Part shown: positions 1 to 64,000 of the stretch, one piece after another | Numbering within the stretch: the first letter of the stretch is position 1 | Layout: each line of letters starts with the position of its first letter | DNA from: an uncultured Ignavibacteriales bacterium | GTDB lineage: Bacteria > Zixibacteria > MSB-5A5 > GN15 > FEB-12 | Direction of reading: 5' to 3' | DNA length: 64,000 nucleotides | Assembly: GCA_964526835.1 (NCBI GenBank) | Contig: CAZGMK010000003.1 | Coordinates: forward strand, 83,436-147,435 | Made by a program: the position numbers and the translations under genes | The notes under the pieces: generated by a model | What the model was told of the DNA's origin: nothing | Seen by the model: the letters and a program-made list of their open reading frames with translations, nothing else | The model's database searches: none

Positions 1-1
1 T

Positions 2-352
2 CCGTCGACGGCGGAAGCGATTGAGGGTGAGTATACCCTGCCGCTGTTCATCTGTGATGATCCCCATCACTGCGGCCACCTGACCGAGAAGGCGCCGTCT
101 TTGGCCAATTTCCAGGGTGAGGCGTATGTTGAAATTTCCTCTGACCTGGCCGCTCGTTACGAGCTGACTGAAGACGATTCTGTCCGGGTGGAGTCGCCGG
201 TGGCGAAAGTCATTGCCCCGGTGCGGATTTCCGAATGGCTGGACAGCGATGTGGTTCGGCTGCCTCGTAATTTCGCCTCGACCGAGGCCAATTCGCTGCT
301 GATGCGCAAGCGGCGGGTCGACCGGGTAAAGATCAGCAAGGTGGAGAAGTAG
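2..352 (+). CDS. nuoG: NADH-quinone oxidoreductase subunit G-like, C-terminal fragment (5' end outside window)
   Basis: The frame is open from the window edge to TAG 350-352 and ends 3 nt before nuoH. The tail (..VRVESPVAKVIAPVRISEW..) resembles the molybdopterin-binding barrel tail of NuoG-type subunits. The TTG at 101 in the ORF track is internal. Confidence 0.55.
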   Translation, partial: PSTAEAIEGEYTLPLFICDDPHHCGHLTEKAPSLANFQGEAYVEISSDLAARYELTEDDSVRVESPVAKVIAPVRISEWLDSDVVRLPRNFASTEANSLLMRKRRVDRVKISKVEK

Positions 353-355
353 CCG

Positions 356-1339
356 ATGCTCGAAATGATAATCATATCGTCGCTCAAGGTTGCTGTCGTT
401 GTCGGCGCGGTCCTCACGGCCTGTGCTTATTCGACTTACCTGGAGCGCAAAGTGGTCGGTCATTTGCAGCATCGCATTGGTCCAAGTTACGCCGGACCGT
501 ATGGCCTACTGCAACCTATAGCCGATGCGGTGAAGCTGGTTTTCAAGGAGGACATTGTTCCCAGCCGGGCCGAGCGGATCACTTATTTGCTCGCACCCAT
601 AGTGGCTTTTGTTCCCCCGCTGCTCACTTTTGCGGTGGTTCCGTTCGCTCCCGACGGCGAGCTGTTCGGCTATGAAATCCAGGGTGTCATTTCGGACCTC
701 AACATCGCCCTGCTGTATATCTTCGCGATTGGTTCACTGGAAGTCTACGGAATCGTCCTGGCCGGTTGGTCGTCCGGTTCGAAGTACTCGTTGCTCGGTG
801 GAATACGTTCCTCGGCCCAGATGATCTCATATGAGATCGGCTATGGTCTGTCGATAATAGGGGTTCTGTTGATTGCCAACACGCTTTCGCTTCGTGAGAT
901 TGTGGAGCAGCAGTCCTCGGTTGGTGATTGGTTCATTTTCCGCCAGCCGGTGGCCTTCTTCCTATTCCTGGCCTGCGCCATTGCGGAGACAAACCGCGCT
1001 CCGTTTGATATGCCGGAGGCGGAGTCGGAGTTGGTCGGCGGCTACCATACCGAGTATTCATCGATGCGCTTTGCCACCTTCTTCATAGGCGAATACGCCG
1101 CGATGCTGGCCGCTTCAGCTTTGGCCGCAACGCTGTTTCTGGGAGGTTGGCAGGGTCCATGGCTGCCGGGCCTGGTCTGGTTCCTTATCAAGGTATTTGT
1201 TTTCATGTTTTTCTATATATGGCTGCGGGCGACCTTTCCGAGATTCCGTTACGACCAGCTCATGAATTTCGGCTGGAAAGTCTTGTTCCCGCTGGCCATG
1301 TTGAATACTATAGTCACGGCCATAATTGTAATGACGTGA
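356..1339 (+). CDS. nuoH: NADH-quinone oxidoreductase subunit H
   Basis: 327 aa polytopic protein with the classic NuoH/ND1 motifs GPYGLLQPIADAVKLVFKED and ETNRAPFDMPEAESELV. Confidence 0.95.
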   Translation: MLEMIIISSLKVAVVVGAVLTACAYSTYLERKVVGHLQHRIGPSYAGPYGLLQPIADAVKLVFKEDIVPSRAERITYLLAPIVAFVPPLLTFAVVPFAPDGELFGYEIQGVISDLNIALLYIFAIGSLEVYGIVLAGWSSGSKYSLLGGIRSSAQMISYEIGYGLSIIGVLLIANTLSLREIVEQQSSVGDWFIFRQPVAFFLFLACAIAETNRAPFDMPEAESELVGGYHTEYSSMRFATFFIGEYAAMLAASALAATLFLGGWQGPWLPGLVWFLIKVFVFMFFYIWLRATFPRFRYDQLMNFGWKVLFPLAMLNTIVTAIIVMT

Positions 1340-1355
1340 TCGGAGCGGCAGGACG

Positions 1356-1862
1356 ATGAGAGAAGTAGCCAAGGCATTTGTAAACGTCCTCTTCAGGATG
1401 CCGGTCGGGTTCTGGGTGACCTTCAAGCACCTGTTCCGCAAACCGGTGACGCTGGATTATCCGCGCAAGAAGAAGCCTATGGCGCCGCGTTACCGCGGGA
1501 AGCACTATCTCGAACGGTACGATGACGGGACCGAGCGATGTGTATGCTGTGGTTTGTGCGCCGCCGCTTGTCCCGCCGATGCGATCTACATGGAGCCGGA
1601 GGAGAACGAAAAGGGCGAACGACAGGCGAAGATCTACGAGATAAACCTCATCCGATGTATCTTCTGTGGTTTCTGCGAAGAGGCTTGCCCGGAGGAGGCG
1701 ATCTTCCTCGGGCACGAGTATGAGTTCTCCGCCTACGATCGTAACTCGTTTATCTACACGAAGGAAGAGATGCTGGTTCCGCATCCGCGCAAGGACAACC
1801 CATTCAAACGCATCTATCGCCGGGTGCGAAAAGCCTACGGAGTGACGGACAAACCGAAATGA
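1356..1862 (+). CDS. nuoI: NADH-quinone oxidoreductase subunit I (2x[4Fe-4S])
   Basis: Two ferredoxin motifs, CVCCGLCAAACP and CIFCGFCEEACP. Lies between nuoH and nuoJ. Confidence 0.95.
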   Translation: MREVAKAFVNVLFRMPVGFWVTFKHLFRKPVTLDYPRKKKPMAPRYRGKHYLERYDDGTERCVCCGLCAAACPADAIYMEPEENEKGERQAKIYEINLIRCIFCGFCEEACPEEAIFLGHEYEFSAYDRNSFIYTKEEMLVPHPRKDNPFKRIYRRVRKAYGVTDKPK

Positions 1863-2446
1863 CCATCGACACGATCATATTCGCCGTTTCGGCCATAATT
1901 GCAATCTTCGGTGCGGTCATGATGATCGCCCAGCGCAATCCCGTGGCTTCCGTCCTGTATCTCATCCTCTCAATGGTCGCGCAGGCGGTCCTGTACATTC
2001 AGTTGAGTGCGGTGTTCATGGCTGTTATCCTGCTGATTGTTTACGCCGGCGCGATCCTGGTTCTCTTCCTTTTTGTCATCATGCTGCTTAACCTGCGTGG
2101 TACCGAGGACCTGGGGCAGGAGAGCTACCCGATGAGGACAGGCGCCAAAGTTATCCTGGCCGGGCTGTTCTTTGTCGAAGGTACATTCGTGGTCAAAAGC
2201 GGGTTCTTCCCGGAGGCCGGCCCGACCGGCATGCTTCAGTCCATGCCCGAGACCTTCGGGAGCGTAGAAGCCGTGGCCGAGTTGCTGTTTACGAAGTACC
2301 TGTATCCTTTCGAGTTGACATCGATTCTGCTGCTTTCGGCCATCGTCGGGGCAGTGGTTCTGGCGAAGCGTTTCCGGGAGAACTCGGAGCCGACCGTGGG
2401 CATCGAGTCGCAAGATGCAACCAACGACGTTGAGGCAGGAGGCTGA
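1859..2446 (+). CDS. nuoJ: NADH-quinone oxidoreductase subunit J
   Basis: ATGA overlap with the nuoI stop. Hydrophobic ND6-like protein in conserved operon position. Confidence 0.9.
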   Translation: MTIDTIIFAVSAIIAIFGAVMMIAQRNPVASVLYLILSMVAQAVLYIQLSAVFMAVILLIVYAGAILVLFLFVIMLLNLRGTEDLGQESYPMRTGAKVILAGLFFVEGTFVVKSGFFPEAGPTGMLQSMPETFGSVEAVAELLFTKYLYPFELTSILLLSAIVGAVVLAKRFRENSEPTVGIESQDATNDVEAGG

Positions 2447-2447
2447 T

Positions 2448-2750
2448 ATGGTCGGCGTTCCCGCCTACTTGATCGTCGCCATGGTGCTGTTTGCTATAGG
2501 TACTGTTGGCGTATTGATCAGTCGCAACCTGATCATCCTGTTCATGTCCATTGAGTTGATGCTCAATGCCGCTAATCTGGGTCTTATTGCGTTTTCCCGG
2601 GCGCTGAACATCACCGACGGGCATGCCATCGTGTTCCTGGCGCTGACTGTCGCGGCCGCCGAGGCGGCGGTCGGCCTCGCGCTGATAATCACGGTCTTCC
2701 GCAATCGGGAGACAATAAGTGTGGACCGCTACAACCTGATGAAATGGTGA
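2448..2750 (+). CDS. nuoK: NADH-quinone oxidoreductase subunit K
   Basis: 100-aa 3-TM ND4L-like protein (..LMLNAANLGLIAFS..). I chose ATG 2448, which is preceded by GGCAGGAGG, over the upstream in-frame ATG at 2415 that overlaps nuoJ. Confidence 0.9.
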   Translation: MVGVPAYLIVAMVLFAIGTVGVLISRNLIILFMSIELMLNAANLGLIAFSRALNITDGHAIVFLALTVAAAEAAVGLALIITVFRNRETISVDRYNLMKW

Positions 2751-2764
2751 GGCGATAGACAATC

Positions 2765-4702
2765 ATGGCGGACTATCTGTTCCTGGTTCCACTGCTGCCG
2801 CTGATCGGCGTTTTGATCAACGGTTTGCTGCTCGGACGTCTGTCGCGGTCGGTCGTCAACCTGGTGGCATGTGCGACGGTTGGCCTCTCCTTTGTCCTCT
2901 CGGCTTTGCTGTTCTTCGAACTACGGAGCCTTCCATCCGATTCGCGGATTATTGAGCAGGTTCTGTTTACATGGATTCCCTCCGGAGCGCTGAAGGTCAA
3001 CATCGGTTTTCTTCTGGATCCTCTGTCGGCCGTGATGATCCTGGTGGTGAGCGGAGTGGGTTTTCTCATTCATGTGTATTCAACCGGCTACATGGCTCAC
3101 GATCCGGGCTTCGGCCGGTATTTTACGTATCTGAACCTGTTCACCTTCGCCATGCTGACCCTTGTCCTGGCCGATAATTACCTGCTAATGTTCGTGGGCT
3201 GGGAAGGAGTCGGGCTGTGTTCATACTTGCTGATCGGCTTCTGGTATGAGCGCAAATCGGCCAGTGATGCCGGCAAGAAGGCCTTCATTGTCAACCGAAT
3301 CGGTGACTTCGGTTTCCTTATCGCGATGTTCATCATCTTCTGGCAGGTCGGCTCGCTCGATTTTCTGACAGTCATGGAGACCGCTCCTCATGTCTTCATT
3401 GCGGGCGGCGGCCTCATCACTGCCGCGTGCATCCTGATGTTCGTGGGGGCAACAGGCAAGTCGGCTCAGATACCTCTCTATGTTTGGCTGCCAGATGCCA
3501 TGGAGGGCCCGACCCCGGTCTCGGCTCTGATCCATGCCGCGACGATGGTGACCGCGGGGGTTTATATGATCGCGCGCTCGAATGTCCTGTACCTGATGGC
3601 CCCCGATGCCCTGGGAGTCGTGGCCGTCATCGGCGCCGCGACCGCCCTGTTCGCCGCCACCATCGGGCTCGCTCAGAACGACATCAAGCGTGTCCTGGCC
3701 TATTCCACCGTCAGTCAGTTGGGATACATGTTCCTGGCCTGCGGTGTGGCTGCCTTTACCGCCGGGATATTTCACCTGATGACCCATGCTTTCTTCAAGG
3801 CGTTGCTGTTCCTGGCCTCGGGGGCTGTTATCCACGCGATGTCCGATGAGCAGGATATGCGCAAGATGGGCAATCTGAGGAAGTATCTGCCCGTCACCTA
3901 TATCACCATGCTGATCGCCACTCTGGCCATCAGCGGCATCCCCGGATTCAGCGGCTTCTTCTCCAAGGATGAGATTCTGTGGAAGTCCTTCTCCTCCGAT
4001 CACGGTCACTGGCTCCTCTGGCTGATTGGCTTCGTTACGGCCGGCCTCACGGCGTTCTACATGTTCCGCCTTATCTATCTTACGTTTCACGGTCAGGAGC
4101 GTATGGACGAGCACACGCGCGAACATATCCATGAGGCGCCCAGGTCAATGACTGTTCCCCTGATGGTGCTGGCGGTGTTGTCGGTAGTTGGCGGTTGGGT
4201 CGGGATTCCGCACATCTTCGGAGTGACGAATTACTTCGAGCATTGGCTGGAGCCGGTCATGGCAGGCCCTTCCCATGAGGCCGCTGTTCACGCTCTGGCG
4301 GCCAGCGGCGCCGACACCGGGATGGAGTGGTTGCTGATGGTGCTGTCGGTGGTGCTTGTGCTCACGGCCATATTCGCCGCTCGCAAGATATACAAGTCTT
4401 CGCCGGAGCTGGCCACCAGGCTGAGGGAGAGGATGTCCGGTGTTCATCGCGTGCTGCTTAACAAATACTATGTCGATGAGTTCTATCATGCGGTCGTGGT
4501 TCGTCCGGTCGTGGGCGGATCGATCTTCCTCTGGAAGATTGTGGATGTAGTCCTTATCGACGGCCTGATCAACGGCGCGGCGGCAGTTTACGGCGACATC
4601 TCGCAGCTACTGCGCCGGGCTCAGACCGGTCGCATTCGCAGCTATGCGACTGTATTTGTCTTTGGGGTCGTCGCGGTGTTGGCGTTCTACGTGTGGCGAT
4701 AG
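2765..4702 (+). CDS. nuoL: NADH-quinone oxidoreductase subunit L
   Basis: 645 aa antiporter-like subunit with WEGVGLCSYLLIGFW and SAQIPLYVWLPDAMEGPTPVSALIHAATMV. Confidence 0.95.
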   Translation: MADYLFLVPLLPLIGVLINGLLLGRLSRSVVNLVACATVGLSFVLSALLFFELRSLPSDSRIIEQVLFTWIPSGALKVNIGFLLDPLSAVMILVVSGVGFLIHVYSTGYMAHDPGFGRYFTYLNLFTFAMLTLVLADNYLLMFVGWEGVGLCSYLLIGFWYERKSASDAGKKAFIVNRIGDFGFLIAMFIIFWQVGSLDFLTVMETAPHVFIAGGGLITAACILMFVGATGKSAQIPLYVWLPDAMEGPTPVSALIHAATMVTAGVYMIARSNVLYLMAPDALGVVAVIGAATALFAATIGLAQNDIKRVLAYSTVSQLGYMFLACGVAAFTAGIFHLMTHAFFKALLFLASGAVIHAMSDEQDMRKMGNLRKYLPVTYITMLIATLAISGIPGFSGFFSKDEILWKSFSSDHGHWLLWLIGFVTAGLTAFYMFRLIYLTFHGQERMDEHTREHIHEAPRSMTVPLMVLAVLSVVGGWVGIPHIFGVTNYFEHWLEPVMAGPSHEAAVHALAASGADTGMEWLLMVLSVVLVLTAIFAARKIYKSSPELATRLRERMSGVHRVLLNKYYVDEFYHAVVVRPVVGGSIFLWKIVDVVLIDGLINGAAAVYGDISQLLRRAQTGRIRSYATVFVFGVVAVLAFYVWR

Positions 4703-4714
4703 AGGGAAGAGTTT

Positions 4715-6289
4715 ATGGAAGATCACATTCTGACATTGATTACATTCTTCCCGACCCTCGGGGCCGCCCTGCTGCTGCTCGTTCCGAAGCAGCAACACGA
4801 CAGCATACGCTCGATCAGCCTGATCGTGGCTTTTGTGACGATGCTGCTGTCGTTTCTGCTGTGGGGAATGTTCGATCCGTTGGCCAGCGGTATGCAGTTC
4901 GAAGTCAACACTGCCTGGATCAGCAGCTTCGGCATAAGCTATCATCTCGGCATAGACGGCATCTCGTTGCTGCTCATCATACTGACTTCGATTCTCACGG
5001 TCATTTGCATCATCTTCTCCTGGAAGTCTATCACCGACGGGGTAAAGGGGTTCTTCATCTCGATGCTTCTGCTCGAGACCGGTATGATCGGAGTCTTCTG
5101 CGCGCTCGATCTGTTCATGTTCTATGTTTTCTGGGAAGTGATGCTTGTCCCGATGTACTTCATCATCGGAGTGTGGGGCGGACCTCGCCGAATCTATGCC
5201 GCCATCAAGTTCGTGCTGTTTACAATGTTCGGGTCCCTGCTGATGCTGGTCGCCGTGCTGTGGGTCCTCTTCGAGTATCAGAAATTCGCCGGTGTCTACA
5301 CCTTCGACATGATGAAGCTGGCCGAAATGCCGATCGACTACCAGGCGCAAATATGGCTATTCGGCGCCTTCGCGCTCGCCTTTGCCATCAAGGTGCCTCT
5401 CTGGCCTCTGCATACCTGGCTCCCCGATGCTCATGTTCAGGCGCCGACAGCCGGCTCGGTCATACTGGCGGGGGTGCTGCTGAAAATGGGCACGTACGGC
5501 TTCCTTCGTATATGCCTGCCGATGTTCCCCGATGCCAGTGTTGCGGCGGTACCGCTGATCGGCGTGCTGTCGATAATCGCGATCATTTACGGCGCCCTGG
5601 TGGCTATGGTCCAGAAAGATGTCAAGTCGCTGGTGGCTTTCTCTTCGGTTTCCCACATGGGATTCTGTATGCTGGGCATGTTCGCGCTCAACACTCAAGG
5701 CCTCCAGGGTTCGGTCATGCAGATGATCAACCACGGAGTATCGACAGGGGCGCTCTTTCTTGTGGTAGGTATGATCTACGATCGCAGGCACACGAGAATG
5801 ATCAGCGAGTTCGGCGGGATCGCCAAGGTGATGCCGTTCTACTCGGCGGTGTTCATGATAGTGATGTTGTCGTCGATCGGCCTGCCGTTCACCAACGGCT
5901 TCGTCGGCGAGTTCCTGGTGCTGTTGGGCGTTTTCAAGGCGAATGCGGTCTTCGGTGTACTGGCGGCGTCGGGTGTGATTCTGGCCGCCTGTTACATGCT
6001 CTGGATGTACCAGCGCGTGATATTCGGCAAGCTAACGAATCCGGCCAACGAGAAACTTACCGATATCAACCTGCGCGAGAAACTTACGGTCGTGCCGCTG
6101 GTGCTGCTGATTTTCTGGATCGGTATCTACCCGAAGCCGCTATTGGATCGTATTGAGCCGGCGGTTCGTGGAATCCTGCAGCAAATGACTAAAGCGCATA
6201 CGGTTCAAATCGATCCGGATCGCGGCGTGATAAAACCCGTGGACAGCGATACCTGGACTATCGAGTCGCTGGTCGATAGAGGCAAGTGA
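4715..6289 (+). CDS. nuoM: NADH-quinone oxidoreductase subunit M
   Basis: 524 aa with PLWPLHTWLPDAHVQAPTAGSVILAGVLLKMGTYG, an ND4-type motif. Confidence 0.95.
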   Translation: MEDHILTLITFFPTLGAALLLLVPKQQHDSIRSISLIVAFVTMLLSFLLWGMFDPLASGMQFEVNTAWISSFGISYHLGIDGISLLLIILTSILTVICIIFSWKSITDGVKGFFISMLLLETGMIGVFCALDLFMFYVFWEVMLVPMYFIIGVWGGPRRIYAAIKFVLFTMFGSLLMLVAVLWVLFEYQKFAGVYTFDMMKLAEMPIDYQAQIWLFGAFALAFAIKVPLWPLHTWLPDAHVQAPTAGSVILAGVLLKMGTYGFLRICLPMFPDASVAAVPLIGVLSIIAIIYGALVAMVQKDVKSLVAFSSVSHMGFCMLGMFALNTQGLQGSVMQMINHGVSTGALFLVVGMIYDRRHTRMISEFGGIAKVMPFYSAVFMIVMLSSIGLPFTNGFVGEFLVLLGVFKANAVFGVLAASGVILAACYMLWMYQRVIFGKLTNPANEKLTDINLREKLTVVPLVLLIFWIGIYPKPLLDRIEPAVRGILQQMTKAHTVQIDPDRGVIKPVDSDTWTIESLVDRGK

Positions 6290-6291
6290 CA

Positions 6292-6513
6292 ATGGCTGAT
6301 GTGATTATATATACCAAGGCGGGCTGTCCGTACTGCGCGGCGGCGAAAAAGCACTATGCGGAAAACGGTGTGGCCTACGATGAGGTCGACATTCACAATA
6401 CGCCGGGGGCCAGGGACAAGGTCATTGAACTGACCGACGGTGAACGGATTGTTCCGGTGATCCTGGACCGCGGTGAATTGAAAATCGGATTCGGTGGCGG
6501 ATGAGGGTTTTAG
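6292..6513 (+). CDS. Glutaredoxin-like protein, candidate selenoprotein (TGA 6502-6504 read as Sec; ...GFGGG-U-G-F-stop)
   Basis: Grx fold with CPYC near the N-terminus (MADVIIYTKAGCPYCAAAKK..). The conventional ORF stops at TGA 6502-6504, but the frame continues GGG TTT TAG. A hairpin follows 11 nt after the TGA. An alternative GTG start at 6286 overlaps the nuoM stop (GTGA). If the TGA is a plain stop, the end is 6504. Confidence 0.6.
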
Positions 6514-6515
6514 CT

Positions 6516-6535
6516 TCGGCGACGGTCGTCGTCGG
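6516..6535 (+). promoter_or_regulatory. Candidate bacterial SECIS-like hairpin (8-bp stem, GGUC tetraloop)
   Basis: Stem 6516-6523 pairs with 6528-6535 (U-G, C-G, G-C, G-U, C-G, G-C, A-U, C-G). Loop GGUC is 6524-6527. The stem begins exactly 11 nt after the TGA. Confidence 0.5.
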
Positions 6536-6547
6536 TTCTGAGTAAAT

Positions 6548-7996
6548 ATGATAGACTTCACTTCGGCATCTATAGACTTCGGCATGCTGGCGCCCGAAAT
6601 CGCGCTGATAGCAGCCGCATTCGTCATTCTTCTGACATCGTCTCTGCGATCGGTTTCGCGCTTGGCCCCGGTCTTTGCTCTCATCGGACTGGCTGTCTCG
6701 CTCTTCCTTGCGGTTGGGCAATGGGGAAATCAGGCATCCGGCTTCTTCGGGATGGTTACCTGCGATGACTACGGGACGGCCTTCAAAGTCATCTTCGCAG
6801 TGATCTCCATCATCACGCTTTTTATCGCTCACCGCTATCTTGCGGTAAAGGGGATAAACCGGGCCGAGTTCTACGCCCTGTTGCTTATATCGACCATGGG
6901 CATGATGGTCATGGCTAACAGCACGGACCTGGTCGTTATGTTCCTCGGGCTCGAGATAATGTCGGTGCCCCTCTATGTCATGGCCGCATTCGCCCGCAGG
7001 TCGCTCATATCGAACGAAGCAGGCCTGAAGTACTTTGTCATGGGCGCCTTCGCCAGCGGCTTCCTGCTGATGGGTATAACTCTGGTCTTCGGCGCTTCAG
7101 AAACCACTGACCTGCGCCGTCTGGTGGCCGATTTCAGCTACATAATGGCCAGTAACCGTGAGCTGCTCTATGCCGGGTCCGCCCTCATGCTGGTTGGATT
7201 CTGCTTCAAGGTCGCCGCGGTTCCCTTCCATACATGGGTGCCCGATGTGTATCAGGGTGCGCCCACGCCGGTAACGGCCTTCTTCTCGGCCGGGCCTAAG
7301 GCGGCAGGATTCGCTGTCATGCTTCGCATATTCTTGTTTGGCCTGGAGCAGGTCGATATTCTTTCGACAACCTTCTGGGTCCTTGCGGTACTAACCATGA
7401 CAGTGGGTAACGTATTGGCGCTCCGACAGGATAACGTCAAGCGCATGCTTGCCTATTCGTCGATCGCCCACGCAGGCTATATCTTGATAGCCCTGGCGGT
7501 AGGAGGTTCGGAGGCCATTTCCGCAGCCATCTTCTATCTGGTGGGCTACGCCATGTTCAACCTGGGTGGCTTTGCGGTGATAACCCTGCTCGAGACTCGA
7601 TCGGGATGTCGATCCGACTTCAGTGAACTCTCCGGGCTGTCCAGGGCCAACCCTTACCTGGCCGGGGTCCTTGCGCTGTTCATGTTTGCGCTCTCTGGTT
7701 TCCCCCCGACGGTCGGATTCTTCGGTAAGTTCTATATCTTTTCGGCCGCTGTTAAGGCCGGATTCATCTGGCTGGCCATAATCGGCGTCCTGAATTCATT
7801 CGTTTCGGTCTATTACTATCTTCGGGTGGTCAAGGCAGCTTATCTTGACCAGAGCGAGTCAGCATTCATTCCGGTCACTTATTCGACGAGCATTGTCCTG
7901 GCGCTCATCATAACCGCTGCTGGTACGATGGGATTGGGTCTCTGGCCGCAGCATTTTCTGAAGCTATCGCAGCAGGCACTATTCGCCTTCCTGTAG
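6548..7996 (+). CDS. nuoN: NADH-quinone oxidoreductase subunit N
   Basis: 482 aa ND2-like protein with AAVPFHTWVPDVYQGAPTPVTAFFSAGPKAAGF. Confidence 0.95.
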   Translation: MIDFTSASIDFGMLAPEIALIAAAFVILLTSSLRSVSRLAPVFALIGLAVSLFLAVGQWGNQASGFFGMVTCDDYGTAFKVIFAVISIITLFIAHRYLAVKGINRAEFYALLLISTMGMMVMANSTDLVVMFLGLEIMSVPLYVMAAFARRSLISNEAGLKYFVMGAFASGFLLMGITLVFGASETTDLRRLVADFSYIMASNRELLYAGSALMLVGFCFKVAAVPFHTWVPDVYQGAPTPVTAFFSAGPKAAGFAVMLRIFLFGLEQVDILSTTFWVLAVLTMTVGNVLALRQDNVKRMLAYSSIAHAGYILIALAVGGSEAISAAIFYLVGYAMFNLGGFAVITLLETRSGCRSDFSELSGLSRANPYLAGVLALFMFALSGFPPTVGFFGKFYIFSAAVKAGFIWLAIIGVLNSFVSVYYYLRVVKAAYLDQSESAFIPVTYSTSIVLALIITAAGTMGLGLWPQHFLKLSQQALFAFL

Positions 7997-8277
7997 ACCG
8001 GGAACTACGACGAAAGTTCGAGGTCCAACACAGCCAGTACCATTGAGGCCTCGCTGCCGCGGACCTGCCTGCCGATCGGGGGACGTCGGCGCGGGGCACA
8101 TGTCCATTCCGGGCGCCTGTGGAAGGAGCCCATAATCAACGGAAAACCGGGCTGCCCTGCCTCTGGTCAGGCGACACAAGGCTGTCCACAACGCGGCACA
8201 ACGGCCTCTGTCAAACAGGCACGAGGCTTGCCTCCGCGGCGGCGTCAGTGGGCCGCCCGAAGTTCATCAGCAAGCCC

Positions 8278-8487
8278 CTATAGCATGCGGAAGTAGTAAC
8301 AGGGTTGGGGGCCACCCTGGAACATGTAGCTGACCAGGTAGACCAGATCGGCAATATCGATATCGCCGATGCAGTTGACATTGGCCGACTCGTAGGGGAC
8401 AGGCGGCGGGCCGCCCTGAAACATGAAAGTGACCAGGTAGACCAGATCCGCAATGTCCACGCCTCCGCCGGAACCATCGACATCGCC
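8278..8487 (-). repeat. Twin dockerin-like (EF-hand type) repeat module at the protease C-terminus
   Basis: GDVDGSGGGVDIADLVYLVTFMFQGGPPP ... GDIDIADLVYLVSYMFQGGPQP. DNA cores at 8321-8350 and 8420-8449 are near-identical to cores at 62889-62918 and 62990-63019. Confidence 0.65.
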
Positions 8488-11013
8488 GGCCACCACCCAC
8501 TCGCGATCGGTGAAGTAGAAGCGAACCGCTTCTCCCGGCCCGACGACGTGTTCGGGGATGTCGCCCGCATTGACGTAACTCAAGCCTTTGCAGCCGTCAC
8601 TCGCCACGCCTATCAGGCAGTTGTCCTCGAGTCCGCTGACCCCGAGGTCGGCGTACTGGAAAACAATGGATCCGTCGACTGTCAGAATCGCTTCAAAGTT
8701 CAAGGTGGTATCGCTCGGGTCGTTGAAGCTGCCCGGATGGTACCATTGAATGACCAGGGTGTCGTATTGCGGATCATTCCACCTGTAAATGCCGCCGTCA
8801 GGCACCGCTATCGTATCGAATATCAGATCTGTCCAGAAAGGAGCGATGATGGTGTTGAACGGCGCCCCAGGTATGTCGATGCCGCTGAAGTAGCCGTTGA
8901 CGTTCAGACTCGTGTCGGTGAACGACAGCCCACCGTTGACACCGATGTAGACGCGGTTGAAGGTGGTGTCGTAGAATGGAAACTTGAACCCGATATTGAA
9001 AGGGCCGACGCTTCCGTCGTCGAGCTTGTTGGTGGCGCCGCCGTGATAGAAATTGTCGAAACTGATCCTGGTTCCGAGGGTCCGGGCGTCGATCCAGCTA
9101 TACTCCGGCCCCCCTGAGTCTCCCGTCTTCCCGGCGGAGTAGGTTGAGTCGCTGCAGGGCACGGTCAGATACACGGGGAGCCACAACGTGGCATCGAGGC
9201 TGCCGCCCGAGGCCCCCCAGTTGACTTCGACAATACCTCGATATCGCTCGACTTGCTCCACCAGGACAGTGGCGTCGATCGTGACCGATAAGAGCATCGA
9301 ATCTGCCGCGCCGATTGTGCCGCTCGCCGGTGCGACGCTAAGCCAGTCGACAACCTTGACCAGGCTGTCGCTGTCGGTGGCCGTGAAATCAATCGCCTGC
9401 GAGCCGGAGCGGTTCCTGAGCCAAATGCCGATGTCGAGGATAGTGCTCTGATCGACCATCGTATCAATGAGGACAGGTTCGGCATAGAGCGATGGTGGCG
9501 ACTCAAGCTGGGCGATCGCCGCTTGCAGATCGGGGCGGGGCCCGATGTGTTCGGATGAATCACCCTGCTGGGGGCTGCCGGTGGCTACCAGGGCATCGCG
9601 TATCATATCGGAAGTCATGGATATGCCGTAAGTCTCCTGGTGGTATCCTTGCAGGCAGGCGGCGGCGCCGGTGACAATCGGGGAGGCGGAGGAAGTTCCG
9701 CTGAAGAACGCCGTATAGTACTGATTGCGATCGCCGTCGCCGTCAAACAAGTTGCCGTAGCCACAGGTATAGACTCCCGATCCATAGCCCTGCATGTTAA
9801 CTCGTTCGCCATAATTCGAGAAGCTCTGGCGCTGCCGGTCCTGTCCTGAGGCGGGTGGGTATCCTGCACCGACGATAATCGCGTGTGAGTTCCTATAGGT
9901 CGTGTCGAAGAGCGACTCATAGAGTGGATCGTCGAAGTCCTCGGCGCCGTTTCCAGCCGCCTGTACAACTACAATCCCATTCGCCCAGGCATAGAGAATG
10001 GCGTCATAGTTGGCCTGCCAGTACTCCATACAGACATAGCCGAGCTGGTCCGGGCGGGACTGAAAGTTGTATCGCGGGCCGGGAGCGTGCAGTTCTATCA
10101 GAATCAGGTCGCCGGATTCGAGGTTATCGATGGCGCTGTACAGGGCCTGGGCGGTCGACTGGTAGGCCACCGACACCATCCCGATGTCCGCACCAGGACA
10201 TATACCCGTCACTCCGTAGCCATTGTCCCCCGCGATCATCTGGCCGATCACCGCTGTTCCGTGATCCGACGTTGACCCGCCACCTGGATATGGGCCGATG
10301 ACGTTCCCGACAGCCTTTCCCAGGTCCTCGTGGGTAGTCTGCCAGTTTATTTCGATATCGACTATCTTGACGCCGGTCCCATCGCCGCCGGCCAGGGTAT
10401 TGGCGTAATCGGCGTCAATCCCCTCGGGCGCCGCCTCGCGGTAATCCTGATACTCCTGATAGTCGGGCGTCGGAGGGTATATGTCCCCGGCCTCCTCCGG
10501 GAGCGGCTGCACATAGGCGATCTCGACCACGTCCAGAGCATTGAGCTGGTTTACCAGCGCCTGTGCCTTATTGGGTTCGCTGATCTCAATTTCGTAGTAT
10601 GTGTTGAGGTCGGCCAGTTCCTGCCCCGAGGCAGCCTGCAGCCTCCTGCGGTCCGCATTCAGACGGTCCTCACTCCAGCCTGCGAACAAACGTTCGACGC
10701 GCCCGGCAGTGTAGGGTTCAAGCACTTGCCTGACGTCCTCCAGCGAAGTCGACGGAGATACAAGCCTGCCACTGCGAAGTCGGGTCTGGGTCTCATCACG
10801 GAATTTGACAACCACATGTGAGATTCGAGTCCCGGCGTCGATCACGGCCCGGGCTGGTTTCTCGGGTAGTGTTCGCTGTCGGAGATAGTGATGGCTTCGG
10901 TCGGACCGTTCCAAGCCGAGTCCAGACACAGCCCATGCGGCTACCGCAGTTAGCAGCACCAGCATGCCTGTCAGGGCAACAGCCCGAAAATCATGATTCC
11001 GATCGGCCTTCAT
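8278..11013 (-). CDS. Secreted subtilisin-like (S8) serine peptidase with C-terminal twin dockerin-like repeats
   Basis: N-terminal signal/TM segment. Catalytic motifs are DHGTAVIG (His), VQAAGNG (Asn) and SGTSSASPIVTGAAACL (Ser). A beta-rich middle region follows, and the tail carries two D-x-D-G/DIADLVYLV-x-[FY]MFQGGP repeats. Confidence 0.85.
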   Translation of the reverse strand: MKADRNHDFRAVALTGMLVLLTAVAAWAVSGLGLERSDRSHHYLRQRTLPEKPARAVIDAGTRISHVVVKFRDETQTRLRSGRLVSPSTSLEDVRQVLEPYTAGRVERLFAGWSEDRLNADRRRLQAASGQELADLNTYYEIEISEPNKAQALVNQLNALDVVEIAYVQPLPEEAGDIYPPTPDYQEYQDYREAAPEGIDADYANTLAGGDGTGVKIVDIEINWQTTHEDLGKAVGNVIGPYPGGGSTSDHGTAVIGQMIAGDNGYGVTGICPGADIGMVSVAYQSTAQALYSAIDNLESGDLILIELHAPGPRYNFQSRPDQLGYVCMEYWQANYDAILYAWANGIVVVQAAGNGAEDFDDPLYESLFDTTYRNSHAIIVGAGYPPASGQDRQRQSFSNYGERVNMQGYGSGVYTCGYGNLFDGDGDRNQYYTAFFSGTSSASPIVTGAAACLQGYHQETYGISMTSDMIRDALVATGSPQQGDSSEHIGPRPDLQAAIAQLESPPSLYAEPVLIDTMVDQSTILDIGIWLRNRSGSQAIDFTATDSDSLVKVVDWLSVAPASGTIGAADSMLLSVTIDATVLVEQVERYRGIVEVNWGASGGSLDATLWLPVYLTVPCSDSTYSAGKTGDSGGPEYSWIDARTLGTRISFDNFYHGGATNKLDDGSVGPFNIGFKFPFYDTTFNRVYIGVNGGLSFTDTSLNVNGYFSGIDIPGAPFNTIIAPFWTDLIFDTIAVPDGGIYRWNDPQYDTLVIQWYHPGSFNDPSDTTLNFEAILTVDGSIVFQYADLGVSGLEDNCLIGVASDGCKGLSYVNAGDIPEHVVGPGEAVRFYFTDREWVVAGDVDGSGGGVDIADLVYLVTFMFQGGPPPVPYESANVNCIGDIDIADLVYLVSYMFQGGPQPCYYFRML

Positions 11014-11120
11014 CTGTCCTCCGGGTTAATAAACCCGTCTGAAGAAGTGGCTCCAAATGAACAGGTAATCATCTGAAACCGTTGGCGGTGAGTATCTCAG
11101 AGCAATCGGTACCCTACCGT

Positions 11121-11158
11121 AAGATATACGAAGCCGCCGAATTGTCAATCAGGACAAT
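11121..11158 (-). promoter_or_regulatory. Candidate sigma-70-type promoter with overlapping inverted repeat, upstream of the S8 protease
   Basis: On the minus strand: TTGACA (11148-11143), a 16-nt spacer, then TATCTT (11126-11121). A perfect inverted repeat ATTGTC-N6-GACAAT (11141-11158) overlaps the -35 element. Confidence 0.3.
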
Positions 11159-11206
11159 CCTATGAGTTCTATCGGCAAGGCCGGGAACAGGAATAGCCTC
11201 CGGGCA

Positions 11207-12625
11207 TCAGGCCCGCAGGCGCCGGATTCGGTCCAGGTAGTTCTTCCCGTTGATCTTAGGCGGTCTGATAGGGTAGTCGCCGGAAAAGCAGGCCGAGCAG
11301 AAAGTAGTGTCGGGAAGTGAGGACATCGAGAGCATTCCCTCCAGCGACAAGTACTTGAGCGAATCGACCTCGAGGTGCTTTTCGATTTGAGCCACACTCT
11401 GCCGCGAGGCGATCAGCTCGCGTCTGGTCGGCATGTCTATGCCATAAAAGCACGGAGAAATGATCGGGGGAGAGGAGACACGGAAGTGGATCTCTCTGGC
11501 CCCGGCCGCCCGAATCATCGAGATCAGTTTCTTCGATGTCGTGCCCCGCACAATCGAATCATCCACCACGACGACCCTGCGGCCCGCCAAAACGCCCTTG
11601 ACCGGATTGAACTTGACCTTGACATCGAGATCACGGATTGACTGGTGGGGATCGATGAAGGAGCGCCCGACATAGTGATTGCGTATCAGGCCGATCTCGA
11701 AACGCATGCCCGACTCCTCAGAGAAACCCAGCGCAGCGGTATTGGCCGAGTCCGGGATGCTAATAACGATGTCCGCATCGACCGGGTGCTCACGCGCCAA
11801 CTGGCGACCCAGGCGACGCCTGATCTTGTCCACGTTCTCACCGAACACCTTGGAGTCCGGGCGCGAAAAATAGACATATTCGAAAATGCAGAACGCATGC
11901 TTGGTCTTCTTCATCGGGAAGTAGGACTTGAGGCCGTCAGCGCTGATTTCCAGAACCTCTCCGGGTTCGACATCTCGCACATATTTCGCCCCGATTATGT
12001 CGAAAGCGCATGTCTCGCTGGCGACCACCCAGGCGCGGCGAAACTTCCCGAGGCAGAGAGGACGAAAGCCGTGAGAATCACGGGCGGCGATGATGGAGTC
12101 ATCGGTCAGAAACACTAGCGAAAATGCCCCCCTGATCTGGTTGAGTGCGTCACAAATGCGCGCTATCCGGCTTCTCTTGCGAGAGCGGGTGGCGACATGC
12201 AGGATTGTTTCGGTATCGGATGTTGTCTGGAAGATTGACCCCTCGGCGTCCAGCTTGCGACGCAATTCAACGGAGTTGGTCAGGTTGCCGTTGTGGGCGA
12301 TCGCCAGGGATTTGTCCCGGTTGGTTATCAGGAAGGGCTGGATGTTGATCAGCGATGACGCTCCGGCTGTACTGTACCGGGTATGACCGATGGCTATATT
12401 GCCGGGCAGACGCCGCAGCGTTCCGCTATCGGCGAATACTTCGGAGACCTCACCCATGGCCTTGTGCATGTGGATGCCGCCGTCCCTGTCACGGGTAACG
12501 ATTCCGGCCGATTCCTGGCCCCGGTGCTGAAGTGAGTATAGGCCGAAATAAGTCAGGTCAGCGGCGCGAGAGGAGCCGTAGACACCGAAGACGCCACAGT
12601 TGTCGTGTATCATTTTGTCCACCAT
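11207..12625 (-). CDS. purF: Amidophosphoribosyltransferase
   Basis: Propeptide followed by CGVFGVYG (N-terminal nucleophile Cys). PRPP loop VVVVDDSIVRGTT. C-terminal Cys ligands CFYGIDMP / CSACFSGDYP. Confidence 0.95.
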   Translation of the reverse strand: MVDKMIHDNCGVFGVYGSSRAADLTYFGLYSLQHRGQESAGIVTRDRDGGIHMHKAMGEVSEVFADSGTLRRLPGNIAIGHTRYSTAGASSLINIQPFLITNRDKSLAIAHNGNLTNSVELRRKLDAEGSIFQTTSDTETILHVATRSRKRSRIARICDALNQIRGAFSLVFLTDDSIIAARDSHGFRPLCLGKFRRAWVVASETCAFDIIGAKYVRDVEPGEVLEISADGLKSYFPMKKTKHAFCIFEYVYFSRPDSKVFGENVDKIRRRLGRQLAREHPVDADIVISIPDSANTAALGFSEESGMRFEIGLIRNHYVGRSFIDPHQSIRDLDVKVKFNPVKGVLAGRRVVVVDDSIVRGTTSKKLISMIRAAGAREIHFRVSSPPIISPCFYGIDMPTRRELIASRQSVAQIEKHLEVDSLKYLSLEGMLSMSSLPDTTFCSACFSGDYPIRPPKINGKNYLDRIRRLRA

Positions 12626-12921
12626 GCCTTATCGCCTCGATCCATCGAGGAAACACACAATGTAAGCCCTTGGCCGCGGGCTGTCAAACCAGAAACGGCC
12701 CCGAAACGGCCGATGATGCAGCAAGTCTGCCGTGAGTGTGAAACCTCTTTCACCTGTTTGCCGCAAGCCTGTCCAGATCAATTCCTGAACAGCTTTTCGG
12801 GCTGGTTCTATCGCTTGATTTGCCCTATCTTATGCACGTGGGCAACGGCTCGTCGATGTCTGTTCCAGGCTCCTTGGCAGGCATTCCGTTTGCTCGACAG
12901 TCTTGCAGAGTACCTATCGCT

Positions 12922-13695
12922 ATGAACCAGCAGAGCCCGGACAGATTCGAGATTCTTCATCAGGTAGCCGTTGAAGGCGCCGGCGCCGACGACATACGTT
13001 CGGTGGCAAGCCTTGCCTTGCAGCAGACGGCCGCCCTGGTGGGGCTGCAGGCGGCGGCGCTGCATATCTGGGACCGTGATCACCGCCCGGTCCTGACTAT
13101 CAGCCACGCGGAGACGGATTCGGCCAGATCGTCACTGCAGCAGCTGGAGTCGGAGCTATTCATGCAATTGCGCCGGGACCGGGCTCTGGTCTCAGCGTAC
13201 ATGTCGTTCGGCGGGGACGCGCCCTACCAGTCGTTCACCCTTCCGCTCAGGAAAGGGGGCCGCATATTCGGCGCCATCGTCGGTCTTCAGGAAGGGCGCG
13301 GTCGGCTGGTTCATCAGGACATGTTTCTCGAAGCCCTCAGCGCCACGCTTGCCCTGGTCCATGCCGCAACCGAGGCGGACAAGGAGACTGCTCAAGATGC
13401 AGAGGCGCTGCAGAAGGAGAAGTTGTCGGGCATTGTCGAGACAGCGGTCACCGTAAATCACGAGATCAACAGTCCCCTAACCGCTATACTCGGAAATGTG
13501 CAACTCATGCTTCGGGACGCCGACCGCCTCGACGAGCGGATCGTGGCGAAATTGAAGACCATCGAGGAATCGGCCGAGCGAATTCAGAGAGTGACCAAGA
13601 AGCTGTTGAATGTGAAGATCCCGCGTTCGATCGATTACTCCGACGGCATCCGCATGCTCGACCTGTCGGAGGGCGACGAACAGGAACGACGCTAG
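12922..13695 (+). CDS. GAF-like sensor plus HisKA (DHp) domain protein lacking an ATPase domain
   Basis: H-box VNHEINSPLTAILGNVQLML. The protein ends about 70 aa later with no N/G1/G2 boxes. I preferred ATG 12922 over the upstream in-frame ATG at 12820. Confidence 0.6.
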   Translation: MNQQSPDRFEILHQVAVEGAGADDIRSVASLALQQTAALVGLQAAALHIWDRDHRPVLTISHAETDSARSSLQQLESELFMQLRRDRALVSAYMSFGGDAPYQSFTLPLRKGGRIFGAIVGLQEGRGRLVHQDMFLEALSATLALVHAATEADKETAQDAEALQKEKLSGIVETAVTVNHEINSPLTAILGNVQLMLRDADRLDERIVAKLKTIEESAERIQRVTKKLLNVKIPRSIDYSDGIRMLDLSEGDEQERR

Positions 13696-13753
13696 TTCCG
13701 GGCGGCCCTTGAGGCCTCTCAATAGTCAGCCGCACGCGCCTGATGCAGGCGAG

Positions 13754-14476
13754 CTATATGAAATCTGTTATGAACCTCTCGACCTCCGTCTGTAATTGGG
13801 ACAGCGTTGTCCTGAAGGCGCCCATGTCGCCGTCCGTCAGCGCCTCTGACAACTCGTGGCTCAGGTCTTTAAGCAATTCCTGCCGTCTTACAACCTCATC
13901 GCGGGCCGAGCTTAGCTCGGATGGTACTGTCTCGGCGTCCATTGCATCAGCCTTGCGTACAAGGGTCTCGGTGGATCCCACCAGGCCCTCGATGTTATCG
14001 GCCGGCAGGTGAGTCTCGGTAATGAGATTCAGGGTCACCACAAATCCTTCGAACTCCGGATAATATACCGGCAGGAGAGTAGCGGCGGTTTCCTCGAAGG
14101 CATCGTGGAGCCGGGGCATTATCTCGATCACCGCTGACGAATCCTTGCCGCGACAAGCTGCATGATAGTCACGCACCAGTTGTGCGAACTCCTGTCGGTG
14201 TTCCAGAAAGGCCTGGCGACGAGTGTCGGTTTTGAACGGCGGCTTCAGGAATGCGATCTTCTTGAATAGGTTTGAGAACTCGTCTCCGGCGGCGAAAAGA
14301 GCTGCATAATCCCTGGCTGCCCAGGCCTGGTGCCAGGCCGGGGCCATCACGGCGTGAAACTCCTCGAAAGGTTCGAATCCCTGCCTGCCGACCCGATCGG
14401 CTGGACATGTTTCCTCTTGATCGGCAGCAATTGTCGCCATCGCGATCATGGAAAGACAAAGTACATACTTCAGCAT
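13754..14476 (-). CDS. Hypothetical exported helical protein
   Basis: Signal-peptide-like MLKYVLCLSMIAMATIAA from the internal ATG at 14476. I recognised no family. Confidence 0.45.
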   Translation of the reverse strand: MLKYVLCLSMIAMATIAADQEETCPADRVGRQGFEPFEEFHAVMAPAWHQAWAARDYAALFAAGDEFSNLFKKIAFLKPPFKTDTRRQAFLEHRQEFAQLVRDYHAACRGKDSSAVIEIMPRLHDAFEETAATLLPVYYPEFEGFVVTLNLITETHLPADNIEGLVGSTETLVRKADAMDAETVPSELSSARDEVVRRQELLKDLSHELSEALTDGDMGAFRTTLSQLQTEVERFITDFI

Positions 14477-14537
14477 CCTTCCTCCGAGAGAATCAGTTCC
14501 TTTCAATATAGTACACCCGGCTGTTGCCGGCGATCAT

Positions 14538-15695
14538 TCAAATCACGTTAGTTTCCTCGACCGTGTCGCCTGCGGCGAATCGCTCCGGCGCGAGCGGACT
14601 AATGTCGACCGCTGTGTCCTTGCCCGTGATTTTCTGCGCCGTCACGAGTCCGGCTGAGGGTGCATGCATGAAACCATGACCGGAGAAGCCGGCGCAGAGG
14701 AACATTCCCTCGATGGATGGCTCCCATCCGATTATCCCGTGATGATCCGGCGTGACCTCGTACAACCCGGCCCATTGATTGGCGACTTCGGCTTCCTCAA
14801 GCCGGGGTATCAGCTCCAGGGCGCGCTCGAGAATGCCGTCGGTGTAGTCGGGGTCAATTGAGACATCAAACGACGGCTTTACGTCGGGGCTGGCCCAGCC
14901 GAGAAGCAGCCCGCCCGATTCCTTGTGCGAGTACAGTCCGGTCTTGTTAGAAACAACCATCGGAAAGTGTGGCTTGACAAAGTCCAGCGGGCCGGTAGTG
15001 ACAATCTGGCGGCGTATTGGCTCAATTTTCACATCGGCGCCAACCATTCGCCCGATGAGCTTGGCAAATGGACCGGCGCAATTAACCACCAAAGGCGTGC
15101 TGATGTCCCCCCTGCTCGTCTTGATACCGGTAATGCTGCCGCTTTCGACGCTGATCCCCGTGACTTCGGTCGCCGCGTTAATCTCAACTCCCAGCTTTCG
15201 TGCTCCCTTCTCGTACCCGGAGAGGAACTCGTGAGGATCACCCAAGCCGTCAGCTTTGCAGAAGGTCGCCATCCTGACGCCTTCGAGCGAGACATGAGGT
15301 GCATACTGGCCAATGTCTTCGGGCTGGAGTAACTCGACACTCAGGCCGAGCGAGCGCTGCAGTTCACAGGCCTTCTTGAAGACCTCAACGCTCGGCTCGT
15401 CATAGAGAAGGAACATGTAGCCGACCTGGTCAAACAGGGCCGGATACCCGGTCTCTTCTTCGAATCGTTCAAAAATGCGCTCGGCCAGCATCGACATCTC
15501 GATATTCACCCGGGTTGTGAACTGTGCTCTGATTCCGCCTGCGGCCTTGGAAGTAGCATGTGCGCCGAGGACATCTTCCTTCTCCAGAAGGACTACTTGC
15601 CCAAACTTCTCCCGAGCCAGATAGAAAGCCGCGGATGCACCAACTATGCCTCCACCAATAACTACTGCATCAGCTGTCGAACGCATGGAAAACAC
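14538..15695 (-). CDS. FAD-dependent oxidoreductase (DAO / sarcosine-oxidase-beta-like family)
   Basis: Rossmann dinucleotide motif DAVVIGGGIVGASAAFYLAR. 385 aa, with a C-terminal GFSGHGFMHAPS-type motif. Confidence 0.85.
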   Translation of the reverse strand: MFSMRSTADAVVIGGGIVGASAAFYLAREKFGQVVLLEKEDVLGAHATSKAAGGIRAQFTTRVNIEMSMLAERIFERFEEETGYPALFDQVGYMFLLYDEPSVEVFKKACELQRSLGLSVELLQPEDIGQYAPHVSLEGVRMATFCKADGLGDPHEFLSGYEKGARKLGVEINAATEVTGISVESGSITGIKTSRGDISTPLVVNCAGPFAKLIGRMVGADVKIEPIRRQIVTTGPLDFVKPHFPMVVSNKTGLYSHKESGGLLLGWASPDVKPSFDVSIDPDYTDGILERALELIPRLEEAEVANQWAGLYEVTPDHHGIIGWEPSIEGMFLCAGFSGHGFMHAPSAGLVTAQKITGKDTAVDISPLAPERFAAGDTVEETNVI

Positions 15696-15913
15696 CTCTC
15701 AGACGGGAGTTCACGGGTCAAGTTCACAACGCCACCAAGAAAAGGCGGCTGTGTCCGAAAGTCAAGAACAGGCCCGCGCAGCATCAATCGGGCGCCCAAA
15801 ATCCTTGTCCCGGTATGCTATCGGCCATACATTGCCCCGCGTATGTTGATGTGGATTCGAGGTGAAGGCCTGCGGTCCGGGTACTCTGGCCTCTTTCATG
15901 GAGGAGCCGCAGT

Positions 15914-17944
15914 ATGAACCGGGCGACAGCAACTCTGGGTCGGTGGCATGAGGAGTTCCGGCGCACCAACTACCGGTACATGGTCGTGGTTGCGCTCATC
16001 ATCGGACTGGCCGGTGGGCTTTGCGCGGTTGGTTTCAGGAAACTGATCGAGGTTCTGCAGCTACTCGCCTGGTCGCAGAACCACGATCTGGTGGAACACA
16101 TACGGGCGCTGCCCTGGTACTGGAAAGTCGGCGCTCCCGGGCTTGGCGGACTGATAGTGGGTCTCATAACCTATTATACCGCGCGCGAGGCCAAGGGACA
16201 CGGGGTTCCCGAGGTCATGGAGGCGGTGGCGTTGCGCAGCAGCCGCATCAGGCCTCGAGTTGTGATCGCCAAGATGTTCGCTTCCGCAATTACCATCGCG
16301 TCCGGGGGGTCGGTGGGGCGGGAGGGACCTATCGTTCAGATCGGCTCGGCGCTCGGATCGACAATCGGTCAATGGCTGCGCGTTAACGAACGTCGCCTGA
16401 GGACCATGGTCGGTTGCGGTGCGGCAGCCGGCATCGCGGCTACATTCAATGCTCCGGTGGCCGGCGCCCTCTTTTCGCTGGAGATCATTCTAGGTGAATT
16501 CACGGTCTCGCGTTTTTCCCCGATTGTCATCTCGTCGGTAACGGCCACGGTCGTTTCGCGGCACTTTCTTGGCGACGTGCCCGCGTTCGAGGTCCCGGGC
16601 TACAGCCTGGCGAGTCCGCTGGAACTGATCGCCTATGCCGGACTCGGACTGGTGGCCGGATTGGTGGCTCTGCTGTTTGTCAACACGCTTTACCGCGTCG
16701 AGGACATTTTTGACAGCATCAACCTGTATCCACCCCTGAAGACCCTCGGCGGCGGTGTCATTATTGGTGTCATGGCGCTGGCCCTTCCGGAGATTCTCGG
16801 TGTCGGCTATGAGTCTATCAACCGGGCCCTCTCGGGCAACATGGTCCTGTGGTTCCTGGCCCTCCTCATCGTCGCGAAGATACTCGCTGTTTCAATCACG
16901 ATTGGCTCAGGCGGTTCGGGTGGCATCTTCGCCCCGTCACTGTTCATTGGAGCCATGACCGGCGGTGTCATGGGAGTTGCGGTCAATCATCTCTGGCCGG
17001 GAAGCGTTGCTGCTGTCGGGGCGTACTCGCTCGTTGGTATGGCGGCCGTCGTAGCGGCGGCGACCCATGCGCCGATTACAGCCATTCTGATTGTGTTTGA
17101 ACTCACCAACGACTATAAAATCATTTTGCCACTGATGATCAGCTGCATCATAGCCACTATCCTGGCTATGCGTCTGCAGGACCACTCGATATACACTCTG
17201 AAGCTGATTCGGCGGGGAGTGGACTTGCGGAAGGGACGTTCGGTGGACATGCTCCAGAACCTGCCGGTCAGCCGGATTATGCGCCGAGAGTTCGCTGCGG
17301 TGAACCTCGACGCTCCCTTGATGTCGATCATTTCGCGATTCGTAGAGCAGTCGGTCAATACCGTGTTTGTGCTGGACCGGAGCGGTCGGCTGGCCGGTGT
17401 TGTGACGCTGGATGAGATACGGTACCTGATGTCGGATGCGCAGGCCCTCGAAAGCCTGGCCATCGCAAAGGACATCATGACCGAACGTGGTTTCCCAGTA
17501 TTCAAGCCTGACGACAGCCTGGCAGAAGTCATGAAGCGCCTGGCCGGTCACGTACATGAGGCCCCGGTGATCGATGACGGCAGGATTGTCGGGTGCATTT
17601 GGCCCGATGACGTGATCAGACAATACAACGCCGAGGTCTTCAAGCGCGATATGGCCTCCGGCATGACGACCATGCTTGATGATGCGGCGACGGCCTACGT
17701 CCCGGGCTCAGCCGATCTGAGACTCGTCCAGGCGCCGGTGCCGCCTCACTTTGTCGGACGATCCATATCCGAGCTGGACATCCGGAAGCGGTTCGGTATT
17801 AGTGTTCTGATGATCAAGCGAAGAGAGGAAGGGCGTGAAGAATCAGTCGACGCTGCACCTGCGCCTGATACGGTCCTGCGCGACGGGGATGTCTTGCTGC
17901 TGATGGGTCCTGAGGCGCAGGTCAGACGTTTCGAAGGCGAGTAG
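15914..17944 (+). CDS. ClC-family chloride channel/antiporter with CBS pair and C-terminal RCK_C (TrkA-C) domain
   Basis: ClC selectivity motifs GSVGREGPIVQIG and GSGGIFAPSLFIG. CBS-like region spans about aa 460-590. The tail ..ISVLMIKRREEG..VLRDGDVLLLMGPEAQV is TrkA-C-like. Confidence 0.9.
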   Translation: MNRATATLGRWHEEFRRTNYRYMVVVALIIGLAGGLCAVGFRKLIEVLQLLAWSQNHDLVEHIRALPWYWKVGAPGLGGLIVGLITYYTAREAKGHGVPEVMEAVALRSSRIRPRVVIAKMFASAITIASGGSVGREGPIVQIGSALGSTIGQWLRVNERRLRTMVGCGAAAGIAATFNAPVAGALFSLEIILGEFTVSRFSPIVISSVTATVVSRHFLGDVPAFEVPGYSLASPLELIAYAGLGLVAGLVALLFVNTLYRVEDIFDSINLYPPLKTLGGGVIIGVMALALPEILGVGYESINRALSGNMVLWFLALLIVAKILAVSITIGSGGSGGIFAPSLFIGAMTGGVMGVAVNHLWPGSVAAVGAYSLVGMAAVVAAATHAPITAILIVFELTNDYKIILPLMISCIIATILAMRLQDHSIYTLKLIRRGVDLRKGRSVDMLQNLPVSRIMRREFAAVNLDAPLMSIISRFVEQSVNTVFVLDRSGRLAGVVTLDEIRYLMSDAQALESLAIAKDIMTERGFPVFKPDDSLAEVMKRLAGHVHEAPVIDDGRIVGCIWPDDVIRQYNAEVFKRDMASGMTTMLDDAATAYVPGSADLRLVQAPVPPHFVGRSISELDIRKRFGISVLMIKRREEGREESVDAAPAPDTVLRDGDVLLLMGPEAQVRRFEGE

Positions 17945-18802
17945 TCTTCGCCGGTCCGCAGAAGCCGCACCGGGGGAGGCGGCTGCAAGTCGGAGAACTC
18001 GGGCGACCTCTTCGGCCGAGGATCGTCGCAGGTCCGGATCGCGGGCCAGCAGGATAGTGAGCAGGTCGATTAGCTCCTGTTCTCTCAGATCGTCCATTTG
18101 CGGCGGAGTGGCTTCGATGCATCGGCTGCACACATGCAGCGGATCGTCCTCAGGTGACAGGATAAAGGGGTGACGGCCGGACAGGGTCTCCCAGGCCATC
18201 ACTCCGAAAGCGAATAAGTCGGATCGAATTGAGCAATGGCCATTAAGGATCGTCTCGGGCGCCATATAGCCCACCGTACCGAGGCCGGCCCGATATTGTT
18301 CAGGCTCGTCGGTACGCAGTCCATAGGCGAAGTCTGCGAGACGAATTCGAAAGGTGCGGCCCGCCCTGTCGCGGGGAGAATCCTCGGATATGTATACATT
18401 GGCGGGTTTCAGATCGCCGTGGATGATACCCGCCCGATGGACGACTGCCAGGCTCTCCGCCAGCCCGCTCAACATTTTGAGACGGTGGTTACGGTCTGCG
18501 AGTTTGACGGCGTAGTCCCAGCGTACGCCGCCCCATTCCATCTCTATCCAGGGCCGGAGACCCGGCGCGTATCGGATCACTCGCACCGCAACCGAACGGG
18601 GTAGAGCGGAAGAAAGGAACACCTCACGGACAACAAGCCTGTCGAATTCCGCTATCGCCTCGGGCGTGCGTCCGGTTGGAGTCTTGATTACAGTGGGATC
18701 GCCTCGGGAAGCGCAGCAGGTCAGCCATACGGACTTGGCGTGATCCCGGTATAGCAGGTGCGACGCCCCTGCGACCGAAGATTGGGGCGCGGATGTTGTC
18801 AC
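17843..18802 (-). CDS. Ser/Thr protein kinase (Hanks type, atypical N-lobe)
   Basis: Catalytic loop HRAGIIHGDLKPANVYI, DFA (DFG-like), and GTVGYMAPE. The GTG start overlaps the upstream kinase stop (GTGA). The 3' 102 nt overlap the convergent ClC gene. Confidence 0.8.
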   Translation of the reverse strand: MTTSAPQSSVAGASHLLYRDHAKSVWLTCCASRGDPTVIKTPTGRTPEAIAEFDRLVVREVFLSSALPRSVAVRVIRYAPGLRPWIEMEWGGVRWDYAVKLADRNHRLKMLSGLAESLAVVHRAGIIHGDLKPANVYISEDSPRDRAGRTFRIRLADFAYGLRTDEPEQYRAGLGTVGYMAPETILNGHCSIRSDLFAFGVMAWETLSGRHPFILSPEDDPLHVCSRCIEATPPQMDDLREQELIDLLTILLARDPDLRRSSAEEVARVLRLAAASPGAASADRRRLLAFETSDLRLRTHQQQDIPVAQDRIRRRCSVD

Positions 18803-20610
18803 TCTTCACTCTTGGGCTGACGGGGTCGCAGGCGCGGCAGGCTTATCATGAAGGATGTCCCCTCTCCCGGCTGCGAATCAACGTCTATCACGCCGCGGTG
18901 CAGTTTGACTGTCCGCTGGCAACTATGCAGCCCGGCGCCATGACCACCCCTTTTGGTCGTGAAATGGAGGTTGAAGATCTTGTCGATCGTTTCCGGGGCT
19001 ATGCCGATGCCGTTGTCGGAAATGGTCAGGGCAATGCGCTCACGGCTCTTGTCGTAGGTCGTCTCGATAGTTACTTCAGCTTCGTAATCGTTGCCCATTT
19101 CCTGTTCTACGATAGACCGTTCTCTGATCGCCTCGGCGGCGTTGGTCAATAGGTGAGTCAGCATCTGCTGAATCTGCGCCACATCAATTTCCGCGTTGGG
19201 CAGATCGGGGTCGTAATCCAGATTGAACCGGATACTCCGGAACCGGGGTTGAGTGCGTAATGAGAATAACAGGTCCTCAACCAGATGGCGGATATCGTAA
19301 CTGATGAATTCGGGATCCGGCCGGGAGAAATCTATGAGGTTATGAACAAACTGCTTGACCCTGTCAATGTTGCCCTGGATTGTCTGGGCATTGTATCGCA
19401 CTTTGTCCCACTGTTCACGATCGAGGTTCTGTTCAATTAGCTCGGCGTTGTTGGCGATCACGGCCAGATTGTTATTCAGCTCGTGGGCGATCGATGCCGC
19501 CATTTCGCCCTTTGCGGCCAGCTTCTCGGAGACGATGAAGTACTTCTCCATCAGTACCTTATCACTAATGTCCTCAAGTGATACTATAATGCCGGGTCGG
19601 TCGGTCGGCAGCCAATCAAGCGGCGTCATATTCACCGACAAGACCTTCTCGAGATACCCTGTATTGTGGTAGAAGCGGGGATCCGCAAACTCGCTTCCGC
19701 TGGTCAAACAGGTGGTCAGCATATGTCGCCAGCGCGGACGTTCTGATGGAGGCAGCAGCGTTATTAGCGAATCGGCCTCTTCCGCCTCGCCTGCCGTTTG
19801 TATCTCGTCCCGATTCCAATCCATGATCTGCAGCGCCACGCGGTTGACGGCCACCAGTCGAGCTTGCTCATCGACGACCAGAGCGCCAATAGGCAACTGC
19901 TCGAGGATTCTCTCAGAGAATGACCGTAGGCGCCGCATTGAGGCGAAGGCTCGGGCATTGCGCAAGGCGGCACCGACCAGGATTGAATACAGTTCCAGCA
20001 GATATAGATCCGATCGCAGAAACATCCGCGAATTGCTGGAGTTATCCAGATAGATAACACCGACAACCCGGGAGCGATCCCGGATAGGGACGCAGATGAT
20101 CGAGCGCAAATGCAGTTCTCGGACTGATGCCCGGCGCGAGTAGCGCTCATCCGACATGGCGTCTGAGCAGTACACGGGTTCACCTGTGGCCGCTACTTGC
20201 GCAGTAACCGAACCGGAGATTCGGTGCTCGTCTTCGTTCAGTTTCTCGTTGGAAAGGTTATAGCTGCTGTGAACCTCCAGGTCACCGTCATCATTGACCA
20301 GCATGACGAGGCCTCGCTCGGCATGCATCAGATCGACCGCCTGGCGCATGATGGCCTGCGAGACTCGGTCGAGTCTCAGAGAGGAATTGACTGCGAGCGC
20401 CGCCTGCAACAGGCCGCGCAGGTTGGACAGGTGACCTTGATCCGGGGTGCCAGTATCCTGGCCCGGGAGTCGAGACCCGGCTATCTGTTCGAGAATCCGG
20501 TCGAATTCGGCCAGGGCGTGACCTACTGCTTCATCGTCTATGGCAGTGTCGGGGCCGGCGCCGTAAGAACCATCCAGAGGTCGTCGAGAATGGGCGGTTG
20601 TCCTGCTCAA
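18799..20610 (-). CDS. Cytoplasmic sensor histidine kinase (GAF-PAS-HisKA-HATPase_c)
   Basis: H-box AASIAHELNNNLAVIANN, N-box LLTNAAEAI, and G-boxes DNGIGI / TTKRGGHGAGL. No TM segments. TTG start. Confidence 0.9.
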   Translation of the reverse strand: MSRTTAHSRRPLDGSYGAGPDTAIDDEAVGHALAEFDRILEQIAGSRLPGQDTGTPDQGHLSNLRGLLQAALAVNSSLRLDRVSQAIMRQAVDLMHAERGLVMLVNDDGDLEVHSSYNLSNEKLNEDEHRISGSVTAQVAATGEPVYCSDAMSDERYSRRASVRELHLRSIICVPIRDRSRVVGVIYLDNSSNSRMFLRSDLYLLELYSILVGAALRNARAFASMRRLRSFSERILEQLPIGALVVDEQARLVAVNRVALQIMDWNRDEIQTAGEAEEADSLITLLPPSERPRWRHMLTTCLTSGSEFADPRFYHNTGYLEKVLSVNMTPLDWLPTDRPGIIVSLEDISDKVLMEKYFIVSEKLAAKGEMAASIAHELNNNLAVIANNAELIEQNLDREQWDKVRYNAQTIQGNIDRVKQFVHNLIDFSRPDPEFISYDIRHLVEDLLFSLRTQPRFRSIRFNLDYDPDLPNAEIDVAQIQQMLTHLLTNAAEAIRERSIVEQEMGNDYEAEVTIETTYDKSRERIALTISDNGIGIAPETIDKIFNLHFTTKRGGHGAGLHSCQRTVKLHRGVIDVDSQPGEGTSFMISLPRLRPRQPKSEE

Positions 20611-20716
20611 GGTCCCTCCATTTCGGGCAACTCTATCTATTGAATTGTATCGGGAAGTGGTCGCGCCCGATGAGTGAACGGCGGTGCTGCGGCCCCATTT
20701 TTCGGGGGGAAAGAGC

Positions 20717-21349
20717 CTATTCTGATCGAATATCGGACAGACGAAACTGGCTGGTCTGGAACTTGAATCGTTCGCGCCCGTAACCGGTCAGACGCAGGAA
20801 CTGGTCGAACATCCACGCCAGTTCAGATTGGCTGTCCGAGGCAGTCGAGCCGTCGGTCGCCTCATTCAACGCCGTCAGCCATACCGTCTCGACCTCGACC
20901 TGCATGAAGTAACGGCTCTTCGAATCAAGGCCGGATTCGTCGCGAAGAATCACCACTACCGAATCGGCCAAAAACCGATGAACGGCCGCCATCGATTTCA
21001 GGACATACGTGGTTTCACCTGACTCCATGGTCGTTGATGATACTTCAAAAGTCTTGGTGGTAAGTGAATAAGAGAGTATATGTGAAGCATTGCTTGATAT
21101 CTCAAGGCTGCTCCCCCAAAGACGTCTCGGCCTTCGCAGCTCAATCCTGATGTCGCAACGCAGAGCCACGCCGTCTTCCAGGCGATTCGCCCGCTCGGCG
21201 GTCAGCAGCATCGACAGGTCGACCTGCACTCTCAGGCTGTCACCCTCATACACCGGAGTCACCGACGGCTCATTGCTCTGCTGAGCCCCGACAGCAACTG
21301 CCAGTCCGATAACCGCAAGGATGGTACTGATGGTCCGGCGCGGCATCAT
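20717..21349 (-). CDS. Exported protein, DUF4390-like
   Basis: Signal peptide MMPRRTISTILAVIGLAVAVGA. The core ..IELRRPRRLWGSSLEISSNASHILSYSLTTKTFEV.. matches my recollection of the DUF4390 pattern, a family usually found next to NtrY/NtrX-type systems. Confidence 0.45.
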   Translation of the reverse strand: MMPRRTISTILAVIGLAVAVGAQQSNEPSVTPVYEGDSLRVQVDLSMLLTAERANRLEDGVALRCDIRIELRRPRRLWGSSLEISSNASHILSYSLTTKTFEVSSTTMESGETTYVLKSMAAVHRFLADSVVVILRDESGLDSKSRYFMQVEVETVWLTALNEATDGSTASDSQSELAWMFDQFLRLTGYGRERFKFQTSQFRLSDIRSE

Positions 21350-21385
21350 AAATCAGGGTTCCCTCAAGCCGCCTCTCGATCGGGA

Positions 21386-23137
21386 TCAGAAAACGTGTTC
21401 AAGTCGCACGTATATCATAGCGCCGTCGTCATCGGAACCGTCCAGTCGGCGGCTGACATTCAGACGGAATCCATCGCCCAGGAACAGGCCCACGCCGAGC
21501 GAGTGCTTGACCTCGGCCTCAGTGTCAAGCGGGACCTCATTGGCGATCTGACCCACATCCCAGAACAGCGCGGCAGCCAGGTCGGTCCGCGGGAAACGCA
21601 CCCGATATTCCATGTTAGCCATCCAGAATTCGGTCCCCAAGTACTCTTTGTGCTCATAGCCTCGAAGCGTGCCCAGCCCTCCAATGAAGAACCGCTTGTG
21701 CATCGGTACCTGTCTGTCGCTACCGCCATAGACAGCCCGCATGATCAGCATGGATCGTTGGTGTATCCTCTGGTACCGGCGCAGGTTCACCATGTATCGG
21801 CCGTAATCATAGTCGGATTTCAGGTCCGGGCTGGAGTATTCGAAATCGCCGCTAATGTGCCACGACGAACGACGAAATGGGTCGTCCCCGCGGCGAGTAT
21901 CGAAGTCTATCCGCAACCGCAGCCCGGCGTTCTCCAGTGAGTCTATACTCCTTATCCCGGGGTTGCGCAGGCTGCTGTCCACGGTTGAAAAGTTGTGGCT
22001 GAATTTCTTACTGCCCCCGAAAAGCGACCAGAGGTTTCTGTGGGCGCCGAGCCATTTCGTCTCTTCCCAGAAATACCCCGCCTCGAACCGCAGGTTGCTC
22101 AGAGGTCGCGAGACCAGCCCTACTTCGGCGCCCTCGGATTCGTAGTAGTCCTTGAAGTCTTCTTTGGCCAGCAGAGCGAAGACAGTGTTCTCCTTGGTGT
22201 TAAGCAACCAGTCATCCTCGGATGCCAGGTGGCGACCATAGCGGCCTTTGATGGCCAGCGGAAATCCTCGGAGCAGGGTTTGCTCGAGGCCAACTTCGAA
22301 GCGCCAGCGTTCGGAGGCAAAGGCATAACCCGCCCGCCCCCATACAGACGGCAACAGCGAGTCCTGATCGTGGTACTCAACTCCCTCCTGCAAATATAAG
22401 CCGTCTACCCGATTGTAGGCCAGCCGGAAACAGTCGTCGAACTCTGTCTCCTGCCGCTTCAATTCGCGGCGAGCCTTAATGCGGCGGCGCTCGGCGGTGT
22501 ACATCTCGCCGTAAACAGCGGCGTCCCTGGCGACGTCGATCCGGCCATTGATGGTTGCAATGTCGCCTCGGGCCACGGCTTCCGGGCCGACATAGATTTC
22601 GCCGAACAGCGATACTATATCGCCGTTAACCTCGCCGTACGCTTCGACATCGCCGGTCACCGTGAACACCATCCCCCGAACGAACTGATCCTCAGCAACG
22701 ATGACTGGCTGGTTATAGGTCTTCACATTGCCGCTCAGCAATCGCTGGACGCGGCTGGTGGTATCGCTGTGAGTAAGGCAGGTGATCGTGACGAACTCAT
22801 CGCGGTCCATGACTCTTATGTCGTGTACTCGATTCCATGAGACAACCTGCGGTCCGACATGGGCGCCGTCGGCATCAAACAGCACCTGGCCGCCGACCCA
22901 TACCGTCCCGTCCGGTGAGACCTTAATCGCATCGCGATCCACCTCGGTTTGCTGCGCCACCGCATCGAGAAAGCTCTCAACCCTTACCAGCGTCTTGCTG
23001 AATGTGATCTGCATCACCGTCCGTATGTTCGCCTCGCGGCGGAATGGCTTGTAAGGCTCTTCCTGCGCCACCGCTATGGTGCAACTCAGGATCAGGATCA
23101 GCAGCCCCATGAGGGCGATAGGATACTTACTTCGCAT
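21386..23137 (-). CDS. Outer-membrane Omp85/D15-type beta-barrel protein with N-terminal bactofilin-like beta-helix region and no recognisable POTRA
   Basis: Signal peptide. The stretch VTGDVEAYGEVNGDIVSLFGEIYVGPEAVARGDIATINGRIDVARDAAVYGEMY is a polymer-forming cytoskeletal type repeat. C-terminal barrel motifs FFIGGLGTLRGY and terminal ..IYVRLEHVF. ATG 23137 is preceded by GGAGG; the TTG at 23140 is one codon upstream. Confidence 0.7.
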   Translation of the reverse strand: MRSKYPIALMGLLILILSCTIAVAQEEPYKPFRREANIRTVMQITFSKTLVRVESFLDAVAQQTEVDRDAIKVSPDGTVWVGGQVLFDADGAHVGPQVVSWNRVHDIRVMDRDEFVTITCLTHSDTTSRVQRLLSGNVKTYNQPVIVAEDQFVRGMVFTVTGDVEAYGEVNGDIVSLFGEIYVGPEAVARGDIATINGRIDVARDAAVYGEMYTAERRRIKARRELKRQETEFDDCFRLAYNRVDGLYLQEGVEYHDQDSLLPSVWGRAGYAFASERWRFEVGLEQTLLRGFPLAIKGRYGRHLASEDDWLLNTKENTVFALLAKEDFKDYYESEGAEVGLVSRPLSNLRFEAGYFWEETKWLGAHRNLWSLFGGSKKFSHNFSTVDSSLRNPGIRSIDSLENAGLRLRIDFDTRRGDDPFRRSSWHISGDFEYSSPDLKSDYDYGRYMVNLRRYQRIHQRSMLIMRAVYGGSDRQVPMHKRFFIGGLGTLRGYEHKEYLGTEFWMANMEYRVRFPRTDLAAALFWDVGQIANEVPLDTEAEVKHSLGVGLFLGDGFRLNVSRRLDGSDDDGAMIYVRLEHVF

Positions 23138-23164
23138 CAAGGCCTCCAGTTTTCACTGCTATAC

Positions 23165-23180
23165 AACAAACCGCATGCCA
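23165..23180 (-). promoter_or_regulatory. Candidate sigma-54 promoter (-24 TGGCATG / -12 TTGTT)
   Basis: The minus strand reads TGGCATG-CGGT-TTGTT, against my recollection of the consensus TGGCACG-N4-TTGCW. Spacing is correct, with one mismatch in each element. It lies about 25 nt upstream of the GGAGG-ATG of the OMP gene and just downstream of the sigma-54 activator gene. Confidence 0.4.
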
Positions 23181-23267
23181 GACAGTCAACATGAGATTGG
23201 TAAGGGGATAGCGGGCAATTAGGCTGCTGTGCCGTGTGATTCTGCCACGCTTGTGACCTGAATCTGT

Positions 23268-24623
23268 TCATTGGGACTTCAGCCCGAACTGTTTCACCTT
23301 GCGCGACAGATTGGCCCGGTCCACACCCAACACCCGCGCGGCCTCCGAGATGTTCCCGTTGCACCGGTCGAGCGTCTGTGAGATCAGGAGACGCTCGAAG
23401 GCTTCAAGTCGGCTGGACAAGGAATCCCCATCAGGAGGCATCTGCTCCCCAACGGATTCCCGCGGCGATGCCGGAGTCAACTGGGCGGCGAGTTCACGCA
23501 GCCCAATCCGGCGTCCCGGATAGATGATTGAGAGGCGCTCTACGACATTTTTGAGTTGACGAACATTGCCCGGCCACCGGACTGTCATCAGGTGGGCCAG
23601 CGCCTCGGGAGAGAGACTGGTCGACCCGCTGGGGTCGAAGCGGCGGAGAAACTCAGCCACAAGTATCGGGATGTCCTCCCTGCGGTTGTCCAGCGAGGGA
23701 ACCTGAATATGGAAGACGGAGACGCGATAGTACAGGTCCTGGCGGAACTTCCCCTCGGCCAGAAGCGTGTCGAGATTCCGATTGGTGGCGCAGATCACGC
23801 GGACATCAACGATATTGGTCTCGGCGGCCCCCAGGGTTTCGACCTCACCCGTCTCCAGGACTCTCAGGAGTTTCGCCTGGCAGGGCGACGGGAGATCCCC
23901 GATCTCATCCAGGAGCAACGTACCGCCGTCCGCCAGCATGAACTTGCCCGGATAGTCTTTCACGGCCCCGGTAAACGCGCCCTTGCGATGGCCGAACAGC
24001 TCTGATTCGAACAAGGTCTGGGGAATACCCGGGCAGTTGACCCGGATGAGTGGTTTGTCGCGTCGGATACTCTGCAGATGCAAACGAGTTGCAACCAGTT
24101 CCTTCCCGGTTCCGTTGGGGCCGGTGATAAGAACCGACGCATCGGACGGAGCGGCCTGTTCGATTTCCCGGAGTAACTTCTGCATGGCCGGGCTGTTGCC
24201 TGTGAGGCGGCATTGTTCGTCCGCCTGATCGGCCATGACTGTCCGGTGGCGGCGCGCCGTTGTCAGCAGCAGGCACGATCGCACGGTCGCAAGGAGACGT
24301 TCGGGTGTCACCGGCTTCTCCAGATAGTCCAGGGCTCCCAGCTTGAGCGCTTCCAGTGCCGTGCCCACCTCAGATTGGCCCGAAACCACGAGATACTCCG
24401 GGGCGCCGAGGCCCGTCTGAGATCGCAACAGGTCAAGGCCCGATTCTCCGGGAAAGCTGAGGTCGAGCAGCACCAGGTCGAACGGCTGTCGTCTTATCAT
24501 CTCGGAGGCCTGCCGCACACTGCCGGCCGTATCGGTGCGATAGCCTTCGCCTTTCAGCAGGGAGGCGAGACTGCGGGTTACTGATGCCTCGTCGTCGACA
24601 ATCAGAATTCGCTCTCTACTCAC
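23268..24623 (-). CDS. Sigma-54-dependent response regulator (REC - AAA+ - Fis-type HTH; NtrC/NtrX family)
   Basis: REC domain with ILIVDDE..DLVLLDL. Walker A GPNGTGKE. GAFTGA loop present (KGAFTGA). ESELFGH. C-terminal HTH ..NISEAARVLGVDRANLSRKVK. Confidence 0.92.
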   Translation of the reverse strand: MSRERILIVDDEASVTRSLASLLKGEGYRTDTAGSVRQASEMIRRQPFDLVLLDLSFPGESGLDLLRSQTGLGAPEYLVVSGQSEVGTALEALKLGALDYLEKPVTPERLLATVRSCLLLTTARRHRTVMADQADEQCRLTGNSPAMQKLLREIEQAAPSDASVLITGPNGTGKELVATRLHLQSIRRDKPLIRVNCPGIPQTLFESELFGHRKGAFTGAVKDYPGKFMLADGGTLLLDEIGDLPSPCQAKLLRVLETGEVETLGAAETNIVDVRVICATNRNLDTLLAEGKFRQDLYYRVSVFHIQVPSLDNRREDIPILVAEFLRRFDPSGSTSLSPEALAHLMTVRWPGNVRQLKNVVERLSIIYPGRRIGLRELAAQLTPASPRESVGEQMPPDGDSLSSRLEAFERLLISQTLDRCNGNISEAARVLGVDRANLSRKVKQFGLKSQ

Positions 24624-26079
24624 CGTACTCCTCCGCGAGAGGAATAACTAGCCTGACAGTTGTACCGACCCGGGGTTCGCTCTCAATGTCCAGACGTCCT
24701 CCACAGTCGGCGGCAACTCTTTCGACCAGGGCCAGCCCCAGGCCACTGCCGCGTTCCCTGGTCGTGAAGTAGGGAAGACGCGCCGAAGCCATCTGGCCGG
24801 CGTTCATCCCCTGGCCCTGGTCCTTGACCTCAATGATCGCCTGTCCCAATGAGTTCACGGTCAGAGACAACTCGATGCCTCGGCCCTCAGGAGTCGCTTC
24901 CCGGGCGTTCTTCAACAGATTGTGTATAGCTTCGCGCAGGTAACTCACGTCGACCTGAGCGTATACCGGCTCATTCGGAACGGAGAGGCCGAAATCATGG
25001 CCGGTCATGCGTTCCCGGTACAGATGTGCGATGGAGCGGAGCAACTCAGACAGATCCTCGCGTCTCGGTTCTGGATCGGGCATCCTGGACAGGGCGGAAA
25101 ATCGTTCGGCCAGGTGGGTGAGATGGCTGATTTCCTCATCTATCGCCGATACCAACTCATTGATGCGACCGGGGTCAGCGCCCTCTTGCACGGCCTTTCG
25201 AATCTGATACAGCGATACTGCGACCGGTTGCAGGGGATTTCTGAGTTCGTGAGCGAAGCGTTTGGCGATTCCGCGCCAGGCAGCCACTCGCTCGCTTTGG
25301 CTGAGGCGCCTGGTAAGGTCATCCAACTGCTGCGCCATACGATTCACGCTCTCCACCAGGACCGCAACTTCGCCACTGGCGTCAGCATGTACGCGCCTCG
25401 CGAAGTCTCCCCTGGCGATGTCGTTCACCACTTCTGTGGTGGCGGCGATCGGGTCGGCAAGGCGAGCGCTGGTGCGCCGTGAAAACACTGTCGCGACGAT
25501 GGCGGCCGCGAGAAGCACCAGGCCGAGGAGGATTGCGACAAAGGCGAAGTAGTAACCTCCGCGCTCGGTGCTCTCTCTGGCCCGCCGATGCGATTGCTCG
25601 AACAGTTGGATGGCCTGCTGGTAGGACCGAGGGTGGATCTTGGCAGCGCAGAGAAGATCGAGCAGGGAGTCCTGTCGGCAGACTATCTGGGCTGGGCCGC
25701 TGGATGTCACACGCCAATGTGTGGATGGCCCCAGCGTCGTCACGTCGATCTCCCGAAGCAAGGCAGGCACCGGGTACGCCGCTGCGCTGATAATTGTCAG
25801 GGAGTCACCATCAACAGAGAATATTGCGTCGACTGGACCCATGTCTCCGGTTGAGAGATGACGATCCGGCGAAATGGCCCTGGTGAGTCGTTGCTCTGCG
25901 TCTGCCTGCTGGTACTCCAGCAGCGTCATGAAAGCTCTGTCGATGCTACCGACGTTGTCTTCTCGTAAGCCGAATGACCCAGCCGCCAGCCACAGCGCCA
26001 CCAGCGCCATGATTGTGGCGGGCGCCAGCGAGAACAGAAGGAAGAGTCGAAGCAGGCGGTGGCGGAAGGTCATGCCCAT
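24616..26079 (-). CDS. Membrane sensor histidine kinase (2 TM - HAMP - HisKA - HATPase_c)
   Basis: H-box RFAHELRNPLQPV, N-box HNLLKNAREA, and G-boxes DQGQGM / GSGLGLALV. I chose the start at ATG 26079, 13 nt after the Nudix stop. The longer ORF to 26220 would overlap the Nudix gene. Confidence 0.85.
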   Translation of the reverse strand: MGMTFRHRLLRLFLLFSLAPATIMALVALWLAAGSFGLREDNVGSIDRAFMTLLEYQQADAEQRLTRAISPDRHLSTGDMGPVDAIFSVDGDSLTIISAAAYPVPALLREIDVTTLGPSTHWRVTSSGPAQIVCRQDSLLDLLCAAKIHPRSYQQAIQLFEQSHRRARESTERGGYYFAFVAILLGLVLLAAAIVATVFSRRTSARLADPIAATTEVVNDIARGDFARRVHADASGEVAVLVESVNRMAQQLDDLTRRLSQSERVAAWRGIAKRFAHELRNPLQPVAVSLYQIRKAVQEGADPGRINELVSAIDEEISHLTHLAERFSALSRMPDPEPRREDLSELLRSIAHLYRERMTGHDFGLSVPNEPVYAQVDVSYLREAIHNLLKNAREATPEGRGIELSLTVNSLGQAIIEVKDQGQGMNAGQMASARLPYFTTRERGSGLGLALVERVAADCGGRLDIESEPRVGTTVRLVIPLAEEYGE

Positions 26080-26092
26080 AGTCGCATTCAAG

Positions 26093-26659
26093 TCACGAGC
26101 GATATCGCTCGCAGTACTCTCTGATCGCCTGGATGTGCGCTTTGAAGGCGATCCGATCGGGAATTTCATCGAAGCCGAAGAAGCGTACTTCCTCTGCGTC
26201 ATCGGCAGCCCGCAATTCACCGCCGACCTTCTTGCCCAGATAGAGGATGAGCACGGCGTTTGCCCGGGGATCGTCCTGCCCCGAATAGACTTCGAACAGA
26301 CCGGTCAGCTCGATGTCCAGACCGGTCTCTTCGGCCAGCTCGCGTACTGCTGTCTGACGAGGGTTTTCCTCCCACTCCATGAAACCCGCCGGAATACACC
26401 ACCAGCCGATCCGCGGGGGATGGGCTCTCTTGACCAACAGTAACTTGTCGTCCTCGACTACTATCACTCCCGCCGCCGGAATCGGGTTCTGATAGAAGAC
26501 ATATCCGCAGGATCGGTTGGTGCAGACCATTCGCGGCCGGCCGTCGAGGTCACGTTCCTCCAGCTCGGTCCGACACTTCGGACAGTAGGTATAACCCAGA
26601 TGATGATCCTTCAGCGCCATCATTTCATCGACATCGAAATCATCATGCCTTTTGTTCAT
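26093..26659 (-). CDS. Nudix hydrolase with N-terminal zinc ribbon
   Basis: CPKC..(17)..CTNRSC zinc ribbon. Nudix box GWWCIPAGFMEWEENPRQTAVRELAEETGL. The start overlaps the PP2C gene end by 17 nt. Confidence 0.85.
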   Translation of the reverse strand: MNKRHDDFDVDEMMALKDHHLGYTYCPKCRTELEERDLDGRPRMVCTNRSCGYVFYQNPIPAAGVIVVEDDKLLLVKRAHPPRIGWWCIPAGFMEWEENPRQTAVRELAEETGLDIELTGLFEVYSGQDDPRANAVLILYLGKKVGGELRAADDAEEVRFFGFDEIPDRIAFKAHIQAIREYCERYRS

Positions 26660-28907
26660 GAATATCCACTCCGTCAGTCAGCTTCAGGGCCACAATCGTT
26701 GTATCGTCGCGCGGCGGATCGGTTGGATCGTAGGCGCGCACGTCGGCAAGCACCCGCTTCACTAAATCGCCGGGGTCCAAATGGCGGTAATTGCGGACGA
26801 CTTCGACGATTCGTTGCTCTCCGTACTCACGCTCCTGGCTGTCCATTGCCTCAGAGAGCCCGTCGGTGAACATGAACAACACATCCCCCTTCTTAAGCTC
26901 CAGCGTGGCCGACTCGTATTCCATGAACGGAAACGCGCCTATGATCGGTCCGCCGACCTTGAGTCGCTCGACGGCGCCGTTCGCCCGGACCATAATCGGC
27001 CAGTTGTGTCCGGCGTTGGCGTAGCGCAATTGACGACTCTGCGGGTCCAGCTCAGCGTAGAAGAGCGTAACATACTTCTCCGCCGATGTAGCTTCCGTGA
27101 TCTGCTGATTGGCGCGCTTGAGCATCGCGGAAACCGGGTTTCCGTTGGACACTTCATTGCGGATAATCGCCTGCATCTGGGCGATCAGCAGTGCGGCGGG
27201 CATCCCCTTTCCCGAGGCGTCGGCAATTACGATGCCCACGCGCCCATCAGGCATCGCCAGGAAGTCGTAGAAGTCGCCGCCGACGGTTCGCGATGGAGTG
27301 GATGTCGAATGTATTCGGCCGCACGGAATAGTCGGTGGTTGCGACGGCAGCAGATCCAACTGGATCTGACGCGCCATGTTGATCTCTTCCTGAAGTCGTA
27401 AGCGCTCGAGTGATTCGACGTACAGCCGGGCGTTGGTCAGAGCCGATACCATCTGGTTGGAGAGCACCCCCAGCAGGTTTATGTCCTCCGACGAGTACCT
27501 GTAGCCGGCCGCCTTGCGAGTCAAGGCCAGGAATCCCAGGAGGTGCTCGGAATCCTTAAGCGGCAGAATCATTTTGACGCCTCGCCCTTCAAGCACCGCG
27601 GCCAAATCGGAGCCCTGACGGTACTCCGCCAGCGAATCGTAGAACGTCGGTGACTGGAGCAAGTTGATGCCCCGCAGCATCAAGTCCTCGCGGTCGATAA
27701 CATAACGACGCGGATAGTCCTCGGACGGCAGCAGCGCATACTCCTCGAGCTCGTCGTCGTACATGCAGAAGTATACTTGATCGACCAGCAGCGTGGTCTT
27801 GAGAGTGTCCTCGATCGTGCTTCGGAGTCGGGAAGGGTTGAACACCGAGATCACCTGGCGAGAGAACCGTTCGAGTACGTTGCGGTGATCGGCTCGGCTG
27901 CGAATGAACATCGTCTTGATCATATCATCCAGCCAGTTGCTGATTGGCTGAAACATCAGCAACATAACAATGATCAGGCCGTAGCTGACCATATCGGCTC
28001 TGTTGCCGAAGACCGGTTGCAGCATGTCGCGGGCCTGTACCACCAGCAGTATGTAGGTCCCGACGAGTATGGCTGATGTGACGGTTGTCACGAACGACTG
28101 GCGGAAGACCATCTGCACATCGAGAAACTGATGGCGGATCGTCGCCAGCACAAAGAGGGTTGCTCCGACCAAGAGGCCGAGTACCATCAGCACGGCCCCC
28201 GAATCCTTCCCTATGATGTTGGGTACCAGCCAATGCCCGGCGAGGCCAACCACGAAGAAGCCCAGGCCGACACGAATGCCCCATAGTACCCAGCGGGCCT
28301 GGATGCGAATACTGGGATTGGTGACTTGATCGGCTCCGCTTTCGAGGAAGAACACGGCTGCGCCGACATAGGCAAGGTTGATCAGGCCGAAGACCGTCGC
28401 CTGGTAGGTCCGTATCGCCCCGATGGCCAGGCTCAGCCAGGCCGTCAGTTTATTCAGGGGTTCGACTACCAGCGACAGCAGCCCCGACTCGACGGAGTCG
28501 AGAGAGAGACTGTCGAGGGCGCTGATGATTTCCGGGGCAAATAGCACGATCAGTATATGAAACAGGGGGGGGAGGAAGATCAAGTATCGCCAGCGGCTGT
28601 GACCAAGGCTCCTCAGCCGGTCGACCGGATAAGCCAGGGCAAACAGAAGAAGGCAGGGGAAAAAGAACTCCCAGGCGTGCCGCAGGTTGTACAGCGCCGA
28701 GTTATAGAAACTCGCATCCTCACCTCCCTGCAGGGCGAACTCGCCCAGGGCCATCGCCACCGGACCAAGGCCGGAGAAGAACAACATCGTCCCGGTGATT
28801 CTGTTGAGGCGATTGGCGAAGTTGTCCCGGGTGATCGTAATGGCCAGGAAGATCAGGAACCCGCCGGCAAGCAGGTACCCAACCGCTATGAGCTGATCGG
28901 CACTCAT
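26643..28907 (-). CDS. Polytopic membrane sensor - GAF - PP2C (SpoIIE/RsbU-type) phosphatase
   Basis: About 320 aa of TM helices, then a GAF-like region, then PP2C motifs GGDFYDF, IADASGKGMPAALL and FTDGLSEA. Confidence 0.85.
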   Translation of the reverse strand: MSADQLIAVGYLLAGGFLIFLAITITRDNFANRLNRITGTMLFFSGLGPVAMALGEFALQGGEDASFYNSALYNLRHAWEFFFPCLLLFALAYPVDRLRSLGHSRWRYLIFLPPLFHILIVLFAPEIISALDSLSLDSVESGLLSLVVEPLNKLTAWLSLAIGAIRTYQATVFGLINLAYVGAAVFFLESGADQVTNPSIRIQARWVLWGIRVGLGFFVVGLAGHWLVPNIIGKDSGAVLMVLGLLVGATLFVLATIRHQFLDVQMVFRQSFVTTVTSAILVGTYILLVVQARDMLQPVFGNRADMVSYGLIIVMLLMFQPISNWLDDMIKTMFIRSRADHRNVLERFSRQVISVFNPSRLRSTIEDTLKTTLLVDQVYFCMYDDELEEYALLPSEDYPRRYVIDREDLMLRGINLLQSPTFYDSLAEYRQGSDLAAVLEGRGVKMILPLKDSEHLLGFLALTRKAAGYRYSSEDINLLGVLSNQMVSALTNARLYVESLERLRLQEEINMARQIQLDLLPSQPPTIPCGRIHSTSTPSRTVGGDFYDFLAMPDGRVGIVIADASGKGMPAALLIAQMQAIIRNEVSNGNPVSAMLKRANQQITEATSAEKYVTLFYAELDPQSRQLRYANAGHNWPIMVRANGAVERLKVGGPIIGAFPFMEYESATLELKKGDVLFMFTDGLSEAMDSQEREYGEQRIVEVVRNYRHLDPGDLVKRVLADVRAYDPTDPPRDDTTIVALKLTDGVDIHEQKA

Positions 28908-28935
28908 GGACTATTGCCGCTTCACAACAGCGAGA

Positions 28936-29358
28936 CTACTTGATTGTTTTGCGAATAGTTACAGTAGTGCCATCCTCGGACGGCTCGATATCCACCTCGT
29001 CCATCAGCGAGCGCACAATGAAAATACCCCGTCCGACGTCTTTCAGCAGGTTCTCGTCGCTGATGGGATCATCAACCTCATCCGGGTTGAAACCGGTTCC
29101 CCTGTCGCGAACCGTAATAATGGCCTGATTATCTTGCCTGGTCACGTTCACCTCAACCGGTGTCTCGCCCGCAGCCCGGTTGCCGTGAAAGATGGCGTTA
29201 TTGACCAATTCGGAAACAGATATCGCAATGTCGGCGATGACCGACTCCGACGCACTCCATCCCCGCAGCAGCCCCTCCACGAACATGTCCACGTCGGTCA
29301 GGAACTTCTGGTCGGAGGGCACCACAATCGTATCGCCTTTGATTACCGGCTTGTCCAT
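28936..29358 (-). CDS. Anti-sigma-factor-type Ser kinase (RsbW/SpoIIAB-like, HATPase_c_2)
   Basis: N-box SELVNNAIFHGN and G-box VRDRGTGF. I preferred ATG 29358 (GAGG upstream); an alternative GTG lies at 29403. Confidence 0.75.
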   Translation of the reverse strand: MDKPVIKGDTIVVPSDQKFLTDVDMFVEGLLRGWSASESVIADIAISVSELVNNAIFHGNRAAGETPVEVNVTRQDNQAIITVRDRGTGFNPDEVDDPISDENLLKDVGRGIFIVRSLMDEVDIEPSEDGTTVTIRKTIK

Positions 29359-29441
29359 ATAGCTGGCCTCGATTGCAGGAAAGGCAGGTTGCCTTCCAGC
29401 CACCTGCCGTATTCAGTGTCTAGTACAGGCGCCCGTATCGG

Positions 29442-29780
29442 CTATTCGAACGACTCAACGGCGTCTTCAACGGAATCGTAAGCCTCAAACACACCGACCA
29501 GCTTCGTGATCGTCAAGAGCGACTGGATCTTCTCGGTGATTCGGGCCAGTTTGAGCTTGCCGTCGCTGTTACGAAGCGTGGTATAGCCCTGAATCAGAAT
29601 CCCGAGTCCGGTCGAGTTCATCCATTCGACCCCGGCCAAATCGATGATCACCTTCTTCTTATCCGCCTTGATGCACTCGTACAGCTTGTCGTGCAGAAGA
29701 CTGGCATCCGGGCCACCCATGATTTTACCCTCGGGCTGCAGAATCACGATGCCACTCTCCTCACGGTAGTTCAATTTCAT
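29442..29780 (-). CDS. STAS-domain anti-anti-sigma factor (RsbV/SpoIIAA-like)
   Basis: 112 aa. ..VIIDLAGVEWMNSTGLGILI.. contains the conserved phosphorylatable Ser context. Confidence 0.85.
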   Translation of the reverse strand: MKLNYREESGIVILQPEGKIMGGPDASLLHDKLYECIKADKKKVIIDLAGVEWMNSTGLGILIQGYTTLRNSDGKLKLARITEKIQSLLTITKLVGVFEAYDSVEDAVESFE

Positions 29781-30030
29781 ACCGCATACGCCTCCGCTGT
29801 CGGCCTGTTATCGCTTTCTCTTACGCGCCACATTCAATCTGTGTTTCCGCAAAGAGGCTCCTGTAGTGTCTTCATCCGGCTTGCCCTCACCGGCTGGCGG
29901 GCCGGATTCACGCAGGCACGAAGTAACCCCACAATTACCCGTACCGAGAGTCGCAAGTCAAGGTCTTTCTCGTCTTGCGCGTGCGGTAAGGTGTTAATTC
30001 ATAAGGGGTTCCGCTTTGGCGGCAAGAGAA

Positions 30031-30052
30031 GGGGCGGCCGGGAAGCCGCCCC
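30031..30052 (-). terminator. Candidate intrinsic terminator after the OFOR-flavoprotein operon
   Basis: GGGGCGGC-cgggaa-GCCGCCCC, an 8-bp GC stem lying 10 nt beyond the stop at 30062. On the minus strand it is followed by UUCUCUU. Confidence 0.5.
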
Positions 30053-30061
30053 TGACTGGTT

Positions 30062-30526
30062 TCAGTCAATGTTGTGCGTCAGCTTGCCTGCCTGCTCACG
30101 GCGTGAGGTAGGTTTGGCCGGACGATAGTCCAGGGCCTTGGTGGGGCAGAAGTGCGCGCACACCGGATCGCCCCCGCAGAGGTCGCACTTGACCATCATG
30201 TCGTGCTGGCTGTCGTATAAGGTACAGCCGAACGGACAGGCGGCCTCACAGGCGCGACACTTGACGCACTTGTCCTGATCCAGTTCGATGGCCCCGGTTT
30301 CCTCGTTGCGCGACAGGGCGTCAACCAGGCACGATTTGACACACGCCGGATCATCGCAATGCAGACAGACCACTGGAGTATAAAGGTCCTTCGCACCGCC
30401 GGGCAGGGGATAGATACGGCTGCGGCTGGGTTTATTGCCGATCTGGTGGGCGAAAGCGCATGCCAACTCACACGTGCGGCATCCGATACACAGGCTCGGG
30501 ATAACCATGAGACGTGACTTGATCAC
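30062..30526 (-). CDS. CooF/DmsB-like polyferredoxin (four Cys clusters)
   Basis: Cys motifs CIGCRTCELAC, CLHCDDPACVKSC, CVKCRACEAACP and CDLCGG..CAHFCP. The GTG start at 30526 is preceded by GAGGAGG and overlaps the upstream stop (GTGA). The longer ORF to 30601 is unlikely. Confidence 0.8.
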   Translation of the reverse strand: MIKSRLMVIPSLCIGCRTCELACAFAHQIGNKPSRSRIYPLPGGAKDLYTPVVCLHCDDPACVKSCLVDALSRNEETGAIELDQDKCVKCRACEAACPFGCTLYDSQHDMMVKCDLCGGDPVCAHFCPTKALDYRPAKPTSRREQAGKLTHNID

Positions 30527-31308
30527 GACGTCACCTCCTCGTCGCTTCGGCTCCACCTGACAATGCTGCCCATCCTCAGGGAAATCTCCTTTCGATGACA
30601 CTCATCACAGATATCGAAGTACTCTCGCGGTATATTGCGCATCTTGCTCAGCGTGTCGGCGAAAGCTTCAGTGATAGTCAATTTGCCGCACTTGTGGCAC
30701 TTGATGCGATTGAATTGCTTGCCCCAGATGGTTCGGGTATCGCCCGAGTCTTCGTACTCTATGAAGTTCGTCGGGCAATTTTCGGCGCAGCTCAAACAGC
30801 CGACGCAGTCCGGCGGCGCCTGCTTCAAAGGGGGCGCCACTTCGCGACCGTGACCTCGGTCGACCATGCTGATCGCGTGGAAGCCGAGGGTGTCACAGAT
30901 GCGGGTGCAGATGGCGCACAGGATGCAATTGTCGCCGTCGGGAATCGTCTCGTAGCTGGTCTGGGTGACTCCATACTCGGCCGCCAGCTTGCGAATCTGC
31001 GTTGAGTTCGGACAGCGTGCCAGTTGCAGATCGAGCACCTGTCGCCTCAGTTCGTCGACTTCTTCGGTGTGGGTCCGGACAATCAAGCCGTCCTCGACCG
31101 GATACAGACATGATGTCACGTGCTTGACCCAGCCGTCCCATTCCCTCCGCGTGATCTCCACCATGCAGAGACGGCAGGCTCCGTATGGCTCCACCGCGTC
31201 GTGATGGCAGAGCGCCGGTACATCAATGCCCATCCGCTTGATCACGGCCAGGAGCATTTCGCCTTCTTTGGCTTCGGTTGCGCGTCCATTTATAGTGAGT
31301 TTAACCAT
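30523..31308 (-). CDS. HoxU / NuoG-N-terminal-like iron-sulfur protein ([2Fe-2S] plus 2x[4Fe-4S], no catalytic domain)
   Basis: N-terminal MVKLTINGR..LCHHD..GACRLCMVEI is a Fer2_4-type domain. Followed by CILCAICTRIC and CVGCLSCAENCP. There is an additional CHKC...CDEC pair at the C-terminus. Confidence 0.75.
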   Translation of the reverse strand: MVKLTINGRATEAKEGEMLLAVIKRMGIDVPALCHHDAVEPYGACRLCMVEITRREWDGWVKHVTSCLYPVEDGLIVRTHTEEVDELRRQVLDLQLARCPNSTQIRKLAAEYGVTQTSYETIPDGDNCILCAICTRICDTLGFHAISMVDRGHGREVAPPLKQAPPDCVGCLSCAENCPTNFIEYEDSGDTRTIWGKQFNRIKCHKCGKLTITEAFADTLSKMRNIPREYFDICDECHRKEISLRMGSIVRWSRSDEEVTS

Positions 31309-31319
31309 GCCGACTTCTC

Positions 31320-33176
31320 CTACCGCACAATGACGGCATCACGTTGGCAGATCGCCTTGCATGCGCCGCACTTGTCGCATCGTTCCTGGTCGATGATATG
31401 CACTTCGTTTTTCTTGCCGCTGATGCACTTCTGGGCGCAGGCGTGGATGCAGGCCATGCACCCGTCGCATTTCTCCGGGTCGATCTCGTATGTAATAAGG
31501 GCGCGGCAGACCCCGGCCGGGCAGCGTCGGTCGCGAATGTGGGCCAGGTACTCATCCCGGAAATAGCGGATGGTACTCAAAAACGGGTTGGGGCCCGACT
31601 TGCCGAGACCGCACAGCGAGCCGATGACAATCGACTTCGACAGCCGTTCCATCTTGTCCAGATCGTCTTCCGTGGCCCGTCCCTCGCTGATTGCAACAGC
31701 CAGAGCGTGAAGCTGGTAGAGTCCTTCACGACACGGGACGCATTTGCCGCAGGACTCATCGATGAGGAAACTCAGGAAGTACTTCGCCACGTCGACCACG
31801 CAGGTGTTTTCGTCCATGACGATCATGCCACCGGAACCCATCATCGAACCGGCCTGGGTGAGGGTGTCGAAGTCCACCGACAGGTCCAGCTTGTCCTCGG
31901 GCAGACAGCCGCCGGAAGGTCCACCGGTCTGCACCGCTTTGAAGGGACGACCTTCCAGCACGCCGCCGCCGATGTCGTAGATGATCTGGCGCAGGGTCGT
32001 GCCCATGGGTACTTCGATCAGCCCGCTGTTGCAGACCTTGCCTACCAGAGAGAAGGCCTTAGTCCCTGAACTCTTCGATGTTCCGATCGCGGCGAACCAG
32101 TCGCCGCCGTGTTCGATAATGAGCGGGACGTTGGCGTAGCTCTCGACATTGTTGAGAACCGTGGGCTTGTCAAACAGTCCCTTTTGCACCGAGCGGATGT
32201 ACTTGGCGCGCGGCTCGCCGACATTCCCGGCCACCGACTGCATGAGAGCAGACGATTCGCCGCAGACGAAGGCGCCCCCTCCCCGACTGATGCGAATGTC
32301 GAAATCGAATCCGGACCCGAGAATGTCCTCGCCGAGCAGACCCAGATCGCGGGCGTCCTCGATGGCCCTTTGCAGGTTGACGACCGCCAGGGGGTACTCC
32401 TCGCGGACGTAGATGTACCCCTCATGGGCCCCGACCGCCCAGGCTGCGATGATCATACCCTCGAGGACCGAGTGCGGATCACCTTCCATGATGGCGCGGT
32501 CCATAAACGCGCCCGGGTCGCCCTCGTCGCCGTTGCAGATGACGTAGTGCGGGGTTTCCTCAAGTCTGGCACAGGACTCCCACTTGCGTCCGGCAGGAAA
32601 CCCGCCGCCGCCACGACCCCGCAGGCCCGATATCTTGACCTCATTGATTACATCTTCGGCCTTCATCTTGGTCAATGCCTTAGCCGCACCGCCGTAGCCA
32701 CCAACCGCAATGTATTCCTCGATATCGCCCTGACGAATTCGTCCCAGGTTGCGCAGGGCCAGGCGCTGCTGGTTCTTGTAGAAGTCAATGTTGCGCCAGT
32801 CGCATATCTTGTTTCCCGTCCCGGGATCGGTGTAGAGGAGACGCTCGATTGTCTTCTTGCCGCGAATAGTCTCTTCGACGATCTCCTCAACATCTCCGGG
32901 GCGCACCCGGGTGTAGAAAATCCCCTCGGGTTCGATGACCACAAGCGGGCCGAACTGGCACAAACCATGGCAGCCGGTCTCGACCAGTGCTTCGACAGAG
33001 AAGTCCTTGATGCGTTTCTTATTGAGAACGGCATTGAATTTGTCGCTCACATCCCGCGCCCCGCTGGCGAGGCATCCGGGCCCGCAACAGATCAACACCC
33101 GGCGAGAGTGTTTGGCCATCTTTGCCTGGCACTCTTTGCGATACTTCTGAAGCTGTTTGACCGATTCCATTCGCAT
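31320..33176 (-). CDS. NuoF/HydB/HoxF-like NAD(P)H-binding flavoprotein (Trx-like [2Fe-2S] N-domain, FMN/NADH core, C-terminal 2x[4Fe-4S])
   Basis: FMN site GLRGRGGGGFPAGRKWE. NADH site VICNGDEGDPGAFMDR. N3 cluster ESCGKCVPCREG..LCGLG. C-terminal CDGCMACIHAC and CDKCGACKAIC. ATG 33176 sits after GGAGG; a GTG at 33179 is also possible. Confidence 0.9.
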   Translation of the reverse strand: MRMESVKQLQKYRKECQAKMAKHSRRVLICCGPGCLASGARDVSDKFNAVLNKKRIKDFSVEALVETGCHGLCQFGPLVVIEPEGIFYTRVRPGDVEEIVEETIRGKKTIERLLYTDPGTGNKICDWRNIDFYKNQQRLALRNLGRIRQGDIEEYIAVGGYGGAAKALTKMKAEDVINEVKISGLRGRGGGGFPAGRKWESCARLEETPHYVICNGDEGDPGAFMDRAIMEGDPHSVLEGMIIAAWAVGAHEGYIYVREEYPLAVVNLQRAIEDARDLGLLGEDILGSGFDFDIRISRGGGAFVCGESSALMQSVAGNVGEPRAKYIRSVQKGLFDKPTVLNNVESYANVPLIIEHGGDWFAAIGTSKSSGTKAFSLVGKVCNSGLIEVPMGTTLRQIIYDIGGGVLEGRPFKAVQTGGPSGGCLPEDKLDLSVDFDTLTQAGSMMGSGGMIVMDENTCVVDVAKYFLSFLIDESCGKCVPCREGLYQLHALAVAISEGRATEDDLDKMERLSKSIVIGSLCGLGKSGPNPFLSTIRYFRDEYLAHIRDRRCPAGVCRALITYEIDPEKCDGCMACIHACAQKCISGKKNEVHIIDQERCDKCGACKAICQRDAVIVR

Positions 33177-33646
33177 CACTTCTTCCTCCGGTCTCGCAGC
33201 AGCTTCTTCATATGCGTGAGTTTGACCCCGCCATAAAATTTGTCATTGACGGCGACTACCGGCGCCATCGAGCAAGCGCCGACGCAGGCCACCTTCTCGA
33301 GCGTGTACTTGAGGTCGGGCGTCGTGTCTCCCGCCTTGATTCCCAACTCGTTCTCGAGACGTTCCACAATTTGCTGAGCGCCGCGAATGTGGCAGGTCGT
33401 ACCCATACAAACCCGAATGCACTTCTCGCCTCGCGGTACCAGGCTGAAGGCGTTGTAGAAAGTGGCCACCGAATAGACCTTGGACAAAGGGACGTCGAGT
33501 CGCTCAGCCGTCTTATGCAGTGCCTCTTCGGGCAGGTAATGATACTCCTGTTGCACATCCTGAAGCACCGCGATCAGCGATTCCCTGGTCTGTGGGTAGC
33601 GTTCGAAAATCGCGGGCAGTCTATCCAAATCCAACTCTGCTTTCAT
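33176..33646 (-). CDS. NuoE/HydC/HoxE-like [2Fe-2S] thioredoxin-fold subunit
   Basis: CMGTTCHIRG...CVGACSMAPVVAVND. ATGA overlap with the OFOR gamma gene stop. Confidence 0.85.
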   Translation of the reverse strand: MKAELDLDRLPAIFERYPQTRESLIAVLQDVQQEYHYLPEEALHKTAERLDVPLSKVYSVATFYNAFSLVPRGEKCIRVCMGTTCHIRGAQQIVERLENELGIKAGDTTPDLKYTLEKVACVGACSMAPVVAVNDKFYGGVKLTHMKKLLRDRRKK

Positions 33647-34212
33647 GCCTTGACCTTCTTGCTCTTCCCGGCCACTTTCCGGCCAAGTTTGAAGCCCTGC
33701 TCCAGGACCGCGAAGTTGACCTCCAGGACTTCCTTCTTCCTGGCCAGCTTCTCCTTGATGATTTCCCGCACCGTATCGACCTTGACCACCCCGGTTGCGC
33801 CGATGAAAGCACCGAGAACCACAACATTAGCCGCCCTGGCGTTACCTGCCTTCCTGGCCATATCATTAGCCGGCATCAGCAGTTCAGTTATGTCGTCGCG
33901 ATCGGTAGTGACGTCAATGAGTGAGCTGTTGACTATCGACAGCCCGCCGGGCTTGATCAGTGGAATGAATTTGTCAAATGAAGGACGATTGAAGACACAG
34001 GCACATTGCGGCTTCGTGATGATCGGCGACCCGATGCGATGGTCCGATACGACCACTGTGCAATAGGCGGTGCCTCCACGCATCTCCGGGCCGTAGCTGG
34101 GCAGCCAGGTAACGTGCTTGCCCTCGGCGATGCCTGAGTAGGCCAGAAGCTGGCCGGCGGTCAGGATCCCCTGGCCGCCGAACCCGGCGAAGGTGACTTC
34201 ATACTGTTCCAT
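33643..34212 (-). CDS. 2-oxoacid:ferredoxin oxidoreductase, gamma subunit
   Basis: FAGFGGQGILTAGQLLA..PSYGPEMRGGTA. ATG 34212 is preceded by GGAGGG and overlaps the beta-subunit stop (TAATG). Confidence 0.85.
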   Translation of the reverse strand: MEQYEVTFAGFGGQGILTAGQLLAYSGIAEGKHVTWLPSYGPEMRGGTAYCTVVVSDHRIGSPIITKPQCACVFNRPSFDKFIPLIKPGGLSIVNSSLIDVTTDRDDITELLMPANDMARKAGNARAANVVVLGAFIGATGVVKVDTVREIIKEKLARKKEVLEVNFAVLEQGFKLGRKVAGKSKKVKA

Positions 34213-34967
34213 TACTTGCCCTCCGGATCCTTGAAGCAACCCAAAGGATAGTAGGGGATCATCTTATCGGCCAGCCAGTCAGTTGCCTCAGCCGGGTTCA
34301 TTCCCCAGTTGGTCGGACAGGTCGAAAGCACCTCGACAAACGTGAAGCAGCGATCCTCAACCTGATAGGAGAAGGCCTTCTTGATTGCCTTTTTCGCCTG
34401 GACAATATGCCTTGGGTCGTAGACGGTAACCCGTTCAACGTAGGCCGGCGTGGCCAGCGTGGCCAGGAGCTCAGACATACGAATGGGCATCCCGACTTGG
34501 CTGGTGTCTCGACCAAAGGGGCAAGTAGTTGTAATCTGGTTTTCAAGTGTCGTTGGAGCCATCTGACCGCCGGTCATGCCGTAGATGGCATTATTGACGA
34601 AGACAACCGTGAACTTCTCGCCTCGATTGGCGGCGTGCACGATCTCACCCATACCGATTGACGCGAGATCTCCATCACCCTGATAGGTGAAGACTATCAT
34701 ATCAGGCCGCAGGCGCTTAAAACCGGTAGCCAGCGCCGGAGCGCGACCGTGCGCCGCCTCCATGAAATCGGTGTTGATATAATTGTAAGCCAGCACCGAA
34801 CAGCCAACCGGCGCCACTCCGCAGGTTCTCTCGCGAACGCCCAACTCGTCCAGTGACTCCGCAATCAGGCGGTGAATCACACCGTGGGTGCAGCCCGGAC
34901 AGTAGTGGGTGACGTTTTCCTTCATGGCCACCGGCCGGTCGAAAATAGTCCTGGTATCAACTGCCAT
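34212..34967 (-). CDS. 2-oxoacid:ferredoxin oxidoreductase, beta (TPP-binding) subunit
   Basis: CPGCTHGVIHRL and TPP motif YQGDGDLASIG...NNAIYGMTGGQ. ATG 34967 is preceded by GAGG; an alternative TTG lies at 34979. Confidence 0.9.
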   Translation of the reverse strand: MAVDTRTIFDRPVAMKENVTHYCPGCTHGVIHRLIAESLDELGVRERTCGVAPVGCSVLAYNYINTDFMEAAHGRAPALATGFKRLRPDMIVFTYQGDGDLASIGMGEIVHAANRGEKFTVVFVNNAIYGMTGGQMAPTTLENQITTTCPFGRDTSQVGMPIRMSELLATLATPAYVERVTVYDPRHIVQAKKAIKKAFSYQVEDRCFTFVEVLSTCPTNWGMNPAEATDWLADKMIPYYPLGCFKDPEGK

Positions 34968-34975
34968 AGGACACC

Positions 34976-36118
34976 TCAACCTTTCTTCTTGCTCTTAGCC
35001 GTCTTGCCCCCGGTCTTCTTCGAGGGGCTCTTGGCCTTCGCGCTCTTCTTCTGGGCCACCAGCTTGTAGACCTGCTCCTTGATCTCTTCAACCGATGGCA
35101 CGATGCCGCCAGTGCGCCCATAGAAGTGCACCGGACGTTTGCCCTTGACGGCCTTCTCGACATCGTCGTTCATCTGGGCCGTGCTCATCTCGATGGTCAA
35201 CACCTTCTTGATATTCTTCCTGGTGGCTTGCTCATGAATCTCGGCCTCGGGGAATGGGAACAGGGTTATCGGTCGGAACAACCCGACCGACAATCCCTCG
35301 GCCGCCAACTCATCGATGGCCGTCTGGCAGATACGTGCCATGGTGCCGTAGGAGACAACGAGCAGCCGGTTTTCCGTCTCTACTCTGTAGAGCTCGTAAC
35401 GCACTTCCTCGCGTTTCATCTGCTCGTACTTTGCATGCAGTTTCCAGGCGCTCTTCTCGAGCGCTACCGGATCGAGGAACAGTGACTTAATGATTCTCGG
35501 TTCTCGGCCATCGGCCCCGGTAGCCGCCCAGTCTTCAGCGATCTCCGGACGAGCCACCTCAATGTCTTCATCTGGGAATTCAACCGCCTCCATCATCTGT
35601 CCGATCATGCCGTCGCCGATCATCATGACCGGATTCCGATACTTGTCGGCCAGATCAAAGGCCAGCATCATCAGATCGACTGCTTCCTGAATACTCGAAG
35701 GGGCCAGAACAAGGAGTCGATAGTCTCCGTGCCCGCCCCCTTTCGTGGCCTGGAAATAATCGGACTGAGCCGGCAGAATGCCGCCGAGGCCGGGACCGCC
35801 ACGCATGATATTTACAATCACCGCCGGCAACTCGGCCCCGGCCATGTACGAGATCGCTTCCTGCATCAAGCTGATTCCGGGGCTCGACGAAGTAGTGAAG
35901 ACCCGTTTGCCTGTCGAAGCCGCGCCGAAGAGCATGTTCGATACGGCCACTTCGCTCTCGCCCTGGAGAAAGACACCGCCGACCTCCGGCATCCGTCGGG
36001 CGAGATACTCGGCTACCTCGGTCTGCGGCGTGATGGGATAGCAGAAGTAATTCCTGGCTCCGGCGCGGATGGCGGCCTCAGCGATCGCCTCATTACCCTT
36101 CATTAGTATCTTTGCCAT
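34976..36118 (-). CDS. 2-oxoacid:ferredoxin oxidoreductase, alpha subunit (with Lys-rich C-terminal tail)
   Basis: MKGNEAIAEAAIRAGARNYFCYPITPQTEV is a typical KorA/PorA N-terminus. The tail is KKSAKAKSPSKKTGGKTAKSKKKG. Confidence 0.9.
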   Translation of the reverse strand: MAKILMKGNEAIAEAAIRAGARNYFCYPITPQTEVAEYLARRMPEVGGVFLQGESEVAVSNMLFGAASTGKRVFTTSSSPGISLMQEAISYMAGAELPAVIVNIMRGGPGLGGILPAQSDYFQATKGGGHGDYRLLVLAPSSIQEAVDLMMLAFDLADKYRNPVMMIGDGMIGQMMEAVEFPDEDIEVARPEIAEDWAATGADGREPRIIKSLFLDPVALEKSAWKLHAKYEQMKREEVRYELYRVETENRLLVVSYGTMARICQTAIDELAAEGLSVGLFRPITLFPFPEAEIHEQATRKNIKKVLTIEMSTAQMNDDVEKAVKGKRPVHFYGRTGGIVPSVEEIKEQVYKLVAQKKSAKAKSPSKKTGGKTAKSKKKG

Positions 36119-36139
36119 GGCTCCTATCCATCCCTCCGG

Positions 36140-36373
36140 TTAGTACTCAAACAGGCTGTAGCTCAGGCCGTGAGTGTGAACCTCGATCGCCGCATCGGGA
36201 CAGGTAATGGCGCAAATCATGCACCCGATGCATCTCGACGGATCGGCGACTTCGGCATAGAAATAGCCGCGCACCGTGATTTCGTCGGACATCTTGAGTA
36301 TCTTCTGCGGACAGGCTCGTACGCACAACTCGCAGCCTTTGCAGTGGTTCTTGTCAACTGTTACTCCGGGCAT
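36140..36373 (-). CDS. 2-oxoacid:ferredoxin oxidoreductase, delta (2x[4Fe-4S]) subunit
   Basis: 77 aa with CKGCELCVRACP and CIGCMICAITCP. Confidence 0.85.
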   Translation of the reverse strand: MPGVTVDKNHCKGCELCVRACPQKILKMSDEITVRGYFYAEVADPSRCIGCMICAITCPDAAIEVHTHGLSYSLFEY

Positions 36374-36398
36374 TCAATTATCCCCGTCATCTATGGGT

Positions 36399-37169
36399 TC
36401 ATCCCGTCGGCCGCTCCCACGGCCTCAGAAGCTGCCGATCGAGCGGCAGCAGCGGGACTCCAAGCGTCTTCAGTCCTGGTTTCGCCGCCACATCCTTTAT
36501 AGCACTTACGAAAGCTATGGGCATGTTCATATCATTACTTACTTCCCGGGCTAACGCCAGACCACGCCTGACGTCGTCAATCGTTGTGTTTTCCATCAAG
36601 TGCGTATTGGAGATGATGCCGGTGAAACGAAGCCTCGAAGAGGCCTCAATAGCCTGCATCATCTTGCGACAACCCTCCAGATCCGATGTGAACGGGCGAT
36701 AGGCATTCAGCACGAGGAGCAATTCGTAGTCGCTATCGGCCAGGGCATCGGAAAGTGAACTTAACACGCGCGCTCCGACGTCGTCGCCCCCGACATCCAG
36801 GATCACCTGACCCTCGTGGCGGTCAATCGCCCCTTTGATCTCCGGCACGATGATGGGAAGGTCAGCGTGACGCTGGTCGCCGGGCGGAATAATCGGCGTA
36901 ACACCGATCTCAACCAGGCGCTCGGCCGCCTCCCGCGACCGGAAATATGGATTAACTATGTCCAGGTCGGCCAAAGCCACCTGGTCGTGAGTCTGCAGTA
37001 TCAGCAGACGCGCCAGATTGACCGCAACCTCCGATTTGCCGCTGCCATAACCTCCCACGATTATAATCAGTTCCTTCTTGAGTTGGGGCAGGGGAGGGTG
37101 TGTATCTCTGACGACCATCACTATTAAATCCATGCGCCGGACAGTCTTAACCGCCGGCAACTGCGGCAA
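36399..37169 (-). CDS. P-loop NTPase (SIMIBI/G3E-like), function unknown; first gene of the OFOR operon
   Basis: Walker A IVGGYGSGKSEV and a DVGGD (DxxG-like) motif. The start is uncertain: TTG 37169 or ATG 37133. Confidence 0.5.
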   Translation of the reverse strand: MPQLPAVKTVRRMDLIVMVVRDTHPPLPQLKKELIIIVGGYGSGKSEVAVNLARLLILQTHDQVALADLDIVNPYFRSREAAERLVEIGVTPIIPPGDQRHADLPIIVPEIKGAIDRHEGQVILDVGGDDVGARVLSSLSDALADSDYELLLVLNAYRPFTSDLEGCRKMMQAIEASSRLRFTGIISNTHLMENTTIDDVRRGLALAREVSNDMNMPIAFVSAIKDVAAKPGLKTLGVPLLPLDRQLLRPWERPTG

Positions 37170-37284
37170 GATACTGGACTTGTCCGGCCTTTGAAGTCTT
37201 ACTCATCCCGGTCCGGATTCAATATGGTGCGCCGAGAAGCCGAAGTCAAGCCTCTATGTGAAAATCGTAACTATTATAATGCAT

Positions 37285-37313
37285 TTGACACTTCCGGCCG
37301 CCGCTATTATATT
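37285..37313 (+). promoter_or_regulatory. Candidate sigma-70-type promoter for the lipoprotein gene
   Basis: TTGACA (37285-37290), a 17-nt spacer, then TATATT (37308-37313), inside the only AT-rich intergenic stretch. It is 62 nt upstream of ATG 37376. Confidence 0.3.
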
Positions 37314-37375
37314 TTTATCCCCTATTGGCTTAGGGGCGATCAGTCAGTCTCGAACAGCCTTACGCAGGAGCGATA

Positions 37376-38215
37376 ATGGGTGTTTTTTTGCTGGTCAACA
37401 GGTACCTGGCGAGAATCTGCATCGGGTTTTTGGTTCTCATGTTCGTCGGCTGTTCATCCGAAGAGGAGGCCGATTCGGGCATTTCGGAGGCAGACGCACG
37501 GTACTCCGATTGGCTTCTGTACAGTCACGATAATGTCGTACTGCATTACCCGGAGAATCATCCCTTCGCCGACAGGATTCCGGATCTCGCGGCTGGTTAC
37601 CCGGCAGCCATTGAAGCCGATGCCCTTCTGCTACAGATGACTCCTCCGCGCGAGACCCTGCATGTCTTCGTCTACACAGGACCGGGACACGCCCATGAGC
37701 TCACCGGTCAGAGATACCCCTTTGTCGAAGACAACAGCATCCACTACTGGCAGCCGCATTACCTCGGCGAGACTGTGATGGAGTACGTTCTGTCGCGATG
37801 GACCGATGTCAGTCCTCGGTTCAAGTTTCTGCGTGAAGGGCTGATCACGCTCATGGACCACTCACAGACGAGCCACCACGAGAAGGTGAAGGAACTGATA
37901 GAAAACGGAACCCGAATCCCGCTTGATTCCCTCGCTGCCGATACGGTGATGGACCATAACCGGTGGGCCTTGCGCTCGCAGCAGGCGGCTTCATTTGTCG
38001 ATTTCCTGATTTACATGTACGGCCTGCCCGTCCTGAAGGCGCTCTGGGTGTCGCCGACAACCTGGGATGAGGCCGTGCAGAAGCTGCTTCAGATGTCCTC
38101 TACGCAGCTCGACGATGAGTGGGTCGAGTTCGTAGAGCAAGTGTCCGAGGGCAAGCGGCCAGAGCCGAAGACCATGCCCTGGCACGGAGTACCCCCCGAT
38201 TCCGCCAATCAATAG
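37376..38215 (+). CDS. Hypothetical lipoprotein
   Basis: Signal peptide with lipobox-like ..LMFVGC-SSEE. I recognised no family. Confidence 0.5.
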   Translation: MGVFLLVNRYLARICIGFLVLMFVGCSSEEEADSGISEADARYSDWLLYSHDNVVLHYPENHPFADRIPDLAAGYPAAIEADALLLQMTPPRETLHVFVYTGPGHAHELTGQRYPFVEDNSIHYWQPHYLGETVMEYVLSRWTDVSPRFKFLREGLITLMDHSQTSHHEKVKELIENGTRIPLDSLAADTVMDHNRWALRSQQAASFVDFLIYMYGLPVLKALWVSPTTWDEAVQKLLQMSSTQLDDEWVEFVEQVSEGKRPEPKTMPWHGVPPDSANQ

Positions 38216-38224
38216 AGGAGAACC

Positions 38225-38992
38225 ATGGCTGAGCAGAACTGGAAGACATCAATCACCAACATCGGTCCCGGCAAGATCCGGGTTCGCGGCTACGATATCG
38301 CCGAAATCATGGAGAAGTTGTCGTATGCCCAGGTGGTATACCTGATTCTCAAGGGGGAGCTGCCCGGTGAGGCCGAGGCCGAACTTATGAACGCTGTCCT
38401 GGTTTCTTCGATTGACCACGGCGCTACCCCGCCCTCGGTGTTGGGGACTCGGACTGTCATGTCCGGCGGCAATTCTCTCAACGCCGCGATCGCCGGGGGC
38501 GTACTGGTGATCGGAGATACTCACGGTGGAGCGATCGAGAACGCCGCCCGGATCATGCAGGACTGGGCGAAAAAAGAAGGCGCGCCGACAGCCCTGGCCG
38601 GTCAATTGGTCGATTGGCTCAAGGAAGGAAAGCGGCGCATGCCCGGTTTCGGCCATCGCCTGCACAAGATCGATCCGCGAACCGGCAAGCTGTTCGAGAT
38701 TGCAGCGCGGCATGGTTACAGCGGCCGGCATATCGAGCTGTGCAAGGCTGTCGAGAAGGCGCTGGCTGAGAAGACCGGACGGGAATTGCCCATCAACGTC
38801 GACGGTGCTATCGCGGCAGTGATCTCGGATATGGGCTTTGACTGGCGGCTGGGCAAGGCGTTCTTTATCATATCGCGGACGCCGGGACTGGTGGCTCACG
38901 CCTACGAGGAAATGACCCGTGAGCGGCCGATGCGCAAGCTGGGGCCGCTGCCGTTTGAATATGATGGCCCGGAGGATCGGGAGATAGGGTAG
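38225..38992 (+). CDS. Short citrate-synthase-fold protein, citryl-CoA lyase-like
   Basis: 255 aa. Citrate synthase catalytic signatures GDTHGGAIENA and GFGHRLHKIDPR, but only the C-terminal half of a full citrate synthase is present. Confidence 0.65.
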   Translation: MAEQNWKTSITNIGPGKIRVRGYDIAEIMEKLSYAQVVYLILKGELPGEAEAELMNAVLVSSIDHGATPPSVLGTRTVMSGGNSLNAAIAGGVLVIGDTHGGAIENAARIMQDWAKKEGAPTALAGQLVDWLKEGKRRMPGFGHRLHKIDPRTGKLFEIAARHGYSGRHIELCKAVEKALAEKTGRELPINVDGAIAAVISDMGFDWRLGKAFFIISRTPGLVAHAYEEMTRERPMRKLGPLPFEYDGPEDREIG

Positions 38993-39020
38993 CCTGTCGA
39001 GAGCGTCGTATAACAGCGCA

Positions 39021-39049
39021 AAGGCCTCCGCCGGATCGACGGAGGCCTT
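39021..39049. terminator. Candidate bidirectional hairpin between convergent genes
   Basis: AAGGCCTCCG-ccggatcga-CGGAGGCCTT, a 10-bp stem. It lies 29 nt after the + strand stop and 39 nt after the - strand stop. No clear U-tract on either side. Confidence 0.4.
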
Positions 39050-39087
39050 GTCGCTGCGTGTGTGGTGTGTGGTTGAACGCGGGCGGG

Positions 39088-39516
39088 CTAGCCCACCCGT
39101 GAGAATTTGCTCGGATCAATTTGGCCGGATCGGCGTACACTGTCGAGCGAACTGCCGGGTCGGCCTCCGAAGGCTAAGATGGCCATGGCAACGGCGTTGA
39201 GTATCGGCAGGAGGACCAGCAGCCCGACCCAGCCGTCGAATCCGGCCGCCTTTGCGACCTCAAACCAAAGCACGGCAAAGACTATGAGGTTCACCAGCGG
39301 TATCAGGGCCAGGAAGAACCACCACCGCTCTTTGCCGGCCATGTCACAGAGAAGCACGCTGTTCAAAATTGGTACATATGCCCACCAGGCATTGCCGGCG
39401 CATCCGACTTTGTTGGCGATCCGCCACTGCAAGTAAGCTAAGACGAGGTAGACGCCGATAAACACGGCGAAAGACACCAGGCCAAGAGCGCCGCCGGCTG
39501 GATTTGGATCGTACAT
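39088..39516 (-). CDS. Small integral membrane protein (DUF5684-like pattern)
   Basis: Four predicted hydrophobic helices, with ..WWAYVPILNSVLLCDMAGKERWWFFLALIPLVNLI... Start taken at the internal ATG (MYDPNP). Confidence 0.5.
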   Translation of the reverse strand: MYDPNPAGGALGLVSFAVFIGVYLVLAYLQWRIANKVGCAGNAWWAYVPILNSVLLCDMAGKERWWFFLALIPLVNLIVFAVLWFEVAKAAGFDGWVGLLVLLPILNAVAMAILAFGGRPGSSLDSVRRSGQIDPSKFSRVG

Positions 39517-39661
39517 TATCGTATCCTCCTTGGAGAGGCCATTCCGCATCTTTTGCGGATGACAGAGTGCTTATTCTCCATATCGGCCCGGAGCAGGCCA
39601 ATCTGTAGACAATTCGCCTGTCGTCCAGTATCTACTTGAATCCGTTGACCATTGGTGTATA

Positions 39662-40837
39662 ATGGACGCCATGTCGCTGACCGTGCAAAAGGCCCGTCAG
39701 GCCACGCGTATTCTGGACGAACTGAATCTCGATGTCTGGCTGATTGTTGTCCGGGAGACTCCGGTCATGGCCGACCCGATCCTGGATCTGGTGGTGGGCC
39801 TTGAAGCAACCTGGCAATCCTTCTTTCTGTTCAGCCGGTCAGGCGAAGTAGCGGCTCTCGTCGGCAACTTCGACCGGGATGACTATGTCCGATCCGATGT
39901 CTTCACCGAAGTGCTGACCTACACTGAGGACCCAAGCGAGTCGCTGGTCCGGATGCTCGACCGCGCAGCGCCGAGGAGGATCGCCCTCAACTACGACGAG
40001 GACGATGCGTCGGCCGATGGTCTCAGTCACGGAATGTATTTGCGCCTGATGCATTACCTGGCCGACACGTCCTACGCCGATCGAATCACATCCGCCACCG
40101 AACTATGCCGCAAGGTACGGGGGCGCAAGCTCCCGGAAGAGATCCAACGGCTGCGGCGGGCGGCGGTGACGGCCACCGGCGTCTGGGAGGAGATTGCTTC
40201 CAGAATCGAGCCCGGCCTGACCGAGATCGAAGTCGGAGCCCTTATCGACTGCGAGATACGCAGGGCCGGGGGCGAGCCCTCATTTGAGACCATTGTCAAT
40301 GCCGGTGCCAAGACCAATCCGGGGCATGGCAGTCCCACCGATGCAGTGCTGGAGAAGGGCGATCTGTTGCATGTTGACTTCGGTGTACGGCTCGATGGCT
40401 ACTGCTCCGATCTGCAGCGGCTGCTCTGGCTCAGTCAGGACGGCGGTGAAGCCCGTGATGACGTCAAACGAGCCTTTGGATGCGTCCGGGATATTATCAC
40501 CGATTCGGCTGCTCGATGTTTGCCCGGAGCCGTCGGGCACGAGATCGACGCTGCCGCGCGACAGGCCCTGGAGCGGGAAGGTTACGATGTCTTTCAGCAT
40601 GCCCTGGGGCATCAGTTGGGCCGGGCGGTCCACGACGGCGGCGCGATTATCGGGCCGCGATGGAGTCGCTATGGGCGGTCAACGTTGGAGCCTTTGGAAG
40701 AGTCAAATGCGTTCACTCTGGAGCTGGAAGTAATGCTCCCGGGTACGGGCTGTGTGGGGCTTGAGGAGGATGTTGTGATAACCGATTCCGGCGCCGAATT
40801 TCTGTGTCCGCGTCAAATGGAGTTGATCGTTCAATGA
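39662..40837 (+). CDS. M24-family Xaa-Pro aminopeptidase/dipeptidase
   Basis: Creatinase-like N-domain. Metal-ligand contexts HVDFGVRLDGYCSDLQR, GHEID, GHQLGRAVHD, LELEV and EED. Confidence 0.85.
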   Translation: MDAMSLTVQKARQATRILDELNLDVWLIVVRETPVMADPILDLVVGLEATWQSFFLFSRSGEVAALVGNFDRDDYVRSDVFTEVLTYTEDPSESLVRMLDRAAPRRIALNYDEDDASADGLSHGMYLRLMHYLADTSYADRITSATELCRKVRGRKLPEEIQRLRRAAVTATGVWEEIASRIEPGLTEIEVGALIDCEIRRAGGEPSFETIVNAGAKTNPGHGSPTDAVLEKGDLLHVDFGVRLDGYCSDLQRLLWLSQDGGEARDDVKRAFGCVRDIITDSAARCLPGAVGHEIDAAARQALEREGYDVFQHALGHQLGRAVHDGGAIIGPRWSRYGRSTLEPLEESNAFTLELEVMLPGTGCVGLEEDVVITDSGAEFLCPRQMELIVQ

Positions 40838-41664
40838 GATATTCCCCGCTGCTCATTCTGTTCGTGTTGCTCACAATGTCTGGCTGCGCCCCGCGGAAAC
40901 AGGCGCCCTCGGAAGCTCGATACGACCGGCACCCATTCGGCATCGCCGCCGAGGTCGATGACGCCATGATGGTAGTCTCCTGGAAGACCGCGGGACAGGG
41001 TCTGATCAGTGGATACAATATCTATATTAGCGAAGAACCCCTGCTGTCCGACAGCGATGAGCTGCCACCCGGCGCCGAGCCTCACAACAGGACCGTCTAT
41101 GCCGGAGACACCGATCCACACGACGAGATCGAACACTACGAGGCCAGCGGCCTGGAGAACGGGGTATTGTACTATGTTCACGTACGTGTCGTCTATCCCG
41201 ATCGAACCCTTTCGCCGCCCACAGAAGAAATCACAGCTGTATGCGGTCCTCGCGGAGAGATCGAGCTGGCGGTAAGATATCAGGGCAAACCCGACGGCTT
41301 CTCGTTTCTCAGAGACGATTATGTCGATGCCGACGATGTGGCCAATGATTTGTACTATTTCCATCGGGATGGGCGGGACTTTCTGGTTGCGCCCTCAGAA
41401 CTGGGCGGTTTCCAGCGGGCCAACCGTTTCCGTGTGCTCCGGGTGAAAGGTGATCTGGATCAGGTGTCGAAGGACCTGCCTGCCCAGGGTCCCCGGCCCT
41501 CAGACAGCCGCGTCGAGATAGCCAGGGGCGATTGGATCTGGATCATCACGCCGGAGGAGTACCACGCCCTGGTGCGAATCGATGGCTTCACCGGAACCGA
41601 TGAGGTTCCCAGAGTGCGCCTATTCTATGCGTTCGTCCCCAGGTCGGGCGCTCCGATATTCTGA
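40834..41664 (+). CDS. Hypothetical lipoprotein with FN3-like domain
   Basis: ATGA overlap with the M24 stop. MRYSPLLILFVLLTMSGC lipobox. ..VVSWKTAGQGLISGYNIYISE.. is FN3-like. Confidence 0.55.
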   Translation: MRYSPLLILFVLLTMSGCAPRKQAPSEARYDRHPFGIAAEVDDAMMVVSWKTAGQGLISGYNIYISEEPLLSDSDELPPGAEPHNRTVYAGDTDPHDEIEHYEASGLENGVLYYVHVRVVYPDRTLSPPTEEITAVCGPRGEIELAVRYQGKPDGFSFLRDDYVDADDVANDLYYFHRDGRDFLVAPSELGGFQRANRFRVLRVKGDLDQVSKDLPAQGPRPSDSRVEIARGDWIWIITPEEYHALVRIDGFTGTDEVPRVRLFYAFVPRSGAPIF

Positions 41665-41797
41665 GATTGCTCCGGCTAAATCGTTAGCGTTCTGTCTGTT
41701 GAATTGCTGTCGGATTAAGCTGGACACTGATTCGGTCGATACGTATATAGGCTGAAATGTGTGTTGATCGGGGATACCCAAGCAGCAAGGATAGCCG

Positions 41798-42766
41798 TTG
41801 AAATTCGATAAGAATGCTCTCAAGCTCGACTGCGCACGGGTGGTCGATGATCTTAGTTCAATTGTCCTGAAGCACATTCGCGATGACCTCAAGAAGACCG
41901 GCGCCGTGGTGGGGATATCGGGGGGTATTGATTCCTCTGTCTGCGCTGCCCTTTGCAGTCGCATCCTGGGCCCCAGGAAAGTGCTTGGCCTAATGATGCC
42001 CGAAACAGACAGTTCGCCCGACAGCCGCGAATTGGCCGAGAAGCTGGCCGCCAAATTCGGTTTCGAGACAACCGTAGAGGACATCAGTGACGGCCTGGCC
42101 GGTATGGGTTGTTATCGACGACGCGATGAGGCCATTCGGAGTGTCTTTCCCGACTTCTCCCCGGACTGGAAGTGCAAGATCACCATTAGCGGCAGTATCA
42201 CGGACAGCAAGGCCTACAACTTCTTCAACCTGGCTGTCACCGACCCCGACGGAAATACGATGACGAAACGCATGCCGCTGTCGGCCTATCTGCAAGTTGT
42301 GGCCGCCTCGAACCTCAAGCAGCGCCTGCGGATGTCGACTCTGTACTATCACGCCGAGCGCCGCAACTGGGTGGTGGTGGGCACCGGCAACAAAGACGAG
42401 CACATGCAGGGGTTCTTTGTTAAATACGGTGACGGCGGGGCCGATCTCAAACCGATCGCTCATCTGTACAAGATCCAGGTGTACCAGCTTGCGGAGTACC
42501 TGGGCGTTCCCGAAGAGATCATCAGTCGCACTCCGACTACCGACACATACAGCGACGACGTGACTCAGGAGGAGTTCTTCTTCGGCCTGGACTTCTATAA
42601 CATGGATATGATCTGGCATGCCATGGAGAATGACGTGCCGTCCAGCGACGTAGCGGCGGTTCTCGGCCTCAGCGAACAGCAGGTGGAGCGAGCCATGGCC
42701 GGAATTCAGAGAAAGATAGTGGCCACCGAGTATCTGCGCATGGAACCTCTCGTAGTTGGAATGTAG
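41798..42766 (+). CDS. nadE: NAD+ synthase (NH3-dependent type, no glutaminase domain)
   Basis: PP-loop GISGGIDSSV and KQRLRMSTLYY..GTGNKDEHMQGFFVKYGDGGADLKPI. TTG start. Confidence 0.85.
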   Translation: MKFDKNALKLDCARVVDDLSSIVLKHIRDDLKKTGAVVGISGGIDSSVCAALCSRILGPRKVLGLMMPETDSSPDSRELAEKLAAKFGFETTVEDISDGLAGMGCYRRRDEAIRSVFPDFSPDWKCKITISGSITDSKAYNFFNLAVTDPDGNTMTKRMPLSAYLQVVAASNLKQRLRMSTLYYHAERRNWVVVGTGNKDEHMQGFFVKYGDGGADLKPIAHLYKIQVYQLAEYLGVPEEIISRTPTTDTYSDDVTQEEFFFGLDFYNMDMIWHAMENDVPSSDVAAVLGLSEQQVERAMAGIQRKIVATEYLRMEPLVVGM

Positions 42767-42798
42767 TCCTGCTCATCTCTTAGTTATCTCTGATCCCT

Positions 42799-44787
42799 AT
42801 GTGCGGTATCGCCGGCTACTTCAATTTGCAGATTCCTTCCAATCCGGAGGAGCCGCTTATCCGCCGTATGGTCAATTCCATCCGCCATCGCGGCCCCGAC
42901 GAATTCGGTGTCTATATCGATCGGTGGTGCGCCCTGGGTCAGGCTCGATTGTCGATCATCGACCTGGCTTGTGGTTCCCAGCCACTGGCCAACGAGGACG
43001 AGACTCTCTGGATCACCTTTAACGGCGAGATATTTAATTATCTCGAACTGCGCACCGAACTGAAGACACTGGGGCATCGATTCCGGACAGATTCCGACAC
43101 CGAAGTGATAGTCCACGCCTTCGAAGAGTGGGGCAGAGCCTGTCTGGACCGCTTCAACGGCCAATTCGCATTTGTCCTGTACGACTCGATTCGCCGATCT
43201 ATCTTCGCTGCGCGAGACCGCTTGGGCATACGCCCGCTGTTTTGGGCGAAGCAGGATGGACGGCTGCTTTTCGGCTCGGAGATCAAGGCCCTCTTTTGTG
43301 ACCCTCGGGTTCAACGAAAGATAGATCCGCCGGGCCTGAACGAGATCTTCTCCTGGTGGACTACTGCGCCGCCTCGCACCGCCTTTGAGGGCGTCAACGA
43401 ATTACCCGCCGGAGGATGGCTTGACGTCACAGACGGCGACATTCGGCTCGGCCAATGGTGGCGTCTTGATTTTCCCGTGGAGTTCGACCGCTCCCGCAGT
43501 TCCGACTCCTGGGCCGAAGAACTCCACGCCCGTCTGGTGGACTCGGTGCGGCTGCGTCTCCGGGCCGATGTCCCGGTGGGCGCTTATCTGTCGGGGGGCT
43601 TGGATTCTTCAGCTACCACGGCTCTCATCAGGCGTTTCACTGATACACCGGTCGAGACATTCTCGATCGCCTTTCACGACAAGGCCTACGATGAATCGGC
43701 GTTCCAGAGCCAGATGGCCGATCATCTGGGTACACGACACAACCAGATTCGGTGCAGCCATGATGATATCGCCGCAGCCTTTCCGGAGGTCGTGGTGCAT
43801 GCCGAGAAGCCCATCGTGCGCACGGCGCCGGCTCCGCTTTTCCTGCTCTCCGACCTTGTGCGCCGCAGTGACTTCAAAGTAGTCCTGACCGGTGAGGGCG
43901 CCGACGAGATTCTTGGCGGCTACGACATCTTCAAGGAGACCCTGATCCGTCGCTTCTGGGCGCGACAACCGGACTCGGCGTGGCGCCCCCTTCTGCTGCG
44001 TAAGCTGTATCCCACCTTGCCGCTGTCGCCGGGACGGGCCAGGTATTACCTCGAGACATTCTACAAGACGGGCCTGCAGCAGTATGACCGATACTATTAC
44101 TCCCACATGCAGCGAATCAATACGACCTCAAAGCTCAGTGACTTCTTCACCGACGATGTCAGGACCGTGTTGGCCGGGGAAGATGCTCTGGGCGCCTTCG
44201 AAAGAGACCTGCCCGCCGGGTTCGGAGCATGGCATCATCTGCTGAGGGCTCAGTATTTGGAATGTCGATCATTGCTGTCGGGCTACCTTCTGTCGTCTCA
44301 GGGGGATCGTATGGCGGCCGCACACGCAGTCGAATCGCGTTATCCGTTTCTTGATCATCGCGTCGTCGAATTTGCGGCGCAGATTCCTCCGTGGCGGAAA
44401 ATCCGAGGGCTGAATGAAAAGTTCATCCTGAAGCGGGCCATGAAGCGAGAGCTTCCGAGGCAGATTACTGATCGAGTCAAGCAGCCTTACATGGCCCCTG
44501 ATTCAAACTGCTTCTTCCAGGACAACCCTCCGGACTACATTGATCGCGTGCTCTCTCCCGACGCTGTCAGGGCAGCGGGCCTGTTTCAGCCGAAAGCTGT
44601 GAAGGCCCTGCAGGCGAAGTGCAGCCGACTCAAGCATGCCCATTTGTCATTCAGAGACAATATGGCGTTTATAGGCATTCTCTCGACCCAGATTCTCTTC
44701 GAGCACTTCGTCGCTGACTTCAACTGCCCGGAGCCTATGCCGCGCAACCGCTTCAAGGTCTGGGTGGATAGACAGGGCGTGTCATAG
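42799..44787 (+). CDS. Asparagine synthase-family glutamine amidotransferase (AsnB-like)
   Basis: N-terminal MCGIAGY nucleophile and PP-loop YLSGGLDSS. 662 aa. Confidence 0.9.
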   Translation: MCGIAGYFNLQIPSNPEEPLIRRMVNSIRHRGPDEFGVYIDRWCALGQARLSIIDLACGSQPLANEDETLWITFNGEIFNYLELRTELKTLGHRFRTDSDTEVIVHAFEEWGRACLDRFNGQFAFVLYDSIRRSIFAARDRLGIRPLFWAKQDGRLLFGSEIKALFCDPRVQRKIDPPGLNEIFSWWTTAPPRTAFEGVNELPAGGWLDVTDGDIRLGQWWRLDFPVEFDRSRSSDSWAEELHARLVDSVRLRLRADVPVGAYLSGGLDSSATTALIRRFTDTPVETFSIAFHDKAYDESAFQSQMADHLGTRHNQIRCSHDDIAAAFPEVVVHAEKPIVRTAPAPLFLLSDLVRRSDFKVVLTGEGADEILGGYDIFKETLIRRFWARQPDSAWRPLLLRKLYPTLPLSPGRARYYLETFYKTGLQQYDRYYYSHMQRINTTSKLSDFFTDDVRTVLAGEDALGAFERDLPAGFGAWHHLLRAQYLECRSLLSGYLLSSQGDRMAAAHAVESRYPFLDHRVVEFAAQIPPWRKIRGLNEKFILKRAMKRELPRQITDRVKQPYMAPDSNCFFQDNPPDYIDRVLSPDAVRAAGLFQPKAVKALQAKCSRLKHAHLSFRDNMAFIGILSTQILFEHFVADFNCPEPMPRNRFKVWVDRQGVS

Positions 44788-44924
44788 TCCGCAGAAATCG
44801 ATTCAAACAAGCCTTGCACTGATGGTCGGGCGCGCTTATCTATTTGGGTCCGATGCCGATAACATGCGTATCGGCCTGATGGTGGAATACTGGCCGGCGG
44901 TGTCGATTATGGCAGGAGGTACCG

Positions 44925-45170
44925 GTGGATTATCGATCCGAGATTAGGGCGTATATTGTAGACAGCTTCATGATGGGACGAGATCCCGGAGAATTGGCCG
45001 ACGACGGTTCTCTCCTGGATCTGGGCATTATCGACTCTACCGGTGTGCTCGAACTGGTCGGATTCCTCGAAGAGACCTACGGAATCTCGGTCGAGGACGA
45101 GGAACTGGTCCCCGACAATCTCGATACTGTCAATAACCTTGTCGCCTTTGTCGAGCGCAAGCGCTCCTGA
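44925..45170 (+). CDS. Acyl/peptidyl carrier protein
   Basis: 81 aa. LGIIDSTGVLELVGFLEE (DSxG phosphopantetheine Ser context). GTG start after GGCAGGAGG. Confidence 0.75.
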   Translation: MDYRSEIRAYIVDSFMMGRDPGELADDGSLLDLGIIDSTGVLELVGFLEETYGISVEDEELVPDNLDTVNNLVAFVERKRS

Positions 45171-45271
45171 TCGGGGCCGCATCTGGCGAGTTACCGGAAC
45201 ACCGATCGGGGTAACGTATGTTACCAGTGAAGGCGAATGAAAACTGTATCGCAAGCGCCCGACTGTAAACC

Positions 45272-45898
45272 ATGCTGAGAATTGTCCTCAAGCGACTGCT
45301 CCTCGTCCTTGGTATCGTAGCCACGCTGCCGTTGATACTGGTCTGCCGTCTTGAGGAGTTGGTGTGCGGTCGCGAATGCGAGCGCGTGTATTCGTTCGGA
45401 AAAGAGCTGCTGGCGGCCGTTCCGACCATCGTCGGTGAGTATCTTCGACTCGGCTACTACTGTTGCGTCTGTAATCATGTTTCAGTGGACGCCGCCTTCA
45501 TGTACAACGCCATGCTGGCGCACCGCGATGTGAGCATCGGCCCGGGAGTGGTCGTCGGAGTCGGAACTATCATAGGCAAGGCGGTGATTGAAGAAGGCGT
45601 ACTGTTCGGAGCCCGCGTGTCCCTCCTTTCAGGAAAATACCAGCACGGTCGCCCGGGTGAGCGGGCCCCCGGTATGCCCAAGGGCGAGTACACGTCGATA
45701 ACCATCGGCGCCCATTCGTGGATAGGTCAGCAGGCGGTGCTGATGGCCAACGTCGGCCGCAACTGCACCATTGGCGCCGGTTCGGTCCTCATGAAAGATG
45801 CTCCCGACAATACGACCTTCATGGGAAATCCGGCCCGCAGAGTCAACATCGGAAGATCAGGAACACCGGACATCGACAAATCCGAGGCCAAGTCATGA
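45272..45898 (+). CDS. Left-handed beta-helix (hexapeptide) acyl/acetyltransferase with N-terminal TM segment
   Basis: Hexapeptide-type runs IGPGVVVGVGTIIGKAVIEEGVLFGARV and IGAHSWIGQQAVLMANVGRNCTIGAGSVL. Confidence 0.75.
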   Translation: MLRIVLKRLLLVLGIVATLPLILVCRLEELVCGRECERVYSFGKELLAAVPTIVGEYLRLGYYCCVCNHVSVDAAFMYNAMLAHRDVSIGPGVVVGVGTIIGKAVIEEGVLFGARVSLLSGKYQHGRPGERAPGMPKGEYTSITIGAHSWIGQQAVLMANVGRNCTIGAGSVLMKDAPDNTTFMGNPARRVNIGRSGTPDIDKSEAKS

Positions 45899-46668
45899 AG
45901 TACTTCTGGATTCTTGTAATCGTCGGCTCTCTGCTTCTGAACATCATAGCTGTCTGGGGGTTCTTCACCTACATCAAGTATGGCGGGTCGCCGTTGGGGG
46001 AACTCAAGCGCAAGCTGACCGGCACGACCAGGCAGGAGGCGCCTTCGATTCCCTACGCTGACGCTAATGCCGAGCTCAGGCAACGGATTGAGCAGGGGAC
46101 CGCCGCACCCGACCGAATCGTCTTCTTCGGAGCGTCCATTACTCAACGCTGGGACTTCGATCGTTCCTTGCGGCCCGAGTTCAACATCATCAACCGGGGC
46201 GCAGGCGGGCAATTGGTGCCTTCTCTGATGGTGCGCTTCAAGCGAGATGTGATCGACCTTGAGCCCATGGCTGTTATCATTAAGTTCTGCTCCATAAACA
46301 TCCGTCCCCATATGCCGCTGCAAGTGCTAAAGGACGGCATGACTATGATGGCCGATCTGGCCGAGCACCACGATATCATTCCGATCATTGCGACCATCAT
46401 TCCGGCTGGCCGGCCCGAGGCCCGCATCGGGGATTTCAGTGTGGTCGACAGCCTAAGCCGTTTCAATGAGTGGGCGCGCCAATTCGCATCGGACAACAAC
46501 TATCCGCTGGTCGACTTCGCTGCTGCCATCGGCGATGAGGACGGTTTCCTGCCACGTGATTGCTCAGTCGATCCGGTGCACCTGAACGACAAGGGATATC
46601 TCATCCTCGAAGACGACCTCCGTCCTGTACTCAAGGATGTGGTCCAGCGCAGCCGGCAAGAGAAATAG
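45895..46668 (+). CDS. SGNH/GDSL-family hydrolase (membrane-anchored)
   Basis: ATGA overlap with the upstream stop. N-terminal TM segment. Block I FFGASITQRW, block II NRGAGG, block V DPVHLN (DxxH). Confidence 0.65.
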   Translation: MKYFWILVIVGSLLLNIIAVWGFFTYIKYGGSPLGELKRKLTGTTRQEAPSIPYADANAELRQRIEQGTAAPDRIVFFGASITQRWDFDRSLRPEFNIINRGAGGQLVPSLMVRFKRDVIDLEPMAVIIKFCSINIRPHMPLQVLKDGMTMMADLAEHHDIIPIIATIIPAGRPEARIGDFSVVDSLSRFNEWARQFASDNNYPLVDFAAAIGDEDGFLPRDCSVDPVHLNDKGYLILEDDLRPVLKDVVQRSRQEK

Positions 46669-46708
46669 ACCGGGCGTGGCCGGCGCGCTCATAGCCGAGT
46701 CAGGTCTG

Positions 46709-48061
46709 TCAATCCTCAGGATGAGGATTACGTCTGCTCTTCAGGCCGTTGCGGTGCTCCCGATAGCGTTTGAGATACTCGATCAGACGCTGCTCGCGCC
46801 CGACTTCCCGGGGGTGATAGTATCGTCGTCCGGCCAACTCTTCGGGCATGTACTCCTGATCAGTGATGGCATCCTCGTAGTCGTGGGCGTACTGGTAGTC
46901 ACGGCCGTAGCCCAGCCCTTTCATCAAGTCGGTCGGGGCGTTGCGCAAATACAAGGGAACAGGCAACGAACCTTTTTGGGCGGCGTCGTCTTTCGCCTGA
47001 TTGAAAGCGCCGTAAGCCGAGTTGGATTTGGGCGCGCAAGCCATATAGATGACCGCCTGGGCAATGGCCAGTTCGCCCTCCGGCGACCCCAGGAAGTGAT
47101 AGGCGTCGCGAGCATTGAGCGTCAGCGTGAGGGCATAAGGATCGGCAAGGCCGATGTCCTCAGAGGCGAAGCGAACCAGACGACGGATGATGTACATCGG
47201 GTCCTCGCCGCCCTCCAGCATCCGCGCCAGCCAATACAGAGCGGCATCGGGATCACCCCCTCGAATCGTCTTGTGAAGGGCGGAGATGATGTTGAAATGC
47301 TCTTCGCCAGCCTTGTCGTATAGGGCGGCGCCCTTCTGGTGGACGCGCTGCATAGCGTCAAGGTCGATCGGCCCCTGGTTTCCCAGATAGTTCACAGCCG
47401 CTTCGAGTAGCGACAGCGCCCGGCGGGCGTCGCCGTCGGCTGCAGCCGCAATGAATCTGACGGCCTCGTTGGCAATCTCAATGTCGGCGTTCGCCAGCCC
47501 GCGTTCCGTGTCCCCCAGCGCCTGCCGGACTATCTGCTCGATTTCCTCACTGGTCAATTGCTTCAGGACGTAGACCCGCGTTCGGGAGAGCAGGGCGGAG
47601 TTGACTTCGAAGGAGGGGTTTTCGGTTGTGGCTCCAATCAGAACCACATCGCCGGATTCGACATAAGGCAAGAAGGCATCCTGCTGAGCCTTGTTAAAGC
47701 GATGAATCTCATCGATGAAGACATACGTACGGCGACCGCTCATGTTGTAGTAATCACGGGCCTTGCCGAGAATGCCCTTTACTTCCTTGATCCCGGATGT
47801 GACTGCTGAGAAGCGCACGAACTGTCCCTGGGTGCAGCGGGCGATCAGGCTGGCCAGGGTGGTCTTGCCGCTGCCGGGCGGGCCCCAGAAGATCAGCGAG
47901 CCGACCCGGTCGTTCTCAATGGCCCGGCGCAGCGGGCTGCCGGGTCCGACTACTTCGGTCTGGCCGATGAACTCGTCGAACGAGCGCGGGCGCATCCGCT
48001 CGGCCAGAGGCTGAATCTCCGAATGGGAACGCTCGTGGTTTTCCGACTGGAAGAAGTCCAT
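46709..48061 (-). CDS. rarA: Replication-associated recombination protein A (AAA+ ATPase)
   Basis: GPPGSGKTTLA, FIDEIHRFNKAQQDAFLP and GATTENPSFEV, plus a MgsA C-terminal region ..YLRNAPT..GYGRDYQYAHDY. Confidence 0.92.
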   Translation of the reverse strand: MDFFQSENHERSHSEIQPLAERMRPRSFDEFIGQTEVVGPGSPLRRAIENDRVGSLIFWGPPGSGKTTLASLIARCTQGQFVRFSAVTSGIKEVKGILGKARDYYNMSGRRTYVFIDEIHRFNKAQQDAFLPYVESGDVVLIGATTENPSFEVNSALLSRTRVYVLKQLTSEEIEQIVRQALGDTERGLANADIEIANEAVRFIAAAADGDARRALSLLEAAVNYLGNQGPIDLDAMQRVHQKGAALYDKAGEEHFNIISALHKTIRGGDPDAALYWLARMLEGGEDPMYIIRRLVRFASEDIGLADPYALTLTLNARDAYHFLGSPEGELAIAQAVIYMACAPKSNSAYGAFNQAKDDAAQKGSLPVPLYLRNAPTDLMKGLGYGRDYQYAHDYEDAITDQEYMPEELAGRRYYHPREVGREQRLIEYLKRYREHRNGLKSRRNPHPED

Positions 48062-48123
48062 ACCGTATTATACGGTACGGAGAGTCGGTGTTCAATCACT
48101 TCCGTGGCTCCCCTGTCGAACGC

Positions 48124-51100
48124 CTACGGCTTGACTACCAGCTTGCCTTTCTCATCGGAACCTCGCAGATACCAGAAGTAGACTCCGGGAGACACCACGT
48201 GGCCGTTACCGTTGTGGCCGTCCCATTGCCATTCCCCCGATACACCATCACGAATCAGCACTGTCTGACCGCTTACCGTCTGAATCAGTATATCGACCGG
48301 ATCATTGGGAAGACGGAAGGTAACCGGCCCTTCGGAAAGGCTCACCGGGTTTGGGTAAGCGTAGACACCGTCTGAGATTGTAAACGAGGCCACCCTGGAG
48401 TAGTCATAGTTATCTGCGCGGGCCCGCCAGTAGTACGCACGTCCGGCCTCCAGCGGCGTCGGCGCCTGCCATGATGTGGTCGGGCCGTCCTGCCGGCTCG
48501 TTGATCCGGAGGCAGCGCTCGTCATGAATGAAGAGTCGGTGCTGACTTCGAAGAAGTACTCATGGCTTCCCGGCTCGGCGATGTTCTCTATGGTTAGCGT
48601 GGGGCGACGGGAGACTACTGACTGGCTGACCGGGGAGACCGGAACAGGCACGTAGTCGTCGACGTCGGTGGCGAAACTGAAATAGCGGAAACTCCAGGCG
48701 GAGGACGGATCGCTCCAGTCTTGCTGGTCATTGGCTACAACATGCCAGTAGTAGAGTTGGTTGTTGATCGGCAGGAAAGTGGTGAAGAAATCTGCGCTGG
48801 TGGTCCCTCCTGCTCCCGTGCTCGTAGCGTGCCTGTGTTCCACGAGTTGAGTCATGGCGGCATCGGAGTAGACGTAGAAATCGTAATAGACATCATCGCC
48901 ATCAGGGTCGGCTGCGTTGATGACTGTGACCGTGATTGGTGTGTCCGTGACGGTTTCCCCGTCGGCCGGCGACAAGTGATCGGGCGGGGGCGGCGCCTGG
49001 TTGGTGGCCAGGCTCACGGTAAATGACCTCCCGGCGGAATAGCCGGAATAGGTAATTCCGTCATACACTCGTGAGCGCCAGTAGTACGTCGCCTCGTTCA
49101 ACGACTCCGAGCACTGCCAGGAGTTACTGCTTGTTGCGCCGGATAGCACCAATGAGGAGAACGAGGGGGAATTGGCGACCTCGAAGTGATAGGTTACAGG
49201 GGTTCCGTCCGGATCTGTGACTGTGCCGACAGTGAGGGTTGGGCGTCGCGTATCAACGGTGGCGCCGTTGACCGGCGATGATGGTGAGGGTGTTGGTGGT
49301 GCTGTGTTTGGAGTATGGAAAGAGAATGGCCCCGCCCATCCGGAGTAGCTGGTTCCGTTGTAGGCCCGGGCCTGCCAGTAGTAAATTGATCCCGTGCTCA
49401 GAGCCGGAACCACCGTAGCACAACTCGTGCCTGCCCCTTCAGCCGTTGAGATCGGTCCGGCCACGAGCTCGGTCAGAGACTCGTCCGAATACACCGAGAA
49501 CTGATAGGTCTGATCCTCTGTACATCCGGGCGCAGGAGTGCTGTTGACAACACAGAGCTGCGGCTGTACCGAAGCGACACCTGTTCCCTCGGGTGGAGAG
49601 GACAACTCCGGAACTGATGGAGGCGTGGCGCAGTAGTCAGTGTAGTCAACCTGGAAACTGCTCAGCGAAGTCCAGGCGCTGTAGTTGATGCCGTCATAAC
49701 ATCGCGCTCGCCAGCTATAGGTGGCGCCGTCAGAGAGGACAATCGGGACTTGCCAGCCAGTGGTTGAGCCTGCCCCCTCTGGGGTTGTTCCTGAGCTCGC
49801 CAGCAGGTTTGTCCCCGGTCCATCGTACAACTCGAAGAAGTATGTGAGGGCATCACCATCGGGATCGTCACCGTTCTGGACTACCAGATAGACAGTCGAA
49901 TCGGTGACTGTGCCGCCAGGGCCGGGTTCAACTATGGTCGTGAGCGACGGCGGGTTGTTGGATTCGATCTGAACGGTAAATTGACAGGGTGTGCAATACG
50001 ATGAAATGTCGATTCCGTCGTCGGTTCGGGCCCGCCAGTAGTAGGTGTCGTTGTCAAGAGGCGTTCCAATCGCCCAGTCGGTGTCATCGAACTGCTCGCG
50101 GGAAGCCACTAACGAGGAGAAGTTCGAATAGCGCGAGACTTCAAAGCGATACAAGACTGGTGTGCCGTCGGGGTCTGTCACGCCGCCGACCTCGAAGGTG
50201 GGTTGGCTTTCATCAATCTGACTACCGTCAGCGGGCGCCACCGGAGTGGGAACCGCAGGGGCCTGGTTGGGTGTGTGGAACTTGTATGGCCCCATCCAAG
50301 CGGAGTAGCTGGTCCCGTTGTAGACCCTTGTTCGCCACCAGTACCACCGTCCCGATTCGAGCGATGAGCTGACGGTGTAGCAACTCTGCGACGCCCCTTC
50401 CGCCGCGATGCCGGGCCCATGAACCAACTGTGACAGGGTGCTGTCGGAATACACTTCGAAATGATAGGTTTGGTCATCCGTGCATCCTGCGGCCGGGGTG
50501 GAATTGTGGACACATAAAGTCGGCTGCGTCGTTGCGACGCCCGATCCGTGATCCGGTGAAGCGAGAGTGGGAGGGCTTGACGGCACGGCGCAATCATTGC
50601 CGTCGGCGGCCGAGCGGTAGATACCGGCGCGGCCGTTTTCGAAGCTCTCGGTGGCCTGGGATGCTCCCCACGCGCCGTTATGGCTCAGCTTCTGCCAGGG
50701 GCCGTCCAGTAGCTCGAAGGTCGGCGAGTGCGAACCAGCCCATTGGTTTTGCTGCTGCCCGGCCGGACGCAGGAGGACCATATACCGGTAGCCGTCGTCA
50801 CCGGTCCAGGTTCTCCGGAAAATAACCCAATTCTGGCCGAAGGAGTCCTTGCCCTGGCCTTCAGTGATGACGCAATCATCGCAATCCACCGAGGCGACGT
50901 ACCACTCCACCTGGTCGGTGTCCCAGGCCGGGTCGTTGCCGTCACGGCCCACTCGGACCCCCAGTGCGTCAATCCAGTAACAACTGTCGCCAGGCGTGCC
51001 GGCCGCCACACACATGCCGTCGCTGCCGCCGCCGTCCAGCCAGTTCAGGACGCCCAGGCGGTTCTCGGGGACATTGGCGAAGGAGATGTAGGTCGTGCGG

Positions 51101-52242
51101 GCTCGGGTTAGATAATAGAGGGCCAGGCAGTCGTACCAGTAGATCCGAAAGGGATACTCAAGATAGCCGTGGCCTGGATTGAACCAGTTCTCGACGCCCT
51201 CCTGAGAGCAGTCGACCAGTCCCTGATATATCGACACCGGGCTGTAGTCGGCCGCCACCGTGGCGGTGTTGATCGAGGAAACACTGTTAGTCGGGCCTGG
51301 ATAAAGCAACTGCTGGTTGTGATCGTGAGGCGAAAGACCGAATTCAAACTCTCGGTGAACGGGTTTGACCAGGCTGCCGTCAAAATACTCCGGCTGATAA
51401 CCGGCCGCGTAGCTATCCTTGTCGCCGTACGCCCAGGCCAGGGCGTTAATGCAGACATCAATGCCGAGTCGATTCTTGAGGCTGTCGGCCAGTATGGAGG
51501 TATACTTGATCAGCACAGTATCTTTGAATGCCTGTTGCCACTCGGAGATCGTCCAGGCACCGTATTGGGCCGTCGGTCCCCCCAGAGCTGGTTCATGGAT
51601 GTGACGCCCGGGCGTGCTTGTGGAGACGCCCACGGTCTGCGGAATGCTCATGTTATCGAACCACAGGCCGGAGACACTGTACATGCGGCCGCTGTGACGG
51701 TTGACGATCATTTCCGCATAGTCCACGAAGTGATGCAGGAAGTTCAGGTTGGTGTTGTTGATCAAAGCTCGGGTGCCGTTGTAGGTCAGCAACCTCGAAT
51801 CGTATTCACTCGTCGAATAGGCCGAGTACGCCCCGAAGCTCGTCGGCGTGTAATCATGGGAGTGCCAGTACATTGAGGTTGAGTCCTCGCCGTCAGCCTC
51901 CATTCTGGGGCCAACCCACTCGTTCACCGGCGGCAGCCCGGCACACGAGTAGTAAGGATCGTTGAAGTTGTGGTATACGTAGAACCTCAACTGGGGGTCC
52001 AGGGCATACAACTCGTTGTATTTCGATACGTAGCCCGAACCGTAAGATCCATCGGCTACCAGGACCTCGTAACGACCGGCGATTATGGAGTCCACCTGGC
52101 TGGACATCGGGACCGTGCCGTAATCGAAATTGAAGTAGTTTACGCTGGGAGTGAGGTCTTCAGCCCCGGCTATCCCGGTCCAAGCAACCGTAACCAGGAC
52201 CGATATCATGATCAACGAGATTCGTCTACTGTGTCTTTGCAT
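48124..52242 (-). CDS. 1372-aa secreted surface protein: unknown 553-aa N-domain, 7 FN3-like modules, T9SS/FlgD-Ig-like C-terminal domain
   Basis: Signal peptide MQRHSRRISLIMISVLVTVAWTGIAGA. Tandem modules each end in a ..YYWR.R..DG...S.....F.. pattern. The tail is ..WQWDGHNGNGHVVSPGVYFWYLRGSDEKGKLVVKP. Confidence 0.85.
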   Translation of the reverse strand: MQRHSRRISLIMISVLVTVAWTGIAGAEDLTPSVNYFNFDYGTVPMSSQVDSIIAGRYEVLVADGSYGSGYVSKYNELYALDPQLRFYVYHNFNDPYYSCAGLPPVNEWVGPRMEADGEDSTSMYWHSHDYTPTSFGAYSAYSTSEYDSRLLTYNGTRALINNTNLNFLHHFVDYAEMIVNRHSGRMYSVSGLWFDNMSIPQTVGVSTSTPGRHIHEPALGGPTAQYGAWTISEWQQAFKDTVLIKYTSILADSLKNRLGIDVCINALAWAYGDKDSYAAGYQPEYFDGSLVKPVHREFEFGLSPHDHNQQLLYPGPTNSVSSINTATVAADYSPVSIYQGLVDCSQEGVENWFNPGHGYLEYPFRIYWYDCLALYYLTRARTTYISFANVPENRLGVLNWLDGGGSDGMCVAAGTPGDSCYWIDALGVRVGRDGNDPAWDTDQVEWYVASVDCDDCVITEGQGKDSFGQNWVIFRRTWTGDDGYRYMVLLRPAGQQQNQWAGSHSPTFELLDGPWQKLSHNGAWGASQATESFENGRAGIYRSAADGNDCAVPSSPPTLASPDHGSGVATTQPTLCVHNSTPAAGCTDDQTYHFEVYSDSTLSQLVHGPGIAAEGASQSCYTVSSSLESGRWYWWRTRVYNGTSYSAWMGPYKFHTPNQAPAVPTPVAPADGSQIDESQPTFEVGGVTDPDGTPVLYRFEVSRYSNFSSLVASREQFDDTDWAIGTPLDNDTYYWRARTDDGIDISSYCTPCQFTVQIESNNPPSLTTIVEPGPGGTVTDSTVYLVVQNGDDPDGDALTYFFELYDGPGTNLLASSGTTPEGAGSTTGWQVPIVLSDGATYSWRARCYDGINYSAWTSLSSFQVDYTDYCATPPSVPELSSPPEGTGVASVQPQLCVVNSTPAPGCTEDQTYQFSVYSDESLTELVAGPISTAEGAGTSCATVVPALSTGSIYYWQARAYNGTSYSGWAGPFSFHTPNTAPPTPSPSSPVNGATVDTRRPTLTVGTVTDPDGTPVTYHFEVANSPSFSSLVLSGATSSNSWQCSESLNEATYYWRSRVYDGITYSGYSAGRSFTVSLATNQAPPPPDHLSPADGETVTDTPITVTVINAADPDGDDVYYDFYVYSDAAMTQLVEHRHATSTGAGGTTSADFFTTFLPINNQLYYWHVVANDQQDWSDPSSAWSFRYFSFATDVDDYVPVPVSPVSQSVVSRRPTLTIENIAEPGSHEYFFEVSTDSSFMTSAASGSTSRQDGPTTSWQAPTPLEAGRAYYWRARADNYDYSRVASFTISDGVYAYPNPVSLSEGPVTFRLPNDPVDILIQTVSGQTVLIRDGVSGEWQWDGHNGNGHVVSPGVYFWYLRGSDEKGKLVVKP
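48379..50583 (-). repeat. Seven tandem ~105-aa FN3-like coding modules arranged (A-B-C)x2 plus B
   Basis: Modules 1 and 4 share ..NSTPA.GCT.DQTY.F.VYSD..L..LV.GP....EGA..SC..V...L..G..Y.W..R.YNGTSYS.W.GP..FHTPN. Modules 2, 5 and 7 share the core PT..VG.VTDPDGTPV.Y.FEV, degenerate in module 7 (PTLTIENIAEPGSHEYFFEV). Modules 3 and 6 share ..DPDGD..Y.F..Y... Confidence 0.8.
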
Positions 52243-52484
52243 AGATATTTCCCACCGTTAGGATCGTAGTCGCTCGACCACCAAGCAGTACATAGGAGAA
52301 GGGCACTCTCTCAATTACTTTCTGATATACGTGACCATCCAGGGAAACACAACAAAAACCGTTCCCTTCGGGCCGCTGTTTACTTCGTCGGCTAAGTCTT
52401 TTCCGGGCAAGTGCTTGGCCGCATCGCCAGGCGCATCCCGGGCGAATCGGTGCTGCCTTGCTGCCTTGGAATTGATCAGTGCGT

Positions 52485-53651
52485 TCAACCTTCGACCCGT
52501 CTCGATTCCGAGAGAGAGCCTGACTTCTCTCTGGCCAGTTGTTCATACAGTCCTGTCAGCCGCTCAAGAGTCACCTCCCAGCGGAAGCGTTGCCGGATTG
52601 CCTCACCACCGGCCCGACCGATGTCGTTGCGGAGCTGCTCGTTTACAATGTATTTTCTCACGCCGGCCAGGAAGTCCTCGGCATCATCCGGCCGATAGAG
52701 GTGGCCCAGCGCCGGCGAGTTGATCAATTCGCTGTTACCCCCGACGGCAGACGCCACCGGAGGACGGCCCGTCGCCATATACTCCATTAGTGAGTTAGAG
52801 AGGCTCTCTCCCTTAGAACATAGCACGGCAATGTCAAATCCATAGAGATCGGCGCCTACTGTTTTCGATCTGCCGGGCAGCGAGACACGATCCCGAAGAC
52901 CCAGCTCGTCGATCATGCGCTGAAGCTTCTCCCTCTGATCGCCTTCTCCGATGATGACAAAGCGCGCTTGCTCGTACTCTTGTGCAAGTGTGGCGGCGCA
53001 CCGAATGAAGAAGGGCAGGTTCTTGATCGGCCGCAGGTTGGCGACGGTCCCAATGACGATATGGTGCGGCTGGAAGCCCCAGCGTCGTCGCGTCTCCGCA
53101 ATGGCCGTAGCATCGGGCCGGCGATAGTCATCGGGGTCGATTCCGTTCGGAATTACCGATACCTGCGCTCGGTTCAACTTTTCAACTTCGATGGCCTCTT
53201 CAGCCGCTGCCGTCGAGTTTGCGACATAGTGGTCGGTCTTCCCGCGCAGCCACCGCAGGACAGCGATCTCCGCACGATTGTGCCAGTAGCCTGCACCCAG
53301 ATTGCGACGGCTCGCAATTACCACCGGCGTCCCCGCCGCCCGCGCCCAGAGTGTCCCGATCAGATTCGCGTCATGGAAGAATGTCTGCACAATGTCAATG
53401 CGATTCTCCCGGCAGAAGGTTCGAAACTCGCGTCGGCCTCGGAAGTAGTCCAGGCTTCGAAACGAGCGAAAGCGGATGATGGCTGAGGGCGCCTCAAGTC
53501 TGGTCGACGCCCACCAATCGCTCTCTCGGAGACACACCACGTGCGGCTGCACCCGCGATCTGTCGATCCGGCCGATTGTGTGCAGCAGTTGCCGTTCTGT
53601 CCCGGCGTACGGAGAGCTTATGGTGTCAATAACATAGGCAACATTAATCAT
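52485..53651 (-). CDS. Glycosyltransferase, GT4 (GT-B) family
   Basis: ATGA-coupled start MINVAYVIDT. C-terminal ..GESLSNSLMEYMATGRPPVASAVGGN.. (E-x7-E type). The longer ORF to 53825 is read-through of the upstream gene. Confidence 0.8.
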   Translation of the reverse strand: MINVAYVIDTISSPYAGTERQLLHTIGRIDRSRVQPHVVCLRESDWWASTRLEAPSAIIRFRSFRSLDYFRGRREFRTFCRENRIDIVQTFFHDANLIGTLWARAAGTPVVIASRRNLGAGYWHNRAEIAVLRWLRGKTDHYVANSTAAAEEAIEVEKLNRAQVSVIPNGIDPDDYRRPDATAIAETRRRWGFQPHHIVIGTVANLRPIKNLPFFIRCAATLAQEYEQARFVIIGEGDQREKLQRMIDELGLRDRVSLPGRSKTVGADLYGFDIAVLCSKGESLSNSLMEYMATGRPPVASAVGGNSELINSPALGHLYRPDDAEDFLAGVRKYIVNEQLRNDIGRAGGEAIRQRFRWEVTLERLTGLYEQLAREKSGSLSESRRVEG

Positions 53652-54754
53652 GATAACACCAGGCGATAGACCTTGGTCAGTTCTTCGGCTTGCCTTTCGA
53701 ACGAGAAGCGCTTTCCGACCACATCCGCAGCGGCCCTGGCCAACCTCTGGCGCAGGTCCGGATCCTGAGCTACTCCGGTCATGGCGCCGGACATCGCGAC
53801 CTGATCGCCATACGGGACCAGCCACCCACTTACTCCGTCCTCAATCAGTTCCGGTACTCCGCCGACGTCGGTGGCTACCACCGGCAGGCCAACAGCCATG
53901 GCTTCCAGGACGATATTGGGCAGGCCCTCGGATCGGGAGGGATTAGCCAGGATATCGGCGCCCTTGAGACAGCCGATCAGATTGTGCTCGTAGCCGGGGC
54001 AGCGTACGTACTCACTCAGCCCATGTTCGTGAATCCAGCGAGCCATTCCCGGCCGATCCGGACCCTCGCCAAAGAGCACCAGGCGGAGTCGTCCTTCCCG
54101 AGCGATCGCATTTGTGAAGGCCCTGACCAGGAACCGCTGTCCTTTCTCCCGGCTGAACCGTCCGGCGGCCACGGCCACGATCGACTCGTTCGGCAAATCA
54201 AGCTGTGCGCGGATATCCACTGGGTCAGCATCGGCAAAGGCCTCGGGATCGATACTGTTGTAAATGACTGATAGTTTCCTCGACGGCACACCCCAGCGAC
54301 GCAGGTACTCGGCCTGGGCGCGCGACACTGCCACCACCCGGTTGGCGAAACGCATCAGAATGCGATCAACCAGTTGGAAAGCCCGGACTTTGGCGTTCTC
54401 CTGAGTGAATCCGCGAGCGAAGCATATGTGGGCGGCGCCGGTGCGGGTCCTGACCACGTGACCCAGAATATGGCTGCGGTAGTCATGGGTGCATATGATC
54501 CCGACATGGTTGCTCCTGATGTATTCAATGAGCCCTGTCAGCGCCGCCGGATCGTACGCCGAACGAACAGATAGAGCAGCAGTTTCTACGTTACTGTTGC
54601 GCGCCCTGTCGAGCAGCGCCGGACGAACACCGTCTTCGGTGAAGGACCCGATCAGGACCTCGTATTCACTGCCTCTCAGCAGCTCAGCGTGGCGCAGCAG
54701 CTGGCGTTCGGGCCCGCCGAAGAAATTCGAGGCGCGCAGGTGAAGGATCTTCAT
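53648..54754 (-). CDS. Glycosyltransferase, GT4 family
   Basis: ATGA-coupled start MKILHLRASNFFGGPE. ..SRSEGLPNIVLEAMAVGLPVVATDVGG... Confidence 0.85.
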   Translation of the reverse strand: MKILHLRASNFFGGPERQLLRHAELLRGSEYEVLIGSFTEDGVRPALLDRARNSNVETAALSVRSAYDPAALTGLIEYIRSNHVGIICTHDYRSHILGHVVRTRTGAAHICFARGFTQENAKVRAFQLVDRILMRFANRVVAVSRAQAEYLRRWGVPSRKLSVIYNSIDPEAFADADPVDIRAQLDLPNESIVAVAAGRFSREKGQRFLVRAFTNAIAREGRLRLVLFGEGPDRPGMARWIHEHGLSEYVRCPGYEHNLIGCLKGADILANPSRSEGLPNIVLEAMAVGLPVVATDVGGVPELIEDGVSGWLVPYGDQVAMSGAMTGVAQDPDLRQRLARAAADVVGKRFSFERQAEELTKVYRLVLS

Positions 54755-55956
54755 GAAATGCCCACCGAACGATGGAGGAACCGATCTAGCTTGTTGACCA
54801 GGGCCGGCCATCCGTAGCGCTGCTCGACGAGACGTCGCCCGGCCTGTCCCATAGTCTTCGCCTTCTCCCGGTCGCTCAAGACAGCTCCGACGGCCTCGAC
54901 CCAATCTTCGGGCTCGTCGGCAATCAGAAGGTGTTCGTTGACCCGCAAGTCGAGCCCTTCCGCGCCGACGGTAGTGGAGATTACCGGCTTGCGCATCGCC
55001 AGGGCTTCAAGAATCTTCAGACGCGATCCTCCACCGACTCGCAAGGGCACTACGTAGATGGAAGCCTTGTTGATGTATGGTCGGACATCGTCGACCGTTC
55101 CGGTAACCGTTACGCCTTCGACCTTCTCGAGATCACGAACCGAGACGGACGGGTTCCTGCCGACGATAGTGAACGAGATTCCCGAATACTGCTCTCGCAG
55201 GAGGGGGAGAACTCGTCGAACGAAGAATATGGCCGCGTCCTGGTTCGGTCGCCAGTCCATAGAGCCGGTGAATACGAGCCCTGATGCATTCAACCCACCT
55301 GAGTCGTCGTCGGAGCGGAAGTAGTCCAGGTCTACGCCGTTGTCGATGACCTCGACCGGAAGCCGATGGTTATAGCCCCGAATGGTTTCCGCATCGGACT
55401 CCGAAACCGCCGTAGCCGCCTCGACGGCGCCGAAGACCTTGCGCTCGAATCGCTCCATTTTCACTGCCTGAGAGGCGAGGTAGGCTCGACGGAACCGGCT
55501 GCTCTGGGCGCTCGCGTAGCGAACCCATATCTGTGCTTCGATATTGTGCGATGCGACTATTCTTCGAATGTCAGTCCGGTCCAGCACATAGCGTGCATAC
55601 GGCGTCCATTCGCACAGGACCAGATCATAGTTCTCCTTCTGCAGCAACTCCTGTATGGCTCGCTTGAACTCGGGCCGAAAGTGGTTGTCAACGCTGTAGG
55701 GATAGGGCGAGAAGATATTCTTCGCCAAGCGGAAGTAGAAGCCGATTCCCGACTTGGCCGGTAGTTCGACTTCGACGGGGATCGGGTTCATCCTCTGCTC
55801 GGATAGCTCTGCGAACCCATCTGATTCACGGCGGCCGAAGGCCAGGTACGTCAGGTCGTGACGATGGGCCAGCCCGGCATGCAGGTGGTAGCTGCGAATG
55901 CGCTTGCCGGTGTTGAGCGGCCAGGGGTATTCTTCATCTATGACCAGAATCTTCAT
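54751..55956 (-). CDS. Glycosyltransferase, GT4 family
   Basis: MKILVIDEEYPWPLNTGKRIR.. and ..GGGSRLKILEALAMRKPVISTTVGAEG... ATGA overlap with the upstream gene. Confidence 0.85.
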   Translation of the reverse strand: MKILVIDEEYPWPLNTGKRIRSYHLHAGLAHRHDLTYLAFGRRESDGFAELSEQRMNPIPVEVELPAKSGIGFYFRLAKNIFSPYPYSVDNHFRPEFKRAIQELLQKENYDLVLCEWTPYARYVLDRTDIRRIVASHNIEAQIWVRYASAQSSRFRRAYLASQAVKMERFERKVFGAVEAATAVSESDAETIRGYNHRLPVEVIDNGVDLDYFRSDDDSGGLNASGLVFTGSMDWRPNQDAAIFFVRRVLPLLREQYSGISFTIVGRNPSVSVRDLEKVEGVTVTGTVDDVRPYINKASIYVVPLRVGGGSRLKILEALAMRKPVISTTVGAEGLDLRVNEHLLIADEPEDWVEAVGAVLSDREKAKTMGQAGRRLVEQRYGWPALVNKLDRFLHRSVGIS

Positions 55957-57308
55957 GGACCGGTCCGTTTCGGTGGTTCGATGTTGCAGATTGAGAACTG
56001 GTACTTTCCGCGCGGAGTACGCTTCAACGCCTCGACGTACTCGATATCATATTTCATCTGTGGCCCAAAGAAGCGTGGAACCGCTTCAGAGAGCATGCGC
56101 AGCGAATGATCGCCGAACTGCTCGGTGCGGACAATTCGGAACAGCAGATGGTCCAGCCGATCCTGAATTACCTGAACCTGCCAGATGCCAGGGATCTCGA
56201 TCGCCAGATTAACCATGATTGACACTCCCGACAACATCCGTCCCTCGGGCGTATAGAGAAAGTCAGTGTGTCGTCCGAAGATCTTCTTGAGGCGAGGCAG
56301 GGTGCGGCCGCACGAACAGGTGCCGGTCATGGGCAGGGCCATATCCTCGGTCTTGTAGCGGATCAGCGGCATGGCCTCGTTGACGAGATCGGTGATGATC
56401 AGATCACCCGGCTCGCTGCCGTCGTCGCCCTCGAGCTCGATGTACAAGCCTTCGGCGTGGACGTGCATTCCCTCACGGGCCGGGCATTCAGAGGCGATGA
56501 CGCTCAGCTCCTCACAACCGTAGCGATCGAAGACCGGCGCGCCGAAAGCCCTTTCGATCAACTCCCTCTCCGGATCGGTGAGAACTTCGGCGGTGGACAG
56601 GATACTCTCGGTCGGCAGATCACCAATGCTGCGTTCATCCAGAAACTGCGCCAATATGTAGAGCGAGTGGGCGTGGCCAAACAGGAAGCGCGCCCCATAC
56701 CTTCGCAGTTGATCCAGGAAGGCCAGCGTCTTGTCTTCATCCATCACGAGGGTATCCAGCGCGATACGCCTCAGTGTCAGGAAATTGTAGACTCTGTAGC
56801 GCCATGTGTCTTCTCCCTCTTCGGCGCCCCAAAGCATGGCCAGTTTCTCGCCGGGGCGGTAACCTGTCCAGGTATCGTGGCGCATGGTGGCGGCTTTCTT
56901 GTGGGCGGCGCCGTTGCGACTCCAGAATAGCTTGAGCGGCACCCCAGTGGAGCCGCCGGTCTTCTTGGGGATCAGGTCTGCCCGGGCAAACCGGTTCGAG
57001 AGCAGCCGATCAGCCTGTTGCCGCACATCTTGTTTGGTCAACATCGGAATCCGGCGAAAGTCGGAATGGTCCCGAATGTCCCCCGGATGAATACCCTCGC
57101 CGTCGAACAACTCTCGATAGTATGGGACGTGTTCATACGCCGCCGCCAAAAGGCGCTTGAGTCGGCGCCATTGCAGATCCTGAATCTGGTCGGACGACCA
57201 GTACTGTGACTCCTCCAATTCTCTCAGGCGTGGCAGGATGTCGAAGCCCTCGCGCCGATACGATAGGGGCAGGAATACGTTCTGAGCCAGCGGCTTGATC
57301 AGGTCCAT
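55953..57308 (-). CDS. Adenylate-forming enzyme, phenylacetate-CoA ligase / CapK / F390-synthetase-like
   Basis: 451 aa. KKTGGSTGVPLK (P-loop-like AMP-binding motif). Typical capsule-locus CapK-type length and layout. Confidence 0.75.
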   Translation of the reverse strand: MDLIKPLAQNVFLPLSYRREGFDILPRLRELEESQYWSSDQIQDLQWRRLKRLLAAAYEHVPYYRELFDGEGIHPGDIRDHSDFRRIPMLTKQDVRQQADRLLSNRFARADLIPKKTGGSTGVPLKLFWSRNGAAHKKAATMRHDTWTGYRPGEKLAMLWGAEEGEDTWRYRVYNFLTLRRIALDTLVMDEDKTLAFLDQLRRYGARFLFGHAHSLYILAQFLDERSIGDLPTESILSTAEVLTDPERELIERAFGAPVFDRYGCEELSVIASECPAREGMHVHAEGLYIELEGDDGSEPGDLIITDLVNEAMPLIRYKTEDMALPMTGTCSCGRTLPRLKKIFGRHTDFLYTPEGRMLSGVSIMVNLAIEIPGIWQVQVIQDRLDHLLFRIVRTEQFGDHSLRMLSEAVPRFFGPQMKYDIEYVEALKRTPRGKYQFSICNIEPPKRTGP

Positions 57309-57311
57309 AGT

Positions 57312-59360
57312 CTACTTCCGGTTCTTCTGCTCGGCTATACTCTCGTCTGATATTGGTTCCGCCCGTCCAACCTGAGCACTGTCCCTGAATCGTAGTATCG
57401 TCACCTTTGGAGTACTGTAAACGGTGGTGAACACGTCCGGGTCGGGTTCCAGAAGGGCGCGGGCAAGATCGAGTTCGATTCTCTCCCGCGGTCCCAAGTA
57501 GATGTAGTCGACACCCATCGAATCCCTGAGCATCTTCAAGACAGGCGCCGAATCGGTCTGCAGGATTCTCCGGACCAATTGAGTCCGATCCATGGCGGCC
57601 TGTTCTCCCACTCCCCACAGAGCCGAGAGCATGTAGGTGCTGACGCCGACCCGACGTTCCGCTGAAGCCGGTACCGGATCGACCTCGTACAGGTATTCGC
57701 CCTGCCAGGCAGGCAGGCCCTGAACCACCGCCTCCGGCTCAGTGTTTCCCTTCAGCCATCGCAGGGCCTTCATGTCGTCGGCCGACACCGTGTTCATCAG
57801 TCCCCGCGCCCCGCAGAATCCGCCGAAAGCCTGAATATCCAGCGCCAGGGTGGGCAACGACAGGATGACCAGAACAATAACCGCTCTGACCATCCACTTC
57901 CCGGCAGTTCTCAGGTAGTTGATTGCCGCCGCCGCCCCCACCAGCAGCACGATTTGAAGAGGTTTGCCCGATTTCCGCAGCAGGACGTCGTATTCTATGG
58001 CATGTCGTACCAGCAGCCCAATCGCCAGGGCGATTACCGCCATCAGAAACAACCGCCGCTGCCACGATTGGGCGGTTTGGCAACGCCCGCTGTAGAGGTA
58101 CCACCATCCGACCAGGCCGAGCAGAAAGAGTGGGCCGTAGTCGAGCGCCAGGTAGAACGGCAGCGTGACGATGACGCCGATCAACGGTTCGATGCTGAGC
58201 ATCCCGGTCTGCCCGCCGATCATGTTGAACCCGATCGTATAGGAGAGCGCAACTACGCCCATAACCGCGATCCCGGCTGCGTAGGCGATCAGGCGGGTTC
58301 TGCGATACGAAGCGCGCGCTGCGTCAATCAGCCAGTCAAGCCCAATCCACAGGGCCAGAACCAGTCCGACGAACGAGTCGCAGCCTATGGCAACGGTTAT
58401 CATCAGGCCCACCAGCACACCTCGCAACGCCGCGGGCATCGTACCCTCTTTGCGCAGGTGCAGGAACACCGCGGACACTGTGAACAGCATTGCCGCGACA
58501 GCATGCGGCTCAACCCAGAAGTCGCGTACGAAGCTGTGCGACAGCCCGGAAAACCCCTCTATCTTCTCCCAGATATCGGCCAGCATGGGAGACCAACCGG
58601 GAATACCGATCCAGGCGCCTGTCTCTCTTCCGATCACGAACAGGTCCATGTAGCTGTAACCGACCAGCAGCAGAGCCAGCGCCCAGCCCGCCACTGTCCT
58701 GGTGAATCCGAAGGCTCTGAGAAGGAGGTTGAGCGAGAGGAAGAAGAAGACAATATTCACCGCATCGATGGTCAACAGAAGTAACCGCAGCTCGGTGGCG
58801 AAACCGACCAGGCGGTGGAAGGCTGCCGGCAGGACGTGGAAGAACCAGTAGTAGTGCGCCGACTCTCCAGAATAGTAGATATTGGTGGGGGGAAGCTGAC
58901 GGGCCAGCTCGGCCGTTACCGCCAAATGATTAAAGTAATCATTCACGAATAGCGTCGTGAAGATATGTACATCGCCATCCAGACGTCCGACGCGCAGAAC
59001 GACAAGCAGGGTCAGGACAACAGCTCCTGCCGCCAGCCCGAGCGGCCATCTGTTTGTGCTCCAGAAGCTGTCATCGGACGTCGGTTGGCTCGCCGGCGTC
59101 GCGGTTCGCACGGAGTAAGCCAGAAAAGCGGTCAGGATGATCGAGAGCAGAGGAAGCAGGATCACTGGCGACTGCTGCCAGAGGATCAAGATACCTGTCA
59201 GGGTAGCCCAGGCATACCCGAAACCGTAGCCGAGCACCACAGCTTCTGTTGTACTGTTCAGCCAGGCGTGCTTTCGGAACAGCGCTGCAATCGCCCATCC
59301 CGGCGATACTGACAAGAGATGAAACAGGCCGAATCCGATGCAGGACAGCAGATCAATCAC
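57312..59360 (-). CDS. Large polytopic membrane protein with C-terminal soluble domain (GT-C / DUF2298-like; function unknown)
   Basis: 682 aa. At least 12 hydrophobic segments, then a ~170-aa hydrophilic tail (..VDYIYLGPRERIEL..). The GTG start overlaps the upstream stop (GTGA). Confidence 0.55.
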   Translation of the reverse strand: MIDLLSCIGFGLFHLLSVSPGWAIAALFRKHAWLNSTTEAVVLGYGFGYAWATLTGILILWQQSPVILLPLLSIILTAFLAYSVRTATPASQPTSDDSFWSTNRWPLGLAAGAVVLTLLVVLRVGRLDGDVHIFTTLFVNDYFNHLAVTAELARQLPPTNIYYSGESAHYYWFFHVLPAAFHRLVGFATELRLLLLTIDAVNIVFFFLSLNLLLRAFGFTRTVAGWALALLLVGYSYMDLFVIGRETGAWIGIPGWSPMLADIWEKIEGFSGLSHSFVRDFWVEPHAVAAMLFTVSAVFLHLRKEGTMPAALRGVLVGLMITVAIGCDSFVGLVLALWIGLDWLIDAARASYRRTRLIAYAAGIAVMGVVALSYTIGFNMIGGQTGMLSIEPLIGVIVTLPFYLALDYGPLFLLGLVGWWYLYSGRCQTAQSWQRRLFLMAVIALAIGLLVRHAIEYDVLLRKSGKPLQIVLLVGAAAAINYLRTAGKWMVRAVIVLVILSLPTLALDIQAFGGFCGARGLMNTVSADDMKALRWLKGNTEPEAVVQGLPAWQGEYLYEVDPVPASAERRVGVSTYMLSALWGVGEQAAMDRTQLVRRILQTDSAPVLKMLRDSMGVDYIYLGPRERIELDLARALLEPDPDVFTTVYSTPKVTILRFRDSAQVGRAEPISDESIAEQKNRK

Positions 59361-60814
59361 GACGCCCCTCCGTGACCGGGCGAAACCAAGGGGTCGGCAG
59401 CCCTCGTCTCCTTTTCAGTAGGGCTTTCTTCTTTTGCCTGCCGGTCTATCTGCTGTGCCACGAAGCGCCATATCACCGTGACCAGCGCGCCAAAGAAGAA
59501 CCAGTTGTATCGATACAGGTTGTGGCCGGCCAGGCCCAGTATAAACAGCAGTCCGTACCCGACCAGGATGCCTTCGATCACGCCATACATCATGCGATTG
59601 TCGGGAGTCTCGCGGTTTCCGGCCAGGCAGCGGCGCGCTCGCCGCAGGGTCGTGAACACGGCCCAGAGGAAGAAGCCGAAGGCGGTTACGCCGATCACAC
59701 CGGACTCGGCCAGAAGCTCCCCGAGCATATTGTGCGACGACATGTAGATGCCGAATTCCATTCCGCGAGCGATGGCATAACAGCCTGCTCCGACACCGGT
59801 GATCGGGGACTGCATCCACAGCTTGAACCCGTGTTCGAGTCCTTCCAATCGTCCCCTGGCTGACTCCGCGGCGCTGGTGTCAGATGACAGATCGGTGGTG
59901 GAGGCAAAACGCTCCTTGTATTGGTCCGGCATCACCACTATCGCCATGGCCAACAGCAGTACCGCTGCCATGGCGTAAACGGCTTTGCGCTTCGAGCGCA
60001 TGATGATGACACCCACCAGGAACACCACTCCGACCATGGCGGTGCGTGATCCGGTCAGGACGATATTCCAGCAGCCCAACCCACCGATACCGATCAGGAT
60101 CAAGGCCTGCAACTTGCCGGCGTATTCACGCATGAAATAGAACAACACCGGCAGGGTGTACGTGATGGTGGCCGCATGCGAGTTGGGGTCGGCGTAGCTG
60201 AGACCCAGGCCGATGGCGCGGGCGATGCCCATGCGTACCTGGACTATGCCCGCATAGTAATTCAACACCGACATCAATATATGTACTCCCACGGCCGCGA
60301 AGTAGAGCCAGACCACCGCCCGTAGCTTCCGCGGGTTGTCGACAATATTTACGATAAGGATGTAAACGACGAACAGGCGGAGGACATCGATCAGGGTATC
60401 CTTGACTTCAGTCAGGTAGTAGGCGTTAAAGGCGCTTAAGCCGTAGGCAACCATCAGGCCGAGAATCGCGAAGCCGATCCGGCCCAGATAGAAGTAGCTC
60501 TGCTGGCGAAACAGCATCGTGATCGCCAGACTGCCTATGGCCATGAAACCGATGATGCGTTCTGTAAATTCCGGAAGATACTGAAAGTAGGGGGCCCACT
60601 CCTGCGGCCAGGCCAGAAAGAAGATCAGGTATATCAACAGAGCCGTAATCGGGCTGTAGATCATGAACGCAACCGCAATCAGCGCCATCACCGCTGCTAT
60701 CGGATAGATGTGCGGCGGTATCAGGAGGGCCAGCCCGCCGGCGACGCAGAGGAACAACAGCGCCAGATACAGGAGCGTCTTCTGGGTTACGTATGGTCGA
60801 CCGATACTGCTCAT
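59357..60814 (-). CDS. O-antigen polymerase/ligase-family (Wzy-like) membrane protein
   Basis: About 10-12 TM segments. LTGSRTAMVGVVFLVG is the Wzy_C-type motif, followed by a large loop. Confidence 0.7.
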   Translation of the reverse strand: MSSIGRPYVTQKTLLYLALLFLCVAGGLALLIPPHIYPIAAVMALIAVAFMIYSPITALLIYLIFFLAWPQEWAPYFQYLPEFTERIIGFMAIGSLAITMLFRQQSYFYLGRIGFAILGLMVAYGLSAFNAYYLTEVKDTLIDVLRLFVVYILIVNIVDNPRKLRAVVWLYFAAVGVHILMSVLNYYAGIVQVRMGIARAIGLGLSYADPNSHAATITYTLPVLFYFMREYAGKLQALILIGIGGLGCWNIVLTGSRTAMVGVVFLVGVIIMRSKRKAVYAMAAVLLLAMAIVVMPDQYKERFASTTDLSSDTSAAESARGRLEGLEHGFKLWMQSPITGVGAGCYAIARGMEFGIYMSSHNMLGELLAESGVIGVTAFGFFLWAVFTTLRRARRCLAGNRETPDNRMMYGVIEGILVGYGLLFILGLAGHNLYRYNWFFFGALVTVIWRFVAQQIDRQAKEESPTEKETRAADPLVSPGHGGAS

Positions 60815-60830
60815 ATTTCCCTTACCGGCG

Positions 60831-62393
60831 CTACTCCAACGGCGGTTCCTGTCCCGGCGGCGGCTCGATGCGGCCTTCCGAATTGCCGAATCGTTGCAGC
60901 AGTTTCTTCCAAATGCGCCCGCGGTCCTCCGGTTCCAGGATGATGGCCGCGAACCCGATGATCATGGCGATTCCGGTAACGGCACAGCCTACGATCAGGC
61001 GCGGCCAATCCTCGGGCGGCAGCAGTATCCGCAAGGCCAGGGCTACGGGCACCGTGATGACCGCCGCTAATGTTGCTGACCGAAGCGCCGTAAGATAGAA
61101 TCTTGCCACGGAGGCATCCATGGCCCTATGGAATACATACGGGTAGATCATCAGGTATATTAACAACTGCGGCGCCGCTGTGCCCAGCGCTACCCCGACA
61201 ATACCATAACGCTGTACCAACAGCAAAGATAATCCGATATTTGCGAGTCCCTCGGCCGCCAGGATGTATAGAAGTATCTTGTGGCGGCTGACCCCGAAGA
61301 GAACGGAATTGGCGATCATCTGAGGCAGATAGACACAGGCCGGAACAACGAGAATGTGCAGGATCAAAACCGATTCAGTGAAACCCTCACCCACCCACAA
61401 CATGATAAACGGTCCGCCGAAGACGAGGAGACACACACAAATAAAACCGCACAAATAATAGAGATACCGGGATGATTTTAAGTAGATATTCATCACCTCG
61501 GACTCATCCTTGAGGGCCTCAATGTGACTGATAGTCGGAACGATCGGGATCGCGATGGCATTGATCGAATTGCGTAGCTGGGTTACGATAGCCGCCGGTA
61601 CTGCGAAGACGGCGATTGCCTCCATCGACAGAAACCGCCCGATGACAATGTTGTCGGTCTGGAAAATCACAATCCAGGCGGCCACAATCAACAGAGAGGT
61701 CACGCCGTAGCCCAGAAGTTGACGAGTCTTCTCACCATCTATGGCATCGAGACTGAAATGGACCCTCGGAAACATACGCCGTCGGATGCTGTACCGTCCC
61801 AGATGCGACAAGATCGTCAGGGTCAGCACGGTCAGCGACATCGCGACCAGGCCATAGCCCAACTCCAGCATGACCACTATCGCCAGTGTTTGCAGGAGCA
61901 ACTGCCCGATCTCGAACATGTTCACGATATCCGCCCGGTGGAAAGGCAACAGAGCCGCAAAGGGGATAAACACATAGGTAACGGCCTGGTTCAGGCCGAT
62001 CACAATCAGCGTGATGCGGGCGATTCGCAGGTGTTCCGAGTCGATCTGAAAGTAGTGCAGCAGCCCGAAAGCGATGCCCGCCGAGACGGCGACAATGGTC
62101 AGTGATATGATAAGATATATCCGGGCGGCCGAGCTGACCACCTGGTTGAGTTGGGTCCAGTCCTCAAGGGCGAAATACCTGGAGACGAAGCGCGATACCG
62201 CCTGATTCATGCCCACATCGGCAAGACGCATGTAGGCCACCAGCGAAAATACCAGTGACCAGATACCATACTGGTCCTTGCCAAGTTCACCAATCAGGTA
62301 GGGTGTGAAGAAGAAGGTGACCACAATTGTAACCACCATCCCCATCCATGAGGTGAAGACATTGCGTATGAGTTGGGTCAGGACGGCTGTCAT
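60831..62393 (-). CDS. Polysaccharide flippase (Wzx/MOP superfamily)
   Basis: 520 aa with about 14 TM segments. First gene of the operon, N-terminus ..FTSWMGMVVTIVVTFFFTPYLIGELGKDQYGIW... Confidence 0.8.
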   Translation of the reverse strand: MTAVLTQLIRNVFTSWMGMVVTIVVTFFFTPYLIGELGKDQYGIWSLVFSLVAYMRLADVGMNQAVSRFVSRYFALEDWTQLNQVVSSAARIYLIISLTIVAVSAGIAFGLLHYFQIDSEHLRIARITLIVIGLNQAVTYVFIPFAALLPFHRADIVNMFEIGQLLLQTLAIVVMLELGYGLVAMSLTVLTLTILSHLGRYSIRRRMFPRVHFSLDAIDGEKTRQLLGYGVTSLLIVAAWIVIFQTDNIVIGRFLSMEAIAVFAVPAAIVTQLRNSINAIAIPIVPTISHIEALKDESEVMNIYLKSSRYLYYLCGFICVCLLVFGGPFIMLWVGEGFTESVLILHILVVPACVYLPQMIANSVLFGVSRHKILLYILAAEGLANIGLSLLLVQRYGIVGVALGTAAPQLLIYLMIYPYVFHRAMDASVARFYLTALRSATLAAVITVPVALALRILLPPEDWPRLIVGCAVTGIAMIIGFAAIILEPEDRGRIWKKLLQRFGNSEGRIEPPPGQEPPLE

Positions 62394-62853
62394 ATATCAG
62401 GCTAAGTCTTTCCAGTTGTTACCCTTATCGGAAGACTTCGGGTTTCGAATACCTCTTAAACAGCATACATGATCATCAGTGCCAGTGTCAGGTTGAATTT
62501 CGGACAAAAGGGGGAAATAACCGGCTGATCAGGCTCAGGGGCCAGCGTGATGGCTGATCCTGAATCAGGCAGAAGCAGCGGCAAGCCGGATAGATGAGCT
62601 GCTTCCCAGGCATGATTGGGACCAGCTTCGAAGCCTTAATGGGTCAGGCGAGGACCAGGGCTTCTGGCGCTGCCAATGGCGTCTCTTGAAGTAGTTGTCC
62701 CCGGCCGGTCTTGACCAGCTCCCCTGGCAACGCTCGGGCGACGCAAGATTGCTCACTGTGCGTCACCACGGCCTTTCTCGCGCAGCCGTGGGGCTTGTCT
62801 CGGCAGCTTCAATGAGGCGACCGAGGTTCAACATTCAGTCGAATGTAATGGGC

Positions 62854-63057
62854 CTACGGACACTCCGCCGGTGCGGGGCCGCCCGAGAACATGTAGCTGA
62901 CCAGATACACCAGATCGGAAACGTCGGGACCGGTCCAGTCGCCGTTCATATCTGACTCGCCCGCACACGGGGGGAGTGGCCCGCCGGCAAACATGTAGCT
63001 GACCATATACACCAGATCCGATATGTCCGGGCCGACACCGTCGTGATTCGCATCTCC
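62854..63057 (-). repeat. Twin dockerin-like repeat module (second occurrence)
   Basis: GDANHDGVGPDISDLVYMVSYMFAGGPLPPC ... DMNGDWTGPDVSDLVYLVSYMFSGGPAPAEC. DNA cores at 62889-62918 and 62990-63019 match those at 8321-8350 and 8420-8449. Confidence 0.65.
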
Positions 63058-64000
63058 ACGAAGATCGCAGCATGCGTAGAAGCACGGATAGGGACTGCAA
63101 CCGGTACCGTCGCCCACGAAGATGTTGCCGAAGTTCTCACACTCCCATCTGGACCGCACGTAGCAGCCCATGGCGCTATCGCAGCAAGCCCCGGTGGCCA
63201 CGGTGTCACAGTCAAGGCCGGCACAGGTGGAGCTGCCCAGCAGTCCTCCCTCAGCCTCATGGCAGTTCGCCGGCGCCAGCACCAGGCAACTGTCCGGGGA
63301 TGCGCCGCAGCAGGCATAACGGAGGGTATCCGGGCTGCAAACGGTCGGTACCGGGTATTCATCGAAGACCCCGAGGCCGGACTCGAAATAGTCGAGGTAT
63401 TTCTGAACGTCGAGAGCATCGAGATAACCATCACCGTTGAGGTCACCTTCCGAAGGCACTGCCATCGGTGGGCCGCCGAGATTCACAAAGCTGTTGAGAT
63501 ACGCCAGATCCGTCGCATTAAGGGGAATGCCATCATCGTTACAGTCACCGGTCGCAAAGCACTGTTGACCTCCGAAGTGGATCTCGTACATCATCACCCA
63601 CCAGGCTTTGCCTTTTTGATAGCAGTTGAAACAGTGGGAGTGAGCGCAGCCGCCGCAGGACGGGCAGGAATACAAAGCACACCAATCGTAGCACCACTCG
63701 CAGGCATCGGAGGCGTCCGGATAATAGACGCCGTCAGGATCATAGCTTTCAATATCGGCGAAGTCGAAGAGGACCTTGTCGTTGTCGAGGCAATACTGCC
63801 GAATCTGGTCGTTACGGGCGTACAGGTTGCCGCCGACTCCGGTCCCGTCGAGATGCCCGGTCATGTATACAAACGCGCGATCGGGATATTGCGCCTCCAG
63901 TTCCGACATCTTGTTCAAGTATATGTTTATCCCCTCCTCGGTGTTATCCGAACATCCTCCACACCAGGAGAACATGACCATATTGTAGTCTGGATTGGCA
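62854..64000 (-). CDS. Secreted Cys-rich protein with internal and C-terminal dockerin-like repeats (5' end outside window)
   Basis: The frame stays open past the first Met to the window edge (..ANPDYNMVMFSWCGGCS..). Cys-dense block CEWCYDWCALYSCPSCGGCAHSHCFNCY. Internal GDCNDDG../GDLNGDGYLD pair. C-terminal twin DISDLVYMVSYMFAGGP / DVSDLVYLVSYMFSGGP. Confidence 0.7.
   Translation of the reverse strand, partial: ANPDYNMVMFSWCGGCSDNTEEGINIYLNKMSELEAQYPDRAFVYMTGHLDGTGVGGNLYARNDQIRQYCLDNDKVLFDFADIESYDPDGVYYPDASDACEWCYDWCALYSCPSCGGCAHSHCFNCYQKGKAWWVMMYEIHFGGQQCFATGDCNDDGIPLNATDLAYLNSFVNLGGPPMAVPSEGDLNGDGYLDALDVQKYLDYFESGLGVFDEYPVPTVCSPDTLRYACCGASPDSCLVLAPANCHEAEGGLLGSSTCAGLDCDTVATGACCDSAMGCYVRSRWECENFGNIFVGDGTGCSPYPCFYACCDLRGDANHDGVGPDISDLVYMVSYMFAGGPLPPCAGESDMNGDWTGPDVSDLVYLVSYMFSGGPAPAECP

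Follow-up and report, generated by a model that had tools for sequence, protein, structure and literature searches.

The locus described here raises the question of whether a small glutaredoxin-like gene, lodged between the complex I genes nuoM and nuoN, ends at its first in-frame stop codon or whether that codon, a TGA followed by two further codons and a TAG, is instead read as selenocysteine (Sec), and of what such a protein would be doing in this operon. An earlier note on the same 64-kb stretch of DNA (the window, analyzed at its full length) had proposed that the TGA is recoded, and the sequence features on which it relied, namely the ORF, its TGA-GGG-TTT-TAG ending, and a hairpin just downstream, were all found again where it had placed them.

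In the window, the ORFs of nuoH, nuoI, nuoJ, nuoK, and nuoL (356..4702, forward strand, as are all features below) form one operon with the glutaredoxin-like gene, which is adjoined upstream by nuoM (4715..6289; 524 aa, from the ORF list). That this is nuoM follows from a Pfam Proton_antipo_M match to the identical gene of loci L001 and L085, and in 49 related loci blastx likewise gives nuoM as best match for the gene upstream. As nuoM itself ends on a TGA (6287-6289), the genetic code is standard. The glutaredoxin-like gene (6292..6513) begins 2 nt past this stop and has 73 codons if its TGA encodes Sec (MADV...GFGGG-U-G-F); ahead of the TGA its translation reads ...IIYTKAGCPYCAAAKK...GFGGG. 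A GTG at 6286-6288 overlaps the nuoM stop and an ATG stands at 6292-6294, both as described earlier, but the N-termini of homologues, M-[AS]-[DE]-V, make ATG 6292 a likelier start than the GTG, then considered a possible one, which was therefore rejected. The active-site motif CPYC (Cys12-Pro-Tyr-Cys15; 6325..6336) is unchanged at all four residues across 25 homologues. The candidate Sec codon, for residue 71, is the in-frame TGA at 6502..6504, and the tail that follows (6505..6513) consists of GGG (6505-6507) and TTT (6508-6510), for Gly-Phe, and the second stop TAG (6511-6513). The SECIS-like hairpin (6516..6535) lies entirely within the spacer before nuoN (6548..7996; 482 aa, from the ORF list and Pfam Proton_antipo_M), the ATG of which, at 6548, is 34 nt past the TAG.

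The earlier note had pointed to a glutaredoxin-like protein family named 'Uxx-star', and the profile scores place the gene in it. Against the NCBIfam model NF041212 (Uxx-star glutaredoxin-like (seleno)protein; cutoff 66), the protein scored 99.8 bits without its tail and 107.8 bits with the tail written as C-G-F, the latter alignment covering profile positions 1-70 of 70; the final position is reached only with the tail, which adds 8 bits. Nine representatives from other clades or contexts also exceed this cutoff. NCBI curates the UXX-star selenoprotein families, and a 2026 review (PMC13188914), citing Zhang & Gladyshev 2008 together with Haft & Tolstoy 2025, catalogues them with the named sub-families NF041114, NF041211, NF047338, and NF045501. 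The window protein falls below the cutoffs of all four: UXX-star 1 (NF041114; 71.2 bits, or 65.5 when the tail is left off, cutoff 72), UXX-star 2 (NF041211; 78.7 bits, cutoff 100), UXX-star 3 (NF047338; 68.9 bits, cutoff 97), and the HUGP/GUXX-star fusion (NF045501; 81.7 bits, cutoff 325). Other members encoded between nuoM and nuoN score 71.5-74.4 with NF041114, so that their clade lies on both sides of the cutoff of 72; unlike the named sub-families, this clade is fixed in that position. Scores below cutoff were also obtained with the models for classical glutaredoxin 3 (TIGR02181; 50.6 bits, cutoff 90) and NrdH (TIGR02194; 43.3 bits, cutoff 85.75) and with TIGR02196 (50 bits, cutoff 88.55).

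The glutaredoxin fold named in the earlier note is borne out by Pfam PF00462 (Glutaredoxin; 54 bits), by an AF2 model (pLDDT 88.6) with the order beta-alpha-beta-alpha-beta-beta and then a low-confidence tail, and by Foldseek, which matched this model to Grx, NrdH, and BC3987 at a TM of about 0.8. The best solved structural relatives, the NrdH, YruB, and BC3987-type mini-glutaredoxins, are 29-38% identical to the window protein and share a 'GF' motif in beta4, but they have no Sec tail, and the window protein, as noted above, stays under the TIGR02194 and TIGR02196 cutoffs. We take the ORF at 6292-6513 to be a genuine gene, its product being a Uxx-star family member of 73 residues with a glutaredoxin fold; the protein resembles NF041212 in having about 70 residues with this fold, a CxxC motif, a candidate Sec as third-last residue, and a candidate SECIS after the stop codon.

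To compare the gene ending across relatives, 50 distinct loci flanked by nuoM and nuoN (nuo-type loci) were used, comprising that of the window and those of 49 species genomes. All 50 have TGA as first stop, followed in each by two codons and another stop, and so, without exception, do the 27 other loci of Uxx-star type. Among the 50, the stop that comes second varies (TAA 33, TGA 10, TAG 7). Codon +1 is always Gly, spelled GGA in 24 loci, GGC in 12, GGT in 9, and GGG in 5, and codon +2 is TTC in 21 and TTT in 18, the remainder being Ile, Tyr, and Val codons; as judged from these alignments, the two tail codons change in a coding-type manner. The same type of gene ending was found on two JGI metagenome contigs retrieved with NuoN as seed (L095 and L098). 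Furthermore, five homologues end in Cys-x-x-stop (P0165, P0168, P0194, P0211, and P0214), with the Cys aligned to the TGA; one of these, P0165, sits on a 999-bp contig, and its context is uninformative. Across the relatives compared, the conservation of TGA-x-x-stop is far above chance. Together with the covarying hairpin described below, the invariant TGA set against a varying second stop, the synonymous changes in the tail, and the Cys-x-x-stop homologues lend support to the recoding claimed earlier, and TGA 6502-6504 is probably read as selenocysteine.

The hairpin stands where and as the earlier note described it: a stem of 8 bp, pairing 6516-6523 (TCGGCGAC) with 6528-6535 (GTCGTCGG) and including two G-U pairs, that begins 11 nt past the TGA and is closed by a GGTC loop (6524-6527). 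The SECIS of E. coli fdhF likewise has a short stem rich in GC, capped by a GGUC loop and starting 11 nt after its UGA, and the window element resembles it in each of these respects. Folding, one of the checks that the note had suggested, gave a mixed answer. The fold energy of 6495-6550 (-13.7 kcal/mol) is close to the mean of shuffled sequences (-13.2 kcal/mol; z = -0.21), and thus in a single-sequence fold the hairpin is by itself unremarkable in this GC-rich DNA. The bacterial SECIS (bSECIS) constraints, by contrast, are all satisfied: the review (PMC13188914) gives an apical loop of 3-9 nt with a G within its first two positions and, as a rule, G or U next, an upper stem of 4-16 bp, a UGA-to-apical-loop distance of 16-37 nt, and an MFE of -7.5 kcal/mol or lower, and the window hairpin has a 4-nt GGUC loop, which opens on G and then G/U as in the consensus, 8 bp, 19 nt, and -10.3 kcal/mol. 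In a strict implementation the constraints are satisfied by 38 of the 50 nuo-type loci and failed by 12, as compared with rates of 5.7% at other long-ORF stops in nuo-type loci and 1.4% in shuffles.

Comparison among orthologues is more telling. RNAalifold finds the stem again in 46 loci, all 8 of its pairs show compensatory (double) changes among relatives, and the covariation score is 0.553, which 0 of 500 shuffles reach, vs 0.253 in shuffled alignments, with controls slid along the alignment scoring 0.09-0.21; paired cells amount to 84.3%, vs 68.0% in shuffles. The second G of the loop (6525 in the window) is almost invariant over the 46 loci, and GT occurs in 48 of the 50 loops. This covariation means, as far as aligned sequences can tell, that the structure is under selection, and it says nothing on the binding partner. 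A similar hairpin follows the TGA of Uxx-star genes away from nuoN, which indicates that it accompanies the TGA rather than nuoN. Searches of Rfam gave no match at gathering score anywhere in the window and only noise (E >= 1) near the hairpin. Bacterial selenoprotein genes typically carry their SECIS within the coding region (PMC13188914), whereas the window element, having no more than two codons between the UGA and the next stop, is untranslated and intercistronic. We conclude that the hairpin is probably a SelB-binding SECIS, located between two cistrons.

Genes for SelA, SelB, SelD, and tRNA-Sec were found neither in the window, nor in the 10 kb upstream of it, nor in the nuo-type loci. 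ARAGORN detected no tRNA in the window and ordinary tRNAs only in 45 loci, and tblastn over the loci, with E. coli SelA, SelB, and SelD as queries, gave a sole match, in the Anaerolineae locus L079, which is not of the nuo type and in which a SelB homologue lies immediately upstream of the Uxx-star gene. A six-frame scan of the window with TGA taken as sense yielded no convincing second selenoprotein candidate. A NuoG-like gene (30523-31308, minus strand) was considered as the TGA-broken start of an FdhA and rejected, as its translation shows a plain end there.

Could the gene nevertheless encode a plain glutaredoxin of 70 residues, terminated at the TGA, with two meaningless codons behind it and a hairpin that serves the mRNA between the cistrons, be it in stability, in processing, or in controlling how nuoN is translated? 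All public gene calls do end at the TGA, 117 of the 120 best homologues end in GFGGG, and one such homologue carries the plain NCBI name 'glutaredoxin family protein'; the ordinary single-sequence fold and the lack of visible Sec machinery in the window, the 10 kb upstream, and the nuo-type loci point the same way. A genuine stop, however, should vary as the second one does, and the first is TGA in 50 of 50 loci; the Gly behind it is held through four synonymous codons while TTY codons alternate at the next position, TGA-x-x-stop with its hairpin also occurs where no nuoN follows, Cys-x-x-stop homologues are known, and the curated NF041212 model spans the tail and gains 8 bits from it. We therefore regard a plain glutaredoxin as very unlikely. 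The same silence about Sec machinery in the regions searched would suit a read-through of UGA by a near-cognate tRNA (Trp or Cys) or a programmed leaky stop at which the hairpin merely slows termination, and with a two-residue tail both products would be nearly full length. Such Sec-free read-through has still less to recommend it and seems to us extremely improbable, given that the hairpin has the traits of a SelB element (a small G-U apical loop and a UGA-loop distance within 16-37 nt), that the curated family is one of selenoproteins with Cys-containing members, and that selB adjoins a family member in L079.

As to the position of the gene, Pfam searches of locus L085 recover a complete nuoA-N in the order nuoA-M, grx, nuoN, with the glutaredoxin-like gene as the 15th ORF, and the 10 kb upstream of the window hold nothing beyond nuoA-G, one MFS transporter, and two ORFs without annotation. 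In 49 other genomes, each a species-level one, the gene is likewise kept between nuoM and nuoN, in answer to the question posed earlier of whether it stays there and keeps its TGA-NNN-NNN-stop ending; these carriers are labelled Zixibacteria, Ignavibacteria, and Calditrichota, representing at least three phylum-level labels, and among them are OY760907.1 (Zixibacteria, L019) and JAWLBI010000001.1 (L035). Its junction with nuoM is mostly overlapping or abutting, and NuoN follows in 49 of the 50 nuo-type loci (the window and 48 other genomes, locus L005 ending at a contig edge) after a spacer of mostly 30-44 nt. The insertion was met in only 2 of 80 NuoN-seeded metagenome loci, the L095 and L098 contigs mentioned above. 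Within this sampling of genomes, the insertion is clade-specific and the full nuoA-N operon of the carrier group has the glutaredoxin-like gene as its fixed 15th cistron, an arrangement by which the protein would be made along with the membrane arm of complex I.

Building on the observed family membership, fold, TGA-x-x-stop conservation, covarying hairpin, and conserved gene order, we propose the following. The hairpin at 6516-6535 would recruit SelB and tRNA-Sec, so that TGA 6502-6504 would be decoded as selenocysteine, Gly-Phe added, and translation terminated at TAG 6511-6513. Because the protein ends straight after beta4, the Gly-rich tail GFGGG-U-GF is expected to emerge at the position of the NrdH WSGFRP loop, by the active site, where the tail selenol could exchange with the CPYC dithiol via a selenenylsulfide. 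The protein would then be a three-centre thiol/selenol redox relay, working in a manner like that of the GCUG tail of mammalian thioredoxin reductase, a flavoenzyme whose C-terminal Gly-Cys-Sec-Gly tail lies near a dithiol centre. The likeness would be one of working principle only: in both, Sec stands by the extreme C-terminus in a flexible Gly-containing tail beside a dithiol centre, and in both, failed Sec insertion might be expected to leave a near-full-length truncated product, but a flavoenzyme and a 73-residue glutaredoxin have unrelated folds, and the window tail has no adjacent Cys. A relay between the tail and CPYC may thus operate, and its probable job would be the repair or sensing of oxidized thiols or peroxides at complex I. 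Taken as a whole, the explanation of a Uxx-star glutaredoxin gene with its TGA read as Sec via the hairpin, a fixed place among the nuo cistrons, and a redox role for the tail and CPYC appears to us likely.

How closely the protein is tied to complex I is a separate matter, and operon membership suggests that it may contact or act on the enzyme. A search for a partner thiol found no exposed clade-specific Cys in NuoM or NuoN; the only near-invariant Cys of NuoM, at position 267 in the motif IRICMPMFP, is inside a transmembrane helix, and NuoN has none. Other family members have as neighbours small Cys-rich and aldehyde dehydrogenase-like ORFs and, by sequence motifs, heavy-metal P-type ATPase-like ones, and these unrelated contexts mean that the chemistry of the family is not specific to complex I. 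An alternative would be a true selenoprotein for metal or metalloid handling, with Sec and CPYC as ligands and a nuo position that reflects co-expression or a need for metal delivery or detoxification. The review (PMC13188914) allows that the Sec of UXX-star proteins may be a metal ligand or bind unknown substrates, the Thermoleophilia members (L037) have directly upstream an ORF that reads as having motifs of a heavy-metal P-type ATPase and, beside them, another that reads as rhodanese-like, and the want of a partner thiol in NuoM or NuoN is in keeping with such a role. On the other hand, CPYC is the classical dithiol motif of glutaredoxins, the fold is like that of the redox-active Grx and NrdH, the gene keeps its nuo position, closely coupled to nuoM, in 49 species genomes, and metal-handling genes were not seen beside the nuo operons examined, all of which makes a metal role improbable in our estimation.

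In a bolder version of the redox reading, which we hold to be rather unlikely, the Sec-tailed glutaredoxin would be a true extra subunit or docked redox module of complex I in Zixibacteria, Ignavibacteria, and Calditrichota, and selenium-dependent read-through could tune nuoN translation, a possibility that arises because the SECIS hairpin occupies the 34-nt spacer before this last membrane subunit gene. Mitochondrial complex I has a thioredoxin-fold accessory subunit, NDUFA2 (B8), which is eukaryotic and contains no Sec; the parallel would be that of a small thioredoxin-superfamily protein linked to complex I, the link of the window protein being through its operon.

The earlier note had taken a Sec-tailed glutaredoxin in a nuo operon as apparently undescribed, which applies to the context rather than to the kind of protein: the latter is already curated (PMC13188914), while its complex I setting seems to be absent from the literature searched. 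That literature, which does not extend to Haft & Tolstoy 2025, uses the name 'Uxx-star' in the review alone and has no mention of a Uxx-star gene between nuoM and nuoN. Searches for a selenoprotein glutaredoxin with nuoM/nuoN, or for selenocysteine in Zixibacteria or Ignavibacteria, returned nothing relevant, and the genome papers on C. abyssi and M. roseus mention no glutaredoxin within nuo clusters; in M. roseus, ndhM and ndhN have the locus tags Mros_0133 and Mros_0134 between them. As public records stop the gene at the TGA as a 70-residue 'glutaredoxin family protein', the selenoprotein would be systematically missed in MAGs of the carrier phyla.

With respect to decoding, the locus offers a clean natural example of a candidate bacterial SECIS that lies fully outside the reading frame, between cistrons. 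For the selenoprotein field, it gives a functional context to the Uxx-star family. Complex I is a main source of reactive oxygen, and the conserved 15th nuo cistron points to a lineage-specific redox accessory of this main respiratory enzyme, giving the complex I field a concrete, testable candidate accessory protein. Should the protein prove to be a subunit, these bacteria would have a complex I that contains a selenoprotein.

The glutaredoxin-like (Grx) gene lies between nuoM (4715-6289, stop TGA at 6287-6289) and nuoN (start 6548). A GTG at 6286 overlaps the nuoM stop and is followed by an ATG at 6292, and the frame (MADVIIYTKAGCPYCAAAKK...ELKIGFGGG) reaches a TGA at 6502-6504, continues through GGG TTT and stops at TAG 6511-6513. 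Beginning 11 nt past the TGA, 6516-6523 (UCGGCGAC) pairs with 6528-6535 (GUCGUCGG) around a GGUC loop, with G-U at two of the eight pairs. Direct reading of the sequence thus recovered, at the same coordinates, every element from which an earlier note had proposed a protein with C-terminal selenocysteine (Sec) encoded inside the nuo operon. Since nuoM in the window uses TGA as a normal stop, a reassigned genetic code is ruled out as the explanation. Public annotation of metagenome-assembled genomes (MAGs) ends the protein at the TGA. Homologues such as MBU0985064.1 (P0019) are named "glutaredoxin family protein" or "glutaredoxin 3" in public records, at 70 residues and without selenocysteine annotation.

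A word-indexed search returned 372 close homologues, and among the best 120 of these 372, 117 have GFGGG as their C-terminus, so it was a stop codon at this point that ended the gene calls. One genome per species was scanned, giving 80 loci in which each frame was extended past its first stop (Python); 50 distinct loci, the window's own contig included, have the Grx gene flanked by NuoM and/or NuoN homologues (nuo-type loci). The first stop is TGA in all 50, and the next codon is always Gly (GGA 24, GGC 12, GGT 9, GGG 5). The second codon is TTC in 21 and TTT in 18 (Phe), with Ile, Tyr or Val codons in the remainder, and the second stop is TAA in 33, TGA in 10 and TAG in 7. The second stop varies as an ordinary true terminator does, while the first is invariant and the two intervening codons change like coding sequence. 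Another 27 loci, whose genomic contexts differ (Thermoleophilia, Acidobacteria, Chloroflexota and others), have two, three or five sense codons after the TGA. The comparison of orthologues that the earlier note had called for finds TGA-x-x-stop kept throughout the nuo-type loci, and Cys-x-x-stop homologues exist as well, with Cys in place of the TGA (e.g., ...GGVGCAF, ...GFGCSF and ...GRGCAF).

The 70-residue product scores 99.8 bits against NCBIfam NF041212 (cutoff 66); adding the tail, with U entered as C, raises the score to 107.8 bits and takes the alignment to the last profile position (1-70 of 70). This model is named "Uxx-star family glutaredoxin-like (seleno)protein", so the family name given in the earlier note is real and the window protein passes its cutoff. 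The models for UXX-star families 1 (71.2 vs cutoff 72), 2 (78.7 vs 100) and 3 (68.9 vs 97) and for the HUGP fusion (81.7 vs 325) were all missed, and the classical Grx3, NrdH, YruB and mycoredoxin models gave scores of about half their respective cutoffs. The gene is thus a member of the Uxx-star umbrella family, with no clear fit to any named sub-family. The protein contains a Glutaredoxin domain (Pfam) with an invariant CPYC motif, and its AlphaFold2 model (25 homologues, pLDDT 88.6) has the order beta1-alpha1-beta2-alpha2-beta3-beta4, followed by a low-confidence tail to the chain end. Its relatives in the PDB (Foldseek, phmmer; TM about 0.8) are glutaredoxins, NrdH and the Bacillus cereus BC3987 mini-redoxin, none of which, unlike the window protein, has such a tail.

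The hairpin is unremarkable when the window sequence is taken alone (-13.7 kcal/mol for the region vs -13.2 +/- 2.5 in dinucleotide shuffles, z = -0.21), so the case for it depends on comparison with relatives. The earlier note had also asked whether the hairpin is conserved, and the stem does covary across 46 nuo-type loci. From a MAFFT alignment of 56 nt around the TGA in these loci, made without structural guidance, RNAalifold recovers the stem. When pairs were counted on the window's 8-bp helix, 84.3% of cells were paired, vs 68.0% in 500 column shuffles, and the covariation score was 0.553 vs 0.253 (0/500 as high in either case); sliding the 3' arm by 1-3 columns gave covariation scores of 0.09-0.21. 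Double changes occur in all eight pairs (at one, for example, AU 16, GC 13, GU 10 and UA 6), and the inner six are paired in 89-100% of sequences. The hairpin is thus a selected element. GGUC is the commonest loop (21 of 50 nuo-type loci), others being AGUU, CGUGN, GUG and GUU; GU occurs within the loop in 48/50, its G lying 20-28 nt from the U of UGA. The consensus bacterial SECIS has a stem of 4-16 bp, a loop of 3-9 nt with G in its first two positions, a UGA-to-loop distance of 16-37 nt and an MFE no higher than -7.5 kcal/mol (PMC13188914), and the window element (8 bp, GGUC, 19 nt, -10.3 kcal/mol) fits all four published constraints. In our own implementation, 38/50 nuo-type loci and 21/27 other Uxx-star loci pass, vs 36/629 (5.7%) when the stops of other long ORFs from these loci are tested and 1.4% of shuffles. 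As the same hairpin also lies 3' of the TGA in Uxx-star loci that have no nuoN downstream, it goes with the TGA and not with nuoN. No Rfam family matches it.

Neither the window, nor the 10 kb upstream of it, nor any nuo-type locus yielded selA, selB, selD or tRNA-Sec, and a search of the window for a second selenoprotein gave none. Among the loci examined, only an Anaerolineae MAG contig (L079:3687-6219, DAOUHB010000240.1) has the family beside Sec machinery: a SelB homologue (tblastn 2e-66 with an approximate E. coli SelB sequence as query) stops about 400 nt short of a downstream Uxx-star gene ending …GFDGY-TGA-G-V-TGA. In a Thermoleophilia locus (L037:3132-6934), the ORF directly 5' of a Uxx-star gene (AAGGG-U-x-I) encodes 949 aa with heavy-metal P-type ATPase motifs, and a rhodanese-like ORF also adjoins the gene, both neighbours being identified by eye from their sequences; this neighbourhood hints at metal or sulfur handling. 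Tails and hairpins similar to those of L037 occur in five further Thermoleophilia loci (L039, L049, L053, L066 and L067). A Dehalococcoidia MAG (L077:about 5590-6210) has a 205-aa ORF in which a Uxx-star domain is apparently fused to a Cys-rich domain formed by about 130 N-terminal residues.

The source contig, from a metagenome assembly (samples SRR7048218-25), has a full nuoA-N set, to which the Grx gene adds a 15th ORF. The gene-order comparison proposed in the earlier note places the Grx gene between nuoM and nuoN in 49 other species genomes from the same scan, labelled in the database records as Zixibacteria (23), Ignavibacteria, Ignavibacteriales or Ignavibacteriaceae (15), Calditrichota (1), FCB group (1) and unclassified (9). 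The nuoM-grx junction is mostly overlapping or at most 15 nt, and the tail stop is mostly 30-44 nt from the start of nuoN, which leaves room for the hairpin plus a ribosome-binding region but for little more. As a denominator not seeded on Grx, JGI metagenome contigs were scanned with a NuoN alignment, giving 80 loci; their NuoN shares 40-58% identity with that of the window. Only two of the 80 have the Grx gene, both ending ...GFGGG-TGA-G-[F/I]-stop, which makes the insertion one clade's trait and not a general one of nuo operons; in the remainder nuoM abuts nuoN or, in two cases, another membrane-protein gene is inserted. In L127 and L132 (JGI contigs, about 1000-2650) the insert encodes a 480-500-aa polytopic membrane protein with the motif GDPPLFLGYLKG; the nuoM/nuoN junction may be a recurrent insertion point. 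No clade-specific exposed Cys was found in NuoM or NuoN. In the second ndh cluster of Melioribacter roseus, ...JKLM are Mros0138-0135 and N is Mros0132 (PMC3534657). By this numbering, two locus tags between ndhM and ndhN go unnamed, and M. roseus could be a carrier available in culture.

Elsewhere in the window, a second, soluble NADH-dehydrogenase-like gene pair (30523-33179, minus strand) encodes a 619-aa NuoF-like protein with Complex1_51K, NADH_4Fe-4S and C-terminal ferredoxin domains and a 261-aa 2Fe-2S/4Fe-4S protein like the NuoG N-terminus; beyond it follow ORFs resembling, by appearance, 2-oxoacid:ferredoxin oxidoreductase subunits (34212-36118). The stretch of about 1.2 kb (about 29340-30520) that separates an anti-sigma-factor-like gene from the gene for the 2Fe-2S protein contains no convincing ORF on either strand and no Rfam match. 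An S8 peptidase (8278-11013, minus strand) and a Cys-rich protein cut by the window end (62854-63999, minus strand) both terminate in a dockerin-like tandem repeat, in which a motif of the type D[IV][AS]DLVY[LM]V[ST][FY]MF.GGP.P occurs twice and over which Pfam gives no match. A 1372-aa secreted protein (48124-52242, minus strand) has many repeated Ig/fibronectin-like modules, each about 100 residues long, in which "…YYWR.R…" strands recur; its Pfam matches are all weak.

For the steps at the UGA we draw on established knowledge of bacterial Sec decoding. SelB-GTP with Sec-tRNA(Sec) would bind the G-U loop while the A site holds the UGA; in the minimal fdhF element the stem starts 11 nt past the UGA, the same distance as in the window. 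Sec would be inserted and two residues added, and the ribosome, already melting the hairpin, would terminate at the UAG, with nuoN initiation 34 nt further on; failed Sec insertion would yield a 70-residue protein that lacks only U-G-F. The protein chain ends just past the beta4 "GF", the site at which a loop packs beside the CxxC in NrdH-type redoxins, and the Gly-rich tail should therefore bring the selenol to Cys12 and Cys15. These groups could then form a selenenylsulfide/dithiol relay, for which the GCUG tail of thioredoxin reductase offers an analogue in principle. The main functional rival is a metal-ligand role, which has been proposed for UXX-star proteins (PMC13188914) and that fits the Thermoleophilia members adjoining the ATPase-like ORF.

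The kind of protein is already known, UXX-star families being recorded in NCBIfam and in a 2026 review (PMC13188914) that credits Zhang & Gladyshev 2008 and Haft & Tolstoy 2025. Its conserved respiratory context is apparently unreported: the literature searched, outside of which the likeliest paper lies, contained no description of a conserved Grx placement inside the nuo operon. Returning to the redox relay, we suggest that the most plausible task of this Grx, made in step with the membrane arm, would be the reduction of peroxides or of oxidised thiols, either at complex I or close to it.

Follow-up and report, generated by a model that had tools for sequence, protein, structure and literature searches.

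The closest well-described relatives of the module reported here are the type I cellulosomal dockerins (PF00404), represented by C. thermocellum and R. flavefaciens dockerins such as 2ccl_B, 4fl4_A and 5lxv_B. These domains comprise about 70 residues with two tandem loop-helix segments, each of some 22 residues, and high internal two-fold similarity, and they are usually located at the C-termini of secreted enzymes. In Gram-positive anchoring scaffoldins, such as C. thermocellum SdbA with its type II cohesin (2bm3), a cohesin is followed by a C-terminal SLH surface anchor. Cohesins and dockerins are also found outside cellulose degradation, e.g., the Archaeoglobus fulgidus cohesin 2xdh and the modules of ANME archaea. 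In non-cellulosomal systems, some proteins combine one dockerin with cohesins (PMC9012536), and archaeal cohesin/dockerin pairs were shown to bind, according to work cited in PMC9012536.

A cellulosome-like complex has been proposed, by genomic inference only, for Candidatus Stygibacter of the Cloacimonadota (Williams et al. 2021, PMC8542988). In this organism, enzymes with signal peptides, including S8 and C25 gingipain-like peptidases, carry C-terminal dockerins, and a cohesin scaffoldin is proposed to be attached to the cell via a type IX secretion system (T9SS) C-terminal domain (CTD). Its cohesins are recognisable by InterProScan and are arranged in tandem on one 3,755-aa scaffoldin together with CBMs (PMC8542988).

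The T9SS sorting domain itself (TIGR04183 / PF18962) also tags the C-termini of secreted peptidases and adhesins in the lineages considered below. It is a beta-sandwich of about 75-100 residues, whereas the tail described here is a helical, Ca-loop module of about 70 residues. In addition, a C-terminal dockerin-like anchor is part of two curated models, NF041540 ('GC-type dockerin domain-anchored protein') and NF045500 ('Omp28-related selenoprotein').

In this study, we analyzed a 64-kb stretch of DNA (the window) in which a secreted S8 protease and a Cys-rich protein end in such tails. The tails share with type I dockerins their length, the duplicated loop and helix, the predicted fold and detectable sequence homology, but they fall under the Pfam threshold, add a GGPxP cap to each helix and a terminal Cys, often have additional Cys residues, and commonly have 13-residue loops. 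Their carriers are for the most part peptidases and adhesin-like proteins, not glycoside hydrolases, and the hosts are diderm, uncultured bacteria. The proposed system resembles that of Ca. Stygibacter in its S8 and C25 dockerin carriers and a putative T9SS-attached cohesin, and both are known purely from genomic inference; here, however, the candidate cohesin (module X, found in relatives) goes undetected by Pfam, is single-copy and is in every case fused to a dockerin, and no scaffoldin was found in the related loci examined. As in SdbA-type scaffoldins, a cohesin fold adjoins a C-terminal surface anchor, but the cassette of the relatives uses a T9SS type A sorting domain instead of an SLH or sortase signal, and the dockerin precedes the cohesin. 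Lineages, carriers and anchoring differ from those of the archaeal pairs, for which binding has been shown, whereas the present candidate pair is predicted from sequences and models.

Two exported proteins with a common tail

The features of the two genes are listed in Table 1. The exact sequence of the 911-aa S8 protease is present on Logan/NCBI contigs, and its C-terminus reads ...VVAGDVDGSGGGVDIADLVYLVTFMFQGGPPPVPYESANVNCIGDIDIADLVYLVSYMFQGGPQPCYYFRML* (translation of ORF 8278..11013). By sequence reading, its predicted signal peptide combines a charged n-region with a hydrophobic core and an AWA motif. Four MAGs contain orthologues of 906-909 aa that share the tail; identity to them is 53-67% in the tail, 60-79% in the catalytic domain and 39-61% in the middle region. 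The loop Cys and the terminal Cys of the second tail segment are kept in 5/5 S8 orthologues.

The gene for the Cys-rich protein runs past the window end, and the complete gene (L081:6492-7961) encodes 489 aa beginning with the signal peptide MSGSISRLAIAISAVIVFNPAAIKGA. The protein ends in ...CCDLRGDANHDGVGPDISDLVYMVSYMFAGGPLPPCAGESDMNGDWTGPDVSDLVYLVSYMFSGGPAPAECP* (ORF ending at 62854, minus strand). Its N-terminal ~230 aa had no informative match in Pfam, NCBIfam or PDB. Its tail has CC ahead of loop 1 and Cys after the first GGPLPP and ends in ...AECP, a subtype that is also present in Zixibacteria proteins such as P0162 and P0170. The third, more classical pair of repeats that the first-pass annotation had reported in this protein is real: this internal module scores 24.3 bits against Pfam Dockerin_1 (cut-off 22.9) and is the sole part of the protein that Pfam calls by that name.

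Table 1. Coordinates of the tail-bearing genes, their modules and the T9SS-type domain in the window
Feature	Coordinates	Strand	Basis
Gene for 911-aa secreted subtilase (Peptidase_S8) with C-terminal dockerin-fold tail	8278..11013	minus	ORF list, Pfam
Predicted Sec signal peptide of S8 protease, MKADRNHDFRAVALTGMLVLLTAVAAWA	10930..11013	minus	read by eye from sequence
Peptidase_S8 catalytic domain, aa 239-479	9577..10299	minus	Pfam PF00082, 70.1 bits, E 2.6e-19
Predicted dockerin-fold tail of S8 protease, aa 840-911	8281..8496	minus	AF2 model, Foldseek, phmmer vs PDB
S8 tail segment 1: 13-residue Ca-type loop DVDGSGGGVDIAD, helix LVYLVTFMF, cap QGGPPP	8401..8487	minus	sequence
S8 tail segment 2: loop NVNCIGDIDIAD, helix LVYLVSYMF, cap QGGPQP, terminal Cys	8299..8385	minus	sequence
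C-terminal 381 codons of 489-aa secreted Cys-rich protein with two dockerins	62854..64000	minus	ORF; gene continues past window end
Predicted dockerin-fold tail of Cys-rich protein	62857..63078	minus	sequence; member of alignment A1
Cys-rich tail segment 1, GDANHDGVGPDISDLVYMVSYMFAGGPLPPC	62965..63057	minus	motif scan, codon comparison
Cys-rich tail segment 2, SDMNGDWTGPDVSDLVYLVSYMFSGGPAPAEC	62860..62955	minus	motif scan, codon comparison
Internal, more classical dockerin of Cys-rich protein, GDCNDDG...GDLNGDGYLDALD...	63385..63549	minus	Pfam Dockerin_1
T9SS-type C-terminal sorting domain of 1372-aa protein	48130..48372	minus	NCBIfam PorZ C-terminal region, E 1.5e-9

That the two proteins end in the same duplicated tail, as first noticed from the sequence, was confirmed: a Ca-loop followed by DLVYLVxYMFxGGPxP occurs twice in each, and a six-frame regex scan of the whole window found exactly four occurrences of the helix motif, all in these two tails. 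Judging from sequence comparisons and a structural model, both tails are genuine dockerin-fold modules, in which two tandem segments each consist of a Ca-type loop and a helix capped by GGPxP. In phmmer searches of PDB, the best match of the S8 tail was 5lxv_B, an R. flavefaciens dockerin (E 1.4e-4), followed by further dockerins. The AF2 model of this tail (pLDDT 93.1, pTM 0.80) contains two helices (18-29 and 51-63), a short linker helix, and paired N- and C-terminal strands, and its Foldseek matches in PDB at ranks 1-33 are all dockerins (probability ~1, TM 0.62-0.73, rmsd 1.6-2.5 A). The tail family profile also aligned to the internal Dockerin_1 of the Cys-rich protein (hhalign; 96.5%, E 9.7e-10). 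These matches uphold the original assignment of the tail to the dockerin type, even though Pfam and NCBIfam, applied to the whole proteins and to the isolated tails, do not call either tail a dockerin; Pfam Dockerin_1 (gathering threshold 22.9 bits) gave no match to them even at E<=10.

The loops were compared with a 12-residue EF-hand-like loop having D/N/S ligands at positions 1, 3, 5, 9 and 12. D or N is present at positions 1, 3, 9 and 12 in 4/4 tail loops. Binding of Ca2+ is plausible, though uncertain, because three of the four loops have 13 residues rather than 12 (in S8 loop 1, the alignment to 5lxv_B places one inserted residue) and ligand position 5 of S8 loop 2 is Ile. In the S8 model, the termini of the tail are predicted to be held together by the paired strands, and a disulfide involving the last Cys, which is conserved in at least 90% of tail-family sequences, probably clasps them as well.

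The four repeats were also compared as DNA. A 27-nt core, CATGTAGCTGACCAGGTAGACCAGATC, occurs with no more than three mismatches at 8323, 8422, 62890 and 62992 (0.00 sites expected in shuffles), so the cores pointed out in the first-pass annotation are non-random; their description as near-identical was overstated, with 41-46 of 57 positions (72-81%) shared in pairwise comparisons of 57-nt cores, and the coordinate of the third was off by one base. Four such cores where chance predicts none might be taken as the signal of a recent duplication, gene conversion or mobile cassette linking the two genes. We regard this origin as extremely improbable: the copies agree at only 72-81% of positions, the same codon is used at 7-10 same-residue positions where 6-7 are expected from window codon usage, core pairs between genes are not more similar than pairs within a gene (repeat identity, 86% and 76%), and the tail is already present in orthologues of distant MAGs. 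Neither long identical DNA flanking the tail copies nor synonymous identity well above the codon-usage expectation was seen. At the protein level, the two halves of a tail agree at 15-16 of 19 core residues. The DNA likeness is thus best ascribed to peptide conservation together with codon bias, and recent DNA exchange as the source of the cores was rejected on the synonymous-codon counts.

The organism is a diderm (Omp85) and shows use of T9SS tails as well. The 1372-aa protein scores 14.9 bits with TIGR04183, under the cut-off of 23, and its end is beta-rich and CTD-like, in agreement with the earlier remark that it differs from the tails; T9SS CTD models (TIGR04183 / PF18962) had no match in either dockerin tail, and the S8 tail is predicted to be helical. 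Two more Por_Secre_tail proteins are located just past the window end. The left flank of the window contains only the nuo operon and a transporter. A 520-aa ORF is flippase-like, and its exact sequence is not on record.

Size, hosts and carriers of the tail family

The two tails belong to a very large dockerin subfamily that is mostly missed by standard domain libraries. Searches with the tail family yielded 14,140 cluster representatives (50% identity) at E<=1e-10 and 39,478 at E<=1e-3. Named sources range from Zixibacteria and Calditrichaeota to Ignavibacteriales-labelled MAGs and even Parcubacteria, and the suggestion that the variant is lineage-specific does not hold. Narrow alignments (A2 and A6) were used to retrieve related loci; 79 such loci are spread over 15 MAGs, with several carriers per genome. 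Pfam Dockerin_1 is reached by 12 of 76 tail relatives.

Of the two curated models with a dockerin-like anchor, NF041540 (cut-off 29 bits) was matched weakly by 3 of 36 relatives (best E 0.0085; P0052 scores 20.5 bits), and the last ~55 positions of NF045500 were matched by 18 of 36 (best E 2.9e-18), all of these matches being local and far under the whole-protein cut-offs; neither model matched the two window proteins. The libraries searched contain no stand-alone model of the tail. In the literature searched, we found no paper linking dockerins with Zixibacteria and no mention of 'GC-type dockerin', and dockerins and Latescibacteria appeared together only in fungal-microbiome surveys.

In most cases, members of the subfamily form the extreme C-terminus of Sec-exported proteins from Zixibacteria-type and other uncultured bacteria, and these proteins are chiefly peptidases or adhesin-like. 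Among the 150 top cluster representatives, 100 carry the module at their very end. In the 79 related loci, 95 of 110 carriers with a stop codon end within 12 aa past the module, and a crude heuristic found a signal-peptide-like N-terminus in 81 of 109 (locus edges truncate 22 of these 109). Pfam domains of the carriers are Peptidase_S8 (8), C25 (6), C10 (2), C1, M28, PKD, TSP_3, FG-GAP and DUF7901. The helix faces of the tail are almost invariant across thousands of proteins, whereas the recognition residues of cellulosomal dockerins are variable.

The tail had been viewed as a possible anchoring or sorting module. It does mark exported proteins, as the above positions and N-termini indicate, but its placement shows it to be a domain and not a terminal sorting peptide: copies are also found internally, immediately behind signal peptides, in arrays of 9-12 tandem modules (some in Parcubacteria), and upstream of T9SS sorting domains. 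The conserved Cys repeats at the end of every array unit, which makes it part of this domain and not a terminal processing site. Where a tail-type dockerin and a T9SS domain co-occur in one protein, their order is fixed.

Module X, a candidate cohesin-fold partner

The first-pass annotation had seen no cohesin, which is true for the window: Pfam found none among its 32 proteins, two cohesin-type HMMs built here had no match in the window or 8 kb beyond, and neither module X nor a Pfam cohesin is present in the 64 kb or ~8-10 kb on each side. In relatives, we identified a cassette consisting of a dockerin, a module of ~115 aa designated X, and a T9SS sorting domain, an arrangement observed in 24/24 cases. 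X always comes straight after the dockerin, with a gap of 0-13 residues and one X per protein (24/24). Examples are the Zixibacteria protein MDH3889891.1 and the S8 peptidase MFH1688343.1. The dockerins of the cassette are of the same subtype as the free tails, and in one MAG, JAJRQO01, an S8-dockerin orthologue (L003) is encoded along with a dockerin-X-CTD protein (L048). Relatives of X were gathered by local HMM searches of the related loci and of cluster representatives; a word-indexed protein search with a single sequence and with a profile retrieved only one fragment, P0196.

X had no match to Pfam Cohesin (PF00963, threshold 24.1 bits) at E<=10 and no sequence match in PDB. Nevertheless, profile comparison and modelling predict that it folds as a cohesin despite being invisible to Pfam. 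It aligned to Pfam-positive cohesins over 64 columns (hhalign; 93.7%, E 1.9e-7), and its AF2 model, of medium confidence (pLDDT 73.7) and built from a shallow 5-sequence alignment, had Foldseek matches in PDB of which ranks 1-35 are all cohesins (E down to 7e-5), including 2bm3 and related anchoring cohesins. Two proteins of the same dockerin family, P0166 and P0194, have Pfam-positive cohesins (25.5 and 28.7 bits) next to their dockerins. The best PDB sequence match of the Pfam-positive cohesins of the family is 2xdh, and a VG(I/L)xDxxG motif is common to 2xdh and X.

The receptor of the tails had been listed as unidentified. This is no longer wholly so, given that T9SS-anchored proteins of relatives have a cohesin-fold X beside this dockerin variant. 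We therefore treat X as a candidate partner and infer that the dockerins may bind it and that the genome containing the window may encode it too. Since X is always fused right after a dockerin, it may instead pair in cis and not receive other proteins.

Function of the tails and significance

We consider it somewhat probable, from the sequences and models above, that the tails serve a cohesin-dockerin surface-display system anchored via T9SS, in which they would dock their carriers onto the cohesin-fold module. In such a system, Sec would export the carrier protein, the tail would fold with Ca2+ in the oxidising extracytoplasmic space, and the folded tail would dock non-covalently onto the cohesin-fold module. 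In relatives, X occurs only within the dockerin-X-T9SS cassette, so type IX secretion would display it on the outer membrane; dockerin-X-CTD may in effect be the diderm counterpart of an SLH-anchored cohesin. The carriers would presumably cross the outer membrane as well.

A role without any protein partner has to be weighed against this display system. The tail could be a Ca-dependent stabilising or solubilising module, or could bind LPS, exopolysaccharide or substrate, with no need for a cohesin. The window has none, a near-invariant helix surface is more easily reconciled with one shared non-protein ligand, or with a purely structural role, than with a range of specific partners, and the arrays of 9-12 modules, in Parcubacteria among others, are in line with this idea; papers citing Peer et al. 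2009 describe dockerins as widespread in organisms without cellulosomes and of unclear function. We nevertheless find this explanation unlikely, as this very dockerin subtype is accompanied by a cohesin-fold module in relatives, P0166 and P0194 carry cohesins recognised by Pfam beside their dockerins, and every experimentally studied dockerin named among the PDB matches binds cohesins. The cassette itself admits a different interpretation, namely that X binds its own neighbouring dockerin as a structural dyad of T9SS-anchored proteins and that tail-only proteins dock elsewhere or mutually. Every X observed directly follows a dockerin, and no multi-cohesin scaffoldin was found among the large non-carrier ORFs of the related loci (633 kb), both of which would fit pairing in cis. 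On the other hand, such short linkers would make docking onto the usual cohesin face geometrically hard, a cohesin and a dockerin in one protein are ordinary scaffoldin architecture, and the cassette dockerins do not differ in subtype from the free tails; we judge pairing in cis to be decidedly unlikely.

It is also conceivable that the tail itself is a C-terminal signal by which proteins cross the outer membrane or become attached to it, i.e., a new CTD class parallel to the T9SS domain. C25 gingipain-like peptidases use T9SS CTDs in Porphyromonas, and here such peptidases carry the tail; moreover, paralogous enzyme classes in this organism use either the tail or a T9SS CTD, most carriers have the module at the extreme C-terminus, and the route of the carriers across the outer membrane is otherwise without explanation. 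Against a signal of this kind are the modules that are internal, follow signal peptides, form arrays or precede a true T9SS CTD in the same polypeptide, the dockerin fold in place of the beta-sandwich of known CTDs, and the Cys that ends every array unit as part of the domain. Together these make the idea quite improbable.

The surface-display reading remains the one we prefer. Because relatives encode a hidden cohesin-like partner beside a cell-surface anchor, what we describe looks like a cellulosome-style display system, mainly for proteases. More tentatively, and with clear doubt, the GGPxP-capped, Cys-clasped dockerins and X could form a T9SS-anchored 'proteolysome' on the outer membrane of Zixibacteria and related uncultured diderms, which would hold S8, C25 and other peptidases at the surface. 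The dockerin-X-CTD anchors might be chainable head-to-tail, with one near-universal dockerin surface read by one cryptic cohesin family. For Cloacimonadota, a very similar arrangement had been put forward in 2021 (PMC8542988).

These data expose a gap in annotation, as Pfam finds about one-sixth of the tails and NCBIfam is without a stand-alone model. If no partner exists, a useful correction still follows, namely that a very large dockerin subfamily needs its own profile. If the display system is real, thousands of proteins exported by uncultured bacteria of sediments and groundwater would carry a docking tag missed by routine annotation, and the matching cohesin-type module would be wholly hidden from sequence libraries. 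The pair would offer protein engineering a small, very conserved and disulfide-stabilised docking module with its partner. The cohesin-dockerin principle would be extended to outer-membrane display via type IX secretion, and extracellular protein-degrading enzymes of these bacteria would be tethered to the cell instead of being released, which would matter for models of organic-matter turnover.

Two tail-bearing proteins and their surroundings

The S8 protease carries its Peptidase_S8 domain at residues 239-479 (Pfam, 70.1 bits) and ends in a 72-residue tail, VVAGDVDGSGGGVDIADLVYLVTFMFQGGPPPVPYESANVNCIGDIDIADLVYLVSYMFQGGPQPCYYFRML. The C-terminal end of the Cys-rich protein is CCDLRGDANHDGVGPDISDLVYMVSYMFAGGPLPPCAGESDMNGDWTGPDVSDLVYLVSYMFSGGPAPAECP. 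The gene for the latter is cut by the window end, and the complete protein, encoded on a Logan contig of the same sample series, has 489 aa and a signal peptide. Its N-terminal ~230 aa matched nothing in Pfam, NCBIfam or the PDB sequences; in this double-dockerin protein, a Cys-dense stretch, CEWCYDWCALYSCPSCGGCAHSHCFNC, comes after the N-terminal domain. The ORF ends and a six-frame regular-expression scan bore out the first-pass annotation in that both proteins share the repeated tail: the helix motif occurs four times in 64 kb, always within the two tails.

Features of the window and related loci (L, genomic loci or contigs of relatives or of the same sample series; P, protein cluster representatives)
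Feature	Position	Strand	Remarks
NuoM-like gene	4715-6289		nuo operon
Glutaredoxin-family gene	6292-6504	+	70 aa; PF00462 in gene tables of L001, L094
NuoN-like gene	6548-7996		nuo operon
S8 protease gene	8278..11013	minus	ORF, 911 aa; signal-peptide-like start
1372-aa protein	48124-52242	minus	Ig_Rha78A_N, PhoD_N, DUF4962 matches
Exopolysaccharide or O-antigen-type cluster	52485-62393	minus	between T9SS-tailed and Cys-rich dockerin proteins
Cys-rich protein gene	62854 to beyond 64000 (= L081:6492-7961)	minus	ORF
Second S8 peptidase and FlgD_ig protein	L081:428-6252		~0.6-6.4 kb beyond the window's right end
Cassette carriers	L020, L033, L036, L040, L048, L051, L082-L093; P0112, P0116, P0142, P0162, P0170

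A 27-nt DNA core likewise occurs four times in the window at <=3 mismatches, where shuffles expect 0.00; together with the four helix motifs, this means that the repeat is real and not due to chance. All four cores located earlier were recovered, one coordinate being 1 base off. Recent DNA exchange is among the main rival explanations for the shared tail, and the cores had been described as near-identical. That description did not hold, as the 57-nt copies encoding D[IV][AS]DLVY[LM]VxxMFxGGPxP have only 41-46 bases in common. At positions with the same residue, 7-10 codons are identical, where the codon usage of the window itself would give 6-7, and between-gene pairs of cores are no closer than within-gene pairs. 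The similarity of the cores is therefore a matter of peptide conservation and codon bias, which suffice without exchange.

Orthologues of the S8 protease (906-909 aa) were found in four MAGs. Identity to the window protein is 53-67% in the tail, 60-79% in the catalytic domain and 39-61% in the middle region, and both tail Cys residues are kept. At least three of these genes adjoin a NuoL-like gene, and the window's S8 gene adjoins the nuo operon. Inside this operon, NuoM-like and NuoN-like genes lie on either side of a glutaredoxin-family gene, an unusual place for a thiol-redox protein.

The window encodes an Omp85-family protein; the organism is therefore diderm. At its C-terminus, the 1372-aa protein has a T9SS-type sorting domain (PorZ C-terminal match, E 1.5e-9; TIGR04183 below cut-off). 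Two further proteins with a Por_Secre_tail are encoded just past the window end, one being another S8 peptidase, of 1231 aa, that also has FG-GAP repeats and the other a FlgD_ig protein of 710 aa. Since one S8 peptidase has a Por_Secre_tail and the other a dockerin tail, a single organism places two C-terminal devices on similar enzymes, its subtilases receiving either. The cluster between the genes for the 1372-aa and Cys-rich proteins encodes several GT4 glycosyltransferases, a CapK_C protein, a Wzy_C polymerase-like protein, a 682-aa membrane protein (weak YYY-domain match) and a flippase-like 520-aa ORF.

Relationship of the tail to dockerins

The tails received no Pfam or NCBIfam call, even when searched in isolation at E<=10. 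The internal pair of the Cys-rich protein, noted earlier as a third and more classical pair, is alone in reaching Dockerin_1 (24.3 bits against a cut-off of 22.9). The tail is nevertheless identified as a dockerin by three independent lines, in agreement with the initial reading. A phmmer search of PDB sequences returned 5lxv_B, a Ruminococcus (R.) flavefaciens dockerin (E 1.4e-4; aligned with a one-residue insertion in loop 1), followed by other dockerins. An AlphaFold2 model built with 36 homologues (pLDDT 93.1, pTM 0.80) comprises two long helices and a short linker helix, with the N-terminal strand paired to the C-terminal one, and its best 33 Foldseek matches in PDB are all dockerins (TM 0.56-0.73, rmsd 1.6-3.2 A; probability ~1, 0.66 at the lowest rank). 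Finally, hhalign matched the Pfam-positive internal dockerin to the tail-family profile with 96.5% probability.

Asp or Asn occupies positions 1, 3, 9 and 12 in all four loops, three of which are 13 residues long, and loop 2 of the S8 protease carries Ile at position 5; calcium binding is therefore plausible. The terminal Cys is kept in >=90% of tail-family sequences. Every unit of the tandem arrays also closes with this Cys, which therefore belongs to the domain itself, most plausibly as a disulfide clasp.

In NCBIfam, the tail is represented only within a full-length model, NF045500 "Omp28-related selenoprotein", of which it forms the end. The last ~55 positions of this model are matched locally by 18 of the 36 aligned tail relatives (best E 2.9e-18), so this family ends in the same tail. 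NF041540, the "GC-type dockerin", is related but distinct, with a weak match in 3/36 relatives.

Distribution and carrier proteins

When 1.84 billion cluster representatives were searched with a profile, 39,478 proteins matched at E<=1e-3; 14,140 of these matched at E<=1e-10, and 266 reached E<=1e-30. The first set must include ordinary dockerins, and the scores of the stricter sets are presumably attainable only by the GGPxP subtype or by multiple copies. With 14,140 representatives at E<=1e-10, the tail is not confined to a single lineage. The module is at the protein end in 100 of the best 150 representatives, and the others have 3-12 matched stretches. In one-genome-per-species contigs, the exact peptide pattern DLVYLVxYM has 382 confirmed sites; the best 79 loci come from only 15 MAGs (<=12 loci each) labelled Zixiibacteriota, "bacterium", Ignavibacteriales, Calditrichaeota and, oddly, Thermoplasmatota.

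These 79 loci contain 113 carrier ORFs. The module lies <=12 residues from the end in 95 of the 110 having a stop codon, and a crude heuristic found a signal-peptide-like start in 81/109 (22/109 being cut by locus edges). Among 76 full-length carriers, Pfam called Dockerin_1 in only 12; other families were PKD (9), Peptidase_S8 (8), TSP_3 (8), Peptidase_C25 (6), DUF7901 (5) and FG-GAP (4), with C10, C1 and M28 peptidases also present and no glycoside hydrolases among the 25 most frequent families. Among named relatives, those nearest to the tail and to the cassette proteins described below belong to candidate division Zixibacteria, which suggests that the window stems from this phylum or one close to it.

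Some occurrences depart from this pattern. Seven carrier loci (L006, L022, L030, L045, L066, L072 and L074) are in JAUWIE01, a MAG labelled Thermoplasmatota archaeon; either this bin is mislabelled or contaminated, or the dockerin subtype also occurs in archaea. Nearly all of P0046 (720 aa) and P0047 (1187 aa, Parcubacteria MBI4122260.1, annotated "peptidoglycan-binding protein") consists of 9-12 tandem Cys-bracketed dockerin-like units. The module is also found directly after a signal peptide (L027, L050, L069; L084-L092): in small proteins (276-289 aa), the dockerin is in turn followed by a DUF3108-like domain, and ~1068-aa proteins have a first dockerin at aa 30-93 and a second within the terminal cassette.

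A candidate cohesin-fold partner

As first remarked for the window, no cohesin was detected there, nor was one in its flanks. Carriers with a non-terminal dockerin share a recurrent extension of ~215 residues, composed of a ~115-aa module, here termed X (motifs LRG(I/L)QLEL and VGLLDLDG), and a T9SS type A sorting domain (Por_Secre_tail). The order dockerin, X, sorting domain holds in 24/24 instances (6 genome loci, 5 cluster representatives and 13 metagenome ORFs, some redundant), with gaps of 0-13 residues and one X per protein; in all 24, a stretch of 88-97 residues follows X and closes with the sorting domain's K-x-x-L-x-K motif. One such protein, MDH3889891.1 (Zixibacteria), bears no annotation beyond "T9SS type A sorting domain-containing protein", and one more is an S8 peptidase.

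Sequence searches of Pfam and PDB gave no match for X. P0166 and P0194, which belong to the same dockerin family, have cohesins that Pfam recognises (25.5 and 28.7 bits) behind their dockerins, and hhalign aligned X with these cohesins at 93.7% probability (E 1.9e-7). The best PDB sequence match of the P0194 cohesin is 2xdh, an Archaeoglobus cohesin, with a common VGIxDxxG motif. An AlphaFold2 model of X (five sequences, pLDDT 73.7) is all-beta, and its best 35 Foldseek matches in PDB are all cohesins (types I, II and non-cellulosomal). On these grounds, we regard X with moderate confidence as a divergent cohesin-fold module. The MAG JAJRQO01 has both an S8-dockerin orthologue (L003) and a dockerin-X-sorting domain protein (L048).

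In the best-supported account, tail carriers would be exported by Sec, the tail would fold with Ca2+ and form its disulfide outside the cytoplasm, and the proteins would pass the outer membrane and dock non-covalently onto cohesin-fold modules that T9SS-attached proteins display at the surface; X would then also be encoded in this genome. In one of the main rival accounts, X may pair in cis with its own dockerin, to which it is always fused. In another, the module may be partner-less or bind a non-protein ligand, a reading favoured by the lack of a cohesin in the window and disfavoured by the resemblance of X to cohesins. The tail could also be a new kind of sorting signal, for which its usual place at the protein end speaks and against which its predicted dockerin fold speaks. 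The original proposal of a lineage-specific sorting module lacking a named receptor proved only partly right.

It is well established that dockerins and cohesins are not confined to cellulosomes (Peer et al. 2009, cited through PMC9012536 and PMC8542988). The closest precedent is the two-component complex proposed for Ca. Stygibacter (Cloacimonadota) by Williams et al. 2021 (PMC8542988), in which signal-peptide GH18, GH57, S8 and C25 proteins have C-terminal dockerins and a 3,755-aa cohesin scaffoldin has a T9SS CTD. In contrast, the present system has a GGPxP cap, a putative Cys clasp, near-invariant helices and loops that often have 13 residues, and Pfam detects it poorly; its candidate cohesin-fold module is cryptic, single-copy and always dockerin-fused; its lineage is a different one; and glycoside hydrolases are absent from its most frequent carrier families. 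Our literature search found no paper linking dockerins to Zixibacteria. The proposed T9SS-anchored docking would be a diderm analogue of cohesin-SLH anchoring scaffoldins. These data are of interest for the size of the annotation gap and for a candidate T9SS-anchored cohesin partner, both of which are directly testable.

Follow-up and report, generated by a model that had tools for sequence, protein, structure and literature searches.

Gene content and gene junctions

The window, as we call the whole stretch of 64,000 nucleotides analysed here, comes from a genome of the uncultured phylum Zixibacteria. It carries a run of ten genes, all on the minus strand and 12 kb in length, whose coordinates and domains as given by the initial annotation were borne out by an ORF check and a Pfam profile search (Table 1). 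The run falls into three modules. Module A comprises the STAS protein, the RsbW-like kinase, the membrane-GAF-PP2C phosphatase and the Nudix hydrolase; module B the HAMP kinase (HK1), the sigma-54 activator (RR54), the Omp85-like barrel protein and the DUF4390 protein; and module C the GAF-PAS kinase (HK2) and the Ser/Thr kinase.

Table 1. Features of the array and their positions in the window
Feature	Position	Strand	Details
P1 promoter-like element 5' of STAS	29925..29961	-	TTGACT (29956-29961), 18-nt spacer, TAATTG; alignment A4, 44 loci
ECF-sigma-type promoter-like element	29822..29848	-	GGAAAC-N17-CGTA, 42 nt 5' of STAS ATG
STAS	29442..29780	-	single domain, anti-sigma-antagonist type, 112 aa; Pfam STAS E 2.8e-15
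GC-rich hairpin between STAS and RsbW-like gene	29383..29408	-	terminator look-alike; fold
RsbW/SpoIIAB-like GHKL serine kinase	28936..29358	-	140 aa; HATPase_c_2 E 1.2e-25 (ORF 28936-29403)
Membrane-GAF-PP2C (SpoIIE-type) phosphatase	26643..28907	-	754 aa; SpoIIE/PP2C E 1e-52, weak GAF
Zn-ribbon Nudix hydrolase	26093..26659	-	NUDIX E 8.4e-24 and Zn_ribbon_Nudix; Nudix box intact
HK1 sensor histidine kinase	24616..26079	-	HAMP-HisKA-HATPase (Pfam)
RR54 response regulator	23268..24623	-	Response_reg, Sigma54_activat E 1.6e-65, HTH_8 (Fis-type HTH)
Inverted repeat, activator-site-like	23233..23249	-	CGTGG-N7-CACACG; just 3' of RR54 stop codon
Sigma-54-type -24/-12 element and TTGACT	23165..23189	-	tGGCAT-N5-TTGTT at 23165-23180; TTGACT at 23184-23189
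Omp85-like barrel protein	21386..23137	-	Omp85 E 2.2e-12; DUF5686 and Bactofilin matches sub-threshold
Secreted DUF4390 protein	20717..21349	-	PF14334 E 2.1e-10, 40.8 bits vs cut-off 27
Sigma-28/FliA-type promoter, -10 part	20647..20654	-	CCCGATAC; 5' of HK2; -35 part decayed
HK2	18799..20610	-	cytoplasmic GAF-PAS-HisKA-HATPase histidine kinase
Hanks-type Ser/Thr kinase, kinase domain only	17843..18802	-	319 aa; Pkinase E 7.9e-23

The junctions were found as previously described, with a 17-nt overlap between the phosphatase and Nudix genes, a 13-nt gap, an 8-nt overlap and a 4-nt GTGA overlap. The description of the entire run as one of short gaps holds for these overlaps and small gaps, but not for three gaps of 83, ~127 and 106 nt, which contain conserved signals. 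When junction lengths were compared over loci, the overlaps lay within modules and the larger gaps (~86, 130 and 108 nt) fell between them.

The STAS protein scored above the cut-off of NCBIfam TIGR00377 and has a conserved candidate phospho-serine in WMNSTGLGIL; WMNSTGLG is invariant in 50 loci, with slight variation in the two final residues (IL, LL, II, IM). For the RsbW-like kinase the conserved start is the ATG at 29358 (140 aa) and not that at 29403, which means that the gap to STAS is 83 nt rather than 38. The closest solved relatives of this kinase are SenB (E 1.6e-09), SpoIIAB, the anti-sigma F factor (E ~1e-8), and RsbW (E 2.3e-06), and every NCBIfam equivalog score is far under its cut-off. 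The phosphatase is polytopic, with about 7-9 TM segments in a hydropathy scan, and its identity across the phylum is 43-65% (33% at the most distant locus, L071). Identity is 60-84% for the Nudix hydrolase, whose best solved-structure match is the uncharacterised 3cng and whose start overlaps the phosphatase stop in a conserved manner (median -8, quartiles -17 to -8).

HK1 has two TM segments enclosing a periplasmic loop of ~147 aa, followed by the HAMP, HisKA and HATPase domains. Its structure model has a PDC-like order of elements and several of its orthologues are named NtrY-type by JGI; the PAS domain of NtrY is absent. RR54 contains a GAFTGA motif and lies under both the NtrX and NtrC equivalog cut-offs of the NCBIfam profiles. 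The start codon of the barrel gene (ORF 21386-23140) is the ATG at 23137. Its product lacks POTRA domains and consists of a signal peptide, a beta-rich domain, a beta-helix and an Omp85-type barrel; in the AlphaFold model (pLDDT 80) the barrel matches that of BamA (Foldseek E 6e-14). The DUF4390 protein also carries a signal peptide and shares its Pfam family with Bordetella PlrP.

The array contains no response regulator for HK2, whose form varies in step with the presence of the Ser/Thr kinase. Since the 4-nt overlap of the two genes is also found in relatives, the GTG start of the Ser/Thr kinase is favoured over the 232-aa gene call. In relatives the Ser/Thr kinase has ~1000 aa (kinase plus TPR), and ~5 kb is deleted in the window, where the ORF shares 102 nt with the convergent CLC channel gene, its tail running antisense into CLC. 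The window copy is a truncated remnant under relaxed constraint.

Conserved signals between the genes

A promoter and terminator scan confined to the window gave nothing above chance, and the signals emerged solely from comparison across genomes. They are assigned by resemblance and conservation, and the sigma factor named for each is the one that its motif would suggest.

Two elements precede STAS. P1, whose phylum consensus is AAAAAnnCCTTGACTT-N-GCTAATTAAnnACTTAGC (alignment A4, 44 loci), is overlapped by an inverted repeat (GTAA-N8-TTAC) and is probably read by a sigma-70-type factor. The ECF-type element resembles the sigW promoters of B. subtilis (TGAAAC/CGTA; PMC5758882). It is the sole exact match to GGAAAC-N17-CGTA within the window, its CGTA is nearly invariant in alignment A4, and the motif lies no more than 110 nt from the STAS ATG in 31 of 48 loci, compared with 50 matches elsewhere in 2.5 Mb. 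At the hairpin site between STAS and the RsbW-like gene most relatives have a full intrinsic-terminator look-alike, a hairpin of -10 to -22 kcal/mol (dG) with a T-run being present in 38/48 loci when each sequence was folded separately. The window hairpin has a value of -17.4 kcal/mol, and its T-run has decayed to CCTTTCC.

The sigma-54-type element of the barrel gene is followed by an RBS (GGAGG) and then the barrel ATG. Its GGCA and TG are invariant and its spacing is canonical, and 26 of the 27 strict -24/-12 matches in 2.5 Mb of related loci lie just 5' of the barrel gene. The -12 element is GT and not the hallmark GC; a second conserved promoter, of identical geometry and with the canonical TTGCT, precedes the gene at 12922. 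The motif was found in 32 of 33 loci with the HK1/RR54 pair vs 3 of 26 without it. The activator-site-like repeat, searched as [CT]GTG[TG]-N4-10-[CA]CAC[GA], was present in 36 of the 45 loci scanned (background rate 0.007 per 100 nt), located 70-71 nt 5' of the GG in 33 of the 36 and at 60, 68 and 68 nt in the others. The TTGACT, which is invariant and 10 nt 5' of the GG, may represent a second, overlapping promoter.

HK2 is preceded by a motif comparable with the FliA promoters of E. coli (PMC4183435). TAA-N16-18-CCGATA occurs 5' of HK2 in 52/65 loci vs 29 matches elsewhere in 2.5 Mb, and CCGATA alone in 60/65; the -35 part has been lost in the lineage of the window.

A search of the called genes and larger ORFs in the window turned up no sigma factor gene. 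The initial view of a partner switch without a sigma factor is thus right in cis, but not in the wider sense, since the three promoter-like motifs of alternative-sigma type (ECF, sigma-54 and sigma-28) imply sigma factors encoded elsewhere.

Proposed workings and likeness to known systems

A tie between DUF4390 genes and NtrYX-type systems had been suggested at the outset. The HK1/RR54 pair and DUF4390 were both present in 32 loci, both absent in 21, discordant in 2 and unresolved in 1, counts that are not phylogenetically independent and for which a few ancient events could suffice. In Eisenbacteria, the kinase, RR54, a barrel-only protein and DUF4390 form a tight cassette without modules A or C. 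Furthermore, genetic evidence supports the DUF4390 protein PlrP as a third component of a Bordetella system of the NtrYX family (PMC13001219). Together these findings uphold the tie, which is the best-supported functional connection in the array, and module B is its best-supported module. The suggestion that the barrel and DUF4390 proteins are the output was likewise strengthened, as the conserved -24/-12 promoter and inverted repeat make the pair look like the output of the sigma-54 system.

We propose that HK1, through its periplasmic sensor domain, phosphorylates RR54, which would bind the inverted repeat ~70 nt 5' of the -24/-12 promoter and, together with sigma-54, switch on the barrel and DUF4390 genes. 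By analogy with the action proposed for PlrP on PlrS, the secreted DUF4390 protein may act back on the periplasmic domain of HK1, giving a feedback loop that would report on the envelope.

Module B fits the three-component PlrP/NtrYX scheme described recently, to which it adds a barrel protein. As in PlrP-PlrS-PlrR, the gene for a secreted DUF4390 protein is a neighbour of those for a membrane HAMP kinase and a response regulator of NtrC/NtrX-like type, the presence of DUF4390 tracks the kinase, the periplasmic sensor of the kinase has a PDC-like layout, and a promoter inside the cluster sets it apart from a simple operon. In contrast, the order here is HK, RR, barrel, DUF4390 (there DUF4390, HK, RR), an Omp85-like barrel gene is included, the kinase lacks PAS, and the cassette occurs in Zixibacteria and Eisenbacteria, outside Proteobacteria. 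The regulator here also carries GAFTGA, and its target is an apparent sigma-54 promoter, which would place DUF4390 under the system's own control. The barrel protein resembles BamA/TamA of the Omp85 superfamily in its C-terminal barrel, with Omp85 Pfam and Foldseek matches, but it has a beta-rich domain and a bactofilin-like beta-helix at the N-terminus in place of POTRA, its Eisenbacteria homologue is barrel-only, and every NCBIfam BamA/TamA score is far under cut-off.

Module A probably works as a partner switch, in which the phosphatase would dephosphorylate the conserved serine of STAS and the RsbW-like kinase would rephosphorylate it; like every phosphorylation step in the array, these are predicted reactions. 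The terminator-like hairpin 3' of STAS may give a surplus of STAS relative to the kinase, the Nudix gene appears translationally coupled to the phosphatase gene, and the output partner is likely to be encoded outside the array. The RsbU-RsbV-RsbW and SpoIIE-SpoIIAA-SpoIIAB switches of Bacillus similarly have a STAS protein with a conserved serine, a small GHKL kinase and a PP2C phosphatase that belongs to the SpoIIE Pfam family and has a sensor region at its N-terminus. Unlike these, module A has no sigma gene in cis, a polytopic phosphatase with a GAF domain, the apparently coupled Nudix gene, a conserved terminator-like hairpin splitting STAS from the kinase, and a promoter that is ECF-type-like and not sigB-type or sigF-type. 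An adjacent sigma gene is also missing from Chlamydia RsbU/V/W (PMC11619594), Pseudomonas HsbR-HsbA (PMC6482189) and STAS-only proteins (PMC8256260), whose output is a distant sigma factor or a non-sigma partner, and the Chlamydia switch also coexists with sigma-54 and a non-flagellar sigma-28. However, none of these switches has a coupled Nudix hydrolase or is embedded, as here, in a conserved block that also includes an NtrYX-like cassette and a pair of histidine and Ser/Thr kinases. In module C, HK2 and the Ser/Thr kinase would be read from the sigma-28-type promoter, the TPR half of the latter having been lost in the window genome.

One unit or three modules

The array is real and strongly syntenic across the phylum, its order recurring in about 70 related genomes. 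Some loci have a short form that lacks HK1, RR54 and DUF4390 together; in other genomes the Ser/Thr kinase is absent and HK2 is shortened or divergent; and one complete genome has a break in the run precisely at the boundary of RR54 and the barrel promoter. Among Zixibacteria, module A is next to the barrel gene in nearly all, and this near-constant adjacency leaves room for a functional link. The syntenic block runs on to the NuoF/Fer genes upstream and CLC and DAO downstream, on both strands. Since CLC and DAO, on other strands, are equally syntenic, conserved order alone is no proof of wiring.

We consider it probable that the locus is a supercluster of three phylum-conserved modules with their own transcription signals, and not one operon or circuit. 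This reading starts from what was observed directly: which genes are present, how far they are conserved and co-vary, where the motifs lie and how well these are kept. The initial annotation was sound on synteny, the absence of a sigma gene in cis, the DUF4390 link and an envelope output, but its single wired unit was not supported: modules are gained and lost independently, and conserved internal signals divide the array. That division is partial, with promoter-like elements 5' of STAS, the barrel gene and HK2 and the hairpin 3' of STAS; PP2C, Nudix, HK1 and RR54, joined by overlaps or near-zero gaps, are probably co-transcribed. These close junctions, together with the known partner switches with non-sigma outputs (PMC8256260, PMC6482189) and the finding that almost all Zixibacteria loci have module A directly 5' of either HK1 or the barrel gene, would fit one wired unit of all ten genes, in which the partner switch, both histidine kinases and the Ser/Thr kinase converge on the barrel/DUF4390 pair and the RsbW-like kinase acts on a neighbour instead of a sigma factor. 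We regard this as improbable given the dividing signals, the independent losses, the occurrence of module B alone in Eisenbacteria, the equal synteny of flanking genes of unrelated function on other strands, and a Ser/Thr kinase that is truncated in the window and absent in many relatives.

Several of the same observations, namely separate signals for each module, independent losses and a block reaching NuoF/Fer, CLC and DAO on both strands, could reflect inherited gene order only, in which case the three modules would be functionally independent of one another, with no A-B-C link, and neighbours simply because this chromosomal region rearranges slowly. This is a serious though somewhat unlikely alternative, because the order is kept even at a protein identity of 36-50%, a divergence at which neutral synteny usually breaks down, the Nudix-HK1 gap is about zero wherever HK1 is present, and the barrel gene is always between modules A and C. 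Less likely again is a sigma cascade in trans, in which the RsbW-like kinase acts as a genuine anti-sigma factor. Its sigma, encoded outside the array and either group-3 FliA-like or the reader of the ECF-type promoter, would drive STAS (autoregulation), HK2 with the Ser/Thr kinase, or both, and sigma factors absent from the array would tie it together. SpoIIAB and RsbW, which are among the closest solved relatives of this kinase, bind group-3 sigma factors. The conserved ECF-type motif 5' of STAS and the textbook sigma-28-type motif 5' of HK2 point the same way, and Chlamydia has an Rsb switch without an adjacent sigma gene (PMC11619594). Flagella are predicted to be absent for the reference Zixibacteria genome (PMC3903129), and any sigma-28-type factor would therefore serve a role unconnected with them, as it does in Chlamydia. 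Against such a cascade, no sigma gene was found in the window, in the 10-kb flanks of 80 loci or in the inserts inspected, classical switch operons have theirs in cis, and a sigma class read from motif resemblance is weak evidence. Finally, under the favoured reading of three modules, the decay of the hairpin T-run and of the sigma-28-type -35 in the window means that transcription may run through more here than in relatives.

Gene order and modularity of the array

The ten minus-strand open reading frames described in the initial annotation are all present at 17843-29780, with a domain content that agrees with the Pfam results, and the arithmetic given for their junctions was correct. The genome they come from belongs to the candidate phylum Zixibacteria. 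NCBIfam supplied an equivalog-level name for none of the ten proteins, and only the STAS superfamily model was above its cut-off. Eighty genomic loci with 10-kb flanks were fetched via alignment of homologues of the barrel protein, and the window proteins were placed on them by tblastn. The conserved order is NuoF/Fer genes, STAS, RsbW-like kinase, PP2C phosphatase, Nudix, HK1 (a HAMP kinase), RR54 (a sigma-54 activator), Omp85-like barrel, DUF4390, HK2 (a GAF-PAS kinase) and Ser/Thr kinase, and it is kept in the relatives, strikingly so, at 36-55% protein identity. Gene order of this kind is by itself no proof of a functional unit, since two genes outside the array, DAO and the convergent CLC channel gene, are as syntenic as its members.

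The initial annotation had proposed that the ten genes are wired into one signalling unit. In the related loci, the parts vary independently. A short form of the array, STAS-RsbW-PP2C-Nudix-barrel-HK2-kinase, jointly lacks HK1, RR54 and DUF4390, and in a second set of loci the Ser/Thr kinase is missing and HK2 is shortened or divergent. In one complete genome the break falls precisely between RR54 and the barrel gene; a 45-aa remnant of the HTH is retained there, together with the intergenic region, the barrel gene, DUF4390 and a short HK2. Across the loci, gaps within modules are negligible or negative (PP2C/Nudix -8 to -17, Nudix/HK1 ~0, HK1/RR54 -7 and HK2/kinase ~0), while those of STAS/RsbW (~86 nt), RR54/barrel (~130 nt) and DUF4390/HK2 (~108 nt) are wide, and each of these three holds a conserved signal. 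We would read the region as three modules, each with apparently separate signals, and the single wired unit as only partly supported.

Scans of the window alone for sigma-70 promoters and terminators were not above chance, nor were counts of canonical sigma-54 patterns in it; the regulatory signal emerged solely from the cross-genome comparison. All promoter and terminator assignments made here are predictions from conservation and resemblance. On that footing, the conserved motifs would constitute a first regulatory map, with candidate promoters of four classes, for the Zixibacteria, which have no cultured representative.

Coordinates of the features discussed (positions in the window unless a related locus is named)
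Position	Strand	Feature	Remark
1-8000		Complex I (nuo) operon	Left end of the window
12880-12894	+	Candidate sigma-54-type element GGCAT-N5-TTGCT	~28 nt before the next feature
12922-13695		Gene of a 257-aa, HisKA-only protein
17843-17944		Overlap (102 nt) of the 3' ends of the Ser/Thr kinase and convergent CLC ORFs	Kinase residues 287-319 antisense to CLC
20647-20654		-10 part of the candidate HK2 promoter	Only part left in the window
23184-23189	-	TTGACT	10 nt upstream of the -24 GG of the putative barrel promoter
26643-27650	-	PP2C residues 200-496 (membrane and GAF part)	Weak match to the PrsK sensor part, E 2.7e-6
29383-29408		Hairpin between STAS and RsbW	-17.4 kcal/mol
29925-29940	-	Inverted repeat GTAA-N8-TTAC	Over the -10 region of the upstream STAS element
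30062-36118	-	2-oxoacid:ferredoxin oxidoreductase set, NuoE/NuoF-like and Fer2/Fer4 genes	Directly upstream of STAS; syntenic in most Zixibacteria loci
39434-39461	+	Good sigma-28-type match	~200 nt ahead of a peptidase M24 gene
44836-44862	+	Good sigma-28-type match	Intergenic, ahead of an acyl-carrier-protein / hexapeptide-transferase / GDSL-lipase group
48000-63000		Polysaccharide-type cluster (glycosyltransferases, Wzy_C, CapK-like) and 1372-aa secreted protein	Right part of the window
L012, 8040-9572		~2.5-3 kb insert with a TIR-domain protein gene	Between RR54 and barrel promoter; also in L009 and L011
L076, 5684-6889		rlmN (rRNA methyltransferase gene)	Precedes the Eisenbacteria cassette

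The putative barrel promoter and the HK1/RR54/DUF4390 cassette

The RR54/barrel gap holds the motif tGGCA(C/T)-N5-TTGTT. In 2.5 Mb of related sequence it has 27 strict matches, of which 26 directly precede the barrel gene on its own strand; a relaxed form of the motif was found at 46 loci. In the aligned elements GGCA and TG are invariant and the G-to-G distance is 11 nt, as is typical of -24/-12 promoters. Upstream of the GG, 36 of the 45 loci scanned have an inverted repeat, (C/T)GTG(T/G)-N4-10-(C/A)CAC(G/A), which in 33 of these stands at 70-71 nt and has a background of 0.007 per 100 nt. Of the 33 loci that have the kinase/activator pair, 32 carry the -24/-12 motif, compared with 3 of the 26 that lack the pair, and short-form loci have ordinary TTGACA-N17-TTATGT-like sequences in place of the motif. 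RR54 carries the GAFTGA motif of a sigma-54 activator, and the repeat provides a candidate activator-binding site in the expected range of ~70-150 nt upstream. Judged by sequence, the region is laid out as a classical activator-dependent sigma-54 promoter, with the reservations that its -12 is TTGTT (GT, not GC) in nearly all loci and that it has an extra TTGACT, the TT of which is the same in all 32 aligned loci. This TTGACT, beyond what a plain sigma-54 promoter would have, may represent a -35 element that overlaps the promoter or is a relic. As the main reading of the region a sigma-70 promoter was rejected, since TTGACT and the TAT downstream would need a 20-nt spacer or would lack key -10 bases.

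Besides the putative sigma-54 promoter of the barrel gene, the window has a second element of this type (GGCAT-N5-TTGCT), ahead of the gene for the HisKA-only protein, with a canonical -12 and an identical geometry. It is conserved in nine related loci, and thus canonical promoters of this class appear to be present in the same genomes. A palindrome ~130 nt upstream of it, GTGAAA-N4-TTTCAC, is unlike the barrel-promoter repeat and suggests a different activator. In the loci with the TIR insert, the barrel promoter is still attached to the barrel gene.

HK1 is a HAMP-HisKA-HATPase kinase with two transmembrane segments around a periplasmic loop of ~147 aa, and several of its orthologues are labelled NtrY-type by JGI. 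In the AlphaFold model (pLDDT 79) the loop runs from a long helix through five strands with a short helix to a long helix into the membrane, and so modelled its helices and strands follow one another in a PDC-like sequence. RR54 comprises a receiver, a sigma-54 activator domain and HTH_8. The DUF4390 protein is above the PF14334 cut-off; its gene keeps company with the kinase and co-varies with the pair, with both present in 32 loci, neither in 21, two loci discordant and one unresolved, these loci being phylogenetically non-independent. A 91-aa gene call had raised the prospect of DUF4390 decay in the closest relative, which was dismissed because translation gave an intact ORF with a non-ATG start. 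Eisenbacteria have a tight four-gene cassette of the kinase, RR54, a barrel-only protein and DUF4390, which no other module accompanies.

The barrel protein, an outer-membrane protein, matches Pfam Omp85 at 47.6 bits (cut-off 24) and is predicted to have the 16-strand barrel of the Omp85 type, the barrel domain being similar to BamA barrels (Foldseek E 6e-14, TM ~0.6 on target). Its model (pLDDT 80) consists of a signal peptide, a beta-rich domain, a beta-helix and the C-terminal barrel, and at the N-terminus, where the model places the beta-rich domain and beta-helix, Pfam found no POTRA domains.

Genetic evidence published in 2026 identifies PlrP, a periplasmic DUF4390 protein, as a third component of PlrSR, the NtrYX-family system of Bordetella; PlrP probably restrains the phosphatase activity of the kinase via its periplasmic PDC domain, and PlrP homologues are invariably found beside ntrY homologues (PMC13001219). 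The co-variation of DUF4390 with HK1/RR54 is a likeness to PlrSR, the two transmembrane segments of HK1 around their loop and the NtrY-type labels of its orthologues also fit that scheme, and rlmN upstream of the Eisenbacteria cassette is reminiscent of rsmB upstream of plrP-plrSR. In contrast to PlrSR, the cassette here includes a barrel protein, HK1 lacks a PAS domain, and RR54 falls below the equivalog cut-offs of NtrX (335.9 bits vs 600) and NtrC (383.9 vs 558.6). The position of the DUF4390 gene differs too: it follows the barrel gene and would be served by the apparent RR54 promoter, an arrangement from which feedback would arise. Together, HK1, RR54, the barrel protein and DUF4390, which we call module B, make up a coherent variant of the NtrYX/DUF4390 scheme in which the barrel protein would be the regulated output. 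The idea of DUF4390 as a third component would thereby extend beyond Proteobacteria, with two additions new to the scheme: an Omp85-like barrel in the cassette and a DUF4390 gene apparently self-controlled via sigma-54. This points to a possible role for DUF4390 in linking the state of the outer membrane to the inner-membrane kinase.

The partner switch and possible sigma factors in trans

The STAS, RsbW, PP2C and Nudix genes are contiguous in all loci covering them. STAS is a single-domain protein (Pfam STAS; TIGR00377 61.6 bits, cut-off 53.45) with a candidate phosphorylatable Ser/Thr in a DxSG-like loop, WMNSTGLG, which is invariant in 50 loci, with slight variation only in the next two residues. 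The RsbW-like protein (HATPase_c_2 90 bits, cut-off 27) is small and, with its N-box and DxGxG, has the features of a GHKL serine kinase of RsbW/SpoIIAB type; SpoIIAB and RsbW are among its nearest solved relatives, and it scores below the RsbW and SpoIIAB equivalog cut-offs of NCBIfam. The phosphatase, adjoining in all loci, has a SpoIIE domain (179 bits) and is polytopic, with ~7-9 hydrophobic segments and a weak GAF match. Its membrane and GAF part has a weak similarity to the sensor part of PrsK, the PEP-CTERM/XrtA system's kinase. The Nudix protein is of the Zn-ribbon type with an intact Nudix box, is tightly coupled to the switch and is among the best-conserved proteins of the block (60-84% identity). 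Its closest solved relative, 3cng, is an uncharacterised Zn-ribbon Nudix, and the top 120 matches of a homologue search were all phylum-internal orthologues, hence without context from other phyla. The conserved parts of the switch are thus defined as STAS, a hairpin, kinase, membrane phosphatase and coupled Nudix.

When each sequence was folded separately, 38 of 48 loci had a GC hairpin (dG -10 to -22 kcal/mol) and T-run between STAS and the kinase gene, with RBS and ATG directly after. By its form this is an intrinsic-terminator look-alike, which would yield STAS in excess of the kinase; the STAS:kinase ratio is known to be important in partner-switching networks (PMC5207722). RNAalifold gave no consensus structure for the hairpin, since its stem pairs in either of two registers, depending on the locus. 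In the window, as in its nearest relatives, the hairpin is retained and the T-run decayed. The 96-nt gap of the window, folded alone, was no better than shuffles. Neither the window nor the STAS leader had an Rfam match, and a riboswitch-like RNA in this leader was dropped for a promoter reading, the spacing of AAC-N16/17-CGTA being fixed.

The putative promoter region of STAS has two elements. The upstream one, AAAAAnnCCTTGACTT-N18-TAATTA, is conserved and overlaps with an inverted repeat. In an alignment of 44 STAS-upstream regions this repeat is mostly GCTAA-N8-TTAGC, and it resembles the operator of a dimeric regulator. The second, nearer the ATG, is a nearly invariant GGAAAC-N16/17-CGTA found at most 110 nt from the STAS start in 31 of 48 loci, against 50 matches elsewhere in 2.5 Mb. 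It resembles an ECF-sigma-type promoter, those of B. subtilis sigW being TGAAAC/CGTA (PMC5758882). A further motif, tTAAg-N15-(G/T)CCGATA(A/T), occupies the DUF4390/HK2 gap in full and short forms of the array alike: TAA-N16-18-CCGATA precedes HK2 in 52 of 65 loci, against 29 matches elsewhere, and CCGATA alone does so in 60 of the 65. Compared with FliA/sigma-28 promoters (PMC4183435), it matches as a candidate promoter of that type. Two more good matches of this type lie elsewhere in the window (see the table).

The claimed absence of a sigma factor from the window was borne out among the called genes and larger ORFs, rpoN included, and no sigma domain was seen in the flanks or inserts of the related loci. 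Inserts occur at two sites, Fer4/STAS and RR54/barrel; considered as hiding places for a sigma gene, they instead hold a TonB-dependent receptor, an unassigned protein and the TIR-domain protein. Given three apparently alternative-sigma-dependent promoter types in the block, it is a live possibility that the partner of the RsbW-like kinase is encoded elsewhere in the genome, and these promoter types indicate where to seek it. In Chlamydia, too, no sigma gene adjoins the Rsb switch (PMC11619594). The reference Zixibacteria genome is predicted to be non-flagellated (PMC3903129), so that a sigma-28-type factor would have a non-flagellar role, as in Chlamydia. A joint reading, which we consider improbable, would have an ECF-type factor drive STAS, the RsbW-like kinase hold a non-flagellar FliA-like group-3 sigma that serves HK2 and the Ser/Thr kinase, and the NtrYX-like pair HK1/RR54 use sigma-54 to drive the barrel protein and DUF4390, which together would report the state of the outer membrane back to HK1, all with sigma factors encoded elsewhere. 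Were this true, a phylum without cultured members would have a single stretch of chromosome in which three alternative sigma factors and three phosphorylation chemistries are integrated around the envelope.

HK2 and the truncated Ser/Thr kinase

HK2 is a cytoplasmic GAF-PAS histidine kinase. Since it is shorter or far more divergent where the Ser/Thr kinase is absent, the two behave as an evolutionary pair. Aligned to full-length relatives, the Ser/Thr kinase has the catalytic lysine (VIK), the HxD (HGDLKPAN) and the DFG-like aspartate (DFA), with a Pfam match confined to the C-lobe of the profile. In the relatives this protein has 995-1003 aa, with a kinase domain and long TPR arrays, its gene overlaps HK2 by 4 nt, and between this gene and CLC lies a 770-aa M50/HlyD-like gene in convergent orientation. 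This ancestral kinase-plus-TPR architecture is absent from the window (319 aa) and from the closest relative (280 aa), the window protein being a kinase domain only, 37% identical to the relatives over 241 aligned residues. Its last 33 codons run antisense into CLC, from which a loss of ~5 kb follows; in the closest relative, whose barrel protein is 80% identical, the kinase ends before CLC. Between the window and this relative, the kinase has a dN/dS of 0.26 at 61% identity, as against 0.03-0.12 at 71-91% for the other genes, and is thus under relaxed constraint, its evolution being non-neutral.
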